Below, in pieces: positions 1 to 64,000 of a stretch of DNA of 64,000 nt. This DNA is from a virus. The translations under genes were made by a program, and so were the position numbers. Where the stretch lies: UHGV virus genome UHGV-0140522; one strand, written 5' to 3'. The notes under the pieces were generated by a model. It worked only from the letters and a program-made list of their open reading frames with translations, did not search any database and was not told where the DNA came from. Within the stretch, counting starts at the first letter, position 1; every line of letters starts with the position of its first letter.

Positions 1-935
1 CTGCCCAACATACGATCCAGATCTGCAGGCGACATGCTTCCGGACGGTCGTTCAACAATCCACAAGCTCCCCACGCCTTTCGTCGCGCCCAGCTCTGCCA
101 GTTTGCGATGGACGTCGTCGCGGCGCTCCACCAGCTTGGACATTTCGGTCTCAGACAGACGGGCGTCAAAGCGATCTGACAGAATGGAGGTGTGAACTTC
201 CAGCGACAGATACAGGACGTTGTAACCGGCAAGCGTGGCGTTGATGGAGAACTCACCCATCGCTGTCGATTTACCAGACTTCGCGAAGCCCATGAACAGC
301 ACCATTTCACGCTTTGCCCAGCCTTTCTGGTAAAGCAGCTTGTCGAGCAGCGGTAGACCCGTCGTGATGCTGTTTGGCACGTAATCGTCGGATGCTTCAT
401 ACTCACGCGCCTTGTAACGCTCTGCTGATTCAGAGAAGTAATCGTAAATGCCGGTCGCTTCGTTAGAGCCGATTTGCTGGACTTTGGCCATGATTGCCAT
501 TGCGCCCTGGAAATCGCCCTTCTCTTTCATCTCAGCCGCTTTAATCAGCGCGTCGTCGAACGCTACGCTTTTGGCAAACGTCGCGACCTGGTCGACCATG
601 TACGCCGTATCTGACAGCTTCTCCGCGAGAATCCGCTTAAACGCCTCAACGACGTCGGGGAACAGCTCTTCGCGGATCGTCTTATCGCGTTTGGCGCGTT
701 TGAGCATGTCGAGGATGGCCGACGATGATGGTGCGCTCTTATACATTCTGTAGTAGCCCGACACCATGTTCACCAGAATGGCGTTGGCCGCATTGGAGAA
801 CTGGTTTGGCGCAACCAGATCACCGGCGCGAGTGAGAAATTCATGGTCGCGACAGAAGTAGGCTGCGAGTCGATTCTGGAAATCGTCGTCGAACTCTTCA
901 GACAACCCTCGTCCTGTGTGGCAAAGTTCGGTCAT
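1..935 (-). CDS. DnaB-family replicative helicase (C-terminal part lies outside the window; the start codon is at 935)
   Basis: The reverse-strand translation is continuous from the ATG at 933-935 to the window edge. It contains a Walker A motif (GFAKSGKST) followed by an SLEV motif, which together are typical of the DnaB RecA-like domain. An AAGGAA RBS lies upstream of the start. Confidence 0.55.
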   Translation of the reverse strand, partial: MTELCHTGRGLSEEFDDDFQNRLAAYFCRDHEFLTRAGDLVAPNQFSNAANAILVNMVSGYYRMYKSAPSSSAILDMLKRAKRDKTIREELFPDVVEAFKRILAEKLSDTAYMVDQVATFAKSVAFDDALIKAAEMKEKGDFQGAMAIMAKVQQIGSNEATGIYDYFSESAERYKAREYEASDDYVPNSITTGLPLLDKLLYQKGWAKREMVLFMGFAKSGKSTAMGEFSINATLAGYNVLYLSLEVHTSILSDRFDARLSETEMSKLVERRDDVHRKLAELGATKGVGSLWIVERPSGSMSPADLDRMLG

Positions 936-995
936 GTGCTTTCCTTTGGTGCTTAAACAATTTGTTTTCTAATACTAAAAAAGCCAAATAGGGGA

Positions 996-1721
996 TCAAC
1001 AGAATCGCCGTGCTTCTTCCAGTTCTTCCGGGAAGTGCGCGTAAATCACACGCTCAGGCACGATTTCCATCAACCAGACAGCGGAGAAGATGATGCGGAC
1101 GCGTTTGTCTCGGGTAATGCCACGCAGACGCTCCAGAACCCACTCAAAATAGCGTTCTTGAATCGGGTCGTCCTGCATGTCTCCCAGATGCTTAAAACTC
1201 ACCAGAGAGTCATCCAGACGGGTTACAGCGCGTTTGGCTAACTTCTCTTCGAAAATCTCGATCAGCTCGGGCTGCCAGAGATGCTGGGGGCGAGGTAATT
1301 TGTCCCACAGACGGCGTGCAGCTGCGGAAAGAACGGTAGAAATAAAGTAGTCATAAGAGCAGCAGTACTGGTCGGCAAACTGGCGTGCTTTCCAGAGAGA
1401 CGTTTTGTTGGCCGTCGACAGCTCCTGATACGGCACACGTTTCAAACCGGTAGTGAATTGGGCCGTCTCATAGTGCTCGCGGCCATGCGACAGCATGATG
1501 TATGAGTACTGGCGCTTGTATGCCTCAGTGAAGAGGCATGTGGCCATAAGCGGGTGCATGTCGCGGTAATCGAACCACTTTGTCTCGAACAGCTCTGCCT
1601 CATCCTTACAGCGTGACAGCCCAATATTCTCGGCCACCCACTTGTCCATGACTGTGGTGTCCCACTCGGTCATGAAGTCGTACTGGTCGTTGTTAATAGT
1701 GTTAAAGAAGATCTGGCTCAT
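996..1721 (-). CDS. hypothetical protein (241 aa)
   Basis: Long ORF with GC typical of the phage backbone. A degenerate copy of the GATAGGTAA..TTACCTATC palindrome sits just upstream at 1733-1754. No recognisable motifs. Confidence 0.5.
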   Translation of the reverse strand: MSQIFFNTINNDQYDFMTEWDTTVMDKWVAENIGLSRCKDEAELFETKWFDYRDMHPLMATCLFTEAYKRQYSYIMLSHGREHYETAQFTTGLKRVPYQELSTANKTSLWKARQFADQYCCSYDYFISTVLSAAARRLWDKLPRPQHLWQPELIEIFEEKLAKRAVTRLDDSLVSFKHLGDMQDDPIQERYFEWVLERLRGITRDKRVRIIFSAVWLMEIVPERVIYAHFPEELEEARRFC

Positions 1722-1838
1722 GTGCTTTGCTCGATAGGTAGTTACTTACTTATCATAATGAGCGAATCATAGCGACTGGAGACTGTTTTTGGAAGTGGAA
1801 ACGGAAGGGAATGTGTCTGGGAAGTTGGCATAGAAAAA

Positions 1839-1912
1839 GACCTGCTCCCGTATAAATAATAATAAGTAACTTAGTATTTATATACGAAAACAGGTTCACA
1901 GAAGTATAATTT
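1839..1912. repeat. hairpin element copy A (degenerate), immediately 3' of the KAP NTPase gene
   Basis: Imperfect inverted repeat cctgctcccgtataaata … tatttatatacgaaaacagg. The loop carries TAAGTAACTTAGTATT. Confidence 0.5.
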
Positions 1913-3616
1913 TTAAATTGTTTTAATAATATACCTTACCCTAAATTCATTTAAAGAAGACAATTTAGAAATCCTTACAAGTGCATCTTTGGCCTTTCTG
2001 GTTATCTGCTCTTGCTCACTGGTGGGATTAGTTAAGTTGTCAAATTTTAACAGACCATTTTTGACTAGATTCATCACATCTCGTTCACATGTTGTCATCC
2101 AATTGAAATAGTCATCCTCACTAAAATTATTCAAAGCATCAACATCTCTTGGGTTATAAGAATTGCCTGCACTTAGCTTAATTAGTATATCTTCTAAAGA
2201 AATCCCTTCATATTTAAGTGCAACGATTCGATTTTTAATGACACTTGACAATTTTTCAAAATTTATATGTGCATCTATTAAATCTGAATACGCTAAATTT
2301 ATATCACATCTTTCGAAAAATGCATCAGTATATTTCGTAATGTAGTCGTCACAATCTTCCCCTAGAGATTCCAACATTTCCATTAAACTGGATACCCTAC
2401 CCAATGGAAGATCACAAAGATTTTCTTCAAATAGCTTTTTAATTTCAGAAATAAAAACAAAATCATTCTTTGCAAAGGACCCAGTATAAATAGCCCAAAC
2501 ATCATTAACTTTATTATTCAATGTGATATTAGTATAATCTTTATTCTTCTTTTGGATTACTTCACCAAGATTACTTGCAGCGATTTTATAACCATGTTTT
2601 AGATGAAAGTCAATATCATCATCAAACACACCATCGCATCTATTAAAAACATCTTCGACATTACCTACAAATAGATGCACAGGTGTTTTGTTATCTACTT
2701 CATCGTCTGGAATGTAGTATGCATTTGTATTAATGAGAGTTTTGAACTCTTCGTAATCGACGTCATGAACCCCAGAATAGTAGACAAATGAAAATAAAGC
2801 TACTCTATTGACAAAGTCAGCTCTAACCTGTTCATGTGCTTCGCAAAGGTCTTTTTCATATTCTGCAAGCATATTTTTAATTTTAATTAATATCCGAATG
2901 TTTTTAATATCCAAATGCAATACAATTTCTTTTAAATATTTATAGTTTTTATCATTTTTAAAAAAAACTTTATCCAGGTTATCAATGGCCATTGGGGAAA
3001 ACATAATATCTAGATCTACAATTTTCTCTCTGTACTCTGAGAATTGTTTTTCCTCTTTTGTCCCCTTGAGATTGTTTTCATTATAAACCAGTATTATTTT
3101 ACAGTTTTTCTTTCGGGCTAACTCATCAATCAACCCCATGATATCCTTTATCTCTAAAGAGTTACCTTTTCTTTCTAAATCGTCAAAACAAATTACATAA
3201 TCCTTTACAAACGAATATTCAACAGCCGAAACAAAATTTCCCGCTCTAAAACCTATAGACGTATTGTCGAAATATTTTATAATGAACTTAGATAATCTAT
3301 TATATTTTAAACAATAACAAATTTTGGAAAGGAATTTCCCATTCACTATTTTATCTTGTTCGACAAGTGTCTGCCTATACTTTTTTTCATTTATTGGAGT
3401 CGCCAAATGAAATATTTCTTTCTTAATTTCATTTATTGAGTTTTTTCCAAAAAGAGAAATATATGAGTAAGCACTTTTATTTAGCGAATTAACATTTTTG
3501 TGATAGTACCCATTCCAAAAATGTGTTTTCCCTATCCCCCAATCACCTTTTATTACAGCAACCTTATTGTCTGAATTGAAAAAAGTGTTTAAGACTTCAT
3601 CCAAATTTATCATCAT
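1913..3616 (-). CDS. KAP-family P-loop NTPase (567 aa)
   Basis: The N-terminal motif VIKGDWGIGKTHF matches the KAP NTPase G-WG-GKT Walker A. The gene is strongly AT-rich compared with its flanks, which argues for horizontal acquisition. Confidence 0.6.
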   Translation of the reverse strand: MMINLDEVLNTFFNSDNKVAVIKGDWGIGKTHFWNGYYHKNVNSLNKSAYSYISLFGKNSINEIKKEIFHLATPINEKKYRQTLVEQDKIVNGKFLSKICYCLKYNRLSKFIIKYFDNTSIGFRAGNFVSAVEYSFVKDYVICFDDLERKGNSLEIKDIMGLIDELARKKNCKIILVYNENNLKGTKEEKQFSEYREKIVDLDIMFSPMAIDNLDKVFFKNDKNYKYLKEIVLHLDIKNIRILIKIKNMLAEYEKDLCEAHEQVRADFVNRVALFSFVYYSGVHDVDYEEFKTLINTNAYYIPDDEVDNKTPVHLFVGNVEDVFNRCDGVFDDDIDFHLKHGYKIAASNLGEVIQKKNKDYTNITLNNKVNDVWAIYTGSFAKNDFVFISEIKKLFEENLCDLPLGRVSSLMEMLESLGEDCDDYITKYTDAFFERCDINLAYSDLIDAHINFEKLSSVIKNRIVALKYEGISLEDILIKLSAGNSYNPRDVDALNNFSEDDYFNWMTTCERDVMNLVKNGLLKFDNLTNPTSEQEQITRKAKDALVRISKLSSLNEFRVRYIIKTI

Positions 3617-3638
3617 TTATGCTCTATTTGACAAATGT

Positions 3639-3663
3639 AAAAGGCGCCTCTCAGCGCCTTTTA
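3639..3663. terminator. symmetrical hairpin terminator between the parG-like stop and the KAP NTPase start
   Basis: aaaaggcgcc-tctca-ggcgcctttt, flanked by A/T runs on both sides. Confidence 0.6.
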
Positions 3664-3664
3664 C

Positions 3665-4024
3665 TTAACCTTTCTTCATCAGCTCACGCTTGATTTCATC
3701 GGTGCGCATCGTGACGTCGGCAGCGGTGATCGCCTCGTTCAGTTTCACGATGTCTTCGATTTCCTGCGGCGACTTCTCTGCCAGATGGAAAATGGCTGCG
3801 CGAATCACGTCAGAACGGGTGAACTTCTCGAAACGAGGGATGAACTTCATCATCTCCAGCAGATCGAAGTACTCGTCTTCCAGCGACATTGTGCGGCTCT
3901 TAATCTTCTCTTTCCCACGAGTCGGACGCCCCTGCGGTCTGACTGGCTGGCGCATTGGGGTGCTGCTTTTTACCGGTTCTTCCGGATCTTTGCGCTTTGC
4001 AAGGTCTCCCATTCTCATGGACAT
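3665..4024 (-). CDS. ParG-like partition DNA-binding protein (basic N-terminal tail plus C-terminal RHH-like fold)
   Basis: Its start overlaps the parA-like stop. The N-terminus is basic and looks disordered; the C-terminal segment (FTRSDVIRAAIFHLAEK) resembles a ribbon-helix-helix. Confidence 0.45.
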   Translation of the reverse strand: MSMRMGDLAKRKDPEEPVKSSTPMRQPVRPQGRPTRGKEKIKSRTMSLEDEYFDLLEMMKFIPRFEKFTRSDVIRAAIFHLAEKSPQEIEDIVKLNEAITAADVTMRTDEIKRELMKKG

Positions 4025-4689
4025 TATTCTTCCTCCAGACTCATGATGTAATCTACAAACTCTTCAAACTCGGCTTCTGCCTTCTTATCGCGTTCGGCGC
4101 CAGTCATTTCAAAGATAGAACGACCTGCCTCTTCCGCATCGTCATAAACGTTACGGTTGTACAGGTTAACCGGCGCAGCCTCGATGCCGAATGTCTCGAC
4201 AATTTCTTTCGCCGCCAGAATACGTGACGCCTGGGAAGGCAGTGACGGACACTGGTTCACTACCGCGCGGATCTTCACAGTCTCGTTCACGTTGCGAACG
4301 TTGTCGATAATCGGGTCGATATCACGCAGGGATTTCAAATCACGACGCTTAGGGCGAAGCGGGATAATGATGAAGTCTGCCAGCAGCATCGCTTGTCGCT
4401 GAATTTCGGAGTCAAAACCACCCGCATCAATGACGACGTAATCGTAGCGTCCCTTCAGCGATTTGATGTGTTTGACGATGTCGTCCTGAACGTATGCGAA
4501 CGGGATTAGCTCAAGATCTTCGTTCTGGCGACGGTCTTCGCACCAGCTCGTTGTGGTGCGCTGAATATCAATGTCGGTGACGTGAGTCTTCTTTTTCTTT
4601 TTAACTTTGAGGCATACCGCAATTTGCTGGGCAACGGTAGATTTGCCTGGGCCGCCTTTTGTGCCGCCAACCACAATGATCCTGGTCAT
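4024..4689 (-). CDS. parA: ParA/ParF-type (small, type Ib) partition ATPase
   Basis: Deviant Walker A (GGTKGGPGKST) in a protein of about 220 aa, the typical ParF/Soj size. It contains an unusual KKKKK tract encoded by an A-rich run. Confidence 0.8.
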   Translation of the reverse strand: MTRIIVVGGTKGGPGKSTVAQQIAVCLKVKKKKKTHVTDIDIQRTTTSWCEDRRQNEDLELIPFAYVQDDIVKHIKSLKGRYDYVVIDAGGFDSEIQRQAMLLADFIIIPLRPKRRDLKSLRDIDPIIDNVRNVNETVKIRAVVNQCPSLPSQASRILAAKEIVETFGIEAAPVNLYNRNVYDDAEEAGRSIFEMTGAERDKKAEAEFEEFVDYIMSLEEE

Positions 4690-4914
4690 TGGTGAGTTCC
4701 CTTTGCGTGAATTATTGTCGTATGAAACAACTTGTTTTCTTATATGCGATATAGCCTAAATGCCTACGGCTACGGTGTAAAGGTGAAATGATAGGCAATG
4801 CAGGGTGTTAGCTCACAGAGCAAACTAACAGTTGAATGTTTGGCCAATCAGCCTTATAGTGAATGTACGGAAAGACGCCGTACATATGACGGGTTTGACC
4901 GATAATATTATTGA

Positions 4915-5050
4915 TGCTTGAAATGACTATATAAATACTGATCTTACTGAATAAATACCGTTTAAATTACTGTTACTAATCGCTTATATACTGACATTAA
5001 ATTATTGAGTTGATACTGAAATAGCTTATATATCTGACACTTATATCATT
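4915..5050. repeat. direct-repeat cluster (TTATATAxCTGACA / TACTGA motifs) between parA and the toxin–antitoxin operon
   Basis: At least six TACTGA-containing repeats in an AT-rich stretch upstream of parA. It also sits just upstream of the TA promoter. Confidence 0.4.
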
Positions 5051-5109
5051 TAATTATATCTAGACAAAGAAGTGCCTCACAGCTTGGGAAGTGAGGCCAG
5101 GAGTAAAGC

Positions 5110-5379
5110 ATGTCAGCACTGAAAAAACAGCGCATCGATCTAAGATTAACTGACGACGACAAGAGCATGATCGAAGAAGCTGCGGCAATGACCAACCAGA
5201 CTATTACTCAGTTTATGGTTGCCAGCGCCTCTGAACGTGCTGCGGAAGTGATAGAGCAACATCGCCGCTTGATTCTCAGTGAAGAGTCCTGGAATCTGGT
5301 AATGGATGCCATCAGTAACCCGCCTGCACCGAACGATAGGCTGAAACGAGCTGCCAAACGTCTACAAAGCATGGAGTAA
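5110..5379 (+). CDS. DUF1778-type (TacA/KacA-like) RHH antitoxin
   Basis: An 89-aa protein lying 4 bp upstream of the GNAT toxin gene. Size and sequence character match the antitoxins of GNAT–RHH type II toxin–antitoxin pairs. Confidence 0.65.
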   Translation: MSALKKQRIDLRLTDDDKSMIEEAAAMTNQTITQFMVASASERAAEVIEQHRRLILSEESWNLVMDAISNPPAPNDRLKRAAKRLQSME

Positions 5380-5382
5380 GAC

Positions 5383-5907
5383 GTGGCCGACCTGACCATA
5401 GAGATGTTTTCAGCACAAGCCGTATACGATTTTTCTGGCTTCGACTGCGGCGAACCATCTCTGAATGATTTCCTGCAAAACCGCCTAGTACAGCAACACA
5501 ACGGGCGTATATTACGCGGCTACCTGCTTCTTACCAAAGATCCGGTGCCGAAAGTTAAGGGTTTTTACACGCTATCCGGGAGCTGTTTTGCAAGACAGAC
5601 GCTACCATCGAACACCCAGAAGCGGAAAATCCCCTACGCAGATGCACCCAGCGTTACGCTTGGCCGCCTGGCAATAGATATCAGCCTACAGAAACAAGGC
5701 TACGGTGAGGTTCTCGTAACGCACGCGTTGAAGGTTGTTTATCAGGCTTCTCGCGCAGTAGGCATATACGCTTTGTTTGTGGATGCACTAAACCAAAGCG
5801 CAATGCAGTTCTATCAGAAGTTTGGATTCATCCCTTTGACGGGGGCGAATGCGAACTCGCTTTTCTACCCCACGAAAAGCATTGAAGAGCTGTTTGAAAC
5901 AGAGTAA
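5383..5907 (+). CDS. GNAT acetyltransferase toxin (TacT/AtaT/KacT-like)
   Basis: A 174-aa GNAT with the motif GRLAIDxxxQxQGYG. It is tightly coupled to the upstream DUF1778-type gene and is followed by a strong terminator at 5910-5937. Confidence 0.7.
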   Translation: MADLTIEMFSAQAVYDFSGFDCGEPSLNDFLQNRLVQQHNGRILRGYLLLTKDPVPKVKGFYTLSGSCFARQTLPSNTQKRKIPYADAPSVTLGRLAIDISLQKQGYGEVLVTHALKVVYQASRAVGIYALFVDALNQSAMQFYQKFGFIPLTGANANSLFYPTKSIEELFETE

Positions 5908-5909
5908 AC

Positions 5910-5937
5910 GAAGCCCCTCAATCGAGGGGCTTTTTTA
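5910..5937. terminator. bidirectional rho-independent terminator
   Basis: Stem agcccctc / gaggggct followed by TTTTTT. It sits between two convergent genes. Confidence 0.7.
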
Positions 5938-6276
5938 ATTCAAGGCTTGTCTGTCCTGCCAGTTACACAATCGCTCTCCCATCGTGTTATGGAAGAGGAT
6001 CTCACGTTCCGTCTCTTCGGTCATAAAGTCGTCGTTACTGACATAAATAGGGTTTGCTGCATCGCAGAACAGCACGCCGGAAGTCTGTGTCTTAATCACG
6101 CAGCCACTTATCATGCAGCTCGCGATGAACAGCAGAAGCATCTTTCCGCCGCACTTCATTAAGTGTCTCATTTTTGACGTCCACTGTGCTTTGAAGCCTT
6201 TTCCTGTCCTCCTGTCTGGCCTTCTCTTCGATTGCTTGCCGGGCCGCACGACCTCCCATCGTATAAGCACCGACAA
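5935..6276 (-). CDS. small lipoprotein, possibly a Cor-like superinfection-exclusion protein (the true start is probably an internal Met near 6190)
   Basis: A hydrophobic signal peptide with lipobox (LLLFIASCMISGC) is followed by a mature domain of about 60 aa. Its position just downstream of the tail-fibre genes matches where cor sits in T1, phi80 and N15-type phages. Confidence 0.45.
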   Translation of the reverse strand: MSVLIRWEVVRPGKQSKRRPDRRTGKGFKAQWTSKMRHLMKCGGKMLLLFIASCMISGCVIKTQTSGVLFCDAANPIYVSNDDFMTEETEREILFHNTMGERLCNWQDRQALN

Positions 6277-6344
6277 GCACGAAAAGAACGGCAGCCAGAG
6301 TCATCAGAGCAAACTTCAGCTTTGAAAATAGGCTGCCGGTCATA

Positions 6345-7064
6345 TCAGACCATCCCGTTCTGGTGTTTTCGCACCTGTGACCAGGCGATAAAGCCAGCCA
6401 CCACAATGGTCGCGATACCGAAGATGATCCGAACCGTATCACCACTGGTGATGTGTCCCTGCGCCTTGTCCATTGCCGCAGAGACCTGTGGCATGACGTC
6501 GGCCAGCTGTGCCAGACCAATTCCCGCCGTAACGGTCGCACCGGCAGTTTCTTTGGTTACAGGAACAGCCTTCACGGTTTTCACCGGCTTAACGACACCA
6601 GCGCGACGTAGACCTTCCTCAATAACTTCTGCCGCATACCAGGTGTTCGGCGTTTTGAGCGGGCCACGGCCATTTTCATGACGGATAATCGCCTCCACCA
6701 GCGGACGCAGAGTGTCGTAGTCGTGCAGATCGATAATCATGTCCGGGGTCACGCCAACGGCTTTAGATACCTCGTTCACGTAAGCTACGGTGTTGTTTTC
6801 ATGCGGAGGCGCCCAGCGTTCGATGACTTCGCGGATCGTATCGATGCTGGAGCCATCCTTCGCGCGGCGCTTGTCGTGGTAGGTAATGAGCGTTACTGCC
6901 AGCGCTCGAATGCCCCATACGGGATCTTTGAACGTGCAGAAACGCGGTTCGGCAGGGTTGTCAATTAACCCCTGCCACGGCGAACCTTTGTCGAGGTTGC
7001 CAGGGTTGTTATTACGAATGCCTCTCGGAGTTTTCATCCTTGATCTCCTGTTATTGCAGTCCAT
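6345..7064 (-). CDS. hypothetical protein with a C-terminal transmembrane anchor (239 aa)
   Basis: Long ORF carrying the motif RGIRNNNPGNL near the N-terminus and a C-terminal TM helix (IIFGIATIVVAGFIAW). Its start is translationally coupled to the upstream gene. Confidence 0.5.
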   Translation of the reverse strand: MDCNNRRSRMKTPRGIRNNNPGNLDKGSPWQGLIDNPAEPRFCTFKDPVWGIRALAVTLITYHDKRRAKDGSSIDTIREVIERWAPPHENNTVAYVNEVSKAVGVTPDMIIDLHDYDTLRPLVEAIIRHENGRGPLKTPNTWYAAEVIEEGLRRAGVVKPVKTVKAVPVTKETAGATVTAGIGLAQLADVMPQVSAAMDKAQGHITSGDTVRIIFGIATIVVAGFIAWSQVRKHQNGMV

Positions 7065-7386
7065 TCTTCACGCCATAAGCGGCCAGACCCAGCAGCAGCG
7101 CGGTAATCAGGAACGACGTTATCTTTGAGATAATGCCGCCAAAGAACCCGCTGGAGATGGCGTCTAGTCGATTAAGTAGTTTGTCCAGGTTGGAGTGCTG
7201 AATGCTGTGTTGCGAAGGCGTCATATCGCCAAAGTAGGTTTTGAGCTGGTCGTTGACCTCCTGGCCAATTTCCTCACGTAACTCCTTACCTAATTTGCCG
7301 ACAACTTCACGCGCAACGATAGCGGCAATGCGCTCTACCTGCTCTGGCGTTACGCCTGCCATCTCGTTCGACATTATTTCCTCCAT
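7051..7386 (-). CDS. small tail-anchored membrane protein (111 aa)
   Basis: Hydrophilic N-terminal region followed by a C-terminal TM helix (ITSFLITALLLGLAAYGV). A palindrome site lies upstream. Confidence 0.4.
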   Translation of the reverse strand: MEEIMSNEMAGVTPEQVERIAAIVAREVVGKLGKELREEIGQEVNDQLKTYFGDMTPSQHSIQHSNLDKLLNRLDAISSGFFGGIISKITSFLITALLLGLAAYGVKNGLQ

Positions 7387-7448
7387 GAATCGTCAAATCG
7401 GGATGGCTGTTTTATACCACAAATCACCCTTACATGGTAGGTAAGTAC

Positions 7449-8237
7449 TTACACACGAGCACCATAAATTGCACCGACTTTAGTCCATGTAGGCACGTTC
7501 CCCGTGACAGCCTTACCCGCCGCGCCACCTCCGTACATTGTCCCCAATCGTCCAGTGGCAGCGGCACCAGCAGCCCCCACATTACCTCCACTACCGCATG
7601 TGTATTGGACAGCAGTAGAGCCGATCAAATATTGAGCGCCAATCCCGGCAGCGGTTAGAGTGCCAGAAGTTGCCGCACGCGAATTTGAAGCTGGTGGCCT
7701 TGTAGTGTTTGCAACACCAAACGGGCGACCGCCCCCACCCATACCACCATCGGCTGAGTTACCGCCACCGCCACCGCCACCACCGGCAATAGCGCCGTTA
7801 TTGGTTATTCTTAAACGGGTCCCAATTCCGTTGTTAATAGCAGTGCCACCGGCAGCACCGCCACCTTTAACGCCACCATTACCGCCACGGCCATAGACAG
7901 TTACACCTGCGTTGATTACCAGGCTGATATAAGAGTTGGTAAGCGAACTTGGGAAATCTAAACATGGCACGCCGCTACTGTACGACACCAGATCCCCTGT
8001 AATGGTAACAACGACTGGTGTCGACCCCTGTGATTTTAAATAGTTGATCAGTGTGTCTTTGTTGTAGTTATGATTCGCACCGATGCTGTAATGAATTTCC
8101 GTAGAACGACCTGCTAACTGAGACATATTCCCAGCAGCAGACAATTGCACCGCAGTTCGAGCCGCGCTCATCCATCTCTGGCCGGTAACACTAACAGCCG
8201 AAGATCCAATCCAACCGGGAACACCGACAATTGGCAC
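7449..8237 (-). CDS. glycine-rich tail-associated protein
   Basis: A 262-aa protein with long poly-Gly and Gly-Ala runs, lying directly downstream of the tail-fibre gene. Confidence 0.4.
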   Translation of the reverse strand: MPIVGVPGWIGSSAVSVTGQRWMSAARTAVQLSAAGNMSQLAGRSTEIHYSIGANHNYNKDTLINYLKSQGSTPVVVTITGDLVSYSSGVPCLDFPSSLTNSYISLVINAGVTVYGRGGNGGVKGGGAAGGTAINNGIGTRLRITNNGAIAGGGGGGGGNSADGGMGGGGRPFGVANTTRPPASNSRAATSGTLTAAGIGAQYLIGSTAVQYTCGSGGNVGAAGAAATGRLGTMYGGGAAGKAVTGNVPTWTKVGAIYGARV

Positions 8238-8257
8238 ACCTAATCTCCTTATTCGAT

Positions 8258-8293
8258 GTGAAAATAGATGATTGGTGGGGAAGCCCCACCAAT
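8258..8293 (-). terminator. rho-independent terminator after the tail-fibre gene
   Basis: A 9-bp stem (ttggtgggg / ccccaccaa) with a 3-nt loop, followed by a U-run on the minus-strand transcript. Confidence 0.6.
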
Positions 8294-8301
8294 CGCCTTG
8301 A

Positions 8302-11300
8302 TTACATTCTCGCCTTCAGTTCACGCACTTCCTTGCGCAGCTCCTTGACGGCCTCAACCAGCATACCGATAACGCCGTTATAGTTCAGACGCAGACGAGG
8401 CTCTCCGGACTGATCGTTATGATCAACCGTTACCAGTTCAGGCTGAACATTCTGGACGTCCTGAGCGATGAGGCCGCCAGACTGCTCATACCGGTCACAG
8501 ACCTGAATCTCGTACAGAACACCTTCGATCCGATCCAGCTTGTCGAGCGCTCGTTCAATCTTGCGAATATTGCGTTTGCTACGACGGTCAGAGCGGATAT
8601 AAACGTCATTAAAGCTGCCATTACCGCCACAAACCCAAGTACCATCATTCTGGAGGTATGCGTTCGCATCCGTGCCGTTTGCGGTACGTGAGTTGTTGAT
8701 CATGTAAAAACCAAACTGACTGTTTCCCAAGCCACCCAAGAAGAATTTGCGATCCGCGTGGTCTTGTCTCAACAACGCTTGTGCAGAGCTTGTACTTACA
8801 GCGTTCCTCCCGAAGATGACGTTCTGGTTACGCATATCTATCCACGCGCCAGAACTGCTGTTGATGGAAAAACGGTTGGCGTAAACCCACGCACTTGACG
8901 TGATGTCACCCGTTACACTCAACGGCTTAAGGCTTTGCAGCGTGCTATTAACGAACCTAAAAACATGGGCGCTATTGGCGTAAACATCCAGAATGCCATC
9001 TCCGTTCTGTTTAAAGCCGGTATCATTATCGCCAAGAACGATTGAATTACCGCCTAACCCGTTTGCAACCCCCAACCCCACACTTCCGTTGATGGTTGCC
9101 CCACCACCGATATCAATTCCGTTTGATATTGAAGCACGGCCAGTGGCATTGTTGATGGTTAAAGGACGTAAGCCATTCCAACCGCCATATGCACTGCCAG
9201 AATTGGTAAGAAGAAAATAGGTATTTGCACCGTCGTTACGGATAAAGAAACCGTAGTTTCCACTTACAGCCCTGAATTGGCCTCCATCTGTTTTTGCCGA
9301 AGTGACCTGGAGTTCCCCGGATGCAGTGATTCCGCCAGAGAGTGAACCGCCAGAAATCGGCAATGCACCGACATCAGCCGCAGTAGGTTTGAGAGCAGTG
9401 TTGTAATCTCTGCGCCAGGCAGGGGCATACGCGCTACCGTGATTAATATAGGTGAACTGAGCACAGGCAATCCCACCACCGGTCGTCGTTGTAGGCGTAG
9501 TTACTCGGATGGTCATTGCGCCTTCGGTACCTAAAACCTCGATAACTGCACCAGCAAGACAGATATTGCCGACACCTGTATCAGTGATAATTTTATTGTC
9601 GGCATATGACCAGGAACCCTTCATCATCCAGTACGGCACTTCGAAAGCACCACGCTCCTTCAGCCATGCGATAAATTCAGCGGTAGTCCAATTACCAGCC
9701 CCTGTGCTGTACGACGCGCTAAATGCTTGCGCGGCCCCAACGTCTTTCGCTGTGGGTTTGTGTGCTGTGGTGTAAACCTGTGCCCAATCAGACCAGTTTG
9801 CGTCACCGGCATCACGTCGAGATCGCACATATACCGGGGCATGAGCGCCGCTTGTTCCACTCCAACCAACTAAAAGTTCGCCCTCACCAGACGCATAAGC
9901 ACCTTTCAAGTGAATAACGTTGCCGTAAGCCGTTGGATAGCTATTGTTATAGGCTTCATACATCTGAATGCCAGGCATGGCACCTTGAGTGTTCGAAGCC
10001 AGCGCATTAACTCGCCCGCGGGAAACCAACGTCGGGATAGTAATGTTGGCAGAGCCATCGAACATTACGCTGTTGATTGTCCGCGGTGTTTGCAGTTTGG
10101 TTGCAGTAGCGGCATTACCAGTGGTGTTCTGATCACCCTGAATATTCACACCAGGTAGGTTGATATCAGCCGAACCGTCAAATCTCACTCCACCGATCTG
10201 GCGTGCAGTCTGAAGTACAGTCGCAGTGCTGGCATTACCCACCAGCGAACCGGTAATAGAGCCATCCTGATCAGAAATGACGCGATGGTAGACAGTCCCT
10301 TCTACAGCGTCTTCAGGCAGCGTATCCACAACCTCAAGTACTTCCAGAGTTTCGACCACAGCACCGGCAGATTGCAGGTTGACGACCAGCTTCTGAGAGC
10401 CAGCACCGGCTTTGAGGTAAATGTCGTAATTATCGTCAGTCGTGTTAACGGTAGCTACAGTCAACACAGCCGAATCCATAGTGCGATAAGCGACCGCATT
10501 CAACGATTTCGGATCGCCTGCAGCAGTTCGCAGCACAATATCGGCCATTGCAGCAAGCCCTGGCTGCCCGGCTTCGTACCCTGCCCCGCCGATCACTTCG
10601 ATGTATACGGTGCTGGTCGACTGTGGCATACGTGCCGTGGACACTTTCACCCACTTCGGCGCATCGGTAGCCATGTCCATTTCAGCCGAAGTCCCTTTCC
10701 ATTTCACACTGGCAACACTGGCCTGGGCGTTCTGGGCGTACTCATAAGCCTTCGTTTCTGATTCTTTGGCATTCAGTTCAGAAGTTTTCGCCCCGGCAGC
10801 CGCATCGGTCGCCTCAGTTGCTTTCGTGGATGCCAGAGCAGCAGAGTCAGAGGCTTCTTTGGCTTTAGCTTCAGCCACTGCCATCGCTTCGGTCGCAGTC
10901 GTTGCGGAAGCAGCAGCCTCACCTGCGGATTTGGCAGCAGCTGTTGCAGATCCTTCAGCGGCGGTCTCAGCAGACTTCGCGTTGGTTTCAGAGGTTTTGG
11001 CGGCTGCGGCAGATGCCTCAGAAGCTGTCGCCTGTTCACTGGCAACGTTGGCCTTCTCTGTTGCAGTTGTGGCCGAATCGGCAGCCGCGGTAGCGGATTT
11101 GCTCGCAGCATCAGCACTGCCAGCTGCGGCAGCGGCACTTTCCACTGCGTGGGCTTCTGAGTTCTGGGCAGCCGCTTTTGATGCTTCGGCAGCCGTTGCG
11201 CTCTCCGATGCAGCTGTCTCGGACGCCTTTGCATTGGTCTCCGAAGTTTTTGCCTTCTGTTCGCTGGACGCAGCAGCATTTTTACTCGCTAAAGCGGCGT

Positions 11301-12378
11301 CAGCAGACTCACCTGCAGCGGTGGCGCTTTCGGAAGCGGCGTTCGCGCTGGATGCGGCAGCTGACTCGCTGGCAGCAGCAGCCTTCTGTGATGCGTCGGC
11401 GTTGGTTTCTGACGTTTTGGCAGCCGCAGCACTTGCCACCGACTCACCGGCGCTCGAAGCAGCATGGGTTTCTGATTCCTTAGCCGCATTTTTTGAGGCC
11501 AGCGCATCAGCTGCACTGCCAGCGGCGGCCTGCTCTGAGGCAGAGGCATTGGTTTCAGAGGTTTTGGCAGCAGCAGCAGAGTCAGACGCAGCAGACGCTG
11601 AAGCAGAGGCTTCGGACGCGCTGGTCGCAGCCTGAGTTTCAGATGCTTTCGCCGCATCTTTGGATGCCGCGGCACTCGTGGCTGATTCTCCCGCTTCAGT
11701 CGCTTTGGTAGACGCTGTCGCGGCAGACGCAGCAGCTTCTACCTTGAAGCTCTCAGCATTGGTTTCAGACGTTTTGGCAGCGGAAGCGCTTGCACCGGCA
11801 GCGTTTTCTGATGCAGCAGCTGCGGCAGCACTCTGGCTTGCTTCGGTGGCTTTGGTAGACGCTGTATTGGCGCTTTCCGCAGCGGCCGCGGCACTGGCAG
11901 CAGCTTCCCTGGCCTTGTCGCCAGCGGCATTGATAACGTCGGCGTTATCCGTATACCATTTCTGGTTTGCGTTATGCTCATCGACGATCTGCGTCAGCGA
12001 CTTCACGGTCACTTCCGTACCGTCTTCACGCTCAAGCGTTACCTCATCAACTGCCGTCAACCAGGTGCGCATCGTCTTCGAGTCGGCTGACATTCGGGTC
12101 ATGAGCGCGGTAAAGCGTGCGCTGAACTGCGTTAAGTCGCCTTCATAGGTTGTGATGATGCGGCACGGAACGTCCGTCTGGGTCTCGCCCGTGTACGGCT
12201 CCGCGAGAATCAGGCTTGTGTCGCTGATTACACGCTTAATTTCGTACAATTTGTTGTCAGGGCCGATGACGATCATGCCCGGCAGAACGCCGTTGGCGGT
12301 CACATTCCAGTACGTGCCAGTGCCAGAAAGTGCGTCACTTCCCTGTGTAAATGTGATAGTACCTTCCCTGTACCACAT
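8302..12378 (-). CDS. long tail fibre with Ala-rich phage-fibre repeats and a C-terminal peptidase S74 intramolecular-chaperone domain
   Basis: A 1358-aa protein. Its central region carries about 12 tandem AAKTSETNAxASE-type repeats. The C-terminus (…RSDRRSKRNIRKIERALDKL…ELKARM) is characteristic of an S74 auto-cleaving chaperone domain. Confidence 0.85.
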   Translation of the reverse strand: MWYREGTITFTQGSDALSGTGTYWNVTANGVLPGMIVIGPDNKLYEIKRVISDTSLILAEPYTGETQTDVPCRIITTYEGDLTQFSARFTALMTRMSADSKTMRTWLTAVDEVTLEREDGTEVTVKSLTQIVDEHNANQKWYTDNADVINAAGDKAREAAASAAAAAESANTASTKATEASQSAAAAAASENAAGASASAAKTSETNAESFKVEAAASAATASTKATEAGESATSAAASKDAAKASETQAATSASEASASASAASDSAAAAKTSETNASASEQAAAGSAADALASKNAAKESETHAASSAGESVASAAAAKTSETNADASQKAAAASESAAASSANAASESATAAGESADAALASKNAAASSEQKAKTSETNAKASETAASESATAAEASKAAAQNSEAHAVESAAAAAGSADAASKSATAAADSATTATEKANVASEQATASEASAAAAKTSETNAKSAETAAEGSATAAAKSAGEAAASATTATEAMAVAEAKAKEASDSAALASTKATEATDAAAGAKTSELNAKESETKAYEYAQNAQASVASVKWKGTSAEMDMATDAPKWVKVSTARMPQSTSTVYIEVIGGAGYEAGQPGLAAMADIVLRTAAGDPKSLNAVAYRTMDSAVLTVATVNTTDDNYDIYLKAGAGSQKLVVNLQSAGAVVETLEVLEVVDTLPEDAVEGTVYHRVISDQDGSITGSLVGNASTATVLQTARQIGGVRFDGSADINLPGVNIQGDQNTTGNAATATKLQTPRTINSVMFDGSANITIPTLVSRGRVNALASNTQGAMPGIQMYEAYNNSYPTAYGNVIHLKGAYASGEGELLVGWSGTSGAHAPVYVRSRRDAGDANWSDWAQVYTTAHKPTAKDVGAAQAFSASYSTGAGNWTTAEFIAWLKERGAFEVPYWMMKGSWSYADNKIITDTGVGNICLAGAVIEVLGTEGAMTIRVTTPTTTTGGGIACAQFTYINHGSAYAPAWRRDYNTALKPTAADVGALPISGGSLSGGITASGELQVTSAKTDGGQFRAVSGNYGFFIRNDGANTYFLLTNSGSAYGGWNGLRPLTINNATGRASISNGIDIGGGATINGSVGLGVANGLGGNSIVLGDNDTGFKQNGDGILDVYANSAHVFRFVNSTLQSLKPLSVTGDITSSAWVYANRFSINSSSGAWIDMRNQNVIFGRNAVSTSSAQALLRQDHADRKFFLGGLGNSQFGFYMINNSRTANGTDANAYLQNDGTWVCGGNGSFNDVYIRSDRRSKRNIRKIERALDKLDRIEGVLYEIQVCDRYEQSGGLIAQDVQNVQPELVTVDHNDQSGEPRLRLNYNGVIGMLVEAVKELRKEVRELKARM

Positions 12379-12492
12379 ATTCTCTCCTTGAAAGGACGGG
12401 CATCCATGCCCGCCATAAGTAAGTACATACCTATATTACTTGTTATAAAAACGCTTTTCTACACTGCATAAAATAACAATTAACGCATTGAG

Positions 12493-15400
12493 TTAGCTAA
12501 TAACAATACCTGAAGTACTCTTTTTAACGACTATCACTAATAGGTCGCTGACACGAGATCGAGGCCAACCTCCACTGTTTCCTCTTGTACTTGCAGTAAA
12601 TGTCAGTGTTTTGGCACCACGACCTGCAGGCATGTCAAAAATCGCATTATAACATTCCTGCTTCCCTGAACTTGTTGCCTGATAAATCAGTGACCCGTTA
12701 TGAGTAACTTTAAAAGTACATTCATCCCAGACATCGTTACTCGTATTACTTTCATATGAGCTTCCCGAAAATAAAATGGGTGGAATAATTATCTGTCGGT
12801 CAAAAGATTGATCGTCATGAACAGTGACGGTCAGACTTCCGTTAGCATATAAATACTCCCCTGTTGTCGGGTTTTTAAAGTGAGGAAACTCCCTACCCGC
12901 TGCTTTAACAACATCGCCTATGATCTTTTCAGCTCTTAGCGTGCCATTAATGATACATGTGTCAGCGATAGTGACGTGGTTCAGCGTGCCAGAATTAGCA
13001 TCTACATTTCCCCTGAATGTTCCGTTGCAAAACTCGGCTGTTCCATCTTTACGAATACTCCATCCGGATCTTCCTGAAACATAGTCATTTGACTGAATCA
13101 CGTTGCCAATCTTGGCATTACTGATCGTCCCGTCTTTAATCCATGCTCCATTCATATAAGCAACACCGTTCTCTATGACAAACGGCGTGGTGATCTTCCC
13201 GTTTACGGAGTTTACCAGGCCAAAACGGTCTGCCTGAACCAAAAACTGCGATAGACCGGTGCTGTCGATACCCAGCGCGATACCTGCAACGTACTTCTGG
13301 CCGCCACTGGTAGACGTTTCCATCTTCAGCGTCCAGGCAGCAGAAACCTTCTTATCGGTATCAGCAATGGCCTTCGCCTGCTCCTGGATGAGAGCCGAGT
13401 TACCATCAACTTCAGCCTTAACCGTATCAATTCTCTTACCGAGAGCACCGTCAGCGTTTGCACGCGCGGTGGCTTCGGATGTGATAGCAGCGTTGATATC
13501 TTTGCCGGTCTGAGCCTGAAGATTGGTGATCTGCCCGGCCAGAGCAGAGTCGGCATCGGTACGCGCTTTCGTCTCCGTGGCAACGGCAGCCTTGATGTCC
13601 TCTGCCGTCTGAGCCTTCAGCGAACTGATCTGCGAAGCCAGAGCACCATCTGCATCGGTTCGAGCCTGGGTCTCTGCCGCAACGGCTGCTTTGATATCCT
13701 CACCAGTCTGGGCCTTCAGTTGGGTGATTTGCTTCGATAGCGCCTCATCCGCTGTGGCTCGGGCAATCTGCTCTTCAGTGAGTGCCGCGCTGATATCCCC
13801 TTCAACTTTCGCCTGCAACGTGGTGATCTGACGAGAAAGCGCTTCGTCCGCAGTCGCACGCGCCTCTTGTTCAGCAACAATGGCCGCTGAGATATCGTCG
13901 TTGAGCTGGGCTTCCAGCTTGGAGATATGCGTCGCAATAGCCTTATCAGCCTCTACGCGAGCCGTTGTCTCTTCCAGAATCGATGCCCGGATGTCCTCAC
14001 CAATTTCTGCGCGGATCTCTTCCACTTTTGAGGCCATTGCAGACATATCGTCGGCAAACGTCTTCTGAGTGGTGGCGATCTTCGCGTTATTGACCATTTG
14101 CTTGTGCTGGTCTTCATCCTGACGCAGAGCGAGGTCAATATTGGTTTTGGCCAGAGCCTCGATATTGGTCGATACTTCCGCGCTGGCGCGTTCGACTTCG
14201 GCAACGGTCTTTTTCATCTCTTCGACGGCGGCAACGCTGTCATCGACGGAGGATTTCATTGCCTCAATCTGTTTGGCATTTGCCTTATCGCCTTCGACAC
14301 GGGCTTCACGCTCTTCAGCAATCAGCGCGGAGGCATTGTCGAGCGCAGCGTGTGCCGCTTCCACAGCACCTGCAACGGCTTTGCCCTGCTCGGAAACGGT
14401 CTCCTGCAACTCAACCAGAGCCGCATTAGAGTCCTCAACCTGTTGCAGCGCGTCGTTGACCTTGTCCAGCGTGCCAGAGACTTCATTTTTGAGGTCGTTC
14501 TGGGCCTGTTCAAGCCGACCGCTGGTGTCTTCCAGTTTGCTGTCCAGATCGGCAACGGACTGATCAAGCTCTTTCAGGCTTTCTTCCATCTGTTTGTTGA
14601 TGGCGTCGACCGCATCCTGAGAGGCTTTAGAGTCGATTTCCTCCAGCAGCTCCTGTCCCAGCTCGGAAGAGGTGATCTTCCCGGTAAGGAATGAGAGGAC
14701 GTCTCGCGTCATCGCTTCCGTACCCAGATTGGAGTTCGGCGGGCTTAACATGCCACGCTTGTTCACCGCGCGAACCCAATAGTACCAGGTCTCGCTATCC
14801 CCAAGACCGGCATGGGTGAACGTGGTGCTGGCAGCCTCTGCAATCAACTTTGCCGTTTCCAGATCGTTGGTCTGGGAGGCGTACACGTTGATGTGATCGA
14901 GGTCGATTGAGTCCGGGTTGACCCAATTCAGAATCACGTTGCGGTAGTCACCAACGGCCGTCAGAGAGGTAGGAGAGCCTGGCGGCGTCATCGTACCTTT
15001 CACCTGGTAAACGGTACTGATGATGTCCGTCTTCTTGCCGCTGAACGAAACCGCATAGAGCTGAATGTCGTATTGGCCATTCTCGGCAATATTGAGGATC
15101 TCGAACTGCTCTTCGGTAACGCGTGCGGACTGCCAGTTAGAGACGTTGTTCTCATCGGAACGACGCCAGCTGATCCAATATTCCGCAGACTTACCTTCCC
15201 AGGTGGCAACGAGCTTGATTGAGAGGTTGCCCGGACTGGAGATATACGTCCCTTCCGTCACCTGCAGGTTGGTCGGCTTCGAATAAGTCGGGTCGAGAAC
15301 GGTGTTGTTCTCGGGGATCAGCGTCGCGCCGTTGTCGATGGCTTCGTACTTCGATGCGTTATTCTGGACAACGGTAACGTCAAACGTCCCCTGAGCCTCG

Positions 15401-17214
15401 CCCTGGGCAACGTTGATAACACGCACGCGCATTGGTTCCAGATCTGGCTCGGTAATCGTCCAGACGCCATTCATAACCGGCATATCACCAGAATTGAGCG
15501 CTTTGGAGAAGGTTACTTTGGTAATGTCTTCCCCGGTCTCAAGAATATCGCGCTCAACGATTTCTCCTTCCTGATTCAAGATCCGGATGTAGCTACCAGC
15601 CTTATTCAGCGTAACCGGTGCGTCGAGAGTGATGCTGTTCTTTGTGAACGCCACAATGCGGCCAGAGTTGCGTTTACCAGCACGGTATTTGTTCTGAATC
15701 AGCACCGTTTCGCCCGGCATCAGGAAGGAAGCATCCAGCCCTGCCGTAAAGCTGATAACGTCGGACTCCATGCGTGCGGTATACAGCAGCCACAGACCGA
15801 CACGATGCGCCTGGCCACGGCTTGTACAGCCGAACGCAACCACTTCGGTTTTGCGCTCGCCATAACGACGCATCGCCTCCTGGTCTTCGACGTACTCGAT
15901 GTTCTGCTTGTAGCCGTCTTCCTTGTTGTTGTAGGTCACAAGAGCCACTGACGGACGGTCTTTACGCGCAGATCCCTTGTAACTGAACATGCCATCTTTG
16001 ACGTTCGCGTTGGTGAACATCATGACCGGATCTGACGGACTATCCTGCATGACGTTAACCATGCCGCCAGCCCAGAAGACCATTCCGCGGAAGGCGCCAG
16101 CGATATCCTGAATCAGTCGGTACGCATCCTGACGGCTGGTGATCTGGGTGTTGATAGCGAAGCGCTTCTCTTTGCCACCGAAACCATCGTCAATCTCTTC
16201 GTCGCAGTAGCGCCCAATCTGGTAGATCTGCCCGAGGTCAATCATGGACTCAGAAACGTACTGCCCCAGGCCATAACGGGCGTTGGTAAGCAGGTCGAAG
16301 AGAATCCAGGCAGGGTTGGAAGATGACAACAGCTTGAATGTGCCATCCCATACGCCGATATAGGTGTTTGTGTGCTCGTCGTAGTTGGACGGGACTCGGA
16401 TCTTAAGGCCACGCACCAGATACGAACGAGACGGCATCGAGCTGCCGAACTGCTCTGAGTTGACCTTGAGACCAACCAGCGCGGAGTTCGGGTAGTTCAT
16501 CGGCGTATCAACAATCTCACCGATAGAGTCCACCCACGTATCGTTAAAGATGTACTGAGTGTTGCTGTCATCGGTCAGACGAAGCACGCGAACCTTGTAG
16601 GCACGACCTGGCTTGGGCAGTTTTAGCTCATAGCTGCGGTAGTAGACGCCCGTCTTTTTTGCCGTCAGCGTAATTTCGGAAGTGCTCTCCCCTTCTGCGA
16701 TGGCGTCCTTGAAGGCATTATCGCCATTGGCAATCTGGAATTTGTAATTCACGGTCGTACCGTTGGTATCACCGGTCTTTTTGTCGATGCTACGCAGAGA
16801 CGGGAACTTAAGAATGACGCGGACACGGTCTGCCTCATCGTTATCGATGGCAATCGTAACGTCGTGCATTCTTTTCAACTGGATGTTGACTGACTTCGGC
16901 GTTTCAACGAAATCGAACCCGGACATCGGCGTCTGGTCTTGTGAACCATCGCGGAAGTCCCACGTGATACCGCTAAAGTTTGGAGACCCGTCTTCGTTAA
17001 GGATTGGCAGATCATCAACGAAGATCGACTTTGCGCCATCCACCAGCCCGCCAATGACACCCTCCCCGAGCAGGTCGAGGATGGACGCCATAGCACGCGA
17101 GTTTACGGTATCGTCGGCTTCAACCGGCGTGCGGCTGGAGCCACTGCTTTTCTTACCGCCAGCACCTGCAATCAGGAGAGGCAGTCTCTTCTTCTTGAAC
17201 TGTTCCATGTTCAA
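12493..17214 (-). CDS. central tail fibre / host-specificity protein (lambda J-like) with an inserted coiled-coil repeat region
   Basis: A 1573-aa protein in the position after an I-like gene. It has a long internal heptad-type repeat block (…EARATADEALSxQIxxLxAxxxxDIxAA…). Confidence 0.85.
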   Translation of the reverse strand: MNMEQFKKKRLPLLIAGAGGKKSSGSSRTPVEADDTVNSRAMASILDLLGEGVIGGLVDGAKSIFVDDLPILNEDGSPNFSGITWDFRDGSQDQTPMSGFDFVETPKSVNIQLKRMHDVTIAIDNDEADRVRVILKFPSLRSIDKKTGDTNGTTVNYKFQIANGDNAFKDAIAEGESTSEITLTAKKTGVYYRSYELKLPKPGRAYKVRVLRLTDDSNTQYIFNDTWVDSIGEIVDTPMNYPNSALVGLKVNSEQFGSSMPSRSYLVRGLKIRVPSNYDEHTNTYIGVWDGTFKLLSSSNPAWILFDLLTNARYGLGQYVSESMIDLGQIYQIGRYCDEEIDDGFGGKEKRFAINTQITSRQDAYRLIQDIAGAFRGMVFWAGGMVNVMQDSPSDPVMMFTNANVKDGMFSYKGSARKDRPSVALVTYNNKEDGYKQNIEYVEDQEAMRRYGERKTEVVAFGCTSRGQAHRVGLWLLYTARMESDVISFTAGLDASFLMPGETVLIQNKYRAGKRNSGRIVAFTKNSITLDAPVTLNKAGSYIRILNQEGEIVERDILETGEDITKVTFSKALNSGDMPVMNGVWTITEPDLEPMRVRVINVAQGEAQGTFDVTVVQNNASKYEAIDNGATLIPENNTVLDPTYSKPTNLQVTEGTYISSPGNLSIKLVATWEGKSAEYWISWRRSDENNVSNWQSARVTEEQFEILNIAENGQYDIQLYAVSFSGKKTDIISTVYQVKGTMTPPGSPTSLTAVGDYRNVILNWVNPDSIDLDHINVYASQTNDLETAKLIAEAASTTFTHAGLGDSETWYYWVRAVNKRGMLSPPNSNLGTEAMTRDVLSFLTGKITSSELGQELLEEIDSKASQDAVDAINKQMEESLKELDQSVADLDSKLEDTSGRLEQAQNDLKNEVSGTLDKVNDALQQVEDSNAALVELQETVSEQGKAVAGAVEAAHAALDNASALIAEEREARVEGDKANAKQIEAMKSSVDDSVAAVEEMKKTVAEVERASAEVSTNIEALAKTNIDLALRQDEDQHKQMVNNAKIATTQKTFADDMSAMASKVEEIRAEIGEDIRASILEETTARVEADKAIATHISKLEAQLNDDISAAIVAEQEARATADEALSRQITTLQAKVEGDISAALTEEQIARATADEALSKQITQLKAQTGEDIKAAVAAETQARTDADGALASQISSLKAQTAEDIKAAVATETKARTDADSALAGQITNLQAQTGKDINAAITSEATARANADGALGKRIDTVKAEVDGNSALIQEQAKAIADTDKKVSAAWTLKMETSTSGGQKYVAGIALGIDSTGLSQFLVQADRFGLVNSVNGKITTPFVIENGVAYMNGAWIKDGTISNAKIGNVIQSNDYVSGRSGWSIRKDGTAEFCNGTFRGNVDANSGTLNHVTIADTCIINGTLRAEKIIGDVVKAAGREFPHFKNPTTGEYLYANGSLTVTVHDDQSFDRQIIIPPILFSGSSYESNTSNDVWDECTFKVTHNGSLIYQATSSGKQECYNAIFDMPAGRGAKTLTFTASTRGNSGGWPRSRVSDLLVIVVKKSTSGIVIS

Positions 17215-17229
17215 AAATTTCCCTTCTTA

Positions 17230-17817
17230 CTAAAGCTGGTCGATGGTGATCGAAGAACTCACAACCTGTGAGCCGACCAGAATTTCCTCGCCATAAATGA
17301 GCTGAACCGGGTTGCCCTGGTTAGTGGTGTTTTGTGGCCCGTCGAAATAAAACGAGTTCGAGTTATCTGCCTGCCTTACGCTGTCATTGGTCGCCTGGGG
17401 CGAAATTAACTGCGAAATACCTCCCATCATTAGCGACAAGCCGAGCGGGGCCAGCGCTGGGAACCAGAATGAGGCAACCATGACGAGTGCCCCTACGACT
17501 GTCTGGAACCAACCAAAAGCCTTACCGCCACTACCGCGAGGAACCGGCGTGATGCGGATCTTCGCGATGTTGTCGGACTGCCCCATCATTTGAAACTCGC
17601 TCTCATCAACCGACCACTTATGCCCCTGCTTATTGGTGATCTGGATGTGGTAACTGTCGTAGGTCTTCATGTTGCGTTTCATCCAGGCTTTTAAGCCCGG
17701 ACGGTTGGCTTCGACCAAATCCAACGCCTGTTTGGTGTTGCGCACTTTTAAATGCCAGTGGCGGCCGAAATGTCTGGCCATCGGGCCACCAAGTTGCACA
17801 TGAACTAACTCAGACAC
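17230..17817 (-). CDS. tail assembly protein (lambda I-like)
   Basis: Size (195 aa), position between the K-like and J-like genes, and a central hydrophobic segment all fit lambda I. Confidence 0.65.
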   Translation of the reverse strand: MSELVHVQLGGPMARHFGRHWHLKVRNTKQALDLVEANRPGLKAWMKRNMKTYDSYHIQITNKQGHKWSVDESEFQMMGQSDNIAKIRITPVPRGSGGKAFGWFQTVVGALVMVASFWFPALAPLGLSLMMGGISQLISPQATNDSVRQADNSNSFYFDGPQNTTNQGNPVQLIYGEEILVGSQVVSSSITIDQL

Positions 17818-18629
17818 GTTTCATCTCCCTTGAGTAAGTCTCTGTGACGCAGGTGGTGCGTCGTGTGTTTCTGGTACATGCCACCGTAATAAGCGCGACA
17901 GCTCAGACGGTCGATCTGGTGGTGCAGGATCATTCCGTCTCCGATGTACACCGCGCAGTGGTCAGGCATCTTTCCGTACTGAATGAAGAAGACGTCACCA
18001 CGCTGGGGTTCCGTCCCCGGCGCCAGACGAACAAGCCCTTCATTGCGGTAGTTCTGATCGAGAATGTCGGTATCGCCCGTGTACCACGATGGAATATGCA
18101 GGTGCGGGTTTGGATTCAACTCGACGTTGAACTCACGCTTCAGGTAGTCGCGGCACAGCATCCAGCAGTCGAAGACACCAAACACATAGGGCCGCCCCAG
18201 ATAAGGCATCTCAAAGCCGTCTGGGGTGATCACATTCATCTCACTGAAGTGAAATGGCGCATCGCCCTCGACGTTCTTCCGAACAGCCAGAATCAGCCAC
18301 GGAACTTCCGTTGCCTCGCATCCGGCGCGGTCGGCGTCTGACGCTTCAGCTGATTCGTCAGTGTGGGAGTGCCAGATGGCAACCACGTCTCCCGCATCTT
18401 CCGCTGCGATAATGTCGTCAGCGTGCATAACAAACGTGTTTTCCGGGTTTTCCGACACGTTCCGGGCTTCCATGAAGCGATATTTCTCGCCAGTGGTACG
18501 TACCAGAAAGCCACACGCTTCGTTCGGGTAGCGTTTGATGGCTGTCAGATAGATTTCCTGCATAACGTCCGAACCAAGCTCAGGGAAAGCTCTATTACCC
18601 ATAACGCGTTGCTCCAATGAACCCGCCAA
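17805..18629 (-). CDS. tail tip assembly protein (lambda K-like; MPN/JAMM plus NlpC/P60 domains)
   Basis: Contains a JAMM-like HSH..D motif (AIWHSHTDES…D) and an NlpC/P60-like Cys/His pair (FDCWMLC … HCAVYIGDGMILHH). Confidence 0.8.
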   Translation of the reverse strand: MAGSLEQRVMGNRAFPELGSDVMQEIYLTAIKRYPNEACGFLVRTTGEKYRFMEARNVSENPENTFVMHADDIIAAEDAGDVVAIWHSHTDESAEASDADRAGCEATEVPWLILAVRKNVEGDAPFHFSEMNVITPDGFEMPYLGRPYVFGVFDCWMLCRDYLKREFNVELNPNPHLHIPSWYTGDTDILDQNYRNEGLVRLAPGTEPQRGDVFFIQYGKMPDHCAVYIGDGMILHHQIDRLSCRAYYGGMYQKHTTHHLRHRDLLKGDETCLS

Positions 18630-19293
18630 AGTGGATTACGCCATTGGCAAAGTAGTTACGGCGTGCGTTGCATGAGTCGTAGCGTTTCGTGCAGTAATCC
18701 GCGCCTGACATGGTGGTTTGCTGGTTGTTTTTGTCGAAATAGGGGCCGGTGTAGCCGCACTCTGGACCGCGGTATTTCCACGGGCAGGTGTTTTTGATGA
18801 TCTGGCGGTACGGCAGCTGCACGCCCATCAGATCGAACACACTCGACAGCTCAAACTCGACAACCTCATGGGTTTCGAGAGTCTTCTGTTCGATGAACCA
18901 CATCTCATCCGGGAAGTGCTGATTTGGATCTGCGGTTGGATTCCCGTCTTTGAAGTTGGCCGCGTCGAGAAAACGCGCCAGCGTCATCTTGCGGATGATG
19001 CGACAGCCAACCAGATCGTCGTTTGCCTGAACTTCAGCGGAGACAGTTCCGGCAAAGTTGGAGACCTGGATTTTTGGACGCGGCAAAGTACCCTGACCAG
19101 TCTTATCAAAGCCTGACGCCTTGATTGGCCACGGTTCGTAGGACACGCCTTGCCAAACGACTGGCTCCATCAGTTCGTTTGTACCAGCGTGGAAAAACAG
19201 CTTGCCCCCAGAGGTGGTGTTCGACATATCAAGTTCGAACAGCTCAATGAGCGCGGAGGGCGACAAGCTCTGAATATCAGCTTTAATACCCAT
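18595..19293 (-). CDS. minor tail protein (lambda L-like)
   Basis: C-terminal Cys cluster (CPWKYRGPECGY…DYCTKRYDSCNARRNYF). The start at 19293 is preferred because it has an AAGGAAG RBS and gives 232 aa. The ORF track extends to 19326. Confidence 0.7.
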   Translation of the reverse strand: MGIKADIQSLSPSALIELFELDMSNTTSGGKLFFHAGTNELMEPVVWQGVSYEPWPIKASGFDKTGQGTLPRPKIQVSNFAGTVSAEVQANDDLVGCRIIRKMTLARFLDAANFKDGNPTADPNQHFPDEMWFIEQKTLETHEVVEFELSSVFDLMGVQLPYRQIIKNTCPWKYRGPECGYTGPYFDKNNQQTTMSGADYCTKRYDSCNARRNYFANGVIHFGGFIGATRYG

Positions 19294-19382
19294 CGTTTCT
19301 TCCTTGAAATAAAGAGGCGCCAACATCCTGTCAGCGCCTATAGATAATAGTAAATAAGTGCTTACTTATCTAGTGGGTTGAA

Positions 19383-19718
19383 TTATCCTTCATAAATTTG
19401 TCGGAAGGTCGCAGTGAGAACGAGATAGCCCTGGTAACGCTTCACAGTATGGCTGTCGCACACCACAACCATCTTTTTGCCACGAGGGTTCGTCCAGTAG
19501 AACGACTCAACGGCCGCGCGTGCCGTCAAAAAGTCATCGACGGCATTAATAACGTCGTAAGAGCGCGTAAATGTCAGGCTCCACTCTTCTTTAATGCGAT
19601 TGAGACCTTTGGCCTGGCGCTGTTCGTAATCGTCACCGAAATTCAGCACCGTCACGTTAGGCTTCACGGTCTTTTCCGACTCGTAGTCGGGATACCAGTT
19701 AAAAGTCAGTCTTTCCAT
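19383..19718 (-). CDS. minor tail protein (lambda M-like)
   Basis: A 111-aa protein lying between the tape-measure gene and the L-like gene. Confidence 0.6.
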   Translation of the reverse strand: MERLTFNWYPDYESEKTVKPNVTVLNFGDDYEQRQAKGLNRIKEEWSLTFTRSYDVINAVDDFLTARAAVESFYWTNPRGKKMVVVCDSHTVKRYQGYLVLTATFRQIYEG

Positions 19719-19759
19719 CTCACATCCTTGTGAGGCTGCCCCTTCCGGGGCAGCCGTGG

Positions 19760-22700
19760 TTAGTTACGTTGAGAGTTAGGGTTGAGCGAACCGCCTGGCC
19801 GCTTCTCCTGAGCGATGGTTTCAAGCGCGATCGCCTTCATGCGCTGCGCTGCCTGACTCCATGCGCCTTCGGAATTGCTGTTCTCCGAAACACTGCCGTC
19901 GCTGTTGACGTTGATCTCAATGCTGACAGGTGAGAAAACGCCGCCACCGCCGCCTTTAACACCCTCTGCGTTGAGCGTAACCGGGATGGAACGCCCATCC
20001 GGAAGCGGAACGTAGGCTTCGTTCATATCCCCTTCACCAAACAGCGCCAGCTGTGGAGAGTCAGCGATGCCACCTTTCTGGTACGCACGCAGCGGAACCA
20101 CGCCGTCTTTCCCGAAAATGCCGCCTTTGGCGAACTTCGGAATTGCCGGGATGCCGCCAGTACCATCAGATGCCGATCCGGTGAGATTGTTGAACCCGGA
20201 GTTAGAGCCGGAGGAACCCGATCCGATGTTGTCGAAGCCACCACCAGCCCAGGCAGACACCAGCCCAGAGGCAATGGTAGCGCCGAAGCTCAACCACTTA
20301 TTGCCAGAGCCGGACATGTTTGCTCCCAGCATGGCAAACGCGGCAGAAAGCGCCCCCGTGACAGAGCTAAGGTTCTGCATGGAGAAGATGGATGTCTTCA
20401 CCGCTTTGGTTTCCGCGTCTTTGGCTTCAGTACTGGTGAACAGTCCATTCACCCAGCTGCCGATCGCGTTGGTTGCAGAGCCAATCGCGCTGGTCGTCTG
20501 CTGAGTGGTCTGCCCCAGACCGGAGACCGAGCTGGAGGTCTCTTTCGTCGCCTCACCCACGCTCTTATCGCCGTTGACCGCATTCATCCGGACGCCCTGG
20601 TTGGCAACCGCTGATGCGACACCAGAAAGCAGATTGCCGCTCTGAGAGCTGCCCGCTGCCGTCGTTCCCATCCCCAGCATGTTCATGAGAGGCAGGGTGA
20701 TCTGCGTCTTCACAACCATGTTGGTGATGTCGCGGAGGATGGATTCTGCCAGGCTGGAGAAGTCCATTTTCCCCTTCATGACGAAGTCGGTCAGCGTATC
20801 CGTCATGTTGCTGAACAGGTTGCTCCAGCTGTTTTCCAGCTGATCGGCCAGATTCTCGTACTCAAGCGCCAGCTTCTGTGTCGCCGTACCCGTCTCTTTG
20901 ATGAGAGCGGTGTTGCCTGCCGCCACCAGCTGGTTAATCTGCTTGGTGTAAAGCGCCACGATTTTCGGATCAGAAGCCTGGTCACGCAGATCCATCAACG
21001 CTTTCAGGTTACGGTTGTAGGTGTCGTTGAAATCGGCCACCTTCTCTTCACGAGACGGCTTGTAACCCGCGCTGATGATGGAATCGGATTCCGGCGCCCA
21101 GGTGGAGATCATCTGCTCGACGTTGCGGCGGTTGAACATCTCGCGATAGTCGTCGCTCGCGTTAGCCAGGTCAGCCAGGCGTGACTTGGCTTTGTCGATC
21201 ATCTCCTGAGTGATGAACTCATTCGGTACGGCGTTGGCCAGTTCGGTCAGCGATTTGGTGGTATCGCGTAGAGACTGGTCAAACGACACGGTCGCTTTAG
21301 AGCTTTCACCCATCTGCCCCATAAGCTGATCGGCTTTATCCAGCGCTTTCTGGTAGCCGGCCGCCAGCTTACGCTGCGCATTTTCTTCCTTCCGTGCGGC
21401 ACGCTGAGAAGCATTGGCAGTACGCTGCCCGGCTTTTTCCGCAGCTGCGGCGTCCTGCTCACGCGCTTTGGTTAGTGCGGCGATCGCTGCTGCACGTTCC
21501 TCGTCGCTCATTTTCTCCAGAGAGCTGGCGCTGGAGGCTTTCTGCAGGTTCAGTTGGGTTTTGAGCTGCTTCGGCCCAATGATCGGCTTACCTTCGAAGT
21601 CCAGCATCGCCGTACCGTCTGGCAACGTGCGCTGATAGGTTGCGGAGTCCATCTGGTTGCGCATGTACTGCGCCAGAGCTTTCTGGGCCGCCTTGTCGCT
21701 CGTACCAAGCCCCAAAACGGTTCCCTGGTTGGACATGACACCCTTACCAGTTTTGGCAGCGTTATCACGCTCAAACTCGGCCTGAGTCAACTCCTGAGCG
21801 ACAGCTTCCAGATGCTCCTGATAGCCTCGAATACTGCCTTGTAGCTTCTGAATCTGCTCGGTATTGCCCTCTTTCTTCGCTTTTTCGAGCAGATCGTTGT
21901 AGTGGGCAATCTGCTTCTCGGTCGCGTTTTTACGGGAGGACAGTGAATCGACCAGTTTTTGCGCCGGTTCCAGGTATGACTTGTTCACCGTTTCACGGAG
22001 CGGTGCGAGAAGTTTGTTCTTCTCATCGTCAGACAGTGATTTGTCGTCATTGATTTTCTGGATCTTGTCCAGAGCCTCCTGACGTGCTTTCACAAATGTC
22101 GCAGAGAAGACCTGATTGTCGGCCCGGATTTTCTCAATCTGGGATTCTGCTGCCTCTTTAGCCAGACGTTTGGCTACAGCCCCGTCACCCAGCGCAATGG
22201 TGCCGGTAATCTTCTGGTACTCTTCCTGATTCTTCTTCAGGCGAGCCTCGATATCGGCTTTTGACTCTTTGTGAGTGACAGCGCCAACAGAGTTGGACAC
22301 ATAGCTCACGCTTTCGCCTGTTTTGAGCGCTCGCTGGTCTGCGATGATCTCTTTTTCGAGCTTTTCCGCACGCTCTGCCATCTGCGCACGTTTGGCCGCC
22401 GTCATCGCTTCCGGGATTTTGCGGATCTCGTCAACGACTTTTGACGTTTCGCTGCGGAGCATGGTCATATACGTGATAAGACCGGCTACAGCCACGGTAG
22501 CGACGGTGAACGCTGCACCAATGGGGTTTGCTGCGATGAACGCAGTTAGCCCAGCGAATGCCCCCTGTAACCCCGTGATCGCGCCACGGATAGCGAAGAT
22601 CAGCGATGGGATTGGAGCCAGACCCATACGAGCCGCACGATTAAAGCGGGTGACAGCTGTCGCGCCCAGATTGAACGGCGCCTGGATGACAGTCGACATC

Positions 22701-24364
22701 GTCGCAAACGTGTTAACCATCTGCCCGGCAGTGCCAATCACGCCCATGATGCCCGCGCGCATCAGTTTGAACGCCACCATAGCGGCCACTACTTTGCCCA
22801 GGTTGACAATCAACTCCTGGTTTTTCGCCAGCCACTGCGCCAGCTCACGTAAGCTGTCGATTGCGGTGGTAAGTCCGGAACCCAGCGAGTTAGCGAACGA
22901 AATGCCCTCTGCGCTATTCATGATGGAGGCCAGCTCTTTCATCCCCTTTGAGAGAGAATCCAGATAGCCCGCCTGACCGACACGATCGGCAAACAGCGTA
23001 AAGGAGGTTTGCAATTGCGCCAGCGCACCAGTGTAGGTTTGCATCATGTCTTTGGCGGCGTTTTCGTTCTCCGCACGCAGACCAACGAACATCAGCGATA
23101 GCGCCTGTTTCGCTTCCACAGTACCGGTGGAGACTGCTTTGGTCAGTTCCCCCATAGTGATACCGGCAGCGTCTGCCATCGCCTTCATCGCGTTAGGAAC
23201 GGCTTCACCTAATTGCTGACGCAGTTCTTCCATCGACACGACGCCCTTACCGGACATCTGCTGGACAGCCACGGCAGCACGTTTAAGCAGCTCGCTATCG
23301 CCGCCGAAGCGTGCAACGGAGTCCACCAGTGCTTTCAGCGATCCGTCAGTAGGATCGAGACCTGCCGAGCGGAATTTAACGAAGGAATCGGTCAGCGCCT
23401 GCATCGCAAACGGGGCGTTTTGCGCCATATCCACGATGTACTGCATATCCTCTGCGGCTGCTTTACCAGGGTTGGCCTTGTCCTTGTTCAGCCCGCGCAA
23501 CATGACGCGCATACGCTCCATTTCGGAGGCGGCTTCGACGATTGGCTTCTGCCAGCCAAACAGGATGTCAGTTACCGTTCTTGCCGCATCACCAATCTCG
23601 CCCAGCAGGAAAATATTGCCGCGCAGACCAGAGAACATGCCATTTTCAGCACCGCGCCCGCCGTGGCCATTTGTACCGCCACGTCGACCACCGCCACCAT
23701 TACCACCGCCCTCACCGTAGCCGCTGGTGCGCACACGTACCGGCTTGCTGATCAGTTGCTGGCGGCCAATCACGGCATCCATCTGATCGCGGACTTTCTT
23801 CAGCCCCTCGGCAGCCTGGCTCGTTGTGACGCCCCAATTACTGAGACGCTTCGTCGTGGTGTTAAGGCGCGTATTCATGCCACTCACGGATGAAGAGGCT
23901 TCTTTTACTTCCGTACCGAAGCGGCTGGCGCTCTTGCCAGCGAACGTTGCCCAATCGGAAAACTCGTTGAGTTCAGACTGAACCTTGCGCAGCGATGTGG
24001 TGAGTTTATTAACGGATGAGGTGGTTGTGTCGACGCGCTCAATCAGGGTTTTGAGACCTGAGTTGAGGCTGGTAATGTTGCCTCGCGTCTTGCGCGAAAC
24101 ATCAGACACAAGCTCGAAGCCGGCAGCTACATCCTGTAGTTTGTCTGCCGTGGCATCGAGCTTGGACTCCAGAACGCCGATGATGCGGGAGACCGAACCC
24201 AACGAGCGTTCCAGATTGTTAATTTTCTGAGCGGGCTTTGTGGCCTGCTCCCCGAATCTGGTAAGTAGCTTACCCGCCCGGTCGATTGACGCTGTAAACT
24301 GCTTGTCTTCCAGCGACAGGATAAACTCTACGTTTTGTGACATTCCCTTGTCATCCTCTGCCAA
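19760..24364 (-). CDS. tail tape measure protein
   Basis: A 1534-aa protein with coiled-coil and Gly-rich segments, in the position after the G/T chaperone pair. Confidence 0.85.
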   Translation of the reverse strand: MAEDDKGMSQNVEFILSLEDKQFTASIDRAGKLLTRFGEQATKPAQKINNLERSLGSVSRIIGVLESKLDATADKLQDVAAGFELVSDVSRKTRGNITSLNSGLKTLIERVDTTTSSVNKLTTSLRKVQSELNEFSDWATFAGKSASRFGTEVKEASSSVSGMNTRLNTTTKRLSNWGVTTSQAAEGLKKVRDQMDAVIGRQQLISKPVRVRTSGYGEGGGNGGGGRRGGTNGHGGRGAENGMFSGLRGNIFLLGEIGDAARTVTDILFGWQKPIVEAASEMERMRVMLRGLNKDKANPGKAAAEDMQYIVDMAQNAPFAMQALTDSFVKFRSAGLDPTDGSLKALVDSVARFGGDSELLKRAAVAVQQMSGKGVVSMEELRQQLGEAVPNAMKAMADAAGITMGELTKAVSTGTVEAKQALSLMFVGLRAENENAAKDMMQTYTGALAQLQTSFTLFADRVGQAGYLDSLSKGMKELASIMNSAEGISFANSLGSGLTTAIDSLRELAQWLAKNQELIVNLGKVVAAMVAFKLMRAGIMGVIGTAGQMVNTFATMSTVIQAPFNLGATAVTRFNRAARMGLAPIPSLIFAIRGAITGLQGAFAGLTAFIAANPIGAAFTVATVAVAGLITYMTMLRSETSKVVDEIRKIPEAMTAAKRAQMAERAEKLEKEIIADQRALKTGESVSYVSNSVGAVTHKESKADIEARLKKNQEEYQKITGTIALGDGAVAKRLAKEAAESQIEKIRADNQVFSATFVKARQEALDKIQKINDDKSLSDDEKNKLLAPLRETVNKSYLEPAQKLVDSLSSRKNATEKQIAHYNDLLEKAKKEGNTEQIQKLQGSIRGYQEHLEAVAQELTQAEFERDNAAKTGKGVMSNQGTVLGLGTSDKAAQKALAQYMRNQMDSATYQRTLPDGTAMLDFEGKPIIGPKQLKTQLNLQKASSASSLEKMSDEERAAAIAALTKAREQDAAAAEKAGQRTANASQRAARKEENAQRKLAAGYQKALDKADQLMGQMGESSKATVSFDQSLRDTTKSLTELANAVPNEFITQEMIDKAKSRLADLANASDDYREMFNRRNVEQMISTWAPESDSIISAGYKPSREEKVADFNDTYNRNLKALMDLRDQASDPKIVALYTKQINQLVAAGNTALIKETGTATQKLALEYENLADQLENSWSNLFSNMTDTLTDFVMKGKMDFSSLAESILRDITNMVVKTQITLPLMNMLGMGTTAAGSSQSGNLLSGVASAVANQGVRMNAVNGDKSVGEATKETSSSVSGLGQTTQQTTSAIGSATNAIGSWVNGLFTSTEAKDAETKAVKTSIFSMQNLSSVTGALSAAFAMLGANMSGSGNKWLSFGATIASGLVSAWAGGGFDNIGSGSSGSNSGFNNLTGSASDGTGGIPAIPKFAKGGIFGKDGVVPLRAYQKGGIADSPQLALFGEGDMNEAYVPLPDGRSIPVTLNAEGVKGGGGGVFSPVSIEINVNSDGSVSENSNSEGAWSQAAQRMKAIALETIAQEKRPGGSLNPNSQRN

Positions 24365-24620
24365 AAATTTGCATCAGTTGCTCTTTGGCGTCAGGGTCTG
24401 CCTTATCCTTGCGTGGATCGTAGACTTTATCGGTTACGACTGGTCTTCCAATCCTGAGTTGCAAACCCTCCATGAACGCCTTCACGCCCTCGCCATCTGC
24501 CTGGGCAGCGCGAGCGACTTGCAGGTTGCGGACATCCTCTTCCGCGCGCAGACGGTCGATGTTGCGACTGAGCATCCAGAACATCGTTAGAGGGACGCCC
24601 AGCAGCTCTAATGGCGACAC
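24351..24620 (-). CDS. T-like segment of a tail assembly chaperone, probably made as a G-T fusion by a -1 frameshift
   Basis: This reading frame is -1 relative to the G-like gene. It opens just after a TGA inside the last few codons of G and runs to a stop at the tape-measure start. Confidence 0.45.
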   Translation of the reverse strand: MSPLELLGVPLTMFWMLSRNIDRLRAEEDVRNLQVARAAQADGEGVKAFMEGLQLRIGRPVVTDKVYDPRKDKADPDAKEQLMQIFGRG

Positions 24621-24700
24621 GGCGTAGTGAGCAACTACACGACTGAAATAGAATCCGAGATCTATCGATACGGTCTTTACCCCGGATTCATCGCGGGAAA

Positions 24701-25018
24701 TTACTTTGCCCCTTCACCAGCCGCTTTTTCGTTCTCTTCATCAATCACTTCCATAGCGAAGGTGAAGATCTGCTGGAGCTGCGGAACAGTCAGTTTTTCC
24801 AGTACAGCGTCCGGCACGGATGGGATGACCTTGCGAACCAGGTCGGCGTAAGCAGTTACCTGCTCAACAGGCGACATGTTCTGAAGGTCTTTGCCTTCCA
24901 TCTGCTTGATGGAGACGAACAGGCCAACAGTCATTTCAACGATGGGGTATTCCTGACCGCCGAACTTGATGCTTTTCTTCGGAGGCAGAATGGAGTCGAG
25001 ATCGAGTAATTTGGTCAT
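24701..25018 (-). CDS. tail assembly chaperone (lambda G-like)
   Basis: A 105-aa acidic protein between the major tail and tape-measure genes. Confidence 0.55.
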   Translation of the reverse strand: MTKLLDLDSILPPKKSIKFGGQEYPIVEMTVGLFVSIKQMEGKDLQNMSPVEQVTAYADLVRKVIPSVPDAVLEKLTVPQLQQIFTFAMEVIDEENEKAAGEGAK

Positions 25019-25077
25019 TGGTTAAAGTCCTTTTAAAAGAGAGGCTCTTCCTGAGCCTCTGCTTAGTTACGTCGCGA

Positions 25078-25824
25078 TTATTCGGCAGAATTAACCGTTA
25101 CTGCTTTGGTCGCTTTCTTGCCGCCGCTATTGCTGGTAAAGGAGATATTTGCCGAACCTTCAGCTACTCCGCGAACCAGACCAGTCTGGTCAACGGTTGC
25201 TTTCTCCTGATTGTCGGATTCCCACACACCGGTTTTATCGCCGGCATCTGCAGGGGTGATCTGGGCAGTCAGCTGCACGGTCTCACCGGCTTTAACTTCC
25301 GGAGATTCCGGAGAGATAGAGACGGTTTTAACCGGCTTTGGGCCGCTCATTTTCCCCAGCACGCCGTCGTCATCCGGGTAAGCGGTGAACTGAACGGAGA
25401 ACACGCGAACATCATCAGACTGGTAGGTCATGGTGAAGTTACCTGCGGTCGCAGCTTTCGGGATGGTCAGAACGTAGTCGGTGGTATCCTGCGGGGTCAG
25501 AACCAGCTCTTTGGCTACGTCGATCAGGTTGATGCCCTGTGCGGAAGTGATGGTCACAGCGTTATCTTCTTCGCTCAGGGTAGATCCCGGCATCAGATCG
25601 ACCATATTCTGCAACACAGACTCGGCCAGCGGCGCAGTGATAGTGATGTTACGACCCTGCACCAGCTCGGAGATGGTGGTCTGCCCCAGCTGGTCTACGG
25701 TGACTTTCAGAGTTTCGGTCGCAACCTCAACCTGAACACCGCCTTTGGTGTAACCCAGATCAACGCCACCAAACGACACTTTGCAGGCGCCAAGTTTGAT
25801 GTTTTTTACATGGGTATTGGACAT
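25078..25824 (-). CDS. major tail protein (lambda V-like) with a C-terminal Ig-like (Big_2) domain
   Basis: A 248-aa protein. The C-terminal segment resembles the Big_2 repeats seen in the decoration protein. Confidence 0.75.
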   Translation of the reverse strand: MSNTHVKNIKLGACKVSFGGVDLGYTKGGVQVEVATETLKVTVDQLGQTTISELVQGRNITITAPLAESVLQNMVDLMPGSTLSEEDNAVTITSAQGINLIDVAKELVLTPQDTTDYVLTIPKAATAGNFTMTYQSDDVRVFSVQFTAYPDDDGVLGKMSGPKPVKTVSISPESPEVKAGETVQLTAQITPADAGDKTGVWESDNQEKATVDQTGLVRGVAEGSANISFTSNSGGKKATKAVTVNSAE

Positions 25825-25898
25825 TGTTGGAAAACTCCTTTTTCCGTTAAATCAGCACCTTCATGGCGCTAATGGTAAGTATATACTTACTTATTTTA

Positions 25899-26282
25899 TT
25901 AATTCAACAAATAGCCCGCAAATTCAATCGGGATACCCGCTTCAATTAATGAGCCTTCGTTTTTGGGATAAGTGATCGGCATAGACATTGGCCGAACCAA
26001 CCGGAAGTAAACGCCCTCTGACACGGTTTCTTCGACCGGGAACATATCCATGATCTTATTGGCTTTCGCCACCGCCTTTGTGATCGTCGCATTACGCACG
26101 ATGACGGTGAAAGAGTCGTGATAAAAGCCTTTCAACTCATGGTCAATAGCGATCCCCGTATTGGGATTAACCAACAGAACACCGGACTTCACATTGGCTG
26201 GCATGTAGTGACAGAAAATGTCAGCGCCGACTGTACCGATCTTCGCCTTCTGCATCAGGCTCGCAAATGCTTCAATAAACAC
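25899..26282 (-). CDS. tail terminator (lambda U-like)
   Basis: A 127-aa protein immediately upstream of the major tail gene. Confidence 0.5.
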   Translation of the reverse strand: MFIEAFASLMQKAKIGTVGADIFCHYMPANVKSGVLLVNPNTGIAIDHELKGFYHDSFTVIVRNATITKAVAKANKIMDMFPVEETVSEGVYFRLVRPMSMPITYPKNEGSLIEAGIPIEFAGYLLN

Positions 26283-26283
26283 A

Positions 26284-26757
26284 TCAACCTCTCGTAAAAC
26301 CTGCTTTCCTTGCCGCTTCTGCTATCGTCTGAGTGAACTGTTTTTCACTGATCTGTACGGCTCTCTCAAGGAACAAAGGCCCAACTCGTGGCTTCACACC
26401 AGCGACTGGCGGGTTGGTGACGCTCTTCATGCGAGAGAGATAGCCGAGACGATACTTGCCCAACTCCATGTACTCCGCATAATCGCCAACCTCAACGCCC
26501 GGATGCCCTTCGCGTGGTTTGGCTCCAAATACCGATAACTCAATACGAAGCCCGGTATAACCTTCTTTGACCACTCTCGCGAAGATCGCGCTTTCGAGTG
26601 AGCCAGTCTCCAGCGGGGCCATTGCCCGCGCAAGACGCTCAACCAGACGCGCCAGCTTCTCCATGTCACGGATGAGATAACGCTTAAAGGCTTTCTGGCT
26701 GTTATTGAGCCTGTCGCCAGCACGCTTAAACTGATGCGCGTCGTACTTCAGACCCAT
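26284..26757 (-). CDS. head-tail joining / tail completion protein (in the lambda Z position)
   Basis: Position-based call. The preferred start is MGLKYD… at 26757. Confidence 0.4.
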   Translation of the reverse strand: MGLKYDAHQFKRAGDRLNNSQKAFKRYLIRDMEKLARLVERLARAMAPLETGSLESAIFARVVKEGYTGLRIELSVFGAKPREGHPGVEVGDYAEYMELGKYRLGYLSRMKSVTNPPVAGVKPRVGPLFLERAVQISEKQFTQTIAEAARKAGFTRG

Positions 26758-27092
26758 ATGTTTGCCCCTACTTCCAGATGCCCTGGGCACCCACGCAGTC
26801 CCCAGCGACGATGCACGCTGGATACCTTCAGCTTTTGCCCCTCCAGAATGAGAACGTCATCAAGCTGTACTGCGGCCTCAAGTGGGATCACCAGAACAGC
26901 ATCGAACAATTCCAGATCCGCTTTACCGCGACTGCCGGAGCTGTCCGCACGTACCGATGATTTCTCGTTACTTTGCTCAAACTTAACGACGCCGACGTTC
27001 GTCTTCCTGACGAACTGCAATTGCGCTTCACCGTAGACGTTCTTCGAACCCAGACGGTAAATCGCTATCTCTGCTTGCCATGAAATGTTCAT
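26748..27092 (-). CDS. head-tail joining protein (in the lambda FII position)
   Basis: The internal start MNISWQ… at 27092 has a GGGAGAG RBS. The longer ORF beginning at 27206 would overlap the upstream gene. Confidence 0.4.
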   Translation of the reverse strand: MNISWQAEIAIYRLGSKNVYGEAQLQFVRKTNVGVVKFEQSNEKSSVRADSSGSRGKADLELFDAVLVIPLEAAVQLDDVLILEGQKLKVSSVHRRWGLRGCPGHLEVGANIWV

Positions 27093-27189
27093 GCACTCTC
27101 CCTGTGGTTGGCAGCCGCACTCATTACCAGGCGAAGGCGCGATTGCTCGTCTTGAGCCTTTCGACCAGAAGTAAATAATGCGACTGGCG

Positions 27190-28023
27190 TTACGCACGGC
27201 GAACAATCATGCGGTTATTGATGTAACTGACCAGCAGTCGCCAGGTACTGCGAGCCACATGCACATTTGCCGCTTTGCCGGTGCGGTACATATTGGTCGT
27301 TTCACCAATGGACTCAGACAGAATGCCGTCCTCGCGGGCTGCCGCTACGTCATTACCGTTAGCGATTTCGCAGGCTTCATTAACCACGGCCAGCATTAAT
27401 GCCTGTTTGAAGTAGTCCGGGAACTCGTCGAATTTCTCAGGCGTCATCTGCTCCCAATCGATCAGATCGTGACGATATGCCCCGTCAGCGCCCCACGGAA
27501 TGTCATAGACGTTCAGCATGTTTTGCGGGCGATCGTACCGGTCGAAGTCGATACGCAGGACTTTGCGGATTGAGAACGGCAGCGTTTTGACGCGTCTGGT
27601 GGCCTCAATGAGACGTTTGCGCATCAGCCCTTCGCCATCAGCTAACAGAGTGTCGCCGTTCAGCATATCGATAGCTTGCATCTGGGCGTCTGCGACCGTT
27701 GCGAATGACTGGCCTGGAATTGACAGCTCGAAGCTATTCAGCAGAACGTACATCTTGCGCTCTTCATGCGTCAGCCCGGATGCCACCGCTTTGACAATGA
27801 CGTGTCGCAGATCGCGCTCTTTATCTGAAAGAAGGTTGTGTTCGGCCGACACGACAACCGGAATGGACATCTGCCCCTCAGTAATATCGAGAGGTTCGTT
27901 ATCGACGATGATCGCACCTGCGCCATCTCTGACGGTATACGTGGCCGACTCAATATCCAGAACGTTAAATGCAAACGACAGGGAAACTGCTTCCCCGCTA
28001 CGGTACGTGTCGATCTGCGCCAT
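27190..28023 (-). CDS. hypothetical head/neck protein (277 aa)
   Basis: Long ORF inside the morphogenesis block, with start/stop overlap to its neighbour. Confidence 0.4.
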   Translation of the reverse strand: MAQIDTYRSGEAVSLSFAFNVLDIESATYTVRDGAGAIIVDNEPLDITEGQMSIPVVVSAEHNLLSDKERDLRHVIVKAVASGLTHEERKMYVLLNSFELSIPGQSFATVADAQMQAIDMLNGDTLLADGEGLMRKRLIEATRRVKTLPFSIRKVLRIDFDRYDRPQNMLNVYDIPWGADGAYRHDLIDWEQMTPEKFDEFPDYFKQALMLAVVNEACEIANGNDVAAAREDGILSESIGETTNMYRTGKAANVHVARSTWRLLVSYINNRMIVRRA

Positions 28024-28469
28024 TACTCACCGCCCTGTGCTTTCAGGATGCCTTCGATCATTTCAACGATACCTTTGGCTTTCACGCCAATCTGGTTGCC
28101 GATCTGACGCAGACCAGCAATACCTTCACAGTCCGCAATCGACTCCAGCTCTTCACGAGTAAAGCGCTGTACCGGTTTGGCTTCCACTTCAGCCGTACCA
28201 CGTTTCATTGGCACAATATCCGGGGCCGCCGTCTCGACAATGTCGTCCGCAGTTAAATCATTGCGGCTGCTGTACGCGGCAGAAGGAGATACATTTTTGC
28301 CTTCAACGGTAGTGGCACGCATGGAGGCACAAATCCGCTGCTGATCGATGAATGGCAGTTCGGCAACCGAGATGCCGTCGACAAACTGGATACCGCAGAG
28401 AATGCCCGTGTACCCCAAAAATTGAGGCTCCAATAAACGAATTTTTGCTGGTTTCATTCTTCTTCTCAC
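28023..28469 (-). CDS. hypothetical head completion protein
   Basis: Lies in the morphogenesis block. The C-terminal HhH-like segment LESIADCEGIAGLRQIGNQIG is the only motif I recognise. Confidence 0.4.
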   Translation of the reverse strand: MRRRMKPAKIRLLEPQFLGYTGILCGIQFVDGISVAELPFIDQQRICASMRATTVEGKNVSPSAAYSSRNDLTADDIVETAAPDIVPMKRGTAEVEAKPVQRFTREELESIADCEGIAGLRQIGNQIGVKAKGIVEMIEGILKAQGGE

Positions 28470-28500
28470 TTAATGGGCGGCATCGCCGCCCATGTGTTGG

Positions 28501-29424
28501 TTACGCAGCCGGTGCTGCGGTCACTTCAACGGTCGCAGTGGCTTTGTGGCTACCGTCTTCCGTGGTGACTTCGATAGTGGCAGTACCTGCAGCCACACCG
28601 GTCACAAGTCCAGTTGCGCTATCAACCGTCGCGAACTCGGCATTTTTTGACGCCCAGGTTACGCGCTTATTGGTTGCGCCAGCCGGTTCGATGTTCGCGG
28701 TCAGCTGTACCGTTTTGTTGGCTTCAACGCTGGTGGTGCTCGGATCGACAGAGACGCCAGTAACAGCAACGACAGGCTCAGTGACTTCAACCGTAGCAGT
28801 AGCTTTATGGCTGCCATCCTGCGAAACCACTTCAATGGTTGCCGTACCAACGGCTACGCCAGCTACGTTACCGTTCTGGTCAACGGTCGCTTTGTCGCTA
28901 TTTTTGGAAGTCCAGGTGACTCTTTTATTGGTTGCGTTTGACGGTTGTACATCAACGCGCAACTTGACCGATTTCCCCTTCTCAACAGAGGTAGAGTCTG
29001 GCGTTACCGTAACGGACTCCACGCTGACAGGCTTAACGGTCACTTCGACTGACGCAGAAAGCTGAGTCTGCTTATCGGTGGCGGTGATCTTCACTTTTCC
29101 CGGAGTCACGCCAGTAACCAGACCCGTACCGCTGACTGTGGCGACCTGGTCATTGGCCGACGTCCAGGTGAATGAATCTGCGCTTTTGCTCATGGTGATA
29201 CCTGCACTAAGTTGAACGGTTTTACCCACCAATACGGACGGCGCAGCCGGTGTAATGGTGACAGACTGAGTGAACGGAATTGCCCGGAAGCAAGCCGCAA
29301 GATGATTCTGCTGGCGCTCGCTCAGAGGCTCGTTGGAGATGGAATTGGTGAATTCGGCCCGGCACATATGCCCCGTGAAATCCGCAAACGCCTCTTCCGT
29401 GATCTTCATCTTTTGTTCTGGCAT
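28501..29424 (-). CDS. Ig-like (Big_2) repeat head decoration protein
   Basis: Three tandem repeats of about 90 aa (…TVTPxxxSVxxGKxVxLxxxVxPxxATNKxVTWxS…) lying directly after the capsid gene. Confidence 0.6.
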   Translation of the reverse strand: MPEQKMKITEEAFADFTGHMCRAEFTNSISNEPLSERQQNHLAACFRAIPFTQSVTITPAAPSVLVGKTVQLSAGITMSKSADSFTWTSANDQVATVSGTGLVTGVTPGKVKITATDKQTQLSASVEVTVKPVSVESVTVTPDSTSVEKGKSVKLRVDVQPSNATNKRVTWTSKNSDKATVDQNGNVAGVAVGTATIEVVSQDGSHKATATVEVTEPVVAVTGVSVDPSTTSVEANKTVQLTANIEPAGATNKRVTWASKNAEFATVDSATGLVTGVAAGTATIEVTTEDGSHKATATVEVTAAPAA

Positions 29425-29435
29425 TTCTCGCTCCT

Positions 29436-29465
29436 ACAAAAAGGGTGGGCGTATAGCCCACCCCT
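29436..29465 (-). terminator. rho-independent terminator after the capsid gene
   Basis: Stem gggtgggc / gcccaccc followed by a U-run on the minus-strand transcript. Confidence 0.65.
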
Positions 29466-29498
29466 AAACAGTAGATAATTACTTACCTACTATACTGA

Positions 29499-30374
29499 TC
29501 AAATTTTTACGTTGGTCAGCGCGGCGATAGCCTTGTCGTGCTTGTTCGCCAGAGAGCAGTACCACTTAACGCGGGTACGGGTTGCGTCTTTGTTCTGAAC
29601 AGTACCGATGTTCTCAACAACGATACCGGCGTTTTCACCGCCATACAGACCAGTCACACCGTTCTCTTCGGACAGGTGCAGGCAGTAGATGCTTGCTTTG
29701 CCAGAATCAGTCGGGATGAAGTCGTTCACGATGAACGGTACACCGTTGTGGCACAGCATCGGACGACCGAAGTTTTCCATCATGATTTCGGACGGGCCGA
29801 GGCTAACGGTACGCAGCAGAGCGCGATAAGCACGCAGGTGCTCGGAACGCATCATGATGCAGTCTGCGCCCAGATCTTTCACCGCGTCGACCAGCTCGTC
29901 GAACATGGAGAAGGTCATGGAAGCGCCTTCGATGTCGATCTTCTGATCGTCGTGCATCAGCTTCGGAATACCGTCGAACGCTTTGTTGTTGGTGCTGGAG
30001 TCGCCCAGAATCAGGTTGCGGCGGAATGCGCGAGCCAGACCTTTCACCTTCTGACGAACCTGGATTGCCAGCTGGTTGTTGGTGTCGGACATAGTGGTCG
30101 CCAGGAATTTGTCGACGTCTACGTCGCCTGCCAGGATACGCAGCTTCGCAACGTGTTCGGTGAAGGTTGCAGCGCCTTCGGTGATGGTGTCGTTCACATC
30201 AATGAAGGTTGCTTCGCTCAGGGTAGCTTCGCGGTTGTAGAGGTATGCCTTAGAATTAATCTTCATGAAAGGCAGAACAGCGAACAGGTCATCGCGATCG
30301 ATGATGGTCTCGATCACACCCTGCTCAAGTTCGTTGTTAGACAGCTTTTCAGCTTCATCACGCAGTAATGGCAT
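29499..30374 (-). CDS. major capsid protein
   Basis: A 291-aa protein between the scaffold and decoration genes, followed by a strong terminator. Confidence 0.65.
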   Translation of the reverse strand: MPLLRDEAEKLSNNELEQGVIETIIDRDDLFAVLPFMKINSKAYLYNREATLSEATFIDVNDTITEGAATFTEHVAKLRILAGDVDVDKFLATTMSDTNNQLAIQVRQKVKGLARAFRRNLILGDSSTNNKAFDGIPKLMHDDQKIDIEGASMTFSMFDELVDAVKDLGADCIMMRSEHLRAYRALLRTVSLGPSEIMMENFGRPMLCHNGVPFIVNDFIPTDSGKASIYCLHLSEENGVTGLYGGENAGIVVENIGTVQNKDATRTRVKWYCSLANKHDKAIAALTNVKI

Positions 30375-30400
30375 CTTTCATTTCCCTATGATTTAAGATG

Positions 30401-31297
30401 TTACTTGAGTCCGATTTTCCCCAGACCGGAGGTCAACTTATCCATAGTCGACTTGCTCTTCGGCTGGTTTACTTTGTGGGTCGGTTTGCTATTGGAACCA
30501 GCACCCTGCTTGGCTTCGCTGCGCAACAGTGCGTCAGCTTCCGGATCTGCACGCAGAATGCGCTCAATCGCGGATTCGAACGGTAACGGTTTGCCTTCAC
30601 CGTCAACCAGAACTGCACGTTCTTTCTGACCGGCTGGCTTATCAAAGCCCACAACACTACCGTCTTCACCCACTTCGAAATGAGAGCCGTAGATAACGCG
30701 AGCCTTAGCCGGAGTCATCAGAACTTTGTCACGCAGGAAGGCAGAGCCGCTGAAGGAAGCGCCAACAGTCATTTCGACCAGTTGGGCCTTCAGTGCGGCG
30801 TTCTCGCTCTCCAGAGCGGAGTAGCGTTCGTCGCGCTGTGCCAGTTCAGCCTGGTGCGCTTCGATCATCTGCTTTTTCACAGCATCGAACTCACCACGGC
30901 GTTCCAGTTCAGCCTGCTCCGCCTCCCGACGTGCGGTTTCTGCGGCTTGTTCAGCTTCGAGAAGCTGGCGAGCACGCGCCGGGTCAATATCACCGTACTG
31001 AGCCAGCTGATCGGCCAATGTGCGCTCTTTCTCCTTGCGCTTCATGTTCTCTTTCAGCAGGTCAGCACCGGCTTTCTTGGACTTACGCAGTTCTGCCAGC
31101 AACTCTTCCTGAGTCATACCGGCATACTCGTCGTCGTCACCCTTCGGTTGCTCTTTTTGCTCGCCCTGTTTGCCTGGGTCTTGATTGCCCTGCTCATTGT
31201 CTCCAGCAGGAGCACCGCCACCAGCGCCTCCGCGCTCATGCGCTTCAGCTACATCCATCAGGCCACGACGGGCCATAAGCATTTGCCACAGATTCAT
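30401..31297 (-). CDS. scaffolding protein
   Basis: A 298-aa acidic, coiled-coil-rich protein between the portal and capsid genes. Confidence 0.6.
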   Translation of the reverse strand: MNLWQMLMARRGLMDVAEAHERGGAGGGAPAGDNEQGNQDPGKQGEQKEQPKGDDDEYAGMTQEELLAELRKSKKAGADLLKENMKRKEKERTLADQLAQYGDIDPARARQLLEAEQAAETARREAEQAELERRGEFDAVKKQMIEAHQAELAQRDERYSALESENAALKAQLVEMTVGASFSGSAFLRDKVLMTPAKARVIYGSHFEVGEDGSVVGFDKPAGQKERAVLVDGEGKPLPFESAIERILRADPEADALLRSEAKQGAGSNSKPTHKVNQPKSKSTMDKLTSGLGKIGLK

Positions 31298-31319
31298 AGA
31301 AATTCCTTTTCGTTACTTA

Positions 31320-32894
31320 TCACTCGGTCTCTTGAGTAGATGAGTCCCCATTCCCTCGGGGTTGATCATGCCCGCTTTCTTGGGCTGTATCTTGATCATA
31401 AGTAAGTACTGACTTATTTTCAAGGGTGTTAAGATCATTTTTTGGAGGAAATTTCAAGAGATCTTTTTGAAATTCCTTCTGCATCGCATCGGAAATGTTC
31501 GGGAAGACCTTCTCGATGAGCATTTCCATCTGATGACGACGAACAGAATCAGGCGCCTGAAGCAGCGACAGTTTCTCGGCAACGGCAAACTCGTCAGTCA
31601 GACCGCGAATGTCGAAACTTTCCGGGTATGCGATCAGAGAGTGGTCTTCATCCAGTTCGACACCCATCCATTTCGCTGCCAGTTGCATCATCTGGCGCTC
31701 TGCCCTTTCGAGACGTTCTGCTTTCGTCACCAGCAGACTGTTAACGCGCTGGAAGTCGTACATCTTCGCTGCGCCCGAAGAGTTATCGATGCCCTGTGCG
31801 TTATCCTGCTTGGTTCGCTCACCTGCCACGCCAACGGAATGGTAGATCTCGTTAATCACCGTCTTAATCGTGGTGATAATCATCTGGGCCTGTTTCGGGT
31901 CCGGAGACAGGTAGAATGGCTGATTACCGCTCTCAGAGTCGAAGGTGAAGACGCGTTTTGTCCCCATTTCGAGCACTTTGGTGTGGTTTTCATCGCCCGG
32001 CAGCAATGACTGAACCGGGATCGCCAGCTGGCTGAATGTCTGATCCTGAATAATCGCGTCAAGGTTCGACAGGTAGTTGGCCACGGCGCGATCAAGATAG
32101 GCGATATCGTCAATCAACGACGGGCTGAAATACGGAGACTCGCTTTCACCAATGCAATCCACCGGGAACACCGGCACCACGCCCAGATTATGCTGGCCGC
32201 TATCCTCCAGAACGACTTTGGCCTGACGGCGACCGCTATTTCCGGAACCTTTCTTCACTTCTTCACGGAACAGATACCACTCGTTTTGCGTCCACAGACG
32301 GTAACGCTGGTATTCCTGTCCGGTTGAAGTGAACGGATCTTCGTCGTCGCGCGCGATTTCAACAATTAGCGCCCACAACATATTGCCGTCTTCATCCCAG
32401 GCAACATCAAGCAGCTGCTGCGGCGAAATCCAGTATGCGTAGGCACGCGCATCATTTTTCTTCTCGTCTGCAACAGACTCAACATCGACGTTCATCGTGC
32501 TGTCCACGACAACCCAGATACGGCCATAAATGGATGATTGCAGATCGATAGCCGCCATAAACGCATCGATGGAGGCGTTCTGGCGCGTGGCTCGCTTCCA
32601 GAAATTGCGGATCTGCTCCGGTGCTTCATCAGTGTTGCGGTGAATGACCTCTTTGAAGAGGTATTTGTTGATGAGGTTTACCACTTCGCGCGTATGGTTG
32701 AAGCGATAAGCGCGTTCCAGGCGCTCTTTGAACTCCTGATCGCCCTCTTTGAAGTAACGGAAGATATTGTCGTTGAACCAGGCACGCCCGCCAGCGTAGG
32801 TGCTGGCGAGGAAGTCCCAATGTTCTTTTTTCTTCTCATATTCAGGGTGGCGTCGTGCCACAAGGTCTTTGATTTGCTTGTCAGTCAATTCCAT
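31320..32894 (-). CDS. portal protein
   Basis: A 524-aa protein immediately downstream of the terminase large subunit. Confidence 0.8.
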   Translation of the reverse strand: MELTDKQIKDLVARRHPEYEKKKEHWDFLASTYAGGRAWFNDNIFRYFKEGDQEFKERLERAYRFNHTREVVNLINKYLFKEVIHRNTDEAPEQIRNFWKRATRQNASIDAFMAAIDLQSSIYGRIWVVVDSTMNVDVESVADEKKNDARAYAYWISPQQLLDVAWDEDGNMLWALIVEIARDDEDPFTSTGQEYQRYRLWTQNEWYLFREEVKKGSGNSGRRQAKVVLEDSGQHNLGVVPVFPVDCIGESESPYFSPSLIDDIAYLDRAVANYLSNLDAIIQDQTFSQLAIPVQSLLPGDENHTKVLEMGTKRVFTFDSESGNQPFYLSPDPKQAQMIITTIKTVINEIYHSVGVAGERTKQDNAQGIDNSSGAAKMYDFQRVNSLLVTKAERLERAERQMMQLAAKWMGVELDEDHSLIAYPESFDIRGLTDEFAVAEKLSLLQAPDSVRRHQMEMLIEKVFPNISDAMQKEFQKDLLKFPPKNDLNTLENKSVLTYDQDTAQESGHDQPRGNGDSSTQETE

Positions 32895-32912
32895 TTGCTT
32901 TTCCTTTCCGTT

Positions 32913-32930
32913 TAGGTAAGTACTTACCTA
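32913..32930. promoter_or_regulatory. perfect 18-bp copy of the recurrent palindrome TAGGTAAGTACTTACCTA, between the terL stop and the portal start
   Basis: Exact palindrome. It is one of about 14 related intergenic sites (see findings). Confidence 0.55.
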
Positions 32931-34184
32931 TCTAGATCCGCCAAGAATAACACGATTTTTCACCGGATACCTACGATGAACCGGATAACCCAACGCATCC
33001 GCACTGTGTTCGATGCCGCCAGTCTTATCCATATCGCGTGAGCCTGGCTTGTAGATCACCTTCTCCAGCGAGTCGATGAGGTGTTTGCACTTCGGATCGA
33101 TGTACAACCGGGTTTCGCCCGAGGCACTCATCAACATGCGGTTCACTGCGTTAACACGGTCTGCGATCGGCGGGTGCTTCTTCGGATAATCGACTCGAAG
33201 GAAACCTTTTTCCTTGAAGATATCGACGTCCGATTCACCGCGTGCGTGCTGGCGATACGCACCTGCCGGGTCAGGGAAGATAGTGACCTGAGACTTCCAG
33301 CGCCAGAAACGACGCTCCAGCTCATCACACACTTCAGCCGTGTTGGAAGAGAACAGCACAACCTCGTCCACGGCCCACAGCTCACCATTTGGCTGCGGCT
33401 GCAGGATGACCGATGACATAGGGTCGATGTTGAAGTCCTGACCAACCCAGATCGGCAGTTTCGGATTGAACTGGAGTGGCTTCACATGCACATTGCGGTC
33501 GAACGGGTAGTAAACGCGTCCGGACATGTTTTCGAAGCTGGCCAGGTATTCCTGCGCGAACGATTTAGGGTCCATATCGTTCTTCGCCGCTTCGATTTCC
33601 GCGCTCGGTACGAACGGAGAATCGGCCGTAACGAACTGCCAGCTCTTCCACTGCCCTTTGCGTTGCAAATCTATGTTCTGACCGATAGTCCACAGCTTGT
33701 GGAACTCGGAGAAGCCTTTTGGCGTACCGATGATCAGCGCACCGCCACGGGTAGAGGACAGTGTCGGACGCAGTACCTTGTACCAGGTGTCAGGCTTCAT
33801 ATCCTGAAATTCATCGAGCACCACGAAGTGCAGTGCCACACCACGAAGCGTATCGGGCTTATCCGCACCTTTCAGCGCGATTTCAGAGCCGTTCTTCAGC
33901 ACAATGGTCATCGTGGTGTCGTTTTTCTTACGAACCCATTTACGAGGCAGAACTTCCTGCAGGTCATCCCACAAGATCTGGCGAGCCATCTGGTAAGTCG
34001 GTGCGACGTACCAGACACGTTGCTTTTTCTCTTTGGCTGCCGCGCGGATGATGGTGGAGATCGACAACCGGGATTTACCCCAGCGTCGACCCGCACACAC
34101 CACTTTGAAACGATGTGGTGACTGGAAGACTTGCATCTGCCCAGAATGCAGCTGTACGAGACTCAGAGACGACGGGATGGCCAT
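32928..34184 (-). CDS. terL: terminase large subunit
   Basis: Walker A (CAGRRWGKS) and Walker B (VVLDEFQD) motifs, with a C-terminal nuclease region. Confidence 0.85.
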   Translation of the reverse strand: MAIPSSLSLVQLHSGQMQVFQSPHRFKVVCAGRRWGKSRLSISTIIRAAAKEKKQRVWYVAPTYQMARQILWDDLQEVLPRKWVRKKNDTTMTIVLKNGSEIALKGADKPDTLRGVALHFVVLDEFQDMKPDTWYKVLRPTLSSTRGGALIIGTPKGFSEFHKLWTIGQNIDLQRKGQWKSWQFVTADSPFVPSAEIEAAKNDMDPKSFAQEYLASFENMSGRVYYPFDRNVHVKPLQFNPKLPIWVGQDFNIDPMSSVILQPQPNGELWAVDEVVLFSSNTAEVCDELERRFWRWKSQVTIFPDPAGAYRQHARGESDVDIFKEKGFLRVDYPKKHPPIADRVNAVNRMLMSASGETRLYIDPKCKHLIDSLEKVIYKPGSRDMDKTGGIEHSADALGYPVHRRYPVKNRVILGGSR

Positions 34185-34186
34185 AG

Positions 34187-34828
34187 TTAGACGCTCCCAT
34201 CACTTTCATCACCAGACGCGTCAGAATCGCCCTCTGCTTCGCTCAGTGCTTCCTCTTCGAGCGACTCAAGCAGATCGTCATCAATCAGATCCGGCTCATC
34301 ATCTTCCTTACGCAGCTGCGCCACCTGGGAAGGCGTAAGTTCGCCAAATACCAGGTTCGGGATTTCGTCGTCTTCGTTCTCTGCGCGATCCATACCGAGC
34401 GCTTTCGAGGATATTTCGAAGCACTTAGCGAGTGTGCCGCTGGCACGCTGGAGACTCTTCAGGTCATCTTCGATGGTTGCCAGTGGCTTGCCGTCCTTCT
34501 TGGCTGTGGCCACCTCATGCATCACCATTCGACCGAGTGCGAACGCCCAATCGTCGTAACGAGTCCGGCGCTCTTCGATTTTCTCTGCACGCGCCTTTGC
34601 ACGCAGCTCTGCGTCGGATTTGAGCGACTCGCGCACCATCTTCCCAACGGAGTCCGCGCCTTTCTCTAATCCACGCTTTTTGAAATGTCTGGAGAGCGTT
34701 TCACGACGAATGCCGTACTCTTCCTCCAGCTTGGAGAGTGTGTATTCACCGGAAGTCCACTTTGCTTCGGCTTCTGCCCACTCAGCTGGCGTCAGGCGAG
34801 TTTTGCTCTCGTCTTTTTCTACAGTCAT
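34187..34828 (-). CDS. terminase small subunit (putative)
   Basis: The N-terminal region looks like an HTH, the C-terminus is acidic, and the gene sits directly upstream of terL with a 3-bp gap. Confidence 0.5.
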   Translation of the reverse strand: MTVEKDESKTRLTPAEWAEAEAKWTSGEYTLSKLEEEYGIRRETLSRHFKKRGLEKGADSVGKMVRESLKSDAELRAKARAEKIEERRTRYDDWAFALGRMVMHEVATAKKDGKPLATIEDDLKSLQRASGTLAKCFEISSKALGMDRAENEDDEIPNLVFGELTPSQVAQLRKEDDEPDLIDDDLLESLEEEALSEAEGDSDASGDESDGSV

Positions 34829-34940
34829 AGATCCCTCTAAAACACTCAGAGCGCATCCTTGCGCTCCTAAACAACTTGTTTAATTCTGTGCCTAACCAAT
34901 TTGTTTTCTGGGTGTTTAAAACCGGGCTGGGGAGTATTCA

Positions 34941-35023
34941 GAGCCTGCTTCCGTATATATTTAATAAGTCACTTAGTATTTATATATACGGAAGCAGGCT
35001 CTCAAACTGGCTCCCAGACCGAC
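34941..35023. repeat. hairpin element copy B (perfect 20-bp stem), immediately 3' of the operon's last gene
   Basis: gagcctgcttccgtatatat - ttaataagtcacttagtatt - tatatatacggaagcaggctc, followed by the tail tcaaactggctcccagacc that is shared with copy C. Confidence 0.6.
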
Positions 35024-35290
35024 TTACATCACCAGTAATTTGGCTCTGGCACGACCTAACGTGGTCAGTCCCAGCGTGCGACGGTGGTAGCCGGAATCAC
35101 CGCGCTGGCGGCACATTCCTTTCTCCACCAGCCCCTTTTTCACCAGTGCGCGGATAGAGAACTGCATACTCTGTTTGGTCGTTTTGTACGGCAGCACTTC
35201 AAGCAGCTCGTCCAGATCGAGCAGATGCCCACGCTCATGGCCTAAATTGATGGTTTTGATGATGTCTTTTTGTTTGTCGGTCAACGTCAT
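35024..35290 (-). CDS. winged-helix transcriptional regulator (88 aa); last gene of the ParB–ATPase–GNAT operon
   Basis: HTH-like segment (…QSMQFSIRALVKKGLVEK…). It is followed by hairpin element copy B. Confidence 0.45.
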   Translation of the reverse strand: MTLTDKQKDIIKTINLGHERGHLLDLDELLEVLPYKTTKQSMQFSIRALVKKGLVEKGMCRQRGDSGYHRRTLGLTTLGRARAKLLVM

Positions 35291-35299
35291 GGCAAATCC

Positions 35300-36199
35300 T
35301 TATGCCGGTAATGCAATTTCAAGAGGTTTATTCAAAGGCTGTTTGTCGAATGCCAGCAGTGGCAACGTGTCCGGCAGCTGACGACCAAAGTCCGGGTTTC
35401 GGTACACGCCATACAGCGGAGAGGTGAAGCTCAGGTTGTGAATGTCCTTGAGCAGCTTCACGATGCTGGCCTCGTCCACCAGGCTGTCGGCAATGTCCTG
35501 AATCGTCGTGCCACGATTACGCCCGGCTTTGGCCAGGGAACTGTTCTTGTGGTAGTCAGCGACCAAATCACGCAGCGCACGACGACGGCGAGACTCACTC
35601 ATGGCGAACAGCTCTTTGACGATCGCTTCGTTGTCACCAGGGTCGGAACGGAAATGACGCTGGAAGACGCGCAACGCACTCTCGTAGCTCTTCGGACGCT
35701 CCGGACGGATGAACTGGAACCCTGCTTTCATGGCGAACGGGTTGTATTTGCTCATCGACGACTGGATCTCGATGATTGGCCGGTCGTGCATCCTGCTAAC
35801 CAGGTTAATCATTCGATAGGAGACGCCGACGCCGCGGTACTGAGTGTCCACAACGGAACGGCTGATCACTGCAAAGTTGTTGTTCACGTACCGGCCCCAA
35901 TACTGGTTGGCCACGGTGGTATTGGTGGTTGGCTTCAGCTTAGGAAACATGCGATGGCGAGGCGCCAGCAGCAGTTTCGGGTAAGCCATAACCACGACGC
36001 CCACCAGCCGGTCGTCCAGTTCGCAGCGATAATACGTTGGCGCGAACGGCTTACCATCCGTCTTGTAGTGCAGCGACTTCAGCGCGTGCCAGTCTTCAAC
36101 CGTGCCTTTGGTAACGGTCATACGCTCCAGAAAGTCCAGATGACGCGGGAACTCTTCCGGGCGGTAGCGTTTGATGATGATGTCTGTCATGTCGATCAC
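35300..36199 (-). CDS. GNAT-fold acetyltransferase-like protein (299 aa)
   Basis: GNAT motif A-like sequence VVDTQYRGVGVSYRMINL. Its stop overlaps the upstream gene. Confidence 0.45.
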   Translation of the reverse strand: MIDMTDIIIKRYRPEEFPRHLDFLERMTVTKGTVEDWHALKSLHYKTDGKPFAPTYYRCELDDRLVGVVVMAYPKLLLAPRHRMFPKLKPTTNTTVANQYWGRYVNNNFAVISRSVVDTQYRGVGVSYRMINLVSRMHDRPIIEIQSSMSKYNPFAMKAGFQFIRPERPKSYESALRVFQRHFRSDPGDNEAIVKELFAMSESRRRRALRDLVADYHKNSSLAKAGRNRGTTIQDIADSLVDEASIVKLLKDIHNLSFTSPLYGVYRNPDFGRQLPDTLPLLAFDKQPLNKPLEIALPA

Positions 36200-36450
36200 C
36201 TGCGCTCGATATTGGCATTGATGAAGTCCAGGCGAAGCGATTCCATCGCCCCAACCATGACGTATGGACGCCCACCGTTATGCCAGCAATCCAGAACACT
36301 GCCGTCGTTGTTAATCATCAGCAGCGCCAGGCTCTGGCTTTTGCCTTCTCTGGCGTACTGGAGTGCTTCTTCCAGCAGGCGGATGACTTCAAGGTTGTTG
36401 TTATCTGCCTCTTTCGATGGTTTCAGCTCTACGATCTTCAAATCAGGCAT
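36196..36450 (-). CDS. hypothetical protein (84 aa) within the operon
   Basis: Start and stop overlap both neighbours (36199/36196 and 36450/36443). Confidence 0.4.
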   Translation of the reverse strand: MPDLKIVELKPSKEADNNNLEVIRLLEEALQYAREGKSQSLALLMINNDGSVLDCWHNGGRPYVMVGAMESLRLDFINANIERR

Positions 36451-37081
36451 ATTCCACCTTCACGCGTTCTTTGTAGTGCTTGGTAATCTGCATATCCGGG
36501 CGCAGCGCGTTCTTCAGGTCTTCGTGGGTCGTCGCCACCATTACCGTCGCACCAACCTTTCGAGCGGCACGCTGGAGGTTCGACGCCACAACCTGAGCGG
36601 TTACACGGTCGAGAACAGCGCCAAATTCGTCGGCTGCCCAGACTTTGGCGCCTGACTCGATCAGCTTGGCAATCTTGAGGCGGTATTTCTGGCCGTCAGA
36701 CATCTCGGATGGCTTGCGCACAAAGAGATAGGCGTCATTCAATCCGGCCATAGACAGCAGCCCCAGCGCTTCGCTGGTGGTTTTGCCCAGCTGGTCGATG
36801 ACGTTAACCTCATTGTCGAAGGTAAAGTCATCGATGGAGGCTACAGAAAGCCCTTCATCCTTCATCTGGCGTTGCAGTTCGCGCAGCACAACGGATTTGC
36901 CGGAACCGGATTGGCCGGTGATGTACACCACATCGCCCTGCTTCACTTCCAGCTCCAGATTGTCGTAAAGCGTCCACTCTTTTTCGTCCAGGCCAAGACC
37001 GAACGATTCGGCAATCTCCAGCGTGCGCGTGGTTTTGTTCACGCGGGTCTGAAACGATACATTGATGGTGTATTTGCTCAC
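36443..37081 (-). CDS. soluble ABC-type ATPase (nucleotide-binding domain only)
   Basis: Walker A (GQSGSGKS), signature-like SDGQKYRL, Walker B (VWAADEFGAVLD) and H-loop (ATTHEDL) are all present. There is no transmembrane partner nearby. Confidence 0.65.
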   Translation of the reverse strand: MSKYTINVSFQTRVNKTTRTLEIAESFGLGLDEKEWTLYDNLELEVKQGDVVYITGQSGSGKSVVLRELQRQMKDEGLSVASIDDFTFDNEVNVIDQLGKTTSEALGLLSMAGLNDAYLFVRKPSEMSDGQKYRLKIAKLIESGAKVWAADEFGAVLDRVTAQVVASNLQRAARKVGATVMVATTHEDLKNALRPDMQITKHYKERVKVEYA

Positions 37082-37779
37082 GCAGCCAGCTCCCCTGAAG
37101 AAACTTTCTCCGCATATGCCACGAAAGCGTCTACCCCGCTCTCTCCCGTGATTTCTTCCATGTGGGCAAGCAAATCCCCAACCACAATGGCAGAGCCAGC
37201 AGGGAGCGTTTTAAAGCCCAATACGTCGATGACGCGGACTTCTTCAGAGGCTACTTCGCGACTGATCTCGGTGTGCTCTTCTTTCTGGCGTTCCGTCTCT
37301 TCGCCCAGATCGAGCACCAGAGAGCCGGTTTCCATCTCTTCGGTCATGCTGCCGACAAGCACGTTCAGCTCGCGCTCTTCAAAACCGAAGACCTCGACGT
37401 CGCCCAGCACCAGGGATTCCAGTTCCTGCTGCAATTTGATGGCGTCGTAGTCAATACTGGCCAGGCGGTTGTCTTCCAGACGCTTCGCCTTCACTTCTTC
37501 TTCGCTCAGATCGTCGCGAACGATGACCGGCACACGCTCCAGACCAGCCAGAAGTGCCGCCTCGCGACGACCGTGGCCAGTAATGATGACGTCGTGCTTG
37601 TCGACCGTGATCGGCTGGTCAAAACCGCGCTTTTTGATGGCGGCCGCCAGGTCGCGGATCTGCTGTTCGTCATGTTTTTTGGCGTTCATCTCATACGGGA
37701 TGAGTTCTGCCGGGTTTCGATAGACGATTTCAAAGTTTTTGGTCATTACATACGCTCCTTGTAGTAGTCGACCAGCCAC
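37078..37779 (-). CDS. ParB/Srx-like N-terminal domain protein
   Basis: ITGHGRREAALLAG matches the ParB GxRRxxAA arginine patch. Confidence 0.7.
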   Translation of the reverse strand: MAGRLLQGAYVMTKNFEIVYRNPAELIPYEMNAKKHDEQQIRDLAAAIKKRGFDQPITVDKHDVIITGHGRREAALLAGLERVPVIVRDDLSEEEVKAKRLEDNRLASIDYDAIKLQQELESLVLGDVEVFGFEERELNVLVGSMTEEMETGSLVLDLGEETERQKEEHTEISREVASEEVRVIDVLGFKTLPAGSAIVVGDLLAHMEEITGESGVDAFVAYAEKVSSGELAA

Positions 37780-38444
37780 ACCAGGGCTTCCCCGGCGTTC
37801 TCCATTTCGTTACCGGTATTGATTCCCTGCTCTTTGATGATGGTTTTGATGGTGTCGGCGACGCGATCTGACGCATCAAACGTCACTTTGAAGCGCATCG
37901 TCTGGTGTTCAGCGCCGACTCGCTCGGTTTTCTCGCGTTTGTCCTCATCGACCGGCTCGTCATCGCCACGGGAGAGCGCTTCCAGCGCTTCAAGATCGAT
38001 AACGGACGCTTTGGCGAGTGTTGCCGCCATTTCGTCGTCATACGGGGCGATATCGGACAACCGGTAGTCGATTTCAGACTGGATTTCTTCGATTAAGCGC
38101 TGCAAAGCGACCTGATCGTCTTCGCCGTAGCGTTCGTTATCGACGAGAGACATCTGTTTGGCCACCAGGTCGTTAATTTTGCCCACGGAGATGACGGGAA
38201 CCGTTGAAATGCCCTGCTCCATCGCGGCACGCCAGCGGTGTTCGCCACCGAGGATCTCAAAAATGCCCCCGTCCAGCTCCCGCGCCAGAATTGGCTTAAA
38301 AAAGCCCAATTTTTCGATCGAGCCTTTCAGTTTTTCGAAGTTTTGCGCCCCAACGGAGTTGGTATTCCAGGGATTCGGACGCAGGTTCGCGACTTCCACC
38401 TGCAGAATCGTAATTTTCACATCCATAATTCTGATACAATCCAT
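37746..38444 (-). CDS. ParB/Srx-like N-terminal domain protein
   Basis: ILGGEHRWRAAMEQG is a close match to ParB box II (GERRWRAA). Confidence 0.75.
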   Translation of the reverse strand: MDCIRIMDVKITILQVEVANLRPNPWNTNSVGAQNFEKLKGSIEKLGFFKPILARELDGGIFEILGGEHRWRAAMEQGISTVPVISVGKINDLVAKQMSLVDNERYGEDDQVALQRLIEEIQSEIDYRLSDIAPYDDEMAATLAKASVIDLEALEALSRGDDEPVDEDKREKTERVGAEHQTMRFKVTFDASDRVADTIKTIIKEQGINTGNEMENAGEALVWLVDYYKERM

Positions 38445-38508
38445 TGTATAAGTACTTACTTACTATAATAGCCAATTACCATACAAAAGGCACGAAGGAA
38501 AGAGGTTT

Positions 38509-40068
38509 ATGACAGTTCGGATTGTATCGAATGCAGTCAATGCGCTGATTTCTGGCGCTGATGACAACGTGAAACGGCTCGTTCAGGAGATGTTGAGCTA
38601 TGAAGTGGAGGCTGGTGACTGGAAAGGAACCAGCACGATGTTCAACTGGAGCAAAAACGCGTTCCCGGCTGGGTTTGCGAAGCCAGTTGCAGCCAACCTT
38701 CTGAAAGCTGGCATCAAATGCGTGCATGTGCGCAAGGAAAAAGCCCCCGCGCTTGGCAAGCCGAACCCGGTAGTTAACCCATTCCCGTATAACCCGGACT
38801 ATGCGTATCAGGATCAGACTGTGGAAACACTGGTGCGAGAAGGGATGATGATTGCCCAGATTGCGACGGGTGGCGGTAAATCGAACGTAGCGTGTAAGGC
38901 AGCTGCTCGCATTGGTCGTATGACGCTGTTTTTAACCACGCGCTCGGTTCTGATGTTCCAGATGGCAGAGAACTTCCAGAAATCCATCGACTACCGCGCG
39001 GAGAATGGCGAGCCGTGGCTGAAAGGTCAGAAAGTTGGGGTGATTGGATCTGGTGAGTTCCAGGTCTCGCGCCATATCAACGTTGCCACGGTGCAGACCC
39101 TGGCCAGTTTTCTCGAAGAGCCACCGCGCGACGCATCACCGGAGAAAAAACAGTACCACCTGAAGCGCCGGGAACTGGTTAAGCGCTTTCTGTCCAGCGT
39201 TTCTCTGCTGATTCTGGAAGAGGCACACGAATCATCTGGTTCAAACTTCTACGATATCGCCCGGTTGTGCATCAATGCCGATTACCGTCTGGCGCTGACA
39301 GCTACGCCGTTCATGAAGGACTCGACCGAAGCAAATATGCGTCTCATGGCCGTTGCCGGTCGCATTGAGATAAAGGTAACGGAGAAATATTTGATCGATC
39401 GAGGTATTTTAGCGAAACCATACTTTCTATATCATAAAATCGCGTACACTCCAGACGAGGTGCGGATTAGGGCCGAACTTGCTTCGAAACACCTGAACTT
39501 TCGGGTTGGAATGAGTACGGCTTACCAGAAAGCCTATCAGTTAGGCATCGTTTACAATCTGGGCCGCAACGAGGCTATTGTGCGCGAAGCGTTAATGTAC
39601 AAAAGTCACGGTCTGAACTGTATGACGCTGGTTCGTTTGAAGCGTCATGGTCAGATTTTGATGGAAATGATGAAGGAAAGCGGCCTGAAGGTCGATTTCA
39701 TCTACGGAGAATCAAACCAGACTACCCGACAAGCAAAGCTCAACAGTCTGGCGGCAGGCAAGATAGATGTTCTGATTGGTTCAACCATTCTGGATGTTGG
39801 TGTCGACGTTCCAAGCGTAGGGGCGGTGATTCTGGGTGGTGGCGGCAAAGCCGAAGTTGAGATGCGCCAACGTGTTGGTCGCGGTCTTCGAGCCAAAAAG
39901 AATCAGGCTAACGTGTGCTTTATTACCGACTTTATCGACGTGAGCAACAAATATCTCATGTCGCATTCATATGAGCGGAAGCACATTATCGATACGACGC
40001 CTGGGTTTGCCGAGGGCGTTTTGCCGGTGGGTAGCACATTCGATTTCACTGTTTTGAATAGAGAGTAA
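38509..40068 (+). CDS. SF2 DEAH-box helicase
   Basis: Motif I (ATGGGKSNVA), motif II (LILEEAHES), motif III (TATP) and motif VI (QRVGRGLR). Confidence 0.8.
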   Translation: MTVRIVSNAVNALISGADDNVKRLVQEMLSYEVEAGDWKGTSTMFNWSKNAFPAGFAKPVAANLLKAGIKCVHVRKEKAPALGKPNPVVNPFPYNPDYAYQDQTVETLVREGMMIAQIATGGGKSNVACKAAARIGRMTLFLTTRSVLMFQMAENFQKSIDYRAENGEPWLKGQKVGVIGSGEFQVSRHINVATVQTLASFLEEPPRDASPEKKQYHLKRRELVKRFLSSVSLLILEEAHESSGSNFYDIARLCINADYRLALTATPFMKDSTEANMRLMAVAGRIEIKVTEKYLIDRGILAKPYFLYHKIAYTPDEVRIRAELASKHLNFRVGMSTAYQKAYQLGIVYNLGRNEAIVREALMYKSHGLNCMTLVRLKRHGQILMEMMKESGLKVDFIYGESNQTTRQAKLNSLAAGKIDVLIGSTILDVGVDVPSVGAVILGGGGKAEVEMRQRVGRGLRAKKNQANVCFITDFIDVSNKYLMSHSYERKHIIDTTPGFAEGVLPVGSTFDFTVLNRE

Positions 40069-40070
40069 GC

Positions 40071-40349
40071 ATGAGCGAGAAACGCGCTATACACTGCCAG
40101 GTTCAGTTAACCGAAAAAGCAAACGACAAGCTGGAAACCTTTCAGAATCGACTGCGTGAACGCAATATTAAGCTGTCAAAGGCAGACATCATCAATCTGG
40201 TGCTGTCCAACATGACGATGGCTGATTTTGATAAGGCAGCTACGTCATTAGAGGCTTCTGCAAAGGCCCGTGAAAAGGTCATGAAGATTTACGAATCCTC
40301 TGGCATGACCAAAGAAGATCTGGCCGATATTCTCAAACGTCTCGATTAA
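40071..40349 (+). CDS. small putative DNA-binding protein (RHH-like, 92 aa)
   Basis: Lies 3 bp downstream of the helicase gene. The N-terminal beta-strand plus helix pattern is consistent with a ribbon-helix-helix regulator. A weak terminator follows. Confidence 0.35.
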   Translation: MSEKRAIHCQVQLTEKANDKLETFQNRLRERNIKLSKADIINLVLSNMTMADFDKAATSLEASAKAREKVMKIYESSGMTKEDLADILKRLD

Positions 40350-40407
40350 GCATTAAGGGCGTCGCAAGACGCCTTGTTCGTTGAGTGATAAGGATTTAGT
40401 TCAAGCC

Positions 40408-40830
40408 ATGAAACACGTTCTACTTCCACTGATTACCATCCCCGTTTTACTCCTGAGTGCATGTTCATCCCGCCCTGTGTCTGTAGCTGATGCAAAACCG
40501 GCTCCGCAGGCCAGAGTTTTCAAATACCAGACGTCTGCACCAACCACGCTGGTGGTTATGAGGGACAAAGGTATGATAGGTGCGGGCTGTGACGCATCCA
40601 TCTTCATCAATGGTGAGACGGTTGCGAAACTTGAGACCGGTGAAAAAGCGACGTTCCATCTTGATGCCGGGCAATGGATTGTTGGCGCTTCACTGGAAGG
40701 CGCCGGGCTGTGCGCACTGAACCCTGCTCGTCAGGAACGCGAGACCTTCACCAAAGCTGGCGAGACGAAAGTCTTCCGGGTGTTCACCAGCAACGCAGGT
40801 GACATCGATATCCTACCAACGACACTGTGA
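40408..40830 (+). CDS. lipoprotein (140 aa)
   Basis: Signal peptide with lipobox (LLLSAC). The start at MKHV is preferred over the upstream GTG shown in the ORF track. Confidence 0.55.
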   Translation: MKHVLLPLITIPVLLLSACSSRPVSVADAKPAPQARVFKYQTSAPTTLVVMRDKGMIGAGCDASIFINGETVAKLETGEKATFHLDAGQWIVGASLEGAGLCALNPARQERETFTKAGETKVFRVFTSNAGDIDILPTTL

Positions 40831-40834
40831 CGAT

Positions 40835-41362
40835 ATGACGAATATTACTGACATCACCTACGGGATTCCTGCAGAAGTCTGGCCGCGCGATTACACCAAC
40901 GTGGAGAAGGCGCTGATGTTCTGGCGTAAGTCTCTCATTCCTGTAAGGGTCACGATGGAAGATGGTCAGGTGTTCTGCATGTACGTTCAGGGTCTCATGT
41001 CGTCGCGCAACAAAGTCGATCTTTGCCCTGCCCCGTTCGACAAAGAAAATCGTATAAGGCTCCCACTTGAGCGAATCAGTACGATTGAATCAGGTGTGAC
41101 AGAAAGCATTGCGCACGATTTCACGGGTCGGACAACGGTACACCCAGACTATGTGGACAATCGGCCATCTCGCCGTGATTTCTTCAAAATTTGTCGCCAG
41201 GCTCATGAGATGCAGAAGTCTATAAGGGTCTACATGGCGGATGGCCGTGAAATTGAGGGTGTGTCTTCAGGCGTTGACGCTTGCCAGGTCACGCTCAACA
41301 TGGGGGACGGTCGGAAGACAGTCGTCATGTTCGATTGGGTCGAACGGATTTTACCGTTTTAA
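40835..41362 (+). CDS. hypothetical protein
   Basis: The preferred ATG is at 40835, just after the upstream stop. A terminator at 41375-41405 follows. Confidence 0.4.
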   Translation: MTNITDITYGIPAEVWPRDYTNVEKALMFWRKSLIPVRVTMEDGQVFCMYVQGLMSSRNKVDLCPAPFDKENRIRLPLERISTIESGVTESIAHDFTGRTTVHPDYVDNRPSRRDFFKICRQAHEMQKSIRVYMADGREIEGVSSGVDACQVTLNMGDGRKTVVMFDWVERILPF

Positions 41363-41374
41363 ATCTATAAGGGT

Positions 41375-41405
41375 AATAACCGGCTAAGTCCGGTTATTAT
41401 TTTAT
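41375..41405 (+). terminator. rho-independent terminator
   Basis: Stem aataaccggc / gccggttatt followed by a T-run. Confidence 0.65.
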
Positions 41406-41685
41406 GTGTCACTTCCCGTTATATTTATTTCCCCTAATCCCTATTCCACTTTAAATATATAAGGGTGAATGACCGAATAGGGAATTTATTTAGGCAACAC
41501 CTTCGAGAAAACGCGATTTATTTCTAAGACTTTGATTTTTGTTGAAGAAAATTTTTTTTCGTTCCCGTGTAAAAAACTCTTGATTTTAATTTCTGTATAT
41601 CGATAATTAGTCACATCGAAAGCGAACACGCTAACGATAAACAAATAACAAATTAAGTTATCAATATTACATAAGGATTAATATC

Positions 41686-42336
41686 ATGTCTAACGTTGCT
41701 ATCTCTAAAAAATCCATCATCGACGCTGCTGTAGTTATCGCTAATGAATTACAAGTTGCAGCCAATAATGCTACTCAGACTTATAACAATCATTATCAGA
41801 ATGGTACGCACACAAAAGCAGATAAAGCTAACATGCTTGCAGCGACTACCAAACTTGCATACTTCACCAACAACGTTTTAAACGCTGTTAATGATGAGAA
41901 ATTAGCTGGTGTCTTTTACTACGCGATTAAAGCAAGCAAACAAGCGCCAGAAGTGTTTTTCCGCGAAGCTATGACCAATAGCTATTCACTCGAAAAATTG
42001 GTTTATCTGGTTAAATCTATCAAGTCTGGTAAATGCGTTTATTCCGTCGCTGATATGTCCGGATCTCGCGTATTCGCATTAATCGAAATGATTAATGATG
42101 AATTAGAAACATTCACAAATGGCGCTGTTTTCGATTTGATGAATGAAGCGAAAAAAGCCAACGAAATTAAATTGGACGCTGGCTACACTCAAGCCAACCA
42201 GCTGATCAATCTTTGCGAGCGTCTCGGACTGGTCGAGAAGATCAAAGGAATGGGCGCAGCGAAAAACGGATCGCAACAATATCGCTTTATCAAGAATGAT
42301 TTTTATAACTATCTGGCTGATGCTTTCAAAGCGTAA
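41686..42336 (+). CDS. hypothetical protein (216 aa) in an AT-rich cassette
   Basis: Preceded by an AT-rich promoter-like region of about 300 bp. Its GC is low relative to the backbone. A terminator at 42349-42375 follows. Confidence 0.5.
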   Translation: MSNVAISKKSIIDAAVVIANELQVAANNATQTYNNHYQNGTHTKADKANMLAATTKLAYFTNNVLNAVNDEKLAGVFYYAIKASKQAPEVFFREAMTNSYSLEKLVYLVKSIKSGKCVYSVADMSGSRVFALIEMINDELETFTNGAVFDLMNEAKKANEIKLDAGYTQANQLINLCERLGLVEKIKGMGAAKNGSQQYRFIKNDFYNYLADAFKA

Positions 42337-42348
42337 TTAGATGGATAT

Positions 42349-42375
42349 AGCGCCCACTATGGGCGCTAGTTTTAA
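42349..42375 (+). terminator. rho-independent terminator
   Basis: Stem agcgccc / gggcgct followed by a T-run. Confidence 0.65.
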
Positions 42376-42386
42376 GGATAAAAATC

Positions 42387-42590
42387 ATGATTAGTTATGA
42401 CCAGATCCGCGCGGAGTATCGCGCAAAATATCGCGCTTATAAACTTGAATTAATCGACGACTTAAAAGCGCAACGTGACAAATTAAATTTTACGTTTTCT
42501 GATTTGCTTAACAGCAAAAGAGACTGTAAACGCAAACGTGAATATTTGCGCTTGTCTGAAATGATCGGAAAACTACAAAACAGCATTTAA
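42387..42590 (+). CDS. small basic protein (67 aa)
   Basis: Second gene of the AT-rich cassette. It is followed by a terminator with the same stem sequence as the one at 42349-42375. Confidence 0.4.
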   Translation: MISYDQIRAEYRAKYRAYKLELIDDLKAQRDKLNFTFSDLLNSKRDCKRKREYLRLSEMIGKLQNSI

Positions 42591-42595
42591 GCAAT

Positions 42596-42621
42596 AGCGC
42601 CCATAGTGGGCGCTTTTTTCG
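42596..42621 (+). terminator. rho-independent terminator (same stem as 42349-42375, loop inverted)
   Basis: agcgcccatagtgggcgct followed by TTTTTT. Confidence 0.7.
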
Positions 42622-43230
42622 TTTCAAGATCCGCACACCATAACGCGCCATTGTTGGCGCGTTTTTTATTGTCTGAAGTCAGCCAAAACAGACCCAAAAT
42701 AAGCGCCATAAACGCGCCAATTTAACGCGTTTTTATGTGTGGTGGTACATGCCCATTACCCACAATAAAAAACACGTTATAGCGCGTTTTACAGCGTTTT
42801 AGCGCGTGGCTTATTTTTTCGTGTCGTGGGCGTGATCGTCTGGCGATATCTGGCGACGTGATCCGCGCTATCCTTCGGGACGTGTCGGCAATATTGGCAT
42901 GATCCGTGGGCGCTCGCGTATCATTGGCACGTTGGCGTGACGTGTACGCGCTTGCAGTGGTTTACCCACGGATTCACATAATCACATAGCGAAAGCTATC
43001 TGGATGGCTCAGGGGCTGAAACCCCACCAGCGCTACCCCAGCGCCCCTGCGATATTTTCTGGCAGGATTCTGGGCTTCTCCCGCTCTGTTTTCTACATAA
43101 AGGCAAACCCAGCCGTTTCCCGAAAATTCCCTGGCCGTTTCCCTTCGGTTCCCCGGACAGCCCTCTGGCCGTTTCTGAATATCCCTGCGGCAGCTGGTGG
43201 ACGAAAAGAAAGGGGCGTTTCCAGCCCCTC
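42600..43230. repeat. repeat-rich non-coding region with three families of short repeats
   Basis: Repeat families ACGCGCC / GCGCGTTTT, CGTGATCCG and GCCGTTTCCC. No ORF is present. Confidence 0.5.
43203..43230 (-). terminator. rho-independent terminator after gene 43236..43718
   Basis: Stem aggggc / gcccct followed by a U-run on the minus-strand transcript. Confidence 0.55.
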
Positions 43231-43235
43231 CCCTC

Positions 43236-43718
43236 TTACTTGCCAGCCAGGATGTGAATGCGGTTCTTTCCGTACACCTCTTTCACGTAGTCCCCGCACG
43301 AGATACTCCACGAGTCGATTCCTGCTTCATAGATGACGTTTTTGCACTTGATGGCGTTGTTGGCGATGCGCATTCCCTCCCCCACTGCTTCCTGTTCGCT
43401 GAAGTCGAACCCGGATTCTGTTTTAACCCATAGCGCGATCTGCGTGGCGAACTCGATGAGTTTTGACTGGCAGAAGCGACCGCTGCGTACCGGGAAGATG
43501 AATACGCCAAATCCCGAGGTGGAGACATACGCTTTCTCAAATACGCGCTTATGGCGACGGTTGCAGATAATGTCATTGGTGATCTGCTGTTTCTCTTTCC
43601 CGGACAGCTCGATGGCTACATTGTCACGCCAGGCGCCCAGCACGCTTTTCTCGTTATCAGAGAACGTCACAGAAATATGGCCATGCGCAGGGGTGTTAAC
43701 AGTAGCGATAAAATTCAT
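43236..43718 (-). CDS. hypothetical early protein (160 aa)
   Basis: A conserved promoter/leader element at 43733-43766 lies directly upstream. Confidence 0.5.
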   Translation of the reverse strand: MNFIATVNTPAHGHISVTFSDNEKSVLGAWRDNVAIELSGKEKQQITNDIICNRRHKRVFEKAYVSTSGFGVFIFPVRSGRFCQSKLIEFATQIALWVKTESGFDFSEQEAVGEGMRIANNAIKCKNVIYEAGIDSWSISCGDYVKEVYGKNRIHILAGK

Positions 43719-43923
43719 ATCATCAATCCTTTAAACAACTTGTTTTCTTGTTGGTTTAATTATCGCTACGCGCATAAGGTGTCCAAGCGTTCTGTTCCGG
43801 CAGCTGGTGGCCGGCAGGGAGTCGGAGAGTTGTTCGGTAGCCTGGCGGCAAGAGGTGGGTGTTTTTAGCCTGCGGGAAACAGGATGGTCATTTAAGGCCA
43901 CCAGCGTGGGTGGCCTCGTTCTC

Positions 43924-44205
43924 TTAGTGGAGCAAACCGACGTCGATGGTATCGCCGGAGCCATCCACGCGGATCATCAGCATGGCGAAGGCATTTAGTG
44001 GGTAGCCTGCGTGCCAGTCCGGGAAGCGGTCATCGCGCATGAAGTCGGCAATGTCATAAACGCTGTCCTCAAAGCGGAAGAAACGGGCATCACATTGTTC
44101 GTCCTGTTCAACGTGATCCATTTCCTGCTGCTCTTCCGGCGACAGGTCGAGCCAGGATTCCAGCCATACGTTTTCAGCTTTAGGGGAGATGGTGAAATCG
44201 GTCAT
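43924..44205 (-). CDS. small acidic protein (about 93 aa)
   Basis: Start at MTDF (44205) with a GGAGGA RBS. A leader element at 44225-44258 lies upstream. Confidence 0.45.
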   Translation of the reverse strand: MTDFTISPKAENVWLESWLDLSPEEQQEMDHVEQDEQCDARFFRFEDSVYDIADFMRDDRFPDWHAGYPLNAFAMLMIRVDGSGDTIDVGLLH

Positions 44206-44331
44206 GTGCATATCCTCCATGCGTAAACATCTTGTTTTCTTGTTGGTGTAATTATCGCAATGTGGATAAGGCAAAAAACATTTTGTTATCGGGAATAAGA
44301 AAATGGCGCGGGGTACGCGCCATTGGAGGGA

Positions 44332-44726
44332 TTAAGCGAATACGCTTTCCGGGATGTAGTTTTCAACCGGTTCGTTGGACACGATGCGCAGACCGTATTG
44401 TCCAAGCCAGGTGTTGCTCGGGTTCAAGTAGGAGGTGTACAGCTCGTCTGCTTTCACCATCATCTTCTCAAACATCTCTTTGTTTACGCCGCGGAAATAC
44501 GTTTCCAGTTTCAGCAGCATTGGTTCGGATGCGTTGCTGATGCTCTGGAAGCCTACGGTGTACACCCCATCCTCTTCTGTCCCGGTGCGGATCAGGGTGG
44601 TGGTGAGCACTTCAGTCCCGTTCGTGCTGTCACGCAGAATAGCGGTCAGTTTTGCAACTTTTCCGCCTGAGGTTGTTTCTGACGCATAGTACAAATCAAG
44701 AACCAGGTTTTCACGAATTACAGTCA
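44332..44726 (-). CDS. hypothetical early protein (about 131 aa)
   Basis: Start at the internal Met MTVIRENL with an AGGGAG RBS. A palindrome site at 44768-44782 lies upstream. Confidence 0.45.
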
Positions 44727-44793
44727 TTTTTGGTCTCCCTGTTGTTGACCTGATTATATTATTGTCGTAGGTAAGCACTTACAATACAGGTAA

Positions 44794-44824
44794 GCAAAAA
44801 AGCCCCGAAGGATGGACGGGGCTG
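44794..44824 (-). terminator. rho-independent terminator
   Basis: Stem agccccg / cggggct followed by a U6 run on the minus-strand transcript. Confidence 0.65.
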
Positions 44825-44855
44825 TCGTAGGGACGACTAATCGCTTTTGCACATG

Positions 44856-45167
44856 TCAGGCTGTCGCCAGGAGAGAGGCACGCTGGATTTCTTGCTGGGC
44901 TACTTTGTTCGCTTCCAGTAGCGCCTGTTCCAGCTCTCCTTCCGGCCAGATGATCTGTTTTGCCATCCACCCTCTTCCACTCTGGCGACGCACACTCATT
45001 ACGTAACGCGTGCGGGAACCATTGTCGAACGAGACCAGCGTCTCTTTGAACAGGCGAATAGCAGTGCCGTTGGCGATGATATCGAGCAGGGTCAGCTGGC
45101 TCATTACGGTTGGTTTTTCTTTACGTGGCTGGCCCGCGCTCAGTTTGGTGATCATCGCGTTTTTCAT
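44856..45167 (-). CDS. hypothetical early protein (103 aa)
   Basis: A leader element at 45180-45214 lies upstream. Confidence 0.45.
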   Translation of the reverse strand: MKNAMITKLSAGQPRKEKPTVMSQLTLLDIIANGTAIRLFKETLVSFDNGSRTRYVMSVRRQSGRGWMAKQIIWPEGELEQALLEANKVAQQEIQRASLLATA

Positions 45168-45307
45168 AATTCACTCCGTAAACAACTTGTTTTCTTATTG
45201 GTGTAAATAATACCAGCGAGAAAACGGCTACAAAGCATAGCGTTACGGTGCTGCGCTGCCCCGGAGGTTGCAAACAGCAAAAAGCCACCGTGCTGGTGGT
45301 CTCACTC

Positions 45308-45526
45308 TTAATCTTCGTCGTCCGGGAACTCGATGTGTACCGCGTCCACCAGCTCCCGCTGTTCATCTTCACTGAGCAGATGCCAGATATCCTTCCCTTT
45401 GGGTGATTCCCCTTCAGCCGGGACGAACGACCACAACTTGCGGTACAACTCCGGCCCCACAGCATCCAGGCACTCAGCCAAGGAATCCTCGCTCCACACC
45501 TCAACCATCACAGGCATCTTAATCAT
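45308..45526 (-). CDS. small acidic protein (72 aa)
   Basis: Internal start MIKMPVMV with a GAGGGTGA RBS. The longer ORF in the track overlaps the upstream gene. Confidence 0.4.
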   Translation of the reverse strand: MIKMPVMVEVWSEDSLAECLDAVGPELYRKLWSFVPAEGESPKGKDIWHLLSEDEQRELVDAVHIEFPDDED

Positions 45527-45536
45527 CTCTTCACCC

Positions 45537-45752
45537 TCACTTCGTTTCTGACGTCGTGCAGTTCCACGCGACGGACATTGGGTTGTCCTCGATATGGAAA
45601 TCAAACGTCCCTTCTCTATATCCTTCAGAGATGAGCGTCGCCACGCGACCAGCAACATCCTGGGAACGGATAACGTCATCGAGGGAGATCTCACACTCGG
45701 AGGACTCTTCCTCGCCACAGAGGGTGATGCTGATATTCAGATGCTTGTACAT
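45537..45752 (-). CDS. small acidic protein (71 aa)
   Basis: AAGGAG RBS. A leader element at 45770-45803 lies upstream. Confidence 0.45.
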   Translation of the reverse strand: MYKHLNISITLCGEEESSECEISLDDVIRSQDVAGRVATLISEGYREGTFDFHIEDNPMSVAWNCTTSETK

Positions 45753-45894
45753 GTGTTTCTCCTTTGTCTAAACACGTTGTTTTCTTGTTGGTGTTATTAT
45801 CGCAATAAGAAAACGGGGAAAAAGAATTCCTTAAAGGCTGATGTGCTTGTGCCGATTTATTGCTATGTATGTATCTGGCTAACTCAGAGGGAAT

Positions 45895-46140
45895 GTGATG
45901 AGCACTAAAGACTACACAGACGGGTACTTCAGCATCGACGCCGAGAGAGGCGAGTTGCTACATGGCGGCATCACTGTCGGACGCGTCATTTTGGTTAACG
46001 GTCAGATTTACACAGAGCTGGACGATACCAGTTCAAGCGCACCTGTCGTCTCCGGCCCCTTCGGGACAAGAGAAGAGGCGCTCGATGATTTGTGGGACAA
46101 CAGGGACGATGCGAATCAGGGCAGTGAGATTTTCGAATAA
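45895..46140 (+). CDS. small acidic protein (81 aa)
   Basis: GAGGGAA RBS. It is the only plus-strand gene in this block. Confidence 0.4.
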   Translation: MMSTKDYTDGYFSIDAERGELLHGGITVGRVILVNGQIYTELDDTSSSAPVVSGPFGTREEALDDLWDNRDDANQGSEIFE

Positions 46141-46699
46141 ACGTCCTCGGCGATTTCACCACCAAAACCCGTAACCCTTTACACTAGATCTGGCTTCCCG
46201 ATATGAGCGTGCGAAGCTGATCTGGTCTCAATGCTCAACTGCGGGATTCACCAATTCCCGCACTATTCAGGTGAATGAGGAAAAGGCATACTCCCGCAGC
46301 CGTCCCTCGCTCTGAACTGGGATGTACCCGTTTCCCGACCGGCAGCCAGCCTTTTCCCTGCGGCGATGCCCCCGTTCCTGAAAAGGAACATGGCCTTTTC
46401 CCTAGATGGCCCGAAGGCTGACCGAAGGGGTGGATAGGGACGTTACGGGGGATGAAAACTATGGCTTGAATTTCTACGGAGAAAGTAGCGATACCCCTCT
46501 TCCCCTTCCCACTTATACCTCCAGTTAAATCTCTACGGATTTTCTCTCCTGTGGACGTGTAAACCTTCCCCCTGATAACGCTCTATACGGCGAGTATTCC
46601 TTTGGGTGAAATGGGTGGTTTGTTCTCTCTACCGGCGTATGTGGTTTCGTTGTTCTTGAGGTGGTTCTTCTCTGTGTTTTCGTCTGGGTTGTTCTCGTC

Positions 46700-47110
46700 G
46701 TTTTGGTGAGTGTTCTTCTCCGTGTATAGAGTAATGGCATGTGCGCTTCTCTCTTCGTTTACGTGAAGAGATGGAAGTGTGGGTAATGGCAGTAGGGCGC
46801 TTTTGTTGTTCTCCGCATATGAAGTAATGGCGTTCCCTGCTATTCAGGAATTTGCGCTCCCTTTCGGGGTAATGGTGGGTAAACGAGATTGCGACGGTTC
46901 CTGTTCTGGTCTGGGTTTGTCCGGGGTTTCGTTCTGGCTGTTCTTCTCCGTGTATTGGGTAATGGCGTGTAGGGGTTTGCGTGCGCGAGCTGCGTTCTCG
47001 GTTGCCTGGGGAGATTAGGTGGGTGGTCTGTAGCCTGGGGCAAAGAGGTGGGTCTTTTCGGTAGCCTGACAGGAAGAGGTGGGTGTTTCCGGGATTGTGG
47101 GTAATGGCGT
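46700..47110. repeat. iteron-like direct repeats (six GTAATGGC copies, three 25-bp GTTCTTCTCCGTGTAT-N3-GTAATGGC units, two GGTAGCCTG-N6-AAGAGGTGGGT units)
   Basis: Direct repeats with irregular spacing in a 1.2-kb stretch free of coding sequence. The only ORF here is an artefact of the repeats. Confidence 0.55.
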
Positions 47111-47512
47111 CTCTGGTTTTCCTGTGGGTGTGGTTAACTTGTTTTCTTGTGCCTGAAAACAACTTGTTTAGATGTCCAATATAACGCAACGGGAGCGCTT
47201 CTGAGCGTGTCTGTTTTTGGGTGGTATCACGAGTCGTTTTTGACGTTTTGGTCGCAGGGAGATGGATTCTGGTGCGTAGGATTTTGGGTATAAGAGATGG
47301 CTTGCGAAAACGTCAACTTTTTAGACCAAATCAAGGGAAAGCGTTGACTTTTCGTTGATGTGTTATTTATTTGTTTTCTTATGGGTGTAATTGGCTTAAA
47401 TGCCTTGTCACGCCTGGGCTGGGGCAGGTTGGAGGGGTGGGGAAAGTGGCGATCAACGGACTCTTATAGAAATCCTCAATTTGTGACCGCCAATGTCAAC
47501 GAGTTGCAGCCG

Positions 47513-48082
47513 CTAGTTGTTCAGATAGGCATCAGGAACGCGGACATAAAAGTTTCTGTCGCCGGTCAGTTCCAGAGTAACGTTAATGTCATTGCCGTTA
47601 TCCAGCGTAGCCGTCGCTTTATAGAACTTGTCCGTCACCTTGTCCTGAATTGTCACCTTCATACATTTCGGCGCTGTGGTTCCGTTATTCTCTTTCAGAA
47701 TGGTCGTTACGAGAGGACAAGCCGCTTCTTCAAGAGCAACCTCTTCCTGGTGCGGGATGCCGATAAAGATGATGCAAGCCAGCGAAGCGACAATGACGAT
47801 AAACGGAATCCGACTCCCTTTTGTGATGGTCGCACGCTTCCAGAGATAGACCGGCAGGAAGAGTACGCCCCACAAAATGGCCGGTGGTTCATAGCCTGCT
47901 TCTGAGAGTGCCATTCTGTCGGCCACCAGCAAACCGATGACGGCAACACCGCCAATGACCATTGCGTAATTGAAGTACTCGTCTGGCGGTACGCCAAAGA
48001 AGAGAGGCAGGAACGCTAATATCCACGCATAAATATTTTTCAGAGGTTTTGTTTGTTGGTTCTGGGTTTCCATCACATCCAT
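47513..48082 (-). CDS. integral membrane protein (4 predicted TM helices plus a soluble C-terminal domain)
   Basis: Four hydrophobic helices in the N-terminal two-thirds. Candidate superinfection-exclusion protein. Confidence 0.5.
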   Translation of the reverse strand: MDVMETQNQQTKPLKNIYAWILAFLPLFFGVPPDEYFNYAMVIGGVAVIGLLVADRMALSEAGYEPPAILWGVLFLPVYLWKRATITKGSRIPFIVIVASLACIIFIGIPHQEEVALEEAACPLVTTILKENNGTTAPKCMKVTIQDKVTDKFYKATATLDNGNDINVTLELTGDRNFYVRVPDAYLNN

Positions 48083-48159
48083 TCCATCAGATTAAAACAG
48101 TGGTCATATGTTACCAATTTTCCTCGCTTATATAACCTGATTACTCAACGGGTGGGCGA

Positions 48160-48480
48160 TCACCAATCCCATGCAGGCAGCCCATCCACCATCTCGGCGT
48201 CGCAATCGAAGTGAACCGCGTCATAGCCGGCATCCAGTACCTTCTGAATGTTCTCGATGGTTTGCCATGTGACGCCGTAATCACGTAGCTCTTCTTTCCA
48301 GTCGTTGCCACGCATACCTGCGCGGACAATCCATCCGTACTCCGTGCCGTGTACCCAATTCAGTCCACGATCTGTTAGTGGGTCGAAACAGATATTAGGC
48401 AGACACTCAGAGTCATGCTGTGTAACGTGGGCGGTGCTGATCACCGCCGTCTTATACGATTCGGTGATTTTCAGCATCAT
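48160..48480 (-). CDS. hypothetical early protein (106 aa)
   Basis: Overlaps the stop of the upstream gene by 4 bp. Confidence 0.45.
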   Translation of the reverse strand: MMLKITESYKTAVISTAHVTQHDSECLPNICFDPLTDRGLNWVHGTEYGWIVRAGMRGNDWKEELRDYGVTWQTIENIQKVLDAGYDAVHFDCDAEMVDGLPAWDW

Positions 48481-48731
48481 GCCTTCTCCTTTGGAAACAG
48501 AATGTCGGCCGTGTCAGAAATGACATCCCAATTCACACCGACGCTGGCGTCATGGCACTCTTTGATTTTTCGCAAAACCTGAACGCACTGTTTGTCAGTC
48601 AGATCTGGTCGCACTTCACCTACATCTTCCTTGTGCCACATTACCATCAGCAGCGGCTCGTCTTCTGGGTAGTTCTCCAGCTTTTCGATGATGTCTTTTG
48701 CGGTTCCGAACATGATTAACTCCTTAAACAA
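48477..48731 (-). CDS. hypothetical early protein (84 aa)
   Basis: AAGGAG RBS. A leader element at 48726-48757 lies upstream. Confidence 0.45.
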   Translation of the reverse strand: MFKELIMFGTAKDIIEKLENYPEDEPLLMVMWHKEDVGEVRPDLTDKQCVQVLRKIKECHDASVGVNWDVISDTADILFPKEKA

Positions 48732-48757
48732 CTTGTTTTCTTGTTGGCGTTATTATC
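48726..48757 (-). promoter_or_regulatory. representative copy of the conserved early promoter/leader element
   Basis: On the minus strand the element reads GATAATAACGCCAACAAGAAAACAAGTTGTTTAAGGAGttaatcATG. It carries a -10 GATAAT, a TGn extended -10, the palindrome AAACAA-G-TTGTTT and the RBS. About 13 copies exist. Confidence 0.55.
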
Positions 48758-48798
48758 TAAAATAACAAAAGGCAGAAAACAAGATGTTTAAGGGATGA

Positions 48799-49122
48799 TT
48801 AGGTGAGTTTGAAGTCGTCCGCATCGTCGACGAACTCCATAAATCTGGCCTCCACGCTTGAGTGCGTTATCAGAAACTCAAGACCCCTTCCAAGCGAGGT
48901 TGGTTCTTCCAGCAAAAACTCGAACCCATCTTCATGAGTCCTGCCTAACCAGTATCCGCCGCCATACTCCTTCAATCGTTGAAAGAAAACGTACTGCCCC
49001 GGTTTGAAATTTTGAAGAGTCTCGCCCCTATAAACGATCTGATAGTTTGAGTCTTTGAGTCCCATTTTTTCGCCCTCAATACTGTATATACAAACAGTAG
49101 TATTTATTACTATACCGGTCAA
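48799..49122 (-). CDS. hypothetical protein (107 aa)
   Basis: ORF with consistent codon usage. Confidence 0.4.
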   Translation of the reverse strand: MTGIVINTTVCIYSIEGEKMGLKDSNYQIVYRGETLQNFKPGQYVFFQRLKEYGGGYWLGRTHEDGFEFLLEEPTSLGRGLEFLITHSSVEARFMEFVDDADDFKLT

Positions 49123-49252
49123 CTTTGCGGGTTAAGGGAATAACAAGGTGGTGAAAACAATTTGTTTCGGCACTTGAGATTTTGCAAACCGCACATACAT
49201 GAAAAGCGGCAATTTTTGAAACCTGATTTGACCCAAGTGAAAGGAGGAAACG

Positions 49253-49456
49253 ATGAAGACCTATGATCGCAACCGTAACGCTATCACTACCGGCAGCCGA
49301 GTGATGGTGGCAACGAATGGTGCAACGGGAGTCATCAAGGAAATCTGCGGAGAAGGCAAATCAGAAGAACAATTACGCCGTTCTGACTGCGTGTCTATCG
49401 AAGGTGTGGAGGGTCTGTTCTGCCCAATGGATTTAGTTCGCCTGGGATTCCATTAA
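49253..49456 (+). CDS. small protein (67 aa)
   Basis: AAAGGAGG RBS. An AAACAA-T-TTGTTT palindrome lies about 90 bp upstream. Confidence 0.4.
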   Translation: MKTYDRNRNAITTGSRVMVATNGATGVIKEICGEGKSEEQLRRSDCVSIEGVEGLFCPMDLVRLGFH

Positions 49457-49483
49457 TTTAATAATCTAGAAAACAAATTGTTT

Positions 49484-49503
49484 AAGGCCACTACTGTGGC
49501 CTT
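49484..49503. terminator. hairpin between convergent genes
   Basis: Stem aaggccac / gtggcctt. Confidence 0.5.
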
Positions 49504-49506
49504 CAT

Positions 49507-49878
49507 TTACTCTGCGATAAGCGATCCAATCATCGCCTGTAGCTCTCGTTCTTTTTCTTTGGCTACACGGAGTAATTCGGCATTTACATGACGTTGCAGC
49601 TTATCCATTACGCGGAACGACGGACGGCGCATGACGCTCTCGTCGATGGCTTTGGTATTCAAGCTAATAAGATGCCCGAAGTGGTTGAAGCCAGCCCCGA
49701 CGAACACTTCATATAGCTGGGCATCGCGCTCAAACAGAGCGATCCCATTTCGCACCTCAAGCAGCGTTCCTTCCTCAATAAGCGTATCCAGCGCCTTATC
49801 CCAGACCGGACAAAAGCGATAATTGAAACCTTCCAGTAATGCTGTAAAAAACAGCGAAACGGCATTACCCAACTTCAT
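49507..49878 (-). CDS. hypothetical protein (123 aa)
   Basis: ORF only. Confidence 0.4.
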   Translation of the reverse strand: MKLGNAVSLFFTALLEGFNYRFCPVWDKALDTLIEEGTLLEVRNGIALFERDAQLYEVFVGAGFNHFGHLISLNTKAIDESVMRRPSFRVMDKLQRHVNAELLRVAKEKERELQAMIGSLIAE

Positions 49879-49880
49879 AG

Positions 49881-50171
49881 TTACTCTTCCTTACTCCTTG
49901 CTCTGTTAGCCTGCACTTCCTTAGCCAGCTCGTAGGTAATTTTGCACGGCACAATCATCGCCCAGCCTTTTTCGTGGCTGTTAATCACCTGCTGAACATG
50001 GCCGTCTGTAATGGGCAGATCCGGCAACTGTTTAAAAACTTCCATCTGCTCATGGATATGCAGAAACCACCTTGCCAGCTCCATCTGCTCACCGCGGGTG
50101 AGGGGATTATCCAGCGGGGACTTAACAAAAGCGGAGACGCGCTCGACAGGCAGATCATTCATGCCGCGCAC
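49881..50171 (-). CDS. hypothetical protein (96 aa)
   Basis: Tightly packed against its neighbours. Confidence 0.4.
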   Translation of the reverse strand: MRGMNDLPVERVSAFVKSPLDNPLTRGEQMELARWFLHIHEQMEVFKQLPDLPITDGHVQQVINSHEKGWAMIVPCKITYELAKEVQANRARSKEE

Positions 50172-50848
50172 CTCTCTGCTTTATCCTGCAATTCGCGGAC
50201 ATACTCGACCAAAGAGCCGCCTGGTGGGACCTGGCATTCCTCAACTAACTGGAAGTAGATGTCTGCGGCCGCGCGTGTGTTCGAGCCTTTGTTTAGCTGC
50301 TCTTCGCGCAGCGCATCACGTTCGTTGATCAAACGAACACACTCGCCGTTACGCTGATCAACAACGGCCTCAAGTTCAGCGATACGTTCGCCTGGCGTCT
50401 TGCCTTCTTTGCGCTGGATGGTGACGGTAAACTCGCCCATTTCAGGAACGTTGTATCCCAGCTCCAGGTAATTTCTGGCGCCGCTGCGGACGAACTCACC
50501 TGCGAACATGGTGGCGAACATCGCAGAGGCCATCTCTCCTTTGAAAAGCGACTCCAGAGCTAACGGAGTGCCGGCAGACAGAGCCTCTTTTGCTGTGTCC
50601 ATTGCGTCCATGAACCGGTCGAACTCATTGGCGCGTTTCTCAAGGTCTCTCCACTGCTGGCTCCAACGGCGTGCCAGATGTTCGATAAAAACCTGCGCCG
50701 ATTCATCAAAGTTACCTTCGAACGTCACAAGCTCCTTGTCGATTTTGATGGTTCCGGCAGGCGTTCCTTCGTTCCCCTGTAGCACTAAATTAAATGGCAG
50801 CTTCGCCTGATTAACGCTGGCGAATGTAATTCTCGATTTTTCGCTCAT
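50159..50848 (-). CDS. hypothetical protein (229 aa)
   Basis: A palindrome site at 50888-50914 lies upstream. Confidence 0.45.
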   Translation of the reverse strand: MSEKSRITFASVNQAKLPFNLVLQGNEGTPAGTIKIDKELVTFEGNFDESAQVFIEHLARRWSQQWRDLEKRANEFDRFMDAMDTAKEALSAGTPLALESLFKGEMASAMFATMFAGEFVRSGARNYLELGYNVPEMGEFTVTIQRKEGKTPGERIAELEAVVDQRNGECVRLINERDALREEQLNKGSNTRAAADIYFQLVEECQVPPGGSLVEYVRELQDKAERCAA

Positions 50849-50906
50849 GTGTTCACCTCTGATAAAGTGGCTCTATTCTTACATAAATTAGGTAAGTATT
50901 TACCTA

Positions 50907-52610
50907 TCATTTTACGCGTTTGAAAACGTATACGCTTACAGTGATTCCGGTGTCTTCAAACTCGTCAGTAAACGACTTCCCTTTGGCATAAACGTAATTA
51001 TCCAGCGTCATCCAGTTCAGAGCTGGCGCATCACCCGGCAGTACTGCCACCAGTCGCCCGCCGACTTTAAGATGCTCCAGCGCGGTCAGCGTATGCTCTC
51101 TGTGACGGCCAAGAGAGTAGGGCGGGTTCATGACGATTTTGTCGAACTGATAGCCTGCGTTGTCCTCAGACCACTTCATGAAGTCGCAGCAGACCGTATT
51201 TGTGTACCCCTTGCCAATCAGGATATCAGCGAAGAGAGGTGCGACTTCTATGCAGGTAACGTCTTCCGGATTGGCGTCGATGCAGGCCAACAGATCTCCG
51301 CGCCCGGCTTCAGGCTCCAGCAGCTTCTCACCTGACTTCAGCTCGATGGCTCTGGCAACGTACTCCGCTATCAAACGCGGGGTAGGGTAGAACTGGTGTG
51401 ATTTTGTATCCGGTATTAAGCCAGTGGCCACAATCGTATTTAGCGTATGACCGATCTCATACGGGAACTGCCAGTGCTTTTTCTCCTGCACACCGCCAAT
51501 GAAGTTCAGTGTGCGCTCAAGCTCTTCCACCTGTGACTTCTGTAGGTTGGAATCAGAGAAGTACCAGACGCCTTTGTCTTTGCTGAATCGCCCGTCGCGC
51601 AGCGCGGTACGAACCGGCTCGGAGATCGTCTTCTGGATTAACCCGAACTCTTTTGGTGCCGGTGTTTTGGGTGCAGTACGGCATGGCGCCGGGATTGCTG
51701 CAGGCATACTGTAAGCCAGCACCTCATTCAGCTTCCAGGCCACGTCAGGATGTATTTCAAAGTGAACGTTGCCGTTCTTGAACATCTTCACGCGCATCAG
51801 GTTTCCGTCGACATTCATCCAGTCACCGGTCTGGCAGTCGTTTGCCCGGTACGCAGCTGATAGCATCTCAGTTGTGCGGTTGATGGTGATGAACTCTTTG
51901 TGCGCGAAGAAATGAAGCATGACGCGCAGATCGTCGATGTAGTCCTCTTTCCGGTAGTTCACGCTCACGCTGTCCCGCCAGAACTCGGAAATGAAGTTGG
52001 CGATGATCAGACGCTCGCTAAAGCCGTTCGTCTTATTGGTCTTGTGGGCAGGACTCAGCGCCTTAAACAAGCCATACACGCGCTCAGAGAGATATTTGTG
52101 CCTGTCATTCAGCAGATTGAGCATCGTGGGGATGACCGTTTCTGCTTTGAACTCCGGCACGCCAACGAACTCCTTAACCTTCATCTGGTAGCCGGTTCTG
52201 TCAGTCCTGATGGTTTCCTGTTTGCCTTCGATGAACTGCTCACGCCACTCGTCGCGGCGGGAAGCTGGCATGATCAGCAGAACGTTTGTCATATCCGTGA
52301 CCTTCTTCCAGTACTCGGCCCAGATATTCTGTTTCACCCATTCAAGGTCGACCTTGTCCAGCCAGGCTCTGTTAAAGCGTGTGCGCTCGTCATCCGGCCG
52401 GTGGTTGAGTCGCAGTAGGCGGTTAATCATGTTGTGGCGTTCGTCGCCATAAATGAAGTCGTGAACCTGATGCATGAATGCGATCTCTTTCTCGCACTCG
52501 GCCACAATTTCGTGGATGACGTTCATTTCCTGCCGGTAGTCGATATCAGTGTTTGGGGTGATAGCGTCAATGATAGAAAGAGCTGTATTCATGATTGCAC
52601 CATTAAACAA
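50907..52610 (-). CDS. N6-adenine DNA methyltransferase with an N-terminal extension of about 380 aa of unknown function
   Basis: The C-terminal domain has motif I (LEPEAGRGDL) and motif IV (NPPY, in VMNPPYS). The real start is probably the ATG at about 52592 rather than the TTG at 52610. Confidence 0.7.
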   Translation of the reverse strand: MFNGAIMNTALSIIDAITPNTDIDYRQEMNVIHEIVAECEKEIAFMHQVHDFIYGDERHNMINRLLRLNHRPDDERTRFNRAWLDKVDLEWVKQNIWAEYWKKVTDMTNVLLIMPASRRDEWREQFIEGKQETIRTDRTGYQMKVKEFVGVPEFKAETVIPTMLNLLNDRHKYLSERVYGLFKALSPAHKTNKTNGFSERLIIANFISEFWRDSVSVNYRKEDYIDDLRVMLHFFAHKEFITINRTTEMLSAAYRANDCQTGDWMNVDGNLMRVKMFKNGNVHFEIHPDVAWKLNEVLAYSMPAAIPAPCRTAPKTPAPKEFGLIQKTISEPVRTALRDGRFSKDKGVWYFSDSNLQKSQVEELERTLNFIGGVQEKKHWQFPYEIGHTLNTIVATGLIPDTKSHQFYPTPRLIAEYVARAIELKSGEKLLEPEAGRGDLLACIDANPEDVTCIEVAPLFADILIGKGYTNTVCCDFMKWSEDNAGYQFDKIVMNPPYSLGRHREHTLTALEHLKVGGRLVAVLPGDAPALNWMTLDNYVYAKGKSFTDEFEDTGITVSVYVFKRVK

Positions 52611-52733
52611 ATTGTTTTCTTGTTGGTGTTATTTTCCCAAACTAGAAAAGGCGTAAAAGCAGCATTCACAGGCGTTGCAGCTGATTTAAGGCGTAAAAAT
52701 GGGGGCTTTCGCCCCCTGTCGGCAGGTGAGAAA

Positions 52734-53305
52734 TTAGTGGTGTACGTGCTGCGTTTTGTGCGGCTGTTTGTTCAGGTCGTGGCGATGCGTAAGCTCGCGC
52801 ATCATGTCTTCAAGACGACTCTTGGTGTCGTCAAGCTGGTCGGCCATTGCCCCCAGCAGCTGGCGAACGGCCATCGGATCGTCGCTGTTCAGCTCAGGCA
52901 TTTTGAACCCAGACTGTGAAGACATCAGTTTGAAAGCGGCCAGCAACATCGCCAGAGAAGACTTCAACCCGGCGATTTCACGATCTTTGCTGGCGTTGGT
53001 TTCATCTGCCTTGACTGAATCCGGTGAGCACTTCGGCTTGCTTACCATTTCCAGAGTTGCCTGAAGTTTGTCGGCGCGTTCTTTCTCTTCCAGATACGCT
53101 TCGCCGAAATGACGCGCCAGCATCACAATTTCAATAGGATCATCAATCATGCTAGAGAACTTGAGAGCGCTGAAAAGGCGGTCGATAGGGGAGGCGTAGT
53201 CTTCGTGACCAACCACAAGACCCATGATCTCAACCAGTTCGGCCGCACCAACTTTTTTAATCACGCTTTCAACTTTGGCATTAGTTTTTTTGCATTTTTC
53301 GCACA
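52734..53305 (-). CDS. hypothetical protein with an N-terminal CxxC pair
   Basis: Start at MCEKCKK (ATG at 53303-53305) with an AAGGA RBS. The track ORF begins at a TTG further upstream. Confidence 0.45.
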
Positions 53306-53423
53306 TGTGTTTTTTCCTTATGTTTTTAAACAAGTTGTTTTCTAGATGGCGTTATTATGGCGTGACTGAAAAGGTGGGCAAACGCTACGTAAAGGCGGAC
53401 GCCCACGCTGAAGGTCTTCATTG

Positions 53424-53612
53424 TTAAAAAAATCCGAGAATGCTACCCACCGGAACAACGAAAATTCCCACGACACGCGCAAGTGTCATTCCGGCATCAA
53501 ACTGAAGATCGCCACCGTTCACGAGTTTCACCAGATTCATGATCCAGCCATCAAGCAGAAAAATGGCGAAGCCAACAATCATCTCGATGACTTTCTGGAA
53601 GCTCCATTTCAT
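53424..53612 (-). CDS. small two-TM membrane protein (62 aa)
   Basis: Two hydrophobic helices. Its start overlaps the upstream stop. Confidence 0.35.
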   Translation of the reverse strand: MKWSFQKVIEMIVGFAIFLLDGWIMNLVKLVNGGDLQFDAGMTLARVVGIFVVPVGSILGFF

Positions 53613-53858
53613 GCAATAGCCTCAGTCACAGCAGAAGGAAGATCCGGAGTTGCAGGTCGAGCTGGAATCGTGTCCAGCAGCATCCCATCCAGAGAGACAG
53701 GGGGTCGTTCTGGCAGTGGTGTCGTCTGCAGGGTTGTAGTGGAAGTAGTTGTGTCCGGTATCAACAGACTCTGACCGGCTGGTACGGCTACCGCTGCCAG
53801 GGTTGCTAAAATTACTCCGTAGGCCATTGGCTTCAGTCGATTTCGTTGAAAATTTTCC
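53609..53858 (-). CDS. signal-anchored Thr/Pro-rich small protein
   Basis: Internal start MENFQRNRLKP followed by a TM segment. It overlaps the 53622..54116 ORF in another frame. Confidence 0.3.
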
Positions 53859-54116
53859 ATGAGAACTGTCCTTGTGTGCCTGGGATTCACGCAACACACG
53901 AGAGGCGACGGAATCACGCACCTTCTCCATGCCTACTGTCGCGCCCAGATTTGCTATGGCGGTAGCTTGCGCATCAATGCGCTTCTCCAGCTCAAACACT
54001 CGTTCTTCCAGTTCCGCAAGGCGTGCAGAAACACAACCGCTAAACAGCTCGGCCAGAACCAGGCGAATTGAACGGGGACGTTTATTGAAAGAAGTGAAAG
54101 GCGTTTGACGTGCCAT
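53622..54116 (-). CDS. coiled-coil protein (3' extent uncertain; the C-terminal third looks non-coding)
   Basis: The N-terminal 80 aa are coiled-coil-like. The C-terminal part is low-complexity and overlaps a better ORF in another frame. Confidence 0.3.
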   Translation of the reverse strand: MARQTPFTSFNKRPRSIRLVLAELFSGCVSARLAELEERVFELEKRIDAQATAIANLGATVGMEKVRDSVASRVLRESQAHKDSSHGKFSTKSTEANGLRSNFSNPGSGSRTSRSESVDTGHNYFHYNPADDTTARTTPCLSGWDAAGHDSSSTCNSGSSFCCD

Positions 54117-54240
54117 TTGGATTCCATTCAGTGTCAGAAAGAGTTGCGGCTGGCCAAGCCAGCCGCCTTTTGGCGTTCCATCCTAGAACAGTACCTAACC
54201 GGTACTTCGTCATCCTGACGAACGGTAAGATACCTGATTT

Positions 54241-54272
54241 AAAATGATAGGTAAATACTTACCTATCATTTT
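54241..54272. promoter_or_regulatory. extended 32-bp copy of the palindrome, AAAATGATAGGTAAATACTTACCTATCATTTT
   Basis: The longest copy. It defines the extended consensus and lies about 125 bp upstream of the gene starting at 54116. Confidence 0.55.
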
Positions 54273-54510
54273 GTGACAAAAATCCAATGTCACGCTTGTG
54301 AGGCATATCGGCTGCGGAGTAGGCGGCGATCAGAGCAGGCCGTTCAATAGATCTGCTTTGAGAGAGGATTGGACCAAGCCCTAGATAACGAGAGAGCACG
54401 GTGCTAATACCCAAGACGACAACAGACGAGTTCATGGCAACATTTTGGAAGGTATCTTCGTATCATGATGTGGTTAAATAGACACAATTTAACCCAATGG
54501 AATTTTAGCC

Positions 54511-55113
54511 ATGCTAACCTTCTGGCACGAATATTCAGATCTCATCTCCGCATTTTTAGCGGCTCTTTTAGGTGGCTGTTTCACGATGAAAGGAGTGACA
54601 GCTCAGGTGAAACAGCAGGCAAAACAGCAGGCAACAGCGGCCAGAGAGAAGCGTATAACAACGCTATTGGGTGTCAGAGAGGAAATAGACTCACTGATTA
54701 AGTTGTATAAGGCCAGAATTGAAGAGGAAATCAAACAATACGACCGGAACTCACCGTTCGATAACATTTTCCCCATTACTCAAAACTACTTCACTTTCTA
54801 TGAAGCTAACTCGGCATCTCTACCTGAAGTTCATAGAGAAACACTATCAAAAATTGTGGCTTTTTATACAAGCGCAAGAAGCCTAATTGATTCCTATCGC
54901 GGTAATAATGCCCTTATCGAAAGGCTGGACTCCACGCAGGTTGCCAGTGACATTACTGGCAACAAAGAGCATCTTGCACACCTGAAAAGATACACAATCC
55001 TAGCCACAGAGTACGGCCGCGGATTAATGATGATTCATGAAGAGGTCATGCTGCGCTATAAACAGGTTATAGAAGCCATCGATGGTGAAATCTCGCAGCT
55101 ACAATGCAGTTAG
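54511..55113 (+). CDS. membrane-anchored hypothetical protein (200 aa); GC appears lower than the flanks
   Basis: N-terminal TM (LISAFLAALLGGCF). Two hairpins with a GTCCGCT/AGCGGAC stem follow at 55120-55200. Confidence 0.45.
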   Translation: MLTFWHEYSDLISAFLAALLGGCFTMKGVTAQVKQQAKQQATAAREKRITTLLGVREEIDSLIKLYKARIEEEIKQYDRNSPFDNIFPITQNYFTFYEANSASLPEVHRETLSKIVAFYTSARSLIDSYRGNNALIERLDSTQVASDITGNKEHLAHLKRYTILATEYGRGLMMIHEEVMLRYKQVIEAIDGEISQLQCS

Positions 55114-55247
55114 TACTACAGCCTGTCCGCTTATGGCGCGTAGCGGACTAGCTCATTGGGCAGAAGGTCCGCTCTGAGCGAGGAGCGGACATTCGCCCCT
55201 CTGTCGTATGTCCTTAAAGAGCGCACACCAGATATAAAAGAATTGCG

Positions 55248-56450
55248 TTAGTGTACCTTCCTATTTTGACGGGATGTTGCATATGTCATCACTACCGCCC
55301 CCAGTAGTAACAAACCACTTAAACCAAATGCACTTCTCCATCCCAGACTGTCGAATGCCAGACCTCCAGCCGTTGAACCAAGCGCAATCGATAGCTGGAT
55401 CACCGCAACCATGAGGCCACCACCCCTCTCTGCATCTTCGGGTAACGCTCGTGCTATCCATGTCCACCATCCTGTTGGCGCAGCCGTCGCAAGTAGCCCC
55501 CACAGGCTTAATAATACGGCAACGGCCCAGATGTGGTGTCCGACCAGCAGTAACGCACCAGTAATCGCGGCCATAAGCAACGGGATCATGATTAAGGTCT
55601 TGTAAAATTTGGCGTTCAGGAATGTTGAGACGATCATTGTGCCGACAAAACCTGCTATGCCTATTGCAAGCAAAATCAGAGAAAGGTTAGAAGGTCCCAC
55701 TCTGGTGACGCTCTCCAGAAAGGGGCGCACGTAGGTAAACAAAGCAAACTGTCCCATAAAGAAGAGCCCGCAGGCAAGCATTCCCGTTGGTACGATGGCA
55801 ACGCTGAACAGACGAAGCACAGACCCCTGTGGTTTTTGTGTTTTATCGCTTTCCATCGAAGGCAGGCTGAACCATTGCCAGATGAACGCAGCTATCGCAA
55901 GAGGGACGAGACATAAAAAGGCCCCACGCCAACCGACCGTTGTCCCCAGATAACTACCAAGCGGCGCAGCCACAACGGTGGCCAGCGCGTTACCGCCGTT
56001 AAAAATTGCCAGTGCGCGGGGAACCTGGTGCTGTGGCACGAGCCGAATGGCGGTTGCAGCCGACATTGACCAGAACCCTCCGATGACGACGCCAATCAGA
56101 GCCCTCCCCAGCATATAAATCGGATAGTCAGGCGCCATGGTGATAACTAACCCTGATATGGCCATTAAGACCGTTAGCCCAAGCAGAAGATATTTACGAT
56201 TCAGGTCTCCGGCAATATGGGAGATAGTCAGACTGGTCAGCACTGCCAGTGCGCCAGAGACGGCAATTCCTTGCCCTGCCAACCCTTCGGTAACGTGCAA
56301 ATCGCGGGCAATGAGCGTAAGCAGGCTGACTGGCATAAACTCAGAAGCGATCAGCACAAACACGCAAAGCGTCATGGCAAATACGCCGCTCCAGTATGCA
56401 TGCTTTTTTTCGTATGATGGTTTTAGACTTACAGTGGACATTATTAGCAT
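55248..56450 (-). CDS. MFS transporter (12 TM helices)
   Basis: About 400 aa with repeated hydrophobic helices and a GxxxD/RxGRR-like loop. Confidence 0.8.
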   Translation of the reverse strand: MLIMSTVSLKPSYEKKHAYWSGVFAMTLCVFVLIASEFMPVSLLTLIARDLHVTEGLAGQGIAVSGALAVLTSLTISHIAGDLNRKYLLLGLTVLMAISGLVITMAPDYPIYMLGRALIGVVIGGFWSMSAATAIRLVPQHQVPRALAIFNGGNALATVVAAPLGSYLGTTVGWRGAFLCLVPLAIAAFIWQWFSLPSMESDKTQKPQGSVLRLFSVAIVPTGMLACGLFFMGQFALFTYVRPFLESVTRVGPSNLSLILLAIGIAGFVGTMIVSTFLNAKFYKTLIMIPLLMAAITGALLLVGHHIWAVAVLLSLWGLLATAAPTGWWTWIARALPEDAERGGGLMVAVIQLSIALGSTAGGLAFDSLGWRSAFGLSGLLLLGAVVMTYATSRQNRKVH

Positions 56451-56618
56451 CCCTTAATATCGAACCAGCCAGATTCAGGCGCAGTCGGGTCAGAAGTTAT
56501 TCAGGGAATAACGACATAATAGGTGGGTGAGAATATGGGGCGATGTGACATATTCGGCGTCACACCAGGCAGGTAAAAGCCACCCGTTTATGACAGGTGG
56601 CCTGGTAAACTTTTCGGG

Positions 56619-57770
56619 TTACCTTAAGTTTGCTTTGAAAAATTGCTCAAATTTGGCAAATGGGATCTTACCCGCAACGTTGTCGTACAGATCAACATGG
56701 TTTGCCCCAGGGACAATCACTAACTCTTTCTCTTTGCTGCCGATTGCCTTAAAGGCATCTTCAGCAAAATAGCGTGAATGGGCTTTTTCGCCGGTCACGA
56801 TGAGTGTAGGGATAGTAACTTCATTGGCGTAACTCAGCAGCGGCATATTCATAAATGACAGCGGCATGGTTGCGTTCCAGGCACCGGTTGAGTTGACCGA
56901 ACGCTCATGGAAACCACGCGGCATGCGGTAATAATCAAAGAACTCTTTCAATACTGGGTTAGGATTCGCGGGCAGAGTTTCCGGCAGAATACGATCGGAA
57001 GCGGTGACGTTGCCCTTCTCATCAACATAAATGTCATGCCCGCCTGGCGCGAAAGCGCCATTTTCCGCATCCTTCCAGCGCTGCGTGTTCAGATACTGCA
57101 ATACGGCACGACGATCGGCAGTGGTATAGCGGTCTTTGCCATCGCCCACGCCATGCCCCATCGCACGGCTCATGTCATACATCACGCTGGTCGCCACCGC
57201 CTTGACACGCGTGTCCATCGCGGCGTCGTTTAAGGCCATGCCGCCCCATCCGCAGATACCGAGCAGCCCGATACGGTTGCGATCCACCTCTTTTTGCAGG
57301 CCTAAGAAATCAACCGCCGCGCTGAAATCCTCGGTGTTGATATCCGGAGATGCGACGTTGCGCGGGTAGCCGCCGCTTTCGCCCGTGTATGAAGGGTCGA
57401 AAGCCAGAGTGACAAATCCCTGTTCAGCCAGCGTCTGCGCATACAGGCCGCTGGATTGCTCTTTCACCGCCCCGAAGGGGCCGCTAACAGCAATAGCTGC
57501 CAGCTTGCGATCACCACGATCCTTCGGGATGTAGAGATCCCCGACTAAGGTGATCCCGTATCGGTTCGGAAAGGTCACCTTACGGTGATCAACTTTCGTG
57601 CTCTCAGCAAAAGTTTTATCCCATTTTTCGACCAGCGAAACGGGCGCGTTCGGATTGGCTGTATCAGCGTAACTCATATTTGTGACTCCACTTAATGATG
57701 CGCATAACAACAGGGCGGGTATCGCAGTTGTCAATTTTTGGGTGAAAGCAGTCATCAAAATCCCCTTCAT
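56619..57770 (-). CDS. secreted alpha/beta hydrolase (dienelactone-hydrolase-like)
   Basis: Signal peptide (MKGILMTAFTQKL…ALLLCASLSG). A GxCxWG nucleophile-elbow-like motif (LLGICGWGG) is present. Confidence 0.65.
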   Translation of the reverse strand: MKGILMTAFTQKLTTAIPALLLCASLSGVTNMSYADTANPNAPVSLVEKWDKTFAESTKVDHRKVTFPNRYGITLVGDLYIPKDRGDRKLAAIAVSGPFGAVKEQSSGLYAQTLAEQGFVTLAFDPSYTGESGGYPRNVASPDINTEDFSAAVDFLGLQKEVDRNRIGLLGICGWGGMALNDAAMDTRVKAVATSVMYDMSRAMGHGVGDGKDRYTTADRRAVLQYLNTQRWKDAENGAFAPGGHDIYVDEKGNVTASDRILPETLPANPNPVLKEFFDYYRMPRGFHERSVNSTGAWNATMPLSFMNMPLLSYANEVTIPTLIVTGEKAHSRYFAEDAFKAIGSKEKELVIVPGANHVDLYDNVAGKIPFAKFEQFFKANLR

Positions 57771-57925
57771 AAAACGTGCCAGAAACAGGTTTCCTACGGA
57801 CAACGCTGCTGTGCTTTGTTGCAATGCGCACATTATAGTTAGCAGAAATAGTACTGATTAGAGGGTGAAAAATGCTAAGATTGATAACATATTGTTCTGA
57901 ATTGTGATGCGGCAGCAGGGGAAGG

Positions 57926-58813
57926 ATGATGGCGAAACGGGAAAACTATAACGATCTCTATCTGTTTATGCAGGTCGTGCGAGAAGGGAGTTTTACTGCC
58001 GCCGCGCAGAGGCTTGGCCTGGCGCAGTCAGGAATTAGTCGTGCAGTGCGCGAGCTGGAAGAACGACTGGGCGTGCAGCTTCTGGTGCGTACCACGCGCA
58101 AGTTATCGCTCACCCATGCCGGCGAGTTGCTCTATCGAACCGTCGAATCTGGATTTGACGCTTTAGATATGGGGCTTGCCACGCTGGCCCATTATCGCCA
58201 TACCCCATCGGGTACGGTCCGTATTAATGCCAGTCAGCACGCCATTGATAAAGTGCTGCTGCCGAAGCTGGCGGTGTTTAAACAACGCTACCCAGATATT
58301 CGGCTGGAGCTCATCAGCGAAAGCCGGTTTGTCGATATTATTGCTGAGCGCTTCGATGCCGGTATACGTCTGGGCTCGGAAGTAGGTAGCGGTATGGTCG
58401 CTGTGCGCATTTCGCCCGATATGGAGATGGCCATTGTCGGCACGCCCGAGCACTTTCGTCGCTACGGATTTCCGCAAACTCCCTCCGATTTAGTTATTCA
58501 TCCCTGCATCGCTTACCAGTTTGGAGACGGCAGCCTGTATGCATGGGAACTCAATCAAGACGGTAAAAAGATAACCCATCAACCTCAGGGACAATGGGCC
58601 TTTGCTGACAGCTATATGGAAGCCAAAGCCGCCCGGCTAGGCCTGGGACTGGCTTATGTTCCGGAGGAATTAGTTTCTGATGATATAGAACAGGGGGCGC
58701 TGATCAGAGTTTTGCAATGCTACAGTCAGCGCCTGGAAGGTTCATATCTCTATTATCCGCACCGCAATGTGTCACCCGCTCTAAGAGCGGTTATCGATAC
58801 ATTGAGAATTTAA
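57926..58813 (+). CDS. LysR-family transcriptional regulator
   Basis: N-terminal HTH (…FTAAAQRLGLAQSGISRAVRELEERLGVQLL…) and a C-terminal substrate-binding domain. The gene is divergent from the hydrolase gene. Confidence 0.85.
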   Translation: MMAKRENYNDLYLFMQVVREGSFTAAAQRLGLAQSGISRAVRELEERLGVQLLVRTTRKLSLTHAGELLYRTVESGFDALDMGLATLAHYRHTPSGTVRINASQHAIDKVLLPKLAVFKQRYPDIRLELISESRFVDIIAERFDAGIRLGSEVGSGMVAVRISPDMEMAIVGTPEHFRRYGFPQTPSDLVIHPCIAYQFGDGSLYAWELNQDGKKITHQPQGQWAFADSYMEAKAARLGLGLAYVPEELVSDDIEQGALIRVLQCYSQRLEGSYLYYPHRNVSPALRAVIDTLRI

Positions 58814-58819
58814 GGGATA

Positions 58820-59439
58820 AAGATGAGGTGGTTCGCAGGCCTGGGTAATAGTTGGAAAACAACGTCCGCTCCTGGCACATTGAAGACATTACGATGGGCG
58901 ATTTTTCCCCTCACGCGTGTGCGTAAATATTAAAATTTTTTCTAGAAAAGAAAAACTTACTTCCCAGAACAGGTTTTAATAAAACCTGAACTGAACGAAC
59001 GAAGTGAGTGAAGTTCACCTCGAACGAAGTGAGAGGTTGTCTTTTCAGGTAATACTCTCCCAGGGAGGTGAGTACAAAATTCCCTCACCAACCTGGTCGT
59101 TACATAACCTGAAAAGTTATGACCTAAGTCTACTGCCAGCTTAGGCTTGGGAAGTTATGGATGACAGCACCCCAGAACCGAGATCTTCCCACACTTTATG
59201 AAGGGGAGTACTGGATTCAACCTCTCGAAACACTCCAGACTCGACAATCATAAAGTGACCTTTCTCTCTGCCCACTTTGGTTCCCCCTTCCCCAACCCCT
59301 AAACGGTGCTGGTTCTACGCTGGTAGTGAGCTTTTTTAAACCTGACGCCAGTGACGCTATCCCCCACCCATCAGGTCGAGCTGCCGGAATCAATCCGGAA
59401 AGCGGGTAGATTTTATCACTGGCGATCTGCGTTTTAAAT
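58820..59439. other. structured non-coding region of about 600 bp
   Basis: No ORF. It contains several short inverted repeats (gtgaag-ttcac, ctccc-a-gggag, ggtgag…ctcacc) and a duplicated cgaacgaagtgag. Confidence 0.4.
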
Positions 59440-59455
59440 GGTAAGTACTTACCGA

Positions 59456-59686
59456 TTATTTCGATTGATTATTTTCTCGACCATGAAGCTGGACGTTCAG
59501 GGCAAACACCTCATTGATGAGTTCCCCTAACAGCTGCTCGACCAGCTCTTTGTGCTCACCTGAGTGAAGGCACTTGAGCGACCATTCGTAGAGACTGAAA
59601 GCCTTATCGCGATCTTTCATCATGTCGCGTACTTTGGTCAGAAAATCGCTCTCAACGAGCGCTACGACGTTCGTCGGGTATACCAT
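59456..59686 (-). CDS. hypothetical protein (76 aa)
   Basis: ORF only. Confidence 0.35.
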   Translation of the reverse strand: MVYPTNVVALVESDFLTKVRDMMKDRDKAFSLYEWSLKCLHSGEHKELVEQLLGELINEVFALNVQLHGRENNQSK

Positions 59687-59802
59687 GATAGTTTTCCTTA
59701 CTGTGGTTCATAAAATCGATTCTAGAGCGTCTGGAGAGGGGTTCCAGTGGGTTCTGGAGGTGTAAAACGGTCTGGGAGTTGTTTGGAAATCACGTCTTAA
59801 AA

Positions 59803-59888
59803 AGCCTGCGTCTGTATATATTAATAATTAGTACTTAGTTATTTATATATACGGAAGCAGGTTCTCAAACTAACTCCCAGACTGGTGT
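59803..59888. repeat. hairpin element copy C, immediately 3' of the dam gene
   Basis: cctgcgtctgtatatat - loop taataattagtacttagttattt - atatatacggaagcagg, followed by the tail tcaaactaactcccagact. Confidence 0.55.
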
Positions 59889-60506
59889 TTACGCTGCCTT
59901 TTTACGTGGTCTCTTCTTCCTGACAACATTGGCAGGATCATAACCACCCAGCTTTTTCATCACCGCCAGCGGTATCTTGCTGATGGTGTGCCCAGCTTCC
60001 TGACAGTAGCCACGGAAGATAAGCAACATGCTACCACCAGGGTTGATGTTCACCTCCACCAGCCCAAGTTCAACATCCGGCTCAACGAACGCCACGCGGC
60101 CGCCAGACAAGATGACGGTTTCGTTGGCGCATTCAGCCGCACGCTCGTACCACTGCGTATCGAGGGATTGTGGTATCAACATGACTGTCGTCACTCCACG
60201 CGCCTGCTCGCGAATGGCTGCGTCTATCCAGGGGGTGATTTTGGAGTAGGGCGGGTTAAGGAACGCCACAGTGCCAGGTTCTCCCCAGCTGCACTTGAGC
60301 GCATCACGCTCAACACCGATAAAGTTCGGCAGGAGGGCATTATCTTTGTTGCAGGCGACGTCCACATCGAACTTTACGCCTATGTAACGTTGGATGGCGA
60401 CAAACAACCACTGCGGTGTGCGCCAAAGGTCGCGAAGAGAGGCATCACGCTCTCGCTTTTTGATTTTTTCGGCTGCGATCATTACTTTGTTCTGATAGGT
60501 AAACAC
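59889..60506 (-). CDS. dam: phage Dam-type N6-adenine DNA methyltransferase
   Basis: NPPY motif (AFLNPPYS) in a protein of about 200 aa. The start is uncertain (GTG at 60506 or ATG near 60480). Hairpin element copy C lies immediately 3'. Confidence 0.8.
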   Translation of the reverse strand: MFTYQNKVMIAAEKIKKRERDASLRDLWRTPQWLFVAIQRYIGVKFDVDVACNKDNALLPNFIGVERDALKCSWGEPGTVAFLNPPYSKITPWIDAAIREQARGVTTVMLIPQSLDTQWYERAAECANETVILSGGRVAFVEPDVELGLVEVNINPGGSMLLIFRGYCQEAGHTISKIPLAVMKKLGGYDPANVVRKKRPRKKAA

Positions 60507-60667
60507 TTACCTATTTTTTCATTTAATCCAACGGATAGCAAACAAAGAAGAACGCGCCAGATCCGCAAACGGGAAGCTCTCTGGCGCGTTTTATCGATGC
60601 TGGGTATGCGATTAGCTTACCCAGCGTCCTAAAGCTCTCAGGGGGCTTTAGATCGGGTAGGGGAACA

Positions 60668-61510
60668 TCATCCAATGGAATACTCCGCTATGAATTTTTT
60701 GACGATCGGCGACTCTTTATTAAGGGTTAGATTTCCACCTTCCCTGGTGGCAATGCCAGTAGCTGGAAACACAGCCATCATCTGGCCAGCCTGAGTCGAA
60801 GCGGTGTTGAGCGGATATGGTTTTTCCGGGTTGCTCATTAGCGCCAGTTTAATGCTATTGCTGGTCGCCGTGTTCGCGTCAAGGATATGGCGCATTGCGA
60901 TTACCGTGTAGACGCTGATTTCCGGCCCACCACTAAACCAGTTCAAAAGGTTTAAGATCTTGTCTTTCGCTTTGACTGGCGCCCCTTCGAATGCGGCAGT
61001 AAAGCTCTCACTTTCCAGACCGGCTGTCGCATAGAACGATTCGTCCTTACCTTCCAGCGTGAAGCGAGGTTTGGCCGGTGTACGCTCTGATTTTGCCTTC
61101 TGGCGTTTTGGCTGCTCTTCTTCAGGTTTAGGCTCTGACGCCACTGAAGGTAAAGGGGTTGGATCTGTACCGGTAGTCTCAGTACTTCGAGCGTCAAGTT
61201 CAGGCGCTGTCTCGTTCACTATCTCCGCAACAAGGTCACGCTCTGGTTCCTCGACCTTCACCGATTCGTGCTCAATCTCAAGTTCTTCCAGAACGCTACT
61301 CAGATCGCCGGTAGAGCTGGCATTCATGACTTCATCCGCCACCGCCTCGACTGGTTTTGCGATTGCATCATCCAGACCAGAGAGAAGATCGTCTATCTCG
61401 TCGACCCCGCTCATTTTCGCAGCTTTCTGAACTGGTTCGTCGAGAGATTGCAGCATTGCAGTCAGTTCGTCCAGGTCATCGTTTTTAACAGTGTTTGTAA
61501 CTGCGCTCAT
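60668..61510 (-). CDS. acidic hypothetical protein (about 280 aa)
   Basis: Start at MSAVTNT with an AAGGAG RBS. The N-terminal half is highly acidic. Confidence 0.4.
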   Translation of the reverse strand: MSAVTNTVKNDDLDELTAMLQSLDEPVQKAAKMSGVDEIDDLLSGLDDAIAKPVEAVADEVMNASSTGDLSSVLEELEIEHESVKVEEPERDLVAEIVNETAPELDARSTETTGTDPTPLPSVASEPKPEEEQPKRQKAKSERTPAKPRFTLEGKDESFYATAGLESESFTAAFEGAPVKAKDKILNLLNWFSGGPEISVYTVIAMRHILDANTATSNSIKLALMSNPEKPYPLNTASTQAGQMMAVFPATGIATREGGNLTLNKESPIVKKFIAEYSIG

Positions 61511-61638
61511 TTTTAACTCCTTATGTTTTCGTTGGTGCGTTTCCGCGTTTTGGTTGAGCGTATTTTGGCAAAACCTATCAGGCGGAAAAGTCATAATTAC
61601 AGGCAGTTAGAAGAACTGAAGGCAAAGAAAAAGCGCCA

Positions 61639-62196
61639 TCAGGCGCTTTCGAATGGGAGTTTGAAGAAGCCGTATTTCTCTCGGGCTTTGAAGAAACACT
61701 GCATCATCAGGTCAGTATCGTAGAGAGCGCTGTGGGCCTTCTCACGGTCGTAAGTGAACCCAAGTGAGAACGCCAGCTCTTCCAGGCGTGGGCGCTTCCC
61801 ATCCTCGGTAGCCCACAAGCCATCCAGCATGGAGTCAACCAGAGGGATATCTGGCAATTTCACCCCATAGCTACCGAACTCGTGGCGAATGAACGGAAGG
61901 TCAAAAGCCTCTCCGTTATGGGCGACTAACGCGCTACATGCGCCCATGTACGCAGCAATCTTGCCTGCGTGGTCAGCCAGTAGCGGTTCCGTCGCCAGAT
62001 CTTCCAGTGAAATGCCATGCACTGCCTGCGCCTTCGGATCTATGCTTCGACGCGGGTTGAAGCGCATCTCAAGGCTGTCGATGTGCTTCTGGGTTTCCAG
62101 TTCATAACGGGTTATCGCGATTTCGATAATTTTGTGGCCGGATGTGAAGTCCAGCCCTGTGGACTCAATATCGACGCCACCGACAATCGTGGTCAT
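61639..62196 (-). CDS. DnaQ-like 3'-5' exonuclease (DEDDh)
   Basis: Exo I motif (VDIESTGLD), Exo II motif (HNGEAFDLPF) and Exo III-like motif (HSALYD). Confidence 0.75.
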   Translation of the reverse strand: MTTIVGGVDIESTGLDFTSGHKIIEIAITRYELETQKHIDSLEMRFNPRRSIDPKAQAVHGISLEDLATEPLLADHAGKIAAYMGACSALVAHNGEAFDLPFIRHEFGSYGVKLPDIPLVDSMLDGLWATEDGKRPRLEELAFSLGFTYDREKAHSALYDTDLMMQCFFKAREKYGFFKLPFESA

Positions 62197-62205
62197 TCGT
62201 ACTCC

Positions 62206-62625
62206 TTACAGCTTCTTCGCGCCTTTCAGCAGTGCGCCACGCACAAACTGAGCAGCCTTTTTCAGTGCGTCCTCGCCACTTTCACAGACGACCGGCTCGC
62301 GCCATTCGCCCGTTGATGTGTTGAGGATCTGGATTTGGTTGGTCTCCAGGCAAACGGACACGTACAGAACCGTACCGCCTGAGAGTTTGAGGTGCATAGG
62401 AAACAGAGGGCGCTTGGTGCCGCCATTGAACTGCGACATCGCCACATTGATGGCTTCGCCAACCTCTTCCCCAACAAGCCCTTGAACGGACTCAAACACT
62501 GCGCGGATAGCCAGACGTGCTTCACGTTCACTCATCAAAGAGCGGGATTGTTCGTCAGCAATGCGGATCAGTGCTTCAATCGCTTTACGATCTAATTCAT
62601 CCGAGAGGGGAAGTTCGTCTATCAT
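62206..62625 (-). CDS. hypothetical protein (139 aa)
   Basis: ORF, with tight spacing to the upstream gene. Confidence 0.4.
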   Translation of the reverse strand: MIDELPLSDELDRKAIEALIRIADEQSRSLMSEREARLAIRAVFESVQGLVGEEVGEAINVAMSQFNGGTKRPLFPMHLKLSGGTVLYVSVCLETNQIQILNTSTGEWREPVVCESGEDALKKAAQFVRGALLKGAKKL

Positions 62626-62688
62626 TCTGTTTTTCCTCGATTCATTTCGCGTGTCTTATTGTCACACTGCCCAACAGGGGAGCAACAT

Positions 62689-63333
62689 TCAGTGGAAGGT
62701 CACTCGTCCTGTTATACGGCGCTCGATGTTTTCAGCGGCTCTGTCCAGCACTCGCAATACCGATCTGGCTCGCGCTTCAACCGTGCGGCACTTTTCAGAA
62801 ATAACGAACACCTGCAGATCGCCGGTTTGGGGAAGCGTGTTGATTTTCGTCAGCTCACCGCACATAAGTGCATCGATGCGAGCAACATAGAGACGGTCAA
62901 GCGATCCTCGCTGGGGACGCGCGAGATCTTTGCTGGAAAGCTCAACGCCCGGGCGAAGACCCGCGATAGCATTGAAGTTGGAAATGGCCGCTTTGTGGCA
63001 AAACTGCTCAATGTCGAGAGCCAGCTCGATGCAGCGGTCTTCGTTGGTCTGGCCGACCAGGTCAAGCGTATAAGCCATGACATCGGCTGGCGTGCGGTCG
63101 ATAACAAAACCTTCAACGCCGCGGGTGATCATCTCGATGTGTCTGGCAATCTCCATCTGAACCTGAAGACGTTCGTAAAGGGGCAAACGCTCGCCAACCT
63201 TCACCCCCAGACTGCTCATCAGCTTGCCAACGCCGGCATCCACATACGGAATGCCATAATGCGCATCGATGTACCTTGCCAGGGTTGTTTTTCCACTGCC
63301 CTGTGCGCCAGTGATTCCAATCCGGTAATCCAT
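62689..63333 (-). CDS. P-loop nucleoside/nucleotide kinase-like protein
   Basis: N-terminal Walker A (GITGAQGSGKTT). Its size fits small kinases. Its start overlaps the DHFR stop. Confidence 0.5.
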   Translation of the reverse strand: MDYRIGITGAQGSGKTTLARYIDAHYGIPYVDAGVGKLMSSLGVKVGERLPLYERLQVQMEIARHIEMITRGVEGFVIDRTPADVMAYTLDLVGQTNEDRCIELALDIEQFCHKAAISNFNAIAGLRPGVELSSKDLARPQRGSLDRLYVARIDALMCGELTKINTLPQTGDLQVFVISEKCRTVEARARSVLRVLDRAAENIERRITGRVTFH

Positions 63334-63809
63334 TACGACCTTCTGTATACGATCTGCAAAAAGCCAGACTCATCCTCATTTGCACGTTGGGTATAAGCCG
63401 TTTCGACTGGTACGAACCCTAAAGAACGCATCATTGGCGCCGGGAAGAACGCATCCGCGCCCGGCACATCCACGCCAATATGCGACAGCCAGATCTCTTC
63501 TACGTGTGGCATAAAGAGCGAGTAAATCTGCCCGCCACCAATCACCCAGACCGGATCTGGTAGTCTCAAAACGTCATCGATGCCAGCGGGGTAGAACCCA
63601 TTGGGGATATAGCCACGAGAGCGCGTCAAAACGAGGTTATGGCGCTCTGGCAGCGGGCGTTTAAGACTTTCCATCGTCTTACGTCCCATCACGACAGTGG
63701 CGTTTTTGGTGAGTTGTTTGAACAGTTTCAGATCGGTCGGGCAACGCCAGGGAAGTTCGTTGCCAATGCCGATTTCATAGTTGCGGCCGACAGCTGCAAT
63801 CATCTTCAT
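63333..63809 (-). CDS. folA: dihydrofolate reductase
   Basis: DHFR motifs IAAVGRNYEIG…LPW…DLKLFK…VVMGRKTMESL…RPLPER.NLVLTR. The 158-aa size fits DHFR. Confidence 0.85.
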   Translation of the reverse strand: MKMIAAVGRNYEIGIGNELPWRCPTDLKLFKQLTKNATVVMGRKTMESLKRPLPERHNLVLTRSRGYIPNGFYPAGIDDVLRLPDPVWVIGGGQIYSLFMPHVEEIWLSHIGVDVPGADAFFPAPMMRSLGFVPVETAYTQRANEDESGFLQIVYRRS

Positions 63810-63811
63810 TG

Positions 63812-64000
63812 GCTTACCTCATAGATGGTTGGTCGCTGGTGAGAATCTGCCAGCGCAGAACGCAGACGCGGATCGTGAACCAGTGCGGCGATAAGTAAGT
63901 CGCCTTTGTGCTCTGCCAGCGTGCGCTTGATATGGGTTTCAAAACTGACACCGCGCGGAACCAGGTGGAGCCAGTCATAATCAATGCCGAAGTCCTTCAG
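63812..64000 (-). CDS. 3' end of an unidentified gene (overlaps the DHFR start by ATGA)
   Basis: Open minus-strand frame ending …SHQRPTIYEVSQ*. It does not match the ThyA C-terminus. Confidence 0.3.

Follow-up and report, generated by a model that had tools for sequence, protein, structure and literature searches.

The window analyzed here, 64,000 nucleotides of the virus genome UHGV-0140522, belongs to an SSU5-like phage-plasmid and carries a short palindrome scattered along its length. What recognizes this repeat, and does it act as an operator, as an activator or promoter element, or in RNA? Our analysis suggests that it is probably a DNA operator of a phage-encoded homodimeric helix–turn–helix (HTH) repressor, the most probable binder being a 128-aa XRE protein. 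Although familiar in kind, such control is undescribed in the SSU5-like phages, a clinically common family.

A dispersed palindrome in excess of chance

The repeat is a 20-bp palindrome, ATA(G/A)GTAAGTACTTAC(C/T)TAT, with 14 copies in the window and ~26 across the whole 112-kb replicon. All 14 positions listed in the original prediction hold a copy, and a symmetrised weight matrix at a score of at least 17 returns these 14 sites and none besides in the window. Comparison with shuffled sequence places the motif far above chance: the core GGTAAGTACTTACC, allowing two or fewer mismatches, gives nine matches in the window versus 0.07 expected, a count reached in none of 100 shuffles, and the 20-mer ATAGGTAAGTACTTACCTAT, allowing five or fewer mismatches, gives 12 versus 0.03 in Markov-simulated sequence. 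The 14-mer first described is real, but the conserved unit is a wider palindrome of 20–24 bp, with two TA-containing tetrads per half-site, symmetric A/T-rich flanks, and an invariant T at −5 and A at +4.

Coding sequence takes up 86% of the window, yet 13 of the 14 sites consist mostly of non-coding DNA (binomial p ~6e-11). The earlier claim that copies occur only in gaps does not hold strictly, because the copy at 31398..31417 sits within the 3′ end of the portal gene. Most do lie upstream of minus-strand starts, although the copy at 59437..59456 has no nearby downstream gene, and the distance from palindrome edge to next ATG, given earlier as 20–100 bp, measures 12–130 nt.

Relatives in E. 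coli, Klebsiella, Serratia, and Photorhabdus, including some at 72–83% nucleotide identity, retain orthologous copies, and identity across relatives is 79% in motif columns versus 63% in the flanks. The system extends to syntenic Rhizobium phages: V1VFA-S has the half-site of the enteric motif, TAAGTAAG, at ~38 sites, and RHEph10, Y2_11, and N1_10 have the half-site AGTCAGTCAAT, at 33 sites in RHEph10.

Placement relative to promoters, terminators, and start codons

The gaps had been thought to lack obvious sigma70 promoters; several in fact hold sigma-70-like promoters that overlap the palindrome. At 31398..31417, it constitutes the 17-bp spacer of the conserved, near-consensus scaffold-gene promoter (10/12 match; TTGAAA at 31423-31418, 17 nt, TATGAT at 31400-31395, minus strand). 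The copy at 25875..25894, upstream of an Ig-domain tail protein gene and with a center 4 bp longer (GGTAAGTATATACTTAC), overlaps the spacer and −10 of a minus-strand promoter kept in all lineages (TTGAAT at 25907-25902, 18 nt, TATACT at 25883-25878), the −10 lying within the palindrome. At 44767..44786, the copy follows a terminator and precedes TATAAT (44758-44753, minus strand) by 8 nt, which puts its center at about −30, and at 50888..50907, after a DUF4942 methyltransferase gene, a conserved extended −10, TGTAAGAAT (50883-50875, minus strand), puts it at about −29. The copy at 38444..38463 lies where the ParB-like operon (minus strand) and the operon of a helicase and a 92-aa gene (plus strand) diverge, and it adjoins a plus-strand TATAAT (38464-38469) and the annotated ParB-like start; the same divergent region also holds copies in Cyrano, K. 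oxytoca, and RHEph10. The order of palindrome and then TATAAT or TGTAAGAAT is kept across lineages. Promoters carrying the motif in Cyrano read TTGAAA-17-TATCAT and TTTACA-17-TAGTAT, and in V1VFA-S, the palindrome directly follows TATAAA boxes and precedes the Shine–Dalgarno sequence (SD).

Two copies lie farther upstream. That at 7437..7456 overlaps the stop codon of 7449-8237 and is centered at about −42 relative to a conserved extended −10, TGnTATAAA (7419-7411, minus strand), of the holin-like gene, and that at 59437..59456 is immediately upstream of a conserved minus-strand promoter (TTTAAA at 59438-59433, 17 nt, TGATAAAAT, with −10 at 59415-59410), its center at about −45. Three copies are followed by a hairpin resembling a terminator. 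In the gap between tail protein and tail-fibre genes, the site at 12415..12434 directly precedes, on the gene strand, a GC hairpin (12414-12395), then an SD and the ATG at 12378; the site at 19350..19369, in front of the gene for minor tail protein L and overlapped by a weak promoter-like match (TAGATA-17-TATTAT), precedes a terminator-like hairpin at 19339-19315 (minus strand); and that at 29471..29490 sits after the major capsid stop codon and ahead of an intrinsic minus-strand terminator (29463-29447 with a T run), beyond which lies the decoration/Ig gene.

No convincing promoter is present at 1734..1753 (ATAGGTAGTTACTTACTTAT), which lies upstream of minus-strand gene 996-1721, 12 nt from its ATG, and has orthologous copies in Cyrano and K. 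oxytoca, or at 60495..60514, upstream of the adenine methyltransferase gene (dam) and likewise 12 nt from the ATG. The best core copy (TTAGGTAAGTACTTACCTAT, 32912..32931) overlaps the large terminase stop codon and is separated from the portal ATG by 17 nt; with no visible promoter in the window, it is a candidate intra-operon site. The copy at 54241..54272 in a divergent gap, taken earlier as near-perfect, is a perfect 32-bp palindrome (14+4+14; AAAATGATAGGTAAATACTTACCTATCATTTT; 20-mer core 54247-54266); downstream of it on the minus strand come a conserved TGTATCTTA-like element and a terminator (54166-54146). Degenerate copies had also been noted in the loops of three hairpins and are found at all three: a shortened version, AATAAGTAACTTAGTATTTAT, at 1857..1881 in the loop of the long hairpin 1841-1894, and equivalents at 34961-34982 (hairpin 34937-35005) and 59821-59845 (hairpin 59805-61).

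The palindrome thus overlaps a spacer or −10, is centered near −30, −42, or −45, or has no visible promoter, and its spacing to the −10 is not fixed among 71 aligned sites. Such variable placement fits a repressor operator and not a fixed late-promoter element. The earlier suggestion of a core late-promoter element also conflicts with the overlapped −10s and spacers of near-consensus sigma-70 promoters, and with sites that precede replication and nucleotide-metabolism genes besides structural and lysis genes. Its companion suggestion, that a dimeric regulator encoded by the phage binds the palindrome, finds support in our results, an operator being the best reading.

Could the palindrome instead be a phage activator site, or a promoter element, that switches on middle or late units in lytic growth? 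Such a role would suit the absence of a good −35 from many gaps, the position of sites at the head of several units, silent in lysogens, whose expression rises under stress, and the holin and 59437 palindromes, whose centers fall at class II and class I/II activator positions; the repeat can also be likened to the inverted repeat of P1 Lpa-dependent late promoters. We nevertheless regard it as unlikely. Besides the variable spacing, near-consensus promoters overlapped in their −10 or their 17–18 bp spacers should need no activator, the V1VFA-S palindrome is downstream of the −10, early genes are preceded by sites as well as late genes, and the repressor gene itself has copies over its −35 and transcription start. 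In the Photorhabdus immunity region, which holds three copies of the motif, no other repeated palindrome was found, and sites 12–17 nt from an ATG or directly before terminators are incompatible with an upstream activating site.

Published RNA-seq of Cyrano lysogens in LB and after 6 h in macrophages (supplementary table of PMC9928086) agrees with the operator reading. Cyrano units headed by an occluding site stay at background in LB and rise by 1.2–3.7 log2 relative to the upstream gene after 6 h in macrophages; CYRAN_12, the orthologue of the gene at the 25875 site, opens an induced transcription unit. The unit orthologous to 59437, with its palindrome at −45, is active in lysogens, and at the junction orthologous to 29471, the transcript level falls. 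Overall, Cyrano genes with and without an upstream site do not differ significantly (p = 0.07–0.6). Several observations count against an operator: the helicase and 92-aa operon is expressed in lysogens despite the palindrome in its promoter, a promoter is recognizable at only about half of the window sites, the three sites before terminators give an operator no obvious job, and the holin and 59437 sites lie at positions typical of activators. Near identity of the operator across all enteric relatives also counts against an immunity operator, as phage immunity systems normally diversify and a near-uniform operator is unusual.

Candidate binding proteins and the level of recognition

The 128-aa XRE-family candidate repressor is encoded beside the integrase, ~13 kb beyond the window, at 19555-19941 of a near-identical plasmid (NZ_CP056422.1). 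Its own promoter carries the motif, with copies covering the −35 and the start of transcription, and its expression in Cyrano lysogens reaches 10 times background. Its AF2 model predicts a lambda-repressor-like HTH, with Stl, C-proteins, lambda cI, and 434 Cro as top fold matches; it has no S24 self-cleavage domain, and the gene divergent from it is not Cro-like. In the syntenic Rhizobium phages, HTH residues co-vary with the motif, across three specificity groups only: Q28, Y37, and N39 are common to the enteric proteins and V1VFA-S, and H, W, and Q take their place in the RHEph10 group, although V1VFA-S and RHEph10 are the closest pair in overall identity (41% versus ~35%).

A second possibility, which we also consider improbable, keeps the operator but assigns it to the 92-aa protein (40071-40349), the 88-aa winged-HTH (wHTH) protein (35024-35290), or a ParB-like protein. 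The first two had been put forward in the original prediction. The small putative RHH protein of 92 aa is partly credible in this role: its Cyrano orthologue is expressed 12 times above background in lysogens, its operon promoter carries the palindrome, which could mean autoregulation, and its N-terminus appears to read like a strand-helix-helix motif; however, it has no clear homologue in the Rhizobium relatives, RHEph10 included, although these possess the system, and no Pfam DNA-binding domain. The wHTH protein fares worse, since its Cyrano orthologue, like those of the ParB-like proteins, is at background in lysogens, which makes a role as lysogenic repressor unlikely, and it does not follow the motif's pattern, in which V1VFA-S equals the enteric proteins and RHEph10 differs. 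Also in favor of XRE over these candidates, SSU5, described as a virulent phage (PMC5427195), has lost the integrase-XRE module yet retains the sites and the 92-aa, wHTH, and ParB-like genes.

Far less probably, the palindrome is bound by a host protein or serves as a partition or nucleoid-organizing site of the ParB-parS or KorB type. The motif is nearly identical in phage-plasmids of many enterobacterial genera, two ParB N-terminal-domain proteins are encoded beside one site, and KorB of plasmid RK2 does use dispersed palindromes as its sites. However, two Rhizobium phage groups of the same host genus have different motifs, one of them equal to the enteric motif, which excludes a host-specific factor; in IMG/VR, the exact 18-mer is limited to SSU5-like contigs; and the ParB-like genes are silent in lysogens and lack a recognizable HTH domain, a separate small ParA system being present.

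The 71 aligned sites also bear on whether the palindrome is read in DNA or RNA. Their half-sites diverge independently, the information profile is symmetric, and both G-U-compatible changes (55 versus 57) and mismatches (186 versus 184) are even between strands. No compensatory pairs occur among these sites, one paired position reading 45 G-C, 15 G-T, 10 A-C, and only 1 A-T. Independent half-sites with neither strand bias nor compensation indicate a double-stranded DNA site for a symmetric dimer, not an RNA hairpin. A hairpin in polycistronic transcripts, serving as processing site, translational operator near the ribosome-binding site, or weak terminator, is accordingly very hard to credit, even though many copies stand 12–60 nt before start codons or at gene ends, some lie beside or in loops of terminator-like hairpins, and the window encodes a protein like FljA, a translational repressor that binds mRNA, as the stem is AT-rich with symmetric flanks, copies in divergent promoter regions or upstream of −35 have no usefully oriented transcription, and an Rfam search matched no family.

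Proposed control and its parallels

If the palindrome is the operator of the XRE protein, repressor dimers in the plasmid (lysogenic) state would occupy the ~26 operators across the replicon and keep most lytic gene blocks off. The analysis shows the motif, its excess, conservation, symmetry at the DNA level, overlap with promoters, and link to the repressor gene, whereas binding, the sign of regulation, and any roadblocking are inferred. Where an operator fills the −10 or the spacer of a sigma-70 promoter or is centered near its −30 position (25875, 31398, 44767, 50888, 38444), it would block RNA polymerase; promoter-less copies within operons or beside start codons (32912, 1734, 60495) may be roadblocks or extra anchoring sites, as may those just before terminators (12415, 19350, 29471). 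Copies near −42 and −45 (7437, 59437) need not repress and could even aid polymerase.

The closest parallels are P1 C1 and the mycobacteriophage stoperators. In P1, the C1 repressor acts at many operators scattered over a ~100-kb plasmid prophage, controlling many separate lytic functions instead of a single early region. The present system is likewise a plasmid prophage with many dispersed sites, but P1 operators are asymmetric 17-mers in place of a 20–24 bp palindrome, C1 is a large protein unrelated to the 128-aa XRE-type HTH candidate, and the sites here also run throughout the structural-gene region. Stoperators of L5 and Cluster A phages, bound by gp71, occur by the dozen in short intergenic gaps of early and late operons, often at stop codons and also at places without promoters. 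The distribution here is the same, promoter-less places included. However, the stoperator is an asymmetric 13-mer, always aligned with the direction of transcription, and has been shown to block elongation, whereas roadblocking is only proposed here, and since our sites are palindromic, their orientation cannot be scored.

Lambdoid CI/Cro systems (lambda, 434, P22) share the palindromic operator, its half-sites spaced by roughly one turn of the helix, an HTH repressor whose lambda-repressor-like fold is, in our case, predicted by modeling, and operators that overlap the repressor gene's own promoter; a copy near −42/−45 would allow positive control of the kind seen at lambda PRM. They differ in having six operators in two clusters, as opposed to ~26 dispersed single sites, and in the S24 domain and Cro-like divergent gene that the candidate here lacks. 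In P1 late promoters, which are Lpa-dependent, an inverted repeat centered at −22 stands in front of late genes. The palindrome here similarly lies immediately upstream of, or overlaps, −10 boxes of phage-plasmid late genes, but its spacing to the −10 varies, and other copies precede early genes or terminators, lie at the repressor gene, or stand beside start codons.

The palindrome in the window and its relatives

By its sequence, the window belongs to an SSU5-like phage-plasmid. Its identity is 99.8% with the Citrobacter plasmid pRHBSTW-00524_2 (NZ_CP056422.1, 112.6 kb), whose coordinates convert to those of the window by subtracting 32758 (valid up to ~55 kb), 96-99% with Salmonella phage SSU5, and ~82% with E. 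coli phage Cyrano and Klebsiella phage-plasmids; 839 plasmid records in PLSDB match part of it. The majority of its genes are on the minus strand, which carries the block from terminase to tail fibre and lysis (~34.8 kb down to 6.3 kb) and, after it, ParA. A ParB-like operon occupies 35.3-38.4 kb, a plus-strand helicase block 38.5-42.3 kb, and small genes together with DNA-metabolism genes the part above 43 kb.

In our comparative analysis, we show that a conserved, over-represented duplex-DNA palindrome overlaps many predicted promoters and is linked to the gene of an XRE-family protein (XRE; 128 aa, WP_000224608.1). The original prediction of about 14 copies holds, as a symmetrised weight matrix at a score of at least 17 recovers exactly those 14 sites in the window, and the comparison with chance that it had proposed gives nine copies of the core GGTAAGTACTTACC with at most two mismatches (0.07 expected) and 12 copies of a 20-mer with at most five (0.03 expected). 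The copies had been described as confined to intergenic gaps; this is true of 13 of the 14, which are non-coding although 86% of the window is coding (p ~6e-11), and not of the copy at 31398-31417, which lies within the end of the portal gene. The distance from the edge of the palindrome to the next ATG, given earlier as 20-100 bp, is 12-130 nt, and at four sites the palindrome overlaps the stop codon of the gene before it. What is conserved is a palindrome of 20-24 bp, (TG)ATA(A/G)GTAAGTACTTAC(T/C)TAT(CA), with two TA-containing tetrads per half-site and A/T-rich, symmetric flanks; none of 71 sites from three genomes departs from T at -5 and A at +4. On the whole plasmid, the same threshold gives 26 sites, which precede replication, nucleotide-metabolism, recombination, structural and lysis genes alike, and also nrdA, thyX, dam, SSB and ligase-region genes.

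Cyrano has 21 sites, and Klebsiella oxytoca pCAV1099-111, with ~72% nucleotide identity to the window over one short aligned segment, has 24. Copies are found at orthologous junctions in the relatives (Cyrano, K. oxytoca, Serratia and Photorhabdus): between terminase and portal, inside portal, between capsid and decoration, ahead of the tail tube, tail protein L, tail fibre and holin, and at the ParB-helicase, dam, nrdA and thyX junctions. Across the window, Cyrano and K. oxytoca, the motif columns are 79% identical and the flanks 63%, and the substitutions differ by lineage, so that the copies are maintained and not merely inherited. A scan of IMG/VR for the exact 18-mer matched SSU5-like contigs only.

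Duplex DNA and the position of the promoters

Could the palindrome act as an RNA hairpin, as another structured RNA or as an intrinsic terminator? We scored all 71 sites as hairpins on both strands, and obtained 469 Watson-Crick pairs, 55 G-U pairs and 186 mismatches on the gene strand against 469, 57 and 184 on the opposite strand. There are no compensatory changes at the variable positions (one pair is 45 G-C, 15 G-T, 10 A-C and 1 A-T), the stem is AT-rich, and Rfam has no family match anywhere in the window; we reject all three readings on these grounds. The absence of compensation and the equal strand counts indicate that the palindrome is read as duplex DNA by a symmetric dimer. Its half-sites change independently, and the information profile is symmetric over the 71 sites.

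A core late-promoter element, which had also been proposed, does not agree with the data, as there is no fixed spacing to a -10 element and early-type genes are preceded by copies too. In the aligned profile of the 71 sites no element stands at a fixed distance from the palindrome, the sole signal outside it being a weak TT(G/T)A at -23 to -20, and the palindrome centre falls anywhere from within the -10 to about -45. A -10-like TAnnnT adjoins the core on the gene side in 8 of the 14 window copies and on the opposite side in 9, and being equally common on both sides, it belongs to the palindrome. An activator-dependent late promoter of the P1 Lpa type does not fit either, given the lack of a positional signal downstream, the variable centre and the inclusion of non-late genes.

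The original prediction saw no obvious sigma70 promoter in these gaps. This stands for the sites at 32912, 1734 and 60495, where no promoter is credible and the start codon is 12-17 nt away, but not for several others, where a conserved promoter overlaps the palindrome (all promoters here are predicted from sequence). At 31398, the palindrome forms the spacer of TTGAAA-17-TATGAT, a predicted promoter with a 10/12 match that is kept as far as K. oxytoca; at 25875, the -10 of TTGAAT-18-TATACT lies inside the palindrome, the centre of which is 4 bp longer in every lineage. At 44767 the order is terminator, palindrome, 8 nt and TATAAT, at 50888 the palindrome is followed by TGTAAGAAT (TGTA(T)AAGA(A)T in the Cyrano and K. 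oxytoca orthologues), and at 38444 it abuts a plus-strand TATAAT ahead of the helicase operon. Two copies lie further upstream: at 7437 (holin), a conserved TGnTATAAA 20 nt downstream puts the palindrome centre near -42, and at 59437 the palindrome is just upstream of TTTAAA-17-TGATAAAAT, with its centre near -45. At 12415, 19350 and 29471, a GC hairpin (with a T run in two cases) directly follows the palindrome, before the next ribosome-binding site. Positions that are variable and often occlude the promoter point to repressor operators rather than upstream activating sites, and we consider it probable that the palindrome serves mainly in repression.

XRE as the candidate binder

The palindrome is, in our assessment, very probably the operator of a phage-encoded dimer, and with less assurance we favour XRE as the protein that binds it. 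The XRE gene is at NZ_CP056422.1 19555-19941, next to integrase and outside the window, and its upstream region holds a conserved predicted promoter, TTTACA-16-TAATAT, where one motif copy covers the -35 and a near-perfect core, GGTAAGCACTTACC, covers the predicted transcription start. The immunity region has three copies within 290 bp in Photorhabdus and four weaker ones in K. oxytoca, and no other palindromic repeat family common to the examined immunity regions was found. XRE is classed in PHROGs as a transcriptional regulator, and its family is restricted to replicons of ~100-116 kb of the SSU5-like type. Its sequence scores below the cut-off against Pfam HTH_31 and has no match among PDB chains; its AF2 model (pLDDT 78) predicts a five-helix lambda-repressor-like domain, with Stl, C.AhdI, C.BclI, lambda cI and 434 Cro as best fold matches.

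The support for binding and repression by XRE is indirect, and comes from covariation of its helix-turn-helix (HTH) with the motif and from the loss of its gene in SSU5, which is described as virulent (PMC5427195). XRE has no tblastn match in SSU5, where CobT directly follows the tRNA with no integrase or XRE annotated (42596-42761); the same interval in the Citrobacter plasmid (NZ_CP056422.1 19078-24815) and in Cyrano holds integrase, XRE, phoH, grxA and a 70-aa gene. The absence of integrase and XRE fits the description of SSU5 as a virulent phage. SSU5 retains the palindromes together with the genes of the 92-aa protein (window 40071-40349), the wHTH protein (window 35024-35290) and the ParB-like proteins, and its SSU5_116, annotated as a 'putative repressor-like protein', is found neither in the window nor in the other relatives.

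The covariation is seen with Rhizobium phages of ~115-120 kb, which are syntenic distant relatives with an order in common with the enteric elements (terminase to tail, DnaB with primase, ligase, RepC, XRE, CobT with CobS, DNA polymerase III and ParB-helicase). Their sites lie at orthologous junctions, some followed by a terminator hairpin. Our alignments show that XRE HTH residues co-vary with the motif: the enteric phage-plasmids, with the half-site ATA(A/G)GTAAG at ~26 sites, have Q, Y (F in K. oxytoca) and N at XRE positions 28, 37 and 39; phage V1VFA-S, with (N)TAAGTAAG-nnn-CTTACTTA(N) at ~38 sites, has Q, Y and N; and phages RHEph10, Y2_11 and N1_10, with AGTCAGTCAATATTGACTGACT (33 sites in RHEph10), have H, W and Q. 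The XRE proteins of V1VFA-S and RHEph10 are the closest pair overall, at 41% identity against ~35% to the enteric proteins. Among the enteric proteins, the recognition helix NNLS(L/M)IK is near-invariant despite an overall identity down to ~39-47%. A host factor as the binder is ruled out, since the phages of a single host genus use two motifs, of which one is the enterobacterial motif. In V1VFA-S, at least seven copies come directly after the TATAAA box of a recurrent promoter-like type (TCCC, ~15 nt, GCGCTATAAA) and before the SD, which places them at the transcription start. In units such as those at 2935-2996, 85654-85715 and 100721-100782, the palindrome immediately follows GCGCTATAAA and is itself followed by GGAG. 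Between CobS and DNA polymerase III, the Rhizobium phages have in addition a gene for a sigma-70-family factor that the enteric relatives apparently lack.

The 92-aa protein and the wHTH protein were the regulators first suggested. The former has no clear Rhizobium homologue, and no covariation pattern with the motif like that of XRE was seen for the latter. As to dispersed sites of the ParB-parS or KorB type, the ParB_N-domain proteins have no detected HTH domain, and their Cyrano orthologues are at background in lysogens.

Expression, mechanism and other elements of the window

RNA-seq values for all Cyrano genes in an LF82 lysogen are available in a supplementary table of PMC9928086, the columns of which we take to be overnight growth in LB, and 1 h and 6 h with or without macrophages. 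The lytic genes are at background level in LB, the XRE orthologue ('putative repressor', CYRAN_45) is at 10x background, and the toxin-antitoxin and partition genes are clearly expressed; the orthologue of the 92-aa protein (CYRAN_117) reaches 12x, and those of the wHTH protein (CYRAN_123) and a ParB-like protein (CYRAN_119) stay at background. At 6 h in macrophages, the log2 step over the gene just upstream of a palindrome junction is +2.5 for CYRAN_12, +2.4 for CYRAN_34, +3.6 for CYRAN_56, +3.7 for CYRAN_60, +1.3 for CYRAN_107 and +1.2 for CYRAN_4. Where the palindrome precedes a terminator, there are drops at three of four junctions (CYRAN_6, -3.0; CYRAN_17, -1.9; CYRAN_69, -1.0) and a rise of +0.75 at the fourth (CYRAN_21). 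Activity in the lysogen is seen for the unit with a palindrome at -45 (CYRAN_81 region, orthologous to 59437). The contrast between all Cyrano genes with and without a site upstream is not significant, so this evidence is illustrative rather than statistical and only the individual steps are informative.

In type of protein and site chemistry, the system is like lambdoid CI/Cro: the site is two-fold symmetric with independently varying half-sites, the phage-plasmid has a gene for a protein with a predicted lambda-repressor-like HTH, the Cyrano orthologue of which is expressed in the lysogen, and sites overlap predicted core promoters (31398, 25875, 44767 and 50888) as well as that of XRE. In its proposed way of working it resembles the dispersed operators of P1 C1 and the stoperators of Cluster A mycobacteriophages, the latter likewise being many sites in short gaps, in early and late operons, with promoter-less positions included. 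However, stoperators are asymmetric and in a single orientation, whereas the site here is palindromic with symmetric flanks. The asymmetric sites of P1 and L5, and their unrelated repressors, place it outside either family.

In the plasmid state, XRE dimers on the sites would occlude RNA polymerase at the overlapping promoters, and the loss or inactivation of XRE would release ~26 units. More speculatively, promoter-less and terminator-proximal copies might be roadblocks, and those at -42/-45 neutral or activating. A wider possibility, which we think doubtful, is that XRE and the palindrome form an ancient family-wide silencing grid, from enteric to Rhizobium elements, that combines occlusion, palindromic roadblocks (within operons, near start codons and upstream of terminators) and activation of lysogen-expressed transcripts from the -42/-45 copies, as by lambda CI at PRM, and in which ~30 operators and their repressor made at least one joint switch of specificity, in the RHEph10 lineage.

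We found no description of this motif, or of lysogeny control in SSU5-like elements, in the searchable literature. Clinical and environmental Enterobacteriaceae commonly carry SSU5-like phage-plasmids, and phage-plasmids are described as often carrying resistance genes (PMC9600943). A defined operator with its candidate repressor would map ~26 lytic transcription units, predict which elements have immunity in common, and give a handle to induce, cure or engineer these plasmids. The Rhizobium relatives would offer a natural example of a joint change of specificity in a repressor and ~30 operators.

A second, unrelated palindrome, GAAAACAAGTTGTTTA, is also repeated, AAACA-N3-TGTTT occurring 15 times on the plasmid (0.24 expected). 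Its window centres are 53334, 52611, 49477, 49161, 48783, 48732, 47163, 45776, 45186, 44231, 43739, 34875, 4731 and 961, mostly ahead of small genes (43-53 kb), with others ahead of the small terminase gene and of parA. Its usual place on the minus strand is ~11 nt downstream of a GATAAT -10 box, just ahead of the SD. SSU5 has one copy ahead of CobT, in place of the missing immunity region. The repeat looks like a separate regulon or 5'-UTR element. A 175-aa protein at 40835-41362 (plus strand) matches Pfam Flag1_repress (FljA, phase-1 flagellin repressor; E = 1e-96) as well as a PHROG 'transcriptional repressor'. Expression of the host's flagellin could be its target, and binding to the GAAAACAAGTTGTTTA motif is another possibility.

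Three long hairpins (1841-1894, 34937-35005 and 59805-59861) consist of CCTGCTTCCGTATATAT, a loop and ATATATACGGAAGCAGG, with a T run after two of them on the gene strand, and shortened versions of the main palindrome occur in all three loops, as originally noted; some RHEph10 palindromes likewise lie within terminator-like hairpin loops. The linear records of SSU5 and Cyrano have their ends at the hairpin at 34937-35005, which may thus be at or near the packaging site. On the minus strand at ~59410-58900, the conserved strong predicted promoter TTTAAA-17-TGATAAAAT precedes a stretch that lacks an Rfam match and any ORF of at least 60 codons, and which may give a non-coding RNA; ~59390-59330 is highly conserved between lineages, and the Cyrano counterpart region, CYRAN_81, is at 12x background in lysogens. 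Between the 32-bp palindrome at 54241-54272 and the gene at 53622-54116, ~90 conserved nt with internal hairpins (54240-54140, minus strand) end in a strong terminator (54166-54146) and could be a leader or small RNA. The gene of a 567-aa P-loop NTPase (1913-3616, minus strand), in a patch at ~2000-4000 with 34% GC against ~52% elsewhere, looks like acquired cargo, possibly a defence gene, and a DUF1778/GNAT toxin-antitoxin pair lies at 5110-5907.

Follow-up and report, generated by a model that had tools for sequence, protein, structure and literature searches.

A split ABC-GNAT enzyme with two ParB-like partners at the head of the packaging operon of an SSU5-type phage-plasmid: a candidate DNA acylation module

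In an SSU5-type phage-plasmid, the DNA-packaging operon begins with a conserved set of five genes, which encode two ParB-like proteins (ParB1 and ParB2), an ABC ATPase, a GNAT-fold protein, and the small protein p88. We propose, with about an even chance of being right, that this core is a late-expressed, ATP-dependent, ParB-assisted DNA acyltransferase module acting before or during packaging. A wider proposal, which we put forward tentatively, is that an undescribed acyl or aminoacyl DNA-base modification is made in SSU5-type phages, and also in unrelated phages of Actinobacteria, Planctomycetota, and archaea, by an ATP-driven ABC-GNAT enzyme aided by cofactors of the ParB-CTPase fold. Which acyl group is attached would depend on the lineage, a beta-alanyl type being one example where aspartate decarboxylase (PanD) and a CoA-transferase are present. 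If true, hundreds of enterobacterial plasmids carry an enzyme for a so far undescribed DNA-base modification.

The window, meaning the whole stretch of 64,000 nucleotides that was analysed, is an SSU5-type phage-plasmid and 100% identical to a Citrobacter plasmid. Its relevant features are the following:

37746-38444, minus strand: ParB1 gene (ORF, 232 aa)
37078-37746, minus strand: ParB2 gene (222 aa from ATG; the GTG-start ORF 37078-37779 gives 233 aa)
36443-37081, minus strand: ABC ATPase gene (ORF, 212 aa)
36196-36450, minus strand: p84 gene (ORF, 84 aa)
35300-36199, minus strand: gene of the GNAT-fold protein (ORF, 299 aa; 296-299 aa depending on the start)
35024-35290, minus strand: p88 gene (ORF, 88 aa)
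38445-38508, no strand: divergent intergenic region between the ParB1 and SF2 helicase genes (64 bp)
38509-40068, plus strand: SF2 (UvsW/XPB-like) helicase gene, divergent from the module (DEAD/ResIII/Helicase_C matches)
34937-35005, no strand: hairpin between the module and the TerS-like gene (perfect, 24-nt arms, 21-nt loop)
34187-34828, minus strand: gene of a TerS-like DNA-binding protein, directly downstream of the module (phrog_867)
32928-34184, minus strand: large terminase (TerL) gene, after the TerS-like gene (Terminase_6N, phrog_2)
4024-4689: ParA-like gene, about 33 kb from the module

As the original prediction stated, six minus-strand genes are present and tightly packed: four successive junctions overlap by 1, 4, 8, and 4 nt, and a 9-nt gap precedes the p88 gene. 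ParB2 probably starts at the ATG at 37746 (222 aa), with which both the SSU5 annotation and the phrog_930 match agree. For the GNAT-fold gene, the SSU5 annotation places the start 9 nt later than the 299-aa ORF of the window. Synteny in relatives identifies the TerS-like gene and the large terminase as conserved neighbors of the module, and the SF2 helicase gene adjoins it in every SSU5-lineage relative examined.

The ATPase had been described as a soluble, stand-alone ABC nucleotide-binding domain, and this holds. It matches ABC_tran with 50.6 bits (4e-13; cutoff 25), and its translation carries all four hallmarks of the ABC superfamily, namely Walker A (GQSGSGKS), signature (SDGQKYR), Walker B with the catalytic Glu (VWAADE), and H-loop (TTHEDL). 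No membrane permease or substrate-binding subunit was found in the operon or in the locus of any relative examined. The 299-aa protein indeed has a GNAT fold, with a GNAT domain at approximately residues 20-165 followed by a helical, basic C-domain (pI 9.7). Its CoA loop, R122-G-V-G125-V-S, compares with the R/Q-x-x-G-x-G/A motif, and both the R and the G are invariant. The protein itself scores 13.5 bits with Acetyltransf_10 (cutoff 23.6), while its relative Jace gp86 passes Acetyltransf_1.

Comparison with fused proteins suggests how these two genes belong together. Viruses of archaea, planctomycetes, actinobacteria, and other hosts encode ABC-GNAT fusions of about 440-560 aa, and these are retrieved by the GNAT profile of the window (A1). 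All six ordinary-size fusions that were checked have an N-terminal ABC_tran match and a C-terminal GNAT-like match, and in two further fusions (1260-1310 aa) a family-B DNA polymerase (PolB) domain lies ahead of the ABC-GNAT part. In its N-half, the consensus of the fusion family (A2) has motifs that agree with the ABC gene of the window, and in tblastn one fused protein (P0186) matches the ABC and GNAT genes of SSU5-type phages as two pieces. Judged by these alignments, the ABC ATPase is the N-terminal half and the GNAT protein the C-terminal half of one split enzyme. Both halves are homologous to the fused protein and lie in the same N-to-C order, as in the COG2401-type ABC-GNAT family, and the family of the 299-aa protein already carries the COG name in databases.

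This combination is not as novel as the original prediction assumed, when it stated that no system of such composition had been described. The pairing of a GNAT with an ABC ATPase is already in the literature as a predicted, uncharacterized DNA-nucleobase acylation system of Aravind's group (Iyer, Zhang, Burroughs, Aravind, NAR 2013), as cited in the relevant passage of a jumbo-phage survey (PMC7824862). There, the system is named a COG2401-type [quoted passage not shown], and has the same two homologous domains. The phage cited as its example, Tenacibaculum pT24, is recognizably homologous, being matched by the A2 profile at 2e-41. As far as that passage describes it, what was published is a fused enzyme predicted by computation. 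Here, the enzyme is split, a cargo slot separates its two genes, and two ParB paralogues accompany it, as does a small basic protein.

Both ParB-like proteins are genuine members of the ParB/Srx superfamily, as predicted. Pfam ParB_N (PF02195, cutoff 26.3) matches ParB1 with 51.7 bits (9e-14) and ParB2 with 35.5 bits (1e-8). Both proteins have the GxxRxxA (GERRxRA) arginine box of the superfamily, GGEHRWRAA in ParB1 and GHGRREAA in ParB2, aligned on GERRYRAA of Spo0J (1vz0). In ParB2 the box is degenerate, with the catalytic Glu and the first Arg of GERR substituted. ParB1, an acidic protein (pI 4.6) with a ParB/Srx fold, aligns with the CTP-binding N-domains of Spo0J/ParB/Noc, matches phrog_723 (3e-86), and has orthologues in all distant relatives. 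Its paralogue ParB2 (pI 4.55; phrog_930, 4e-115) is a separate orthologue lineage. Pfam detected no HTH or C-terminal ParB domain in either protein. The ParB domain of phrog_498, which comprises ParB-DNA-methyltransferase fusions, was matched by ParB2 at 8e-33 and by ParB1 at 1e-18, and the ParB region of MTase_II in PADLOC (PDLC03229) by ParB2 at 7e-18. These profile matches place ParB2 in the ParB subfamily that prophages carry fused to DNA methyltransferases; here, the shared ParB region stands alone, with no methyltransferase domain. Such fusions typically adjoin packaging genes.

The six genes had been taken as one system. They all exist, but the 84-aa gene is interchangeable cargo, and the conserved core comprises five genes and not a fixed six. 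In 80 close relatives, the slot between the enzyme halves contains p84 (39/80), a 183-aa protein with a HEALH motif (21/80), or nothing (20/80). In distant relatives p84 is missing, and unrelated prophages carry its homologues (51-62% identity) in their head-tail region. An AF2 model of p84 (pLDDT 68) gave no fold match. From this distribution, we consider p84 to be a passenger in a swappable cargo slot, unrelated to the module. The basic p88 (pI 10.1; phrog_900, 5e-49) occurs together with the other four core genes in 76 of the 80 close relatives, and has orthologues in L001-L003, nickie, and JGB6 (1e-5 to 1e-20), with none found in RHEph10. Searches of Pfam, NCBIfam, and PDB returned no significant match for p88, and in PADLOC it weakly resembles the C-terminal tail of a CARF protein (E 2.8e-4). 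It is possibly a small DNA-binding (winged-helix-like) subunit or regulator.

The core is widespread and strongly conserved. It was found in 740 of 782 matching plasmids, and SSU5-type phage-plasmids number in the hundreds among sequenced plasmids from Klebsiella, Escherichia, Enterobacter, Salmonella, and Yersinia. The five genes are under strong purifying selection (dN/dS 0.01-0.2; 0.02-0.09 for the ABC ATPase), and the ABC and GNAT halves match the large terminase in their degree of conservation. Within the SSU5 lineage the module is present in gamma- and alphaproteobacterial phages, be they plasmid-borne, chromosomally integrated prophages, or isolates of about 110 kb such as nickie. ParB and ABC-GNAT beside the terminase recur in phages of three bacterial phyla, Proteobacteria, Actinobacteria, and Planctomycetota. 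In Gordonia phage Mariokart, four overlapping genes encode a ParB-like protein (gp1), an ABC-GNAT (gp2), a formyltransferase (gp3), and TerL (gp4). Gordonia phage Jace has a ParB (gp85) next to an ABC-GNAT (gp86), and the ParB/terminase linkage of ABC-GNAT is also present in Planctomycetota prophages. Near archaeal-type fusions no ParB was found, which indicates that ParB is not obligatory for the ABC-GNAT enzyme.

In the mechanism that we envisage, ATP binding would make the ABC domains dimerize on DNA, and this would drive or gate the step in which the basic GNAT subunit gains access to a base. This subunit would then transfer an acyl (or aminoacyl) group from acyl-CoA (or a charged tRNA) to the exocyclic amine of a nucleobase once the phage DNA has been replicated, either shortly before its packaging or in the course of it. 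The acidic, HTH-less ParB1 and ParB2, probably as a heterodimer, would serve as an NTP-dependent activator or loader, and p88 may be responsible for DNA targeting or autoregulation. A likely benefit would be the shielding of virion DNA from host nucleases. We infer late expression from the gene position and the missing sigma-70 promoter, as none resembling one was found throughout 34100-38800.

The role of the ParB pair is modelled on the ParB-like partners of phage thymine dioxygenases and DpdA. In both 5mYOX/ParB and DpdA/DpdB, a ParB-fold protein lacking a DNA-binding domain lies beside a DNA-modifying enzyme and is required as its activator (PMC13229309 for 5mYOX), a pattern that ParB1 and ParB2 fit. 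The difference is that two ParBs are present instead of one, and that their partner is an ABC-GNAT and not a TET/JBP dioxygenase or transglycosylase. A ParB-fold-acetyltransferase fusion that binds GTP is also known (PMC12704722). That a GNAT is able to modify DNA adenine is demonstrated by Mu Mom, a GNAT-fold DNA adenine carbamoylmethylase using glycyl-tRNA (PMC13219725). Mom has no specific sequence relationship with the GNAT protein of the window, ranking 14th among generic GNATs. It acts alone, with neither ATPase nor ParB, and has an HTH-like insertion, whereas the protein studied here has a helical C-domain. Membership in the Mom family was rejected, the similarity not extending beyond the generic GNAT fold.

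TmcA/NAT10 offer an example of NTPase-driven nucleic-acid acylation: by pairing an NTPase domain with a GNAT, they acetylate a nucleic-acid base in an ATP-dependent manner. Here the likeness is best seen as an analogy, with homology detected in the GNAT fold alone, as the ATPase of TmcA/NAT10 is helicase-like and not ABC-type, and its substrate is RNA.

DNA modification, one of the two roles originally suggested, remains the best-supported reading of the module. Several points count against it. ParB2 has no catalytic Glu, ParB is absent near the archaeal-type fusions, and the SSU5-type module comes without donor-synthesis genes of its own. GNATs acylate DNA far less often than they do proteins, small molecules, or RNA. 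Furthermore, we found no literature report of modified bases in SSU5-type virions. Finally, the persistent and often translationally coupled adjacency to the terminase could mean a role in packaging or on virion proteins.

This last point leads to an alternative that we regard as unlikely, namely an accessory of packaging or virion maturation that acts on the packaging machinery or substrate ends and not on bases. It could acylate TerS, TerL, portal, or capsid proteins, or mark or hold the pac/cos region by the hairpin. In the SSU5 lineage, TerS and TerL directly follow the module, and in Mariokart the module and the terminase operon overlap. In 45 of 80 archaeal-type viral loci, as well as in one prophage, the fusion gene comes right after TerL (TerL at position -1). 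The large hairpin between the module and TerS (MFE -53 kcal/mol, RNA z-score -7.75) also fits, as the SSU5 and Cyrano GenBank records are linearized here, with their ends within its loop. Without a T-run after it, the hairpin does not qualify as a canonical terminator.

The original prediction had held that ordinary terminase-accessory homologues would speak against its reading; linkage to the terminase was indeed seen, but donor and tailoring enzymes are also among the neighbors. Beside ABC-GNAT are PanD and the CoA-transferase in Jace, the formyltransferase in Mariokart, and elsewhere an Amidoligase_2 with GGACT or a GT4 glycosyltransferase, all pointing toward small-molecule or hypermodification chemistry. 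These acyl-donor and tailoring neighbors fit packaging-coupled modification better than a purely mechanical packaging accessory. In addition, the PolB fusions and jumbo phage pT24 have no terminase nearby, ParB2 is akin to ParB domains of DNA methyltransferases, and we know of no packaging system that uses a GNAT.

Slightly less probable again is a host-takeover or anti-defence enzyme with a target other than DNA, such as a host protein, tRNA/rRNA (cf. TmcA, TacT, Rac), or a nucleotide signal, with the ParB/Srx proteins being NTPases or nucleotide-depleting partners. The defence system that had been suggested as the second role found no support in PADLOC-DB 2.0. Defence and anti-defence models were matched solely by generic P-loop or ParB-methyltransferase domains (MTase_II in its ParB region), and none by the GNAT protein or p84. 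Unlike typical accessory genes, the core evolves slowly, has a fixed position, and is common to temperate, plasmid-borne, and integrated phages of different classes, and to the isolates of about 110 kb. Moreover, DNA is the common theme of the PolB fusion and of the linked ParB, helicase, and terminase genes.

A partition or DNA segregation locus, in which the ParB pair works with an unconventional ABC-type motor replacing ParA, is very improbable, as the original prediction also argued: although both proteins have true ParB_N domains, the element is at once plasmid and prophage, and bacterial ParB loads the ABC-type SMC complex, the ParA-type gene is real and lies elsewhere, both acidic, HTH-less ParBs fall below the cutoff of the full-length ParB/Spo0J model TIGR00180 (39.3 and 46.8 bits; cutoff 58.45), the same module is found in chromosomally integrated prophages and in isolates such as nickie, and it is tied to GNAT and terminase and not to replication or partition genes. 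Compared with ParABS, the N-terminal CTPase-fold domain of ParB is shared, whereas no ParA lies in the operon and the HTH and C-terminal dimerization domain were not detected.

Two repeated elements flank the module. The hairpin on its 3' side was correctly described as having three copies, a second one at 59802-59864 and a degenerate one at 1844-1891. The palindrome reported at the 5' end is present in part: the 14-mer has three mismatches there, and an exact match is limited to its 10-bp core, TAAGTACTTA (38449-38458), which precedes the ATG of ParB1 by 5 nt. This core is enriched, with 12 occurrences against 0.68 expected.

The element is an SSU5-type phage-plasmid: its region shares 100% identity with a plasmid of Citrobacter sp. 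RHBSTW-00524 and about 98% with Salmonella phage SSU5, and homologous stretches occur in 782 PLSDB plasmids, with query coverage of 80% or more in 740 of them. All six minus-strand ORFs of the original prediction were recovered, and their junctions are as tight as proposed: the first four overlap by 1, 4, 8 and 4 nt, and the last leaves 9 nt between the genes. The module and its neighbours are:

38509-40068, plus strand, SF2 helicase, divergent neighbour
37746-38444, minus strand, ParB1
37078-37746, minus strand, ParB2
36443-37081, minus strand, ABC ATPase
36196-36450, minus strand, 84-aa protein (p84)
35300-36199, minus strand, 299-aa GNAT protein
35024-35290, minus strand, 88-aa basic protein (p88)
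34187-34828, minus strand, TerS-like protein, downstream neighbour
32928-34184, minus strand, large terminase (TerL), downstream neighbour

The ATG at 37746 is the most probable start of ParB2 (222 aa), in preference to an upstream GTG. The corresponding SSU5 genes are SSU5_125 to SSU5_130, at the end of the linear record; SSU5_001 encodes the TerS-like DNA-binding protein of 213 aa, and the large terminase gene comes next. The module heads a minus-strand array of about 32 kb, along which terminase, portal, capsid and tail genes are found, and no sigma-70-type promoter was found between 34100 and 38800. Expression is therefore likely late and phage-controlled, a timing deduced from this arrangement.

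The ABC ATPase and the GNAT protein are one enzyme, split into two genes in the SSU5 type. The third protein of the module passed the Pfam ABC_tran model and has all catalytic motifs. A profile search of 1.84 billion representative proteins retrieved 1016 relatives, with 35 strong matches representing the split SSU5 type. Among the remaining matches listed, many were proteins of 440-560 aa, with the profile match in their C-terminal half. In eight of ten proteins examined, Pfam found ABC_tran at the N-terminus, directly ahead of the GNAT-like region (one with an intein in the ABC domain, another with a TFIIB repeat), and in the other two a family-B DNA polymerase domain preceded the ABC and GNAT-like pair. 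The consensus of 36 fusions reproduced the ABC motifs of the window, for example GDIVYITGxSGSGKS and ELSDGQKYR, and a tblastn search with a fusion protein matched the ABC and GNAT genes of SSU5 as two colinear pieces. The 299-aa family is already labelled [quoted passage not shown] by JGI and some phage annotators. Single-sequence and profile searches of the 299-aa protein against the PDB gave no match, and its GNAT fold was resolved by structure prediction only. The polymerase fusions are single ORFs of 1260-1310 aa, and the intein inside the ABC domain of one relative is of the LAGLIDADG type; the polymerase, intein and TFIIB variants come from loci L125, L128 (ORF 5580-9362) and L165 and proteins P0189, P0174, P0168 and P0154.

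A first IMG/VR scan, with the profile of the window's GNAT protein, returned near-identical relatives only, and a second used the fusion alignment. The five genes other than p84 were present in 76 of 80 close IMG/VR relatives. ABC and GNAT are conserved at the level of TerL (80-91% amino acid identity, dN/dS 0.01-0.09), and the ParBs diverge faster (63-77%). The gene order, divergent helicase, ParB1, ParB2, ABC, small gene(s), GNAT, small gene, TerS-like, TerL and portal, is kept in relatives at only 40-45% identity. These relatives are integrated prophages of Hyphomonas and of a bacterium from a metagenome assembly, a phage region on an Ectothiorhodospira contig, Pseudomonas phage nickie, Rhizobium phage RHEph10 and Xanthomonas phage JGB6. 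In such distant relatives, phmmer found separate ParB1 and ParB2 orthologues, ABC and GNAT, with p88 more weakly, and never recovered p84. Searches of p88 against the PDB gave no significant match. The divergent helicase arm of distant relatives also carries a dCMP/cytidine deaminase-family gene (L001 4695-5183, L002 3108-3569, L003 4689-5174), and additionally an anaerobic ribonucleotide reductase pair in the Ectothiorhodospira region (L002).

The ABC/GNAT junction (36196-36450) is an insertion hot spot. Among the 80 close relatives the slot holds p84 in 39, is empty in 20, and in 21 holds a 183-aa HEALH-motif protein with no Pfam match; loci that illustrate the slot include L052, L063, L075 and L082. 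Given this variability and the conservation of the other genes, the unit is a five-gene core with a cargo slot, and not the six-gene system first proposed. In RHEph10 the slot contains a Tad2-like anti-Thoeris gene and a 66-aa gene (L170 8405-8907), and in the Ectothiorhodospira region Phage_gp49_66, a 96-aa gene and a RyR-domain gene (L002 8961-9999). Unrelated siphovirus prophages of Klebsiella and Enterobacter (chromosomal loci L172-L176, 7001-7261) carry homologues of p84 (51-62% identity) among their head-tail genes, past the major capsid gene in the downstream direction, where a DnaT_2-like gene and the tail-terminator genes flank them. Therefore, p84 is a small mobile gene that may be linked to the virion. 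It had no match in Pfam, NCBIfam or PADLOC, its AF2 model was weak (pLDDT 68), and hhalign with the 96-aa and 111-aa genes that occupy its position in distant relatives gave no clear match (E-values of 0.009 and 0.18). A MADS-box-like topology suggested by Foldseek was disregarded, as the matches were non-significant.

The gene linkage of ABC and GNAT extends across phyla. Proteins joining the two halves occur in Bathyarchaeia, Nitrososphaeria, Planctomycetota and Alcaligenaceae genomes, and on many small viral contigs; generic ABC ATPases, the lower half of the matches in the genome-contig scan, were left out. In 45 of the 80 loci on small viral contigs, the fusion gene comes directly after the large terminase, frequently where the contig ends, and the same arrangement is found in one prophage. 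Planctomycetota loci have ParB beside ABC/GNAT and TerL. In Gordonia phage Mariokart, genes 1-4 (L257 1-4175) all overlap and encode a ParB-like protein, ABC-GNAT, a formyltransferase-domain protein and terminase. In Gordonia phage Jace (L258 4971-7736), ParB and ABC-GNAT are followed by an aspartate decarboxylase (PanD) and a family-III CoA-transferase, plausibly a route to a beta-alanyl-type CoA donor. The neighbours in both phages suggest lineage-specific acyl donors or further tailoring. Other prophages carry Amidoligase_2 and a gamma-glutamyl cyclotransferase, or a GT4 glycosyltransferase, next to the fusion; tailoring enzymes of this kind are known from pathways of nucleobase hypermodification. 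In another prophage type (L099 2113-6447; L135 8016-10400), an integrase flanks the fusion on one side, and Amidoligase_2, a GGACT/AIG2-like cyclotransferase and a SocA/Panacea-domain gene lie on the other, with the terminase a few genes further on.

The module would acylate phage DNA at the packaging stage, in an ATP-dependent and ParB-assisted reaction. We consider such acylation, coupled to packaging, the most likely function, with about an even chance of being correct. The analysis shows the split of the enzyme, its fold, the conservation and the gene linkage across phyla; the DNA target, acyl donor, roles of the ParBs and p88, and timing are what we infer. The original prediction knew of no described system of this composition. 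A passage in PMC7824862, citing Iyer et al. 2013, already presents GNAT plus ABC ATPase as a predicted DNA-nucleobase acylation system, with Tenacibaculum phage pT24 as an example. The fusion family matched the pT24 gene (tblastn 7e-10, profile 2e-41), hence the window's enzyme is a member of this predicted system. Mom offers a precedent as a GNAT modifying DNA, with glycyl-tRNA as donor, and illustrates that the fold does not reveal donor or acceptor (PMC13219725). Our literature searches found no experimental study of the GNAT plus ABC system, no paper reporting modified DNA in SSU5-type phages, and nothing useful on COG2401, its COG name, or SSU5 with ParB. Papers on DLP3 and a wheat-phyllosphere phage were set aside, as these phages are unrelated.

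Both members of the ParB-like pair passed Pfam ParB_N, in line with the earlier assignment, and align to the N-domain that binds CTP in Spo0J, ParB and Noc. ParB2 is strongly similar to a ParB module that occurs as a fusion with phage DNA methyltransferases. Published work shows that ParB homologues lacking an HTH can activate thymine dioxygenases of phages (PMC13229309), and that ParB-fold domains, which bind CTP, ATP or GTP, are fused to acetyltransferases in some bacteria (PMC12704722).

Among the alternatives, a role in packaging or on virion proteins comes first. The terminase neighbours fit it and the tailoring enzymes fit DNA acylation, and we regard it as unlikely. A host-takeover or anti-defence enzyme with a non-DNA target ranks just behind and seems improbable; the core keeps its place beside the terminase genes. 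A tRNA-directed role, prompted by tRNA genes near the module in nickie, was kept only within an alternative, since the window has no credible tRNA at the module. The defence system once proposed found no support, as no known defence family matched in PADLOC. Partition is very improbable: despite their ParB fold, both proteins are acidic, score below the partition-ParB cutoff and have no detectable HTH.

The finding is thus a member of a kind already predicted and uncharacterised, which is widespread, strongly conserved and easy to test. If DNA acylation is correct, it would be a third GNAT-type route for phages to write on DNA, distinct from Mom and the first to use an ABC ATPase, and another job of the ParB CTPase fold outside chromosome segregation. 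A very common clinical enterobacterial phage-plasmid family would then package chemically modified DNA, with bearing on restriction evasion, horizontal transfer and sequencing-based detection of modified bases. The question is now directly testable in tractable phages (SSU5, nickie, Mariokart and Jace), with a minimal set of five genes, or one fused gene and one ParB in the Gordonia phages. Candidate donors are acetyl-CoA and, in Jace, a beta-alanyl-type CoA thioester.

Elsewhere in the window, ARAGORN called a possibly spurious tRNA-Lys(ttt) at 4621-4701 on the plus strand, in overlap with the start of the ParA-like gene (4024-4689, minus strand). Downstream of ParA, the putative ParG-like gene (119 aa, 3665-4024) had no Pfam match. 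The long hairpin 3' of the operon proved very stable (z -7.75) and has two further copies, as predicted:

34937-35005, hairpin copy 1, 3' of the operon, loop containing TAAGTCACTTA
59802-59864, hairpin copy 2, loop containing a one-mismatch TAAGTACTTA core at 59828-59837
1844-1891, third hairpin copy

Since no T-run follows the copy 3' of the operon, an intrinsic terminator was rejected. In GenBank, the records of SSU5 and Cyrano are each cut open within the loop of copy 1, which could therefore mark a packaging start or genome end. For the palindrome at the 5' end of the operon, the 10-bp core is exact and the match beyond it is not. Its copies are:

Core TAAGTACTTA: 7442, 12420, 19355, 29476, 32917, 38449, 44772, 50893, 54252, 59442, 59828
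Full 14-mer GGTAAGTACTTACC: 7440, 12418, 29474, 32915, 44770, 50891, 54250, 59440, 60498

Both forms are strongly over-represented in the window (core, 12 observed, 0.68 expected; 14-mer, 9 against 0.07). Those copies that were compared with the ORF list fall in short spacers between genes, mostly inside the array of late structural genes; one separates the TerL stop from the portal start, and another lies 5 nt ahead of the ParB1 ATG. The palindrome may be an operator for a late regulator, or a small RNA stem-loop.

Follow-up and report, generated by a model that had tools for sequence, protein, structure and literature searches.

The 64,000-nt stretch of DNA analysed here (the window) belongs to the SSU5/pHCM2-like phage-plasmids. 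The genes that flank its cargo are collinear with those of SSU5, pHCM2 and IncFIB phage-plasmids at 96-99.8% nucleotide identity, and share with them the order phrog_10411 gene, 76-aa gene, Dam and exonuclease. Between these flanks, positions 54351-58879 hold an array of two cassettes, one with a 200-aa open reading frame (ORF; cassette A) and the other a 3.67-kb three-gene block (cassette B). A preliminary description had drawn a single island from 54273 to 59439, limits that comparison with relatives replaced with the narrower variable segment given above.

Cassette A (54375-55124, plus strand) contains, in the ORF list, the 200-aa ORF at 54511-55113, for which searches of Pfam, NCBIfam and PHROG returned no match. 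The index of the collection lists 1368 blocks with a protein identical to its product. The ORF is shared by relatives from Citrobacter, Enterobacter and Salmonella and is absent from SSU5 and from two other Salmonella relatives (L010 and L011). It had been described as AT-poorer and as completing the island; instead, no part is richer in AT than its region (GC 0.43-0.46), and it forms a separate cassette that many relatives carry. Cassette B (3673 bp, 55191-58863) encodes an MFS_1 transporter (55248-56450, minus strand; Pfam E = 6e-39), an alpha/beta hydrolase of the PETase/DLH type (56619-57833, minus strand; with a Sec-type N-terminus if translation starts at 57755) and a LysR regulator with HTH_1 and LysR_substrate domains (57926-58813, plus strand). 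Within these ORFs, the genes of the cassette are placed at 55248-56441, 56619-57755 and 57929-58813. All three ORFs lie where they were first placed, with the LysR gene divergent from the other two, and both gene arrangement and domains are those of a LysR-regulated divergent operon. Cassette B would equip a lysogen with a LysR-controlled, secreted esterase/lactonase-type hydrolase and a transporter, a role read from domain content, in which the matches are generic and all fall below curated NCBIfam cut-offs. The three genes are horizontally acquired cargo, and none of the 715 related plasmid records found has them in the same slot. As also proposed earlier, ORF and domain searches found no transposase or integrase in the island, and it has no tRNA. 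A tRNA-linked integrative island was likewise considered and set aside, as there is no tRNA in 52-62 kb and no integrase in the ORF and domain search.

The slot itself has a clear ancestral state. In SSU5, pHCM2, Cyrano and pJN2-26, an uninterrupted rnhA (the RNase HI gene) occupies the place of the window's cargo, and alignment shows that segment 54351-58879 stands in place of most of this gene. What is left is a 3' remnant (54262-54350, minus strand), consisting of the last ~33 codons and diverged sequence in the alignment with relatives; a tblastn search with SSU5_090 matches 54262-54360. On the other side lies the former upstream region of rnhA (58880-59455), a structured, non-coding stretch of conserved backbone of about 560 nt. 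Its strong predicted folding (z = -5.9 for the minus and -5.4 for the plus strand) agrees with the preliminary description, which had noted a structured tract here. Its assignment to the island does not hold, since it is backbone and present in SSU5. It shares 97% identity with E. coli phage Cyrano, against ~80% for the flanking genes, and contains direct repeats (CGAACGAAGTGAG) at 58996 and 59021. The annotated N-terminal extension of SSU5_090 matches 58914-59018, and an Rfam search of the tract gave no match.

Palindromes on both sides of the region had been suggested as the sites through which the cargo was gained by recombination. The two copies are indeed present: a 32-nt palindrome with core GGTAAATACTTACC at 54241-54272, in which the 14-nt motif (54250-54263) has one mismatch, and an exact copy of GGTAAGTACTTACC at 59440-59453, between the 76-aa gene and the ex-rnhA unit. 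The motif is strongly over-represented, with nine sites at up to two mismatches in the window versus 0.07 expected by chance. They are not specific to the island, as copies occur throughout the 64 kb, in short gaps 20-130 bp upstream of minus-strand gene starts, and seven of them lie upstream of other backbone genes. In island-free SSU5, two equivalent copies bracket an intact rnhA, one of them at L001 3446 (the counterpart of 59440-59453). Furthermore, none of the breakpoints in 13 relatives coincides with a palindrome, all of them lie 80-580 bp inside the pair, both copies of which belong to conserved backbone, and the cassette ends in donor contexts lack the motif altogether. The GGTAAGTACTTACC palindromes are thus a backbone-wide, conserved, regulatory-type upstream motif rather than an island junction, and recombination at them is a highly improbable source of the cargo.

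The cassette ends are marked by a different element. Left ends carry a 24-nt hairpin, H2 (GTCCGCT-N-TGAGCGA-NN-AGCGGAC), and right ends a second 24-nt hairpin, H1 (GTCCGCT-NN-TGGCAC-NN-AGCGGAC); on sequence comparison, these are shown to be one family of REP-like hairpins bounding each cassette. They align with 20/24 identity inverted and 18/24 direct, and their relative orientation is decided by the loops only. The array begins with a degenerate H2-type hairpin (ATCTGCT-T-TGAGAGA-GG-ATTGGAC; 54351-54374, plus strand). Homology to L010 and L011 stops at 54367, inside its loop, and these two relatives have an IS110-family element within the same left hairpin. Between cassettes A and B lies a doublet (55125-55190) made of an H1 (GTCCGCT-TA-TGGCGC-GT-AGCGGAC; 55125-55148, plus strand) and an H2 (GTCCGCT-C-TGAGCGA-GG-AGCGGAC; 55167-55190, plus strand), with an 18-nt spacer and a DNA fold of -24.5 kcal/mol (z = -4.7). 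The loop of this H2 holds the left crossover of cassette B. Its right end is an H1 half-site (GTCCGCT-CC-TGGCAC, then A; 58864-58879, plus strand) joined to backbone TTGAAGACATTACG. On the right, the phage-plasmid thus has just half a hairpin, with TGAAGAC where AGCGGAC is expected, and more than ten cargos have been joined there.

The hairpin repeat is found in 257 plasmids, with as many as 11 places in one record. On plasmids of Pantoea, Kosakonia, Enterobacter and Klebsiella the family is multi-copy and lies outside genes, and among the matches listed nearly all plasmid copies have no annotated feature underneath. One Kosakonia plasmid has six copies in 20 kb. The repeat is rare in E. coli chromosomes, occurring as one copy in 377 of 5426 genomes. 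As short, extragenic, imperfect palindromes that are multi-copy and often form doublets, H1 and H2 resemble REP, BIME and REPIN repeats. In such repeats IS110- and IS3-family elements insert in the hairpin, a likeness that extends to the IS110 case in H2. They differ from E. coli REP in their sequence family and in marking where exchangeable gene blocks end on phages and plasmids. A Y1 transposase, as expected of a RAYT cognate to such repeats, is not among the best 25 of 56 Pfam families of cassette ORFs.

The same gene blocks recur in unrelated replicons. The preliminary description had proposed a search for a donor, and the three-gene block proved ~99.7% identical to chromosome-sized contigs and a Kosakonia cowanii plasmid. 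Full-length matches to cassette B reach 99.73% in chromosome-sized contig L012, 99.67% in the Kosakonia plasmid, 96.7% in an IncFII plasmid and 93.2% in the P2-like Yersinia phage vB_YpM_115, where it occupies the Z/fun slot. The 3673-bp cassette is thus shared at 93-99.7% by the window's phage-plasmid, chromosome-sized contigs, two plasmids and a P2-like phage. Cassette B was imported recently, from an enterobacterial chromosome or plasmid of Kosakonia type. Two further cassettes behave similarly: one of 2192 bp is common to a phage-plasmid and lambdoid prophages (98.0%, gap-free), and one of 984 bp to a P2-like phage and lambdoid prophages (99.9%). The insertion point in relatives, which the earlier account had also marked for comparison, carries 11 other sets of cargo. 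These include two hypothetical genes with or without IS5, one small ORF in two different versions, three hypothetical genes, two GNAT acetyltransferases, IS110 with DUF262/GmrSD, IS110 with a hypothetical gene, a flavin oxidoreductase with a hydrolase and LysR, a BCCT transporter with DUF2254, a 2.8-kb set, and rnhA itself. Defence genes are common among cassettes of the hairpin family, including PD-T7-1/5, HEC-06, DarTG, TIR and GmrSD.

The insertion sequences in this slot raise the question of whether IS or transposon capture, for instance by IS110- or IS5-family elements, brought in the cargo. In Salmonella relatives an IS110-family element does sit exactly within the left H2 hairpin, and a Citrobacter relative has an IS5 in the H1-H2 spacer, but these are additions to a pre-existing hairpin. 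No transposase is encoded in 54351-58879 or in six other contexts of cassette B. Nor is a target duplication apparent, as the flanks in P2-like phages are inverted (ATCTGACAG / CTGTCAGAT) rather than direct. Capture of this kind is very unlikely, and segment 54351-58879 does not have the transposase and direct target-site duplication of an insertion sequence or composite transposon.

Comparison of the junctions places the exchange points within the hairpins. In all relatives, backbone homology restarts at 58859-58865, having ended at 55189-55195; donor homology to cassette B runs from 55161-55167 to 58879 in seven unrelated contexts. In all three shared cassettes, two blocks vary with the backbone, [flank + left arm + N + TGAGCGA] and [TGGCAC + NN + right arm + flank], and one varies with the cargo, [NN + right arm ... 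left arm + NN]; at the right junction of the slot, the left arm comes in a separate version with each cargo. The outer arm is in all cases that of the backbone and the inner arm that of the cargo, which puts the crossovers in the hairpin loops. An independent chromosomal indel (L012 versus L014) also has its junction directly after TGAGCGA. P2-like and lambdoid contigs yielded no unoccupied site. The same junctions bear on whether the window could be an assembly chimera of phage-plasmid and chromosomal reads, given that PLSDB, INPHARED and IMG/VR did not contain precisely this combination. Both joints fall precisely where all other natural cargos of the slot are joined, at the hairpins, both show the hybrid pattern of backbone arm and cargo arm, and an exact common sequence of ~7-20 nt is too little to deceive an assembler at the two ends, which makes a chimera scarcely credible.

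The interpretation towards which we lean, with modest confidence, is that of a two-cassette, hairpin-bounded array in which cassette B was swapped in via loop crossovers, probably by site- or structure-specific exchange. Comparison shows that it entered through two crossovers, in TGAGCGA on the left and TGGCAC on the right. With crossovers inside the loops, the outer hairpin arm stays with the recipient backbone while the inner arm moves with the cargo. The process would resemble recombinase-mediated cassette exchange between two non-identical sites and would be run by a trans-acting host or phage enzyme encoded outside the island. It is the confinement of crossovers to the loops in every independent case that makes a site- or structure-specific exchange the most likely.

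A possible, if doubtful, alternative is short-homology or illegitimate recombination between REP-like 'linker' repeats shared by many replicons, with no dedicated recombinase. The agents could be phage annealing proteins, RecA-independent microhomology joining, or gyrase- or hairpin-stimulated breakage. Consistent with this, the repeats, like REP/BIME elements, occur outside genes in many scattered copies, donor and recipient have only ~20-30 bp in common per junction, and illegitimate recombination has been named by others among the candidates for hotspot exchange (PMC13586616). The loop cores are the most conserved part of the repeat, so microhomology alone could draw crossovers there. The half hairpin at the right site of the phage-plasmid also favours this alternative, being awkward for a recombinase that requires two symmetric arms. 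The Pfam families of 60 cassette ORFs point the same way, with no recombinase in the best 25 of 56. Against it, all informative transfers (three cassettes in 2-5 backbones each, plus the phage-plasmid slot cargos) have both crossovers within loop cores of 6-7 nt, and the 7-nt arms, although as well conserved, have none. Only 6-7 nt are exactly identical where the crossover lies, and cassette lengths are kept to the base (2192 and 984 bp).

Loop-directed exchange has its closest parallel in phage P2. Cargo flanked by inverted repeats was reported at the P2-like Z/fun locus in 2004, and a mechanism of the kind favoured here was proposed for the fun(Z) repeats (Nilsson, Karlsson & Haggard-Ljungquist, as recounted in PMC8987985). 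P2 itself has GTTTCCT-T-TGAGCGA-GA-AGCGGAA on one side of fun(Z) and GTCCGCT-TT-TGGCAC-AG-AGTGGAC on the other, and, judging by this sequence, the 2004 repeats are probably the same as H1 and H2. An H2/H1 pair bounds the cargo in P2 and in 14 P2-like contigs, as it does cassette B. In both systems cargo with the same ends also occurs in bacterial genomes and other elements, in seven contexts for cassette B, which in these respects is a Z/fun-type cassette. However, its host is an unrelated phage-plasmid, its slot lies inside a disrupted rnhA with half a hairpin on the right, and its cargo is metabolic or regulatory, whereas that of P2 serves phage exclusion.

Other cassette systems share some of these traits. 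Like integron cassettes, the blocks are swappable, promoter-independent, arranged in arrays and found in many contexts; their site is a folded palindrome split on integration, and each cassette holds part of its neighbour's site. In contrast to integrons, there is no IntI or attI, with no integrase domain among the ORFs in 52-62 kb; two loop variants flank each cassette, and cassettes are often multi-gene with their own regulator. The junctions are 24-nt hairpins with 7-bp arms and no GTTRRRY, unlike attC sites (57-141 bp, R''/L''/L'/R', GTTRRRY core). The pdif (Xer) modules of Acinetobacter plasmids similarly lack their own recombinase, have short inverted sites and recur in different plasmids, with a host enzyme presumed to act in trans; here, the hosts are enterobacterial phages and the sites have 7-bp arms around a 10-nt centre instead of 11-6-11. 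On inspection, the junctions bear no resemblance to the generally known dif consensus (28 nt, 11-nt XerC and XerD arms, 6-nt centre). Finally, the slot resembles phage moron and defence hotspots, such as those of P2/P4 and the plastic loci of phage-plasmids, where accessory genes are rapidly exchanged at a fixed backbone position. Descriptions of these hotspots state the exchange mechanism as unknown and do not mention flanking hairpins (PMC9122126, PMC13586616, PMC9600943), whereas here hairpin-cassette junctions are resolved to the nucleotide. H1/H2 hairpins in phage-plasmids and lambdoid phages appear not to have been described previously.

The presence of the same hairpins at cargo ends in P2-like and lambda-like phages points to what may be a common gene-moving route between unrelated mobile elements. 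More tentatively, a single putative loop-specific recombination system might shuttle cassettes among at least three unrelated temperate-phage families, Enterobacterales plasmids and chromosomes. Its slots would be P2-like Z/fun, lambdoid ren-to-Q and SSU5-like phage-plasmid rnhA, and its exchange points the two non-identical 24-nt hairpins, H2 and H1. If true, this would in effect be a trade in cassettes like that of integrons, but with no integrase linked to it, serving defence and metabolic cargo alike. It would also explain why P2 exchanges no cargo with hotspots that have no hairpins, for example that of the P4 reference genome.

The island is real, was horizontally acquired and occupies a genuine hotspot, although the boundaries and mechanism offered in the preliminary description need correction. 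The window flanks are 96-99.8% identical to Salmonella phage SSU5, S. Typhi pHCM2 and ~700 IncFIB plasmids from Citrobacter, Enterobacter, Salmonella, Klebsiella and E. coli. These plasmids, labelled 'non-mobilizable', are the SSU5 group of phage-plasmids. The best coverage of 53.5-60.5 kb by any record in the phage or plasmid collections is at most 53%, and no related phage-plasmid in them carries the three cargo genes. Copies 93-99.7% identical occur elsewhere, supporting horizontal acquisition.

The cargo genes are present as first described, according to ORF listing and domain searches. They encode an MFS_1 transporter (55248-56450, minus strand), an alpha/beta hydrolase with PETase, dienelactone-hydrolase and Hydrolase_4 matches (56619-57833, minus strand) and a LysR regulator with HTH_1 and LysR_substrate domains (57926-58813, plus strand), divergent from the other two. 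With its start at 57755, as in annotated homologues, the hydrolase has a Sec-type signal peptide. Specific functions were considered and rejected: NepI-like, UilS-lactonase-like and YafC-like NCBIfam matches all fell far under curated cut-offs, so generic names alone are justified. ORF, domain and tRNA searches of the region found no transposase, integrase or tRNA, in line with the earlier statement on the first two. The 200-aa ORF (54511-55113) has a hydrophobic N-terminus and no match in Pfam, NCBIfam or PHROG. It is common to most relatives with variable slot cargo and is therefore a separate, older cassette. The exact protein is indexed in 1368 blocks of a public collection, nearly always on SSU5-like contigs, making it a widespread phage-plasmid accessory gene whose function has no family assignment.

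A BLAST search for a donor locus, as had been suggested, found near-identical copies of the 3.67-kb MFS/hydrolase/LysR block on chromosome-sized contigs and a Kosakonia plasmid. Plasmid unnamed1 of Kosakonia cowanii LT-1 matches the block at 99.67% identity, and a chromosome-sized contig of an NCBI assembly matches it at 99.73%; the 99.7% chromosomal contigs include GCA_033907485.1. Other copies lie in an IncFII conjugative plasmid (96.7%), on a short Logan contig adjoining dinI, and in the P2-like Yersinia phages vB_YpM_115 and vB_YpM_117 (33.7 kb) at 93.2%, between the tail-fibre assembly gene and sheath gene FI, the classical Z/fun hotspot. Remoter copies (76-84% nucleotide identity) occur on Klebsiella and Kluyvera chromosomes and a Pantoea megaplasmid. 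In a genome-collection scan with the hydrolase, the matches listed were all 86-94%-identical chromosomal copies, from Klebsiella, Kluyvera and Enterobacter. The cassette joined into a phage-plasmid slot was absent from IMG/VR, where just two contigs have the slot at all.

Boundaries were located by pairwise BLAST of the window against ten relatives. In most, backbone homology breaks at 55189-55195 and resumes at 58859-58865; for SSU5 and two Salmonella plasmids, homology on the left already ends at 54331-54367. The acquired gene block proposed at 54273-59439 stands, but not its limits, as backbone homology breaks inside them. SSU5, pHCM2, the E. coli phage Cyrano and Klebsiella pJN2-26 have an intact RNase HI gene (rnhA) between the phrog_10411 gene and a 76-aa gene. 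The window retains just its last ~33 codons (54262-54360, minus strand) and its upstream non-coding region, so the island has taken the place of most of rnhA.

That upstream region is the conserved structured tract at 58880-59455 (z = -5.9 and -5.4). Its strong structure had been recognised correctly, but it had been assigned to the island, whereas it is conserved backbone. A ~435-nt part of it (58946-59380) is 97% identical to Cyrano and 92% to Klebsiella relatives, compared with ~80% for flanking genes, and it contains two exact direct repeats, CGAACGAAGTGAG, at 58996 and 59021. An Rfam search of 53.9-59.9 kb gave no credible match, only chance microRNA/sRNA matches (E > 0.1). Since intact relatives have it immediately 5' of rnhA, the tract may serve as a replication origin or encode an undescribed RNA. 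In SSU5, rnhA is annotated as SSU5_090 (254 aa, GTG start; 2260-3024 of the compared locus), ~58 codons longer than in Cyrano (197 aa) and pJN2-26 (195 aa); this extension over the conserved tract is probably an over-extended start.

Recombination at flanking palindromes had been proposed as the route of acquisition. The GGTAAGTACTTACC palindrome does occur at 54250 (one mismatch) and 59440 (exact), and TA-GGTAAGTACTTACC-TA is strongly over-represented, with nine sites in the window (7440, 12418, 29474, 32915, 44770, 50891, 54250, 59440 and 60498) against 0.07 expected. Each of the nine sits in a short gap, with a minus-strand gene starting 20-130 bp downstream, and SSU5 has equivalent palindromes on either side of its intact rnhA and upstream of dam. 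The palindromes appear to be a regulatory-type motif of the backbone, a candidate operator or promoter element, and bracket the island only because it sits within the old rnhA transcription unit. As no breakpoint coincides with any of them, a role as island junctions is rejected.

The search for different cargo at the same insertion point in relatives, also suggested earlier, revealed many differing sets. These comprise two hypothetical genes, either alone or alongside IS5; a small ORF, of which two versions occur; three hypothetical genes; a pair of GNAT acetyltransferases; IS110 with DUF262/GmrSD; IS110 with a hypothetical gene; a flavin oxidoreductase with a hydrolase and LysR; a BCCT transporter with DUF2254 and an Oxidored_FMN fragment, which is the set seen most often on contigs that encode the identical 200-aa protein; and a further 2.8-kb set.

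In all seven contexts, similarity to the window begins at 55161-55167 and stops exactly at 58879, and both end points fall in a repeat otherwise almost missing from the 64 kb. Two hairpins make up this family: H1, GTCCGCT-NN-TGGCAC-NN-AGCGGAC, and H2, GTCCGCT-N-TGAGCGA-NN-AGCGGAC, often paired across an 18-nt spacer to form a doublet. The window holds a degenerate H2 (54351-54374), an H1-H2 doublet (55125-55190; DNA fold z = -4.7) and an H1 half-site (58864-58879). On plasmids of Pantoea, Duffyella, Kosakonia, Enterobacter and Klebsiella the family is extragenic and present in many copies: 257 plasmids carry it, with as many as 11 places in one record. The doublet (query, 14990-15075 of compared locus L002) was found in only 377 of 5426 complete E. 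coli genomes, most of which have one chromosomal copy, a low count that would fit a prophage-hotspot location rather than a native E. coli REP family. Being extragenic and multi-copy on plasmids, the family resembles REP/BIME repeats in behaviour. The hairpins also serve as insertion sequence targets: an IS110-family element lies exactly inside the left H2, between TGAGCGA-GG and AGCGGAC, in the Salmonella plasmids pCFSAN076210 (L010, 2352-3872) and pCFSAN006211 (L011), and in a Citrobacter relative (L004, 3150-4085) the H1-H2 spacer has an IS5 at a CTAG.

Inverted repeats around fun(Z) of P2 were reported by Nilsson et al. in 2004, and in P2's own sequence these flanks are H2 and H1. The island belongs to the inverted-repeat-bounded cassettes first seen at P2 Z/fun, a kind here also recognised in a phage-plasmid and, as a by-product, in lambdoid prophages. 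The repeat sequences themselves were not found in the literature searched. Phage vB_YpM_115 (OR545056), isolated on Y. pestis, carries the whole three-gene cassette in its Z/fun slot (15615-19318 of the record), an unusual metabolic cargo for a P2-like phage; in its sister vB_YpM_46 identical hairpins enclose a different gene, and phage P37 lacks the slot altogether. Satellite phage P4 (NC_001609), checked as one genome, has no H1/H2-type hairpin anywhere, including the gop-beta-cII hotspot. If general, this absence could account for why P2 and P4 reportedly do not exchange cargo (PMC13586616).

An IMG/VR scan for exact H1 found at least 120 contigs, of which 80 were fetched. About 25 of these were P2-like, with H2 and H1 around variable cargo (0.8-4 kb) that lies between FI and G, and ~25 were lambdoid prophages with the same layout from a Ren-like DUF977 gene to the DUF968/HNH-Q region. 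The lambdoid slot (L111 and ~25 other IMG/VR loci, e.g. L119, L124, L126 and L129), running from DUF977 to DUF968/HNH-antiterminator Q, holds at least seven different cargos, two of them common to P2-like phages or phage-plasmids. Pattern scans found no unoccupied P2-like or lambdoid slots. Cassettes of the hairpin family encode defence genes (PD-T7-1/5, HEC-06, DarTG, TIR and GmrSD) as well as ordinary metabolic or transport genes.

Cargo clustering identified three cassettes common to unrelated backbones, each aligning end to end. The first (3673 bp) is found in the window phage-plasmid, chromosome-sized contigs, two plasmids and a P2-like phage (93-99.7%); the second (2192 bp, HEPN/RES-like and GNAT-like genes) in a phage-plasmid and lambdoid prophages (98.0%, gapless); and the third (984 bp) in P2-like and lambdoid elements (99.9%). 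In all three, the outer arm, adjoining nucleotide(s) and flank go with the backbone, and the inner dinucleotides and inner arms with the cargo. The backbone arms are atctgaca-GTCTGCT-T ... AG-AGCGGAC-tgtcagat in P2-like phages, ccttcta-GTCCGCT-T ... AA-AGCGGAC-aaccacgc in lambdoid prophages and gcagaag-GTCCGCT-C ... AT-TGAAGAC-attacg in phage-plasmids.

At the right phage-plasmid junction, every cargo brings its own version of the H1 left arm and two nucleotides (for example GTCCGCT-CC, TTCCGCT-TT, GTCCGCT-AT, GTCCGTT-CC, GTCTGCT-CC, GTCGGAT-TC, CTCCGCT-AA, GTCCGCT-TA, TTCTGCT-TT or GTTCGCT-TT), joined to an invariant backbone TGGCAC-ATTGAAGACATTACG. At the left junction, GTCCGCT-[C/G]-TGAGCGA comes from the backbone, and the next two nucleotides and right arm from the cargo. 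Rare H2 core variants, TGAGCAA and TGAGGGA, associate with particular cargos, which puts the left crossover no further than four or five bases into the core. An independent chromosomal indel also starts directly after TGAGCGA: two near-identical loci (L012, 4967-7260, and L014, 7184-7262) differ by one gene (636 aa, Y4bO_3rd domain), which is inserted immediately behind the TGAGCGA core of an H2 hairpin and is followed by a new H1-H2 doublet. Here a cassette was gained or lost in non-phage DNA.

The DNA lying between H2 and H1 loops is thus exchanged precisely and repeatedly in different replicon types, and no recombinase for the exchange was found among the cassette genes. A trans-acting enzyme with site or structure specificity is the likeliest agent. 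The hairpin arms would be its binding sites and the loop the crossover region; because their loop cores differ, H1 and H2 would not recombine with each other, and two exchanges would replace a cassette. Against such an enzyme, the right phage-plasmid site has no proper right arm. The main rival is recombination via the very short sequence shared by REP-like repeats, but all informative crossovers fall within the 6-7-nt cores and never in the equally conserved arms, which makes it less likely. RAYT/IS200-type single-strand transposition is a poor fit and disfavoured: it would carry entire hairpins along with the cargo, but the inner arms are all that moves.

Recent large studies of P2/P4 hotspots and phage-plasmids find accessory or defence loci that are almost the same in unrelated mobile elements, leave their arrival unexplained and give the exchange mechanism as unknown (PMC9122126, PMC13586616). 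Hairpins or palindromes are not mentioned in Rousset et al. 2022 or the 2026 NAR P2/P4-hotspot study. For SSU5-like phage-plasmids, the literature searched gives only a general statement on plastic loci and one ARG insertion locus (PMC9600943). The locus described here offers a candidate answer at the nucleotide level, as cargo ends at the same 24-nt hairpins whether it sits in a plasmid, a chromosome or any of three phage families. Its interest lies more in this shared rule than in the three cargo genes: hairpin-loop crossovers turn a currently open question about accessory-locus exchange into a directly testable, experimentally tractable one, and the rule provides a simple sequence criterion for delimiting cassettes in genome data. 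For the phage-plasmids themselves, it means that an SSU5-like element can acquire a regulator/enzyme/transporter unit of an ordinary chromosomal kind and pass it on through infection.
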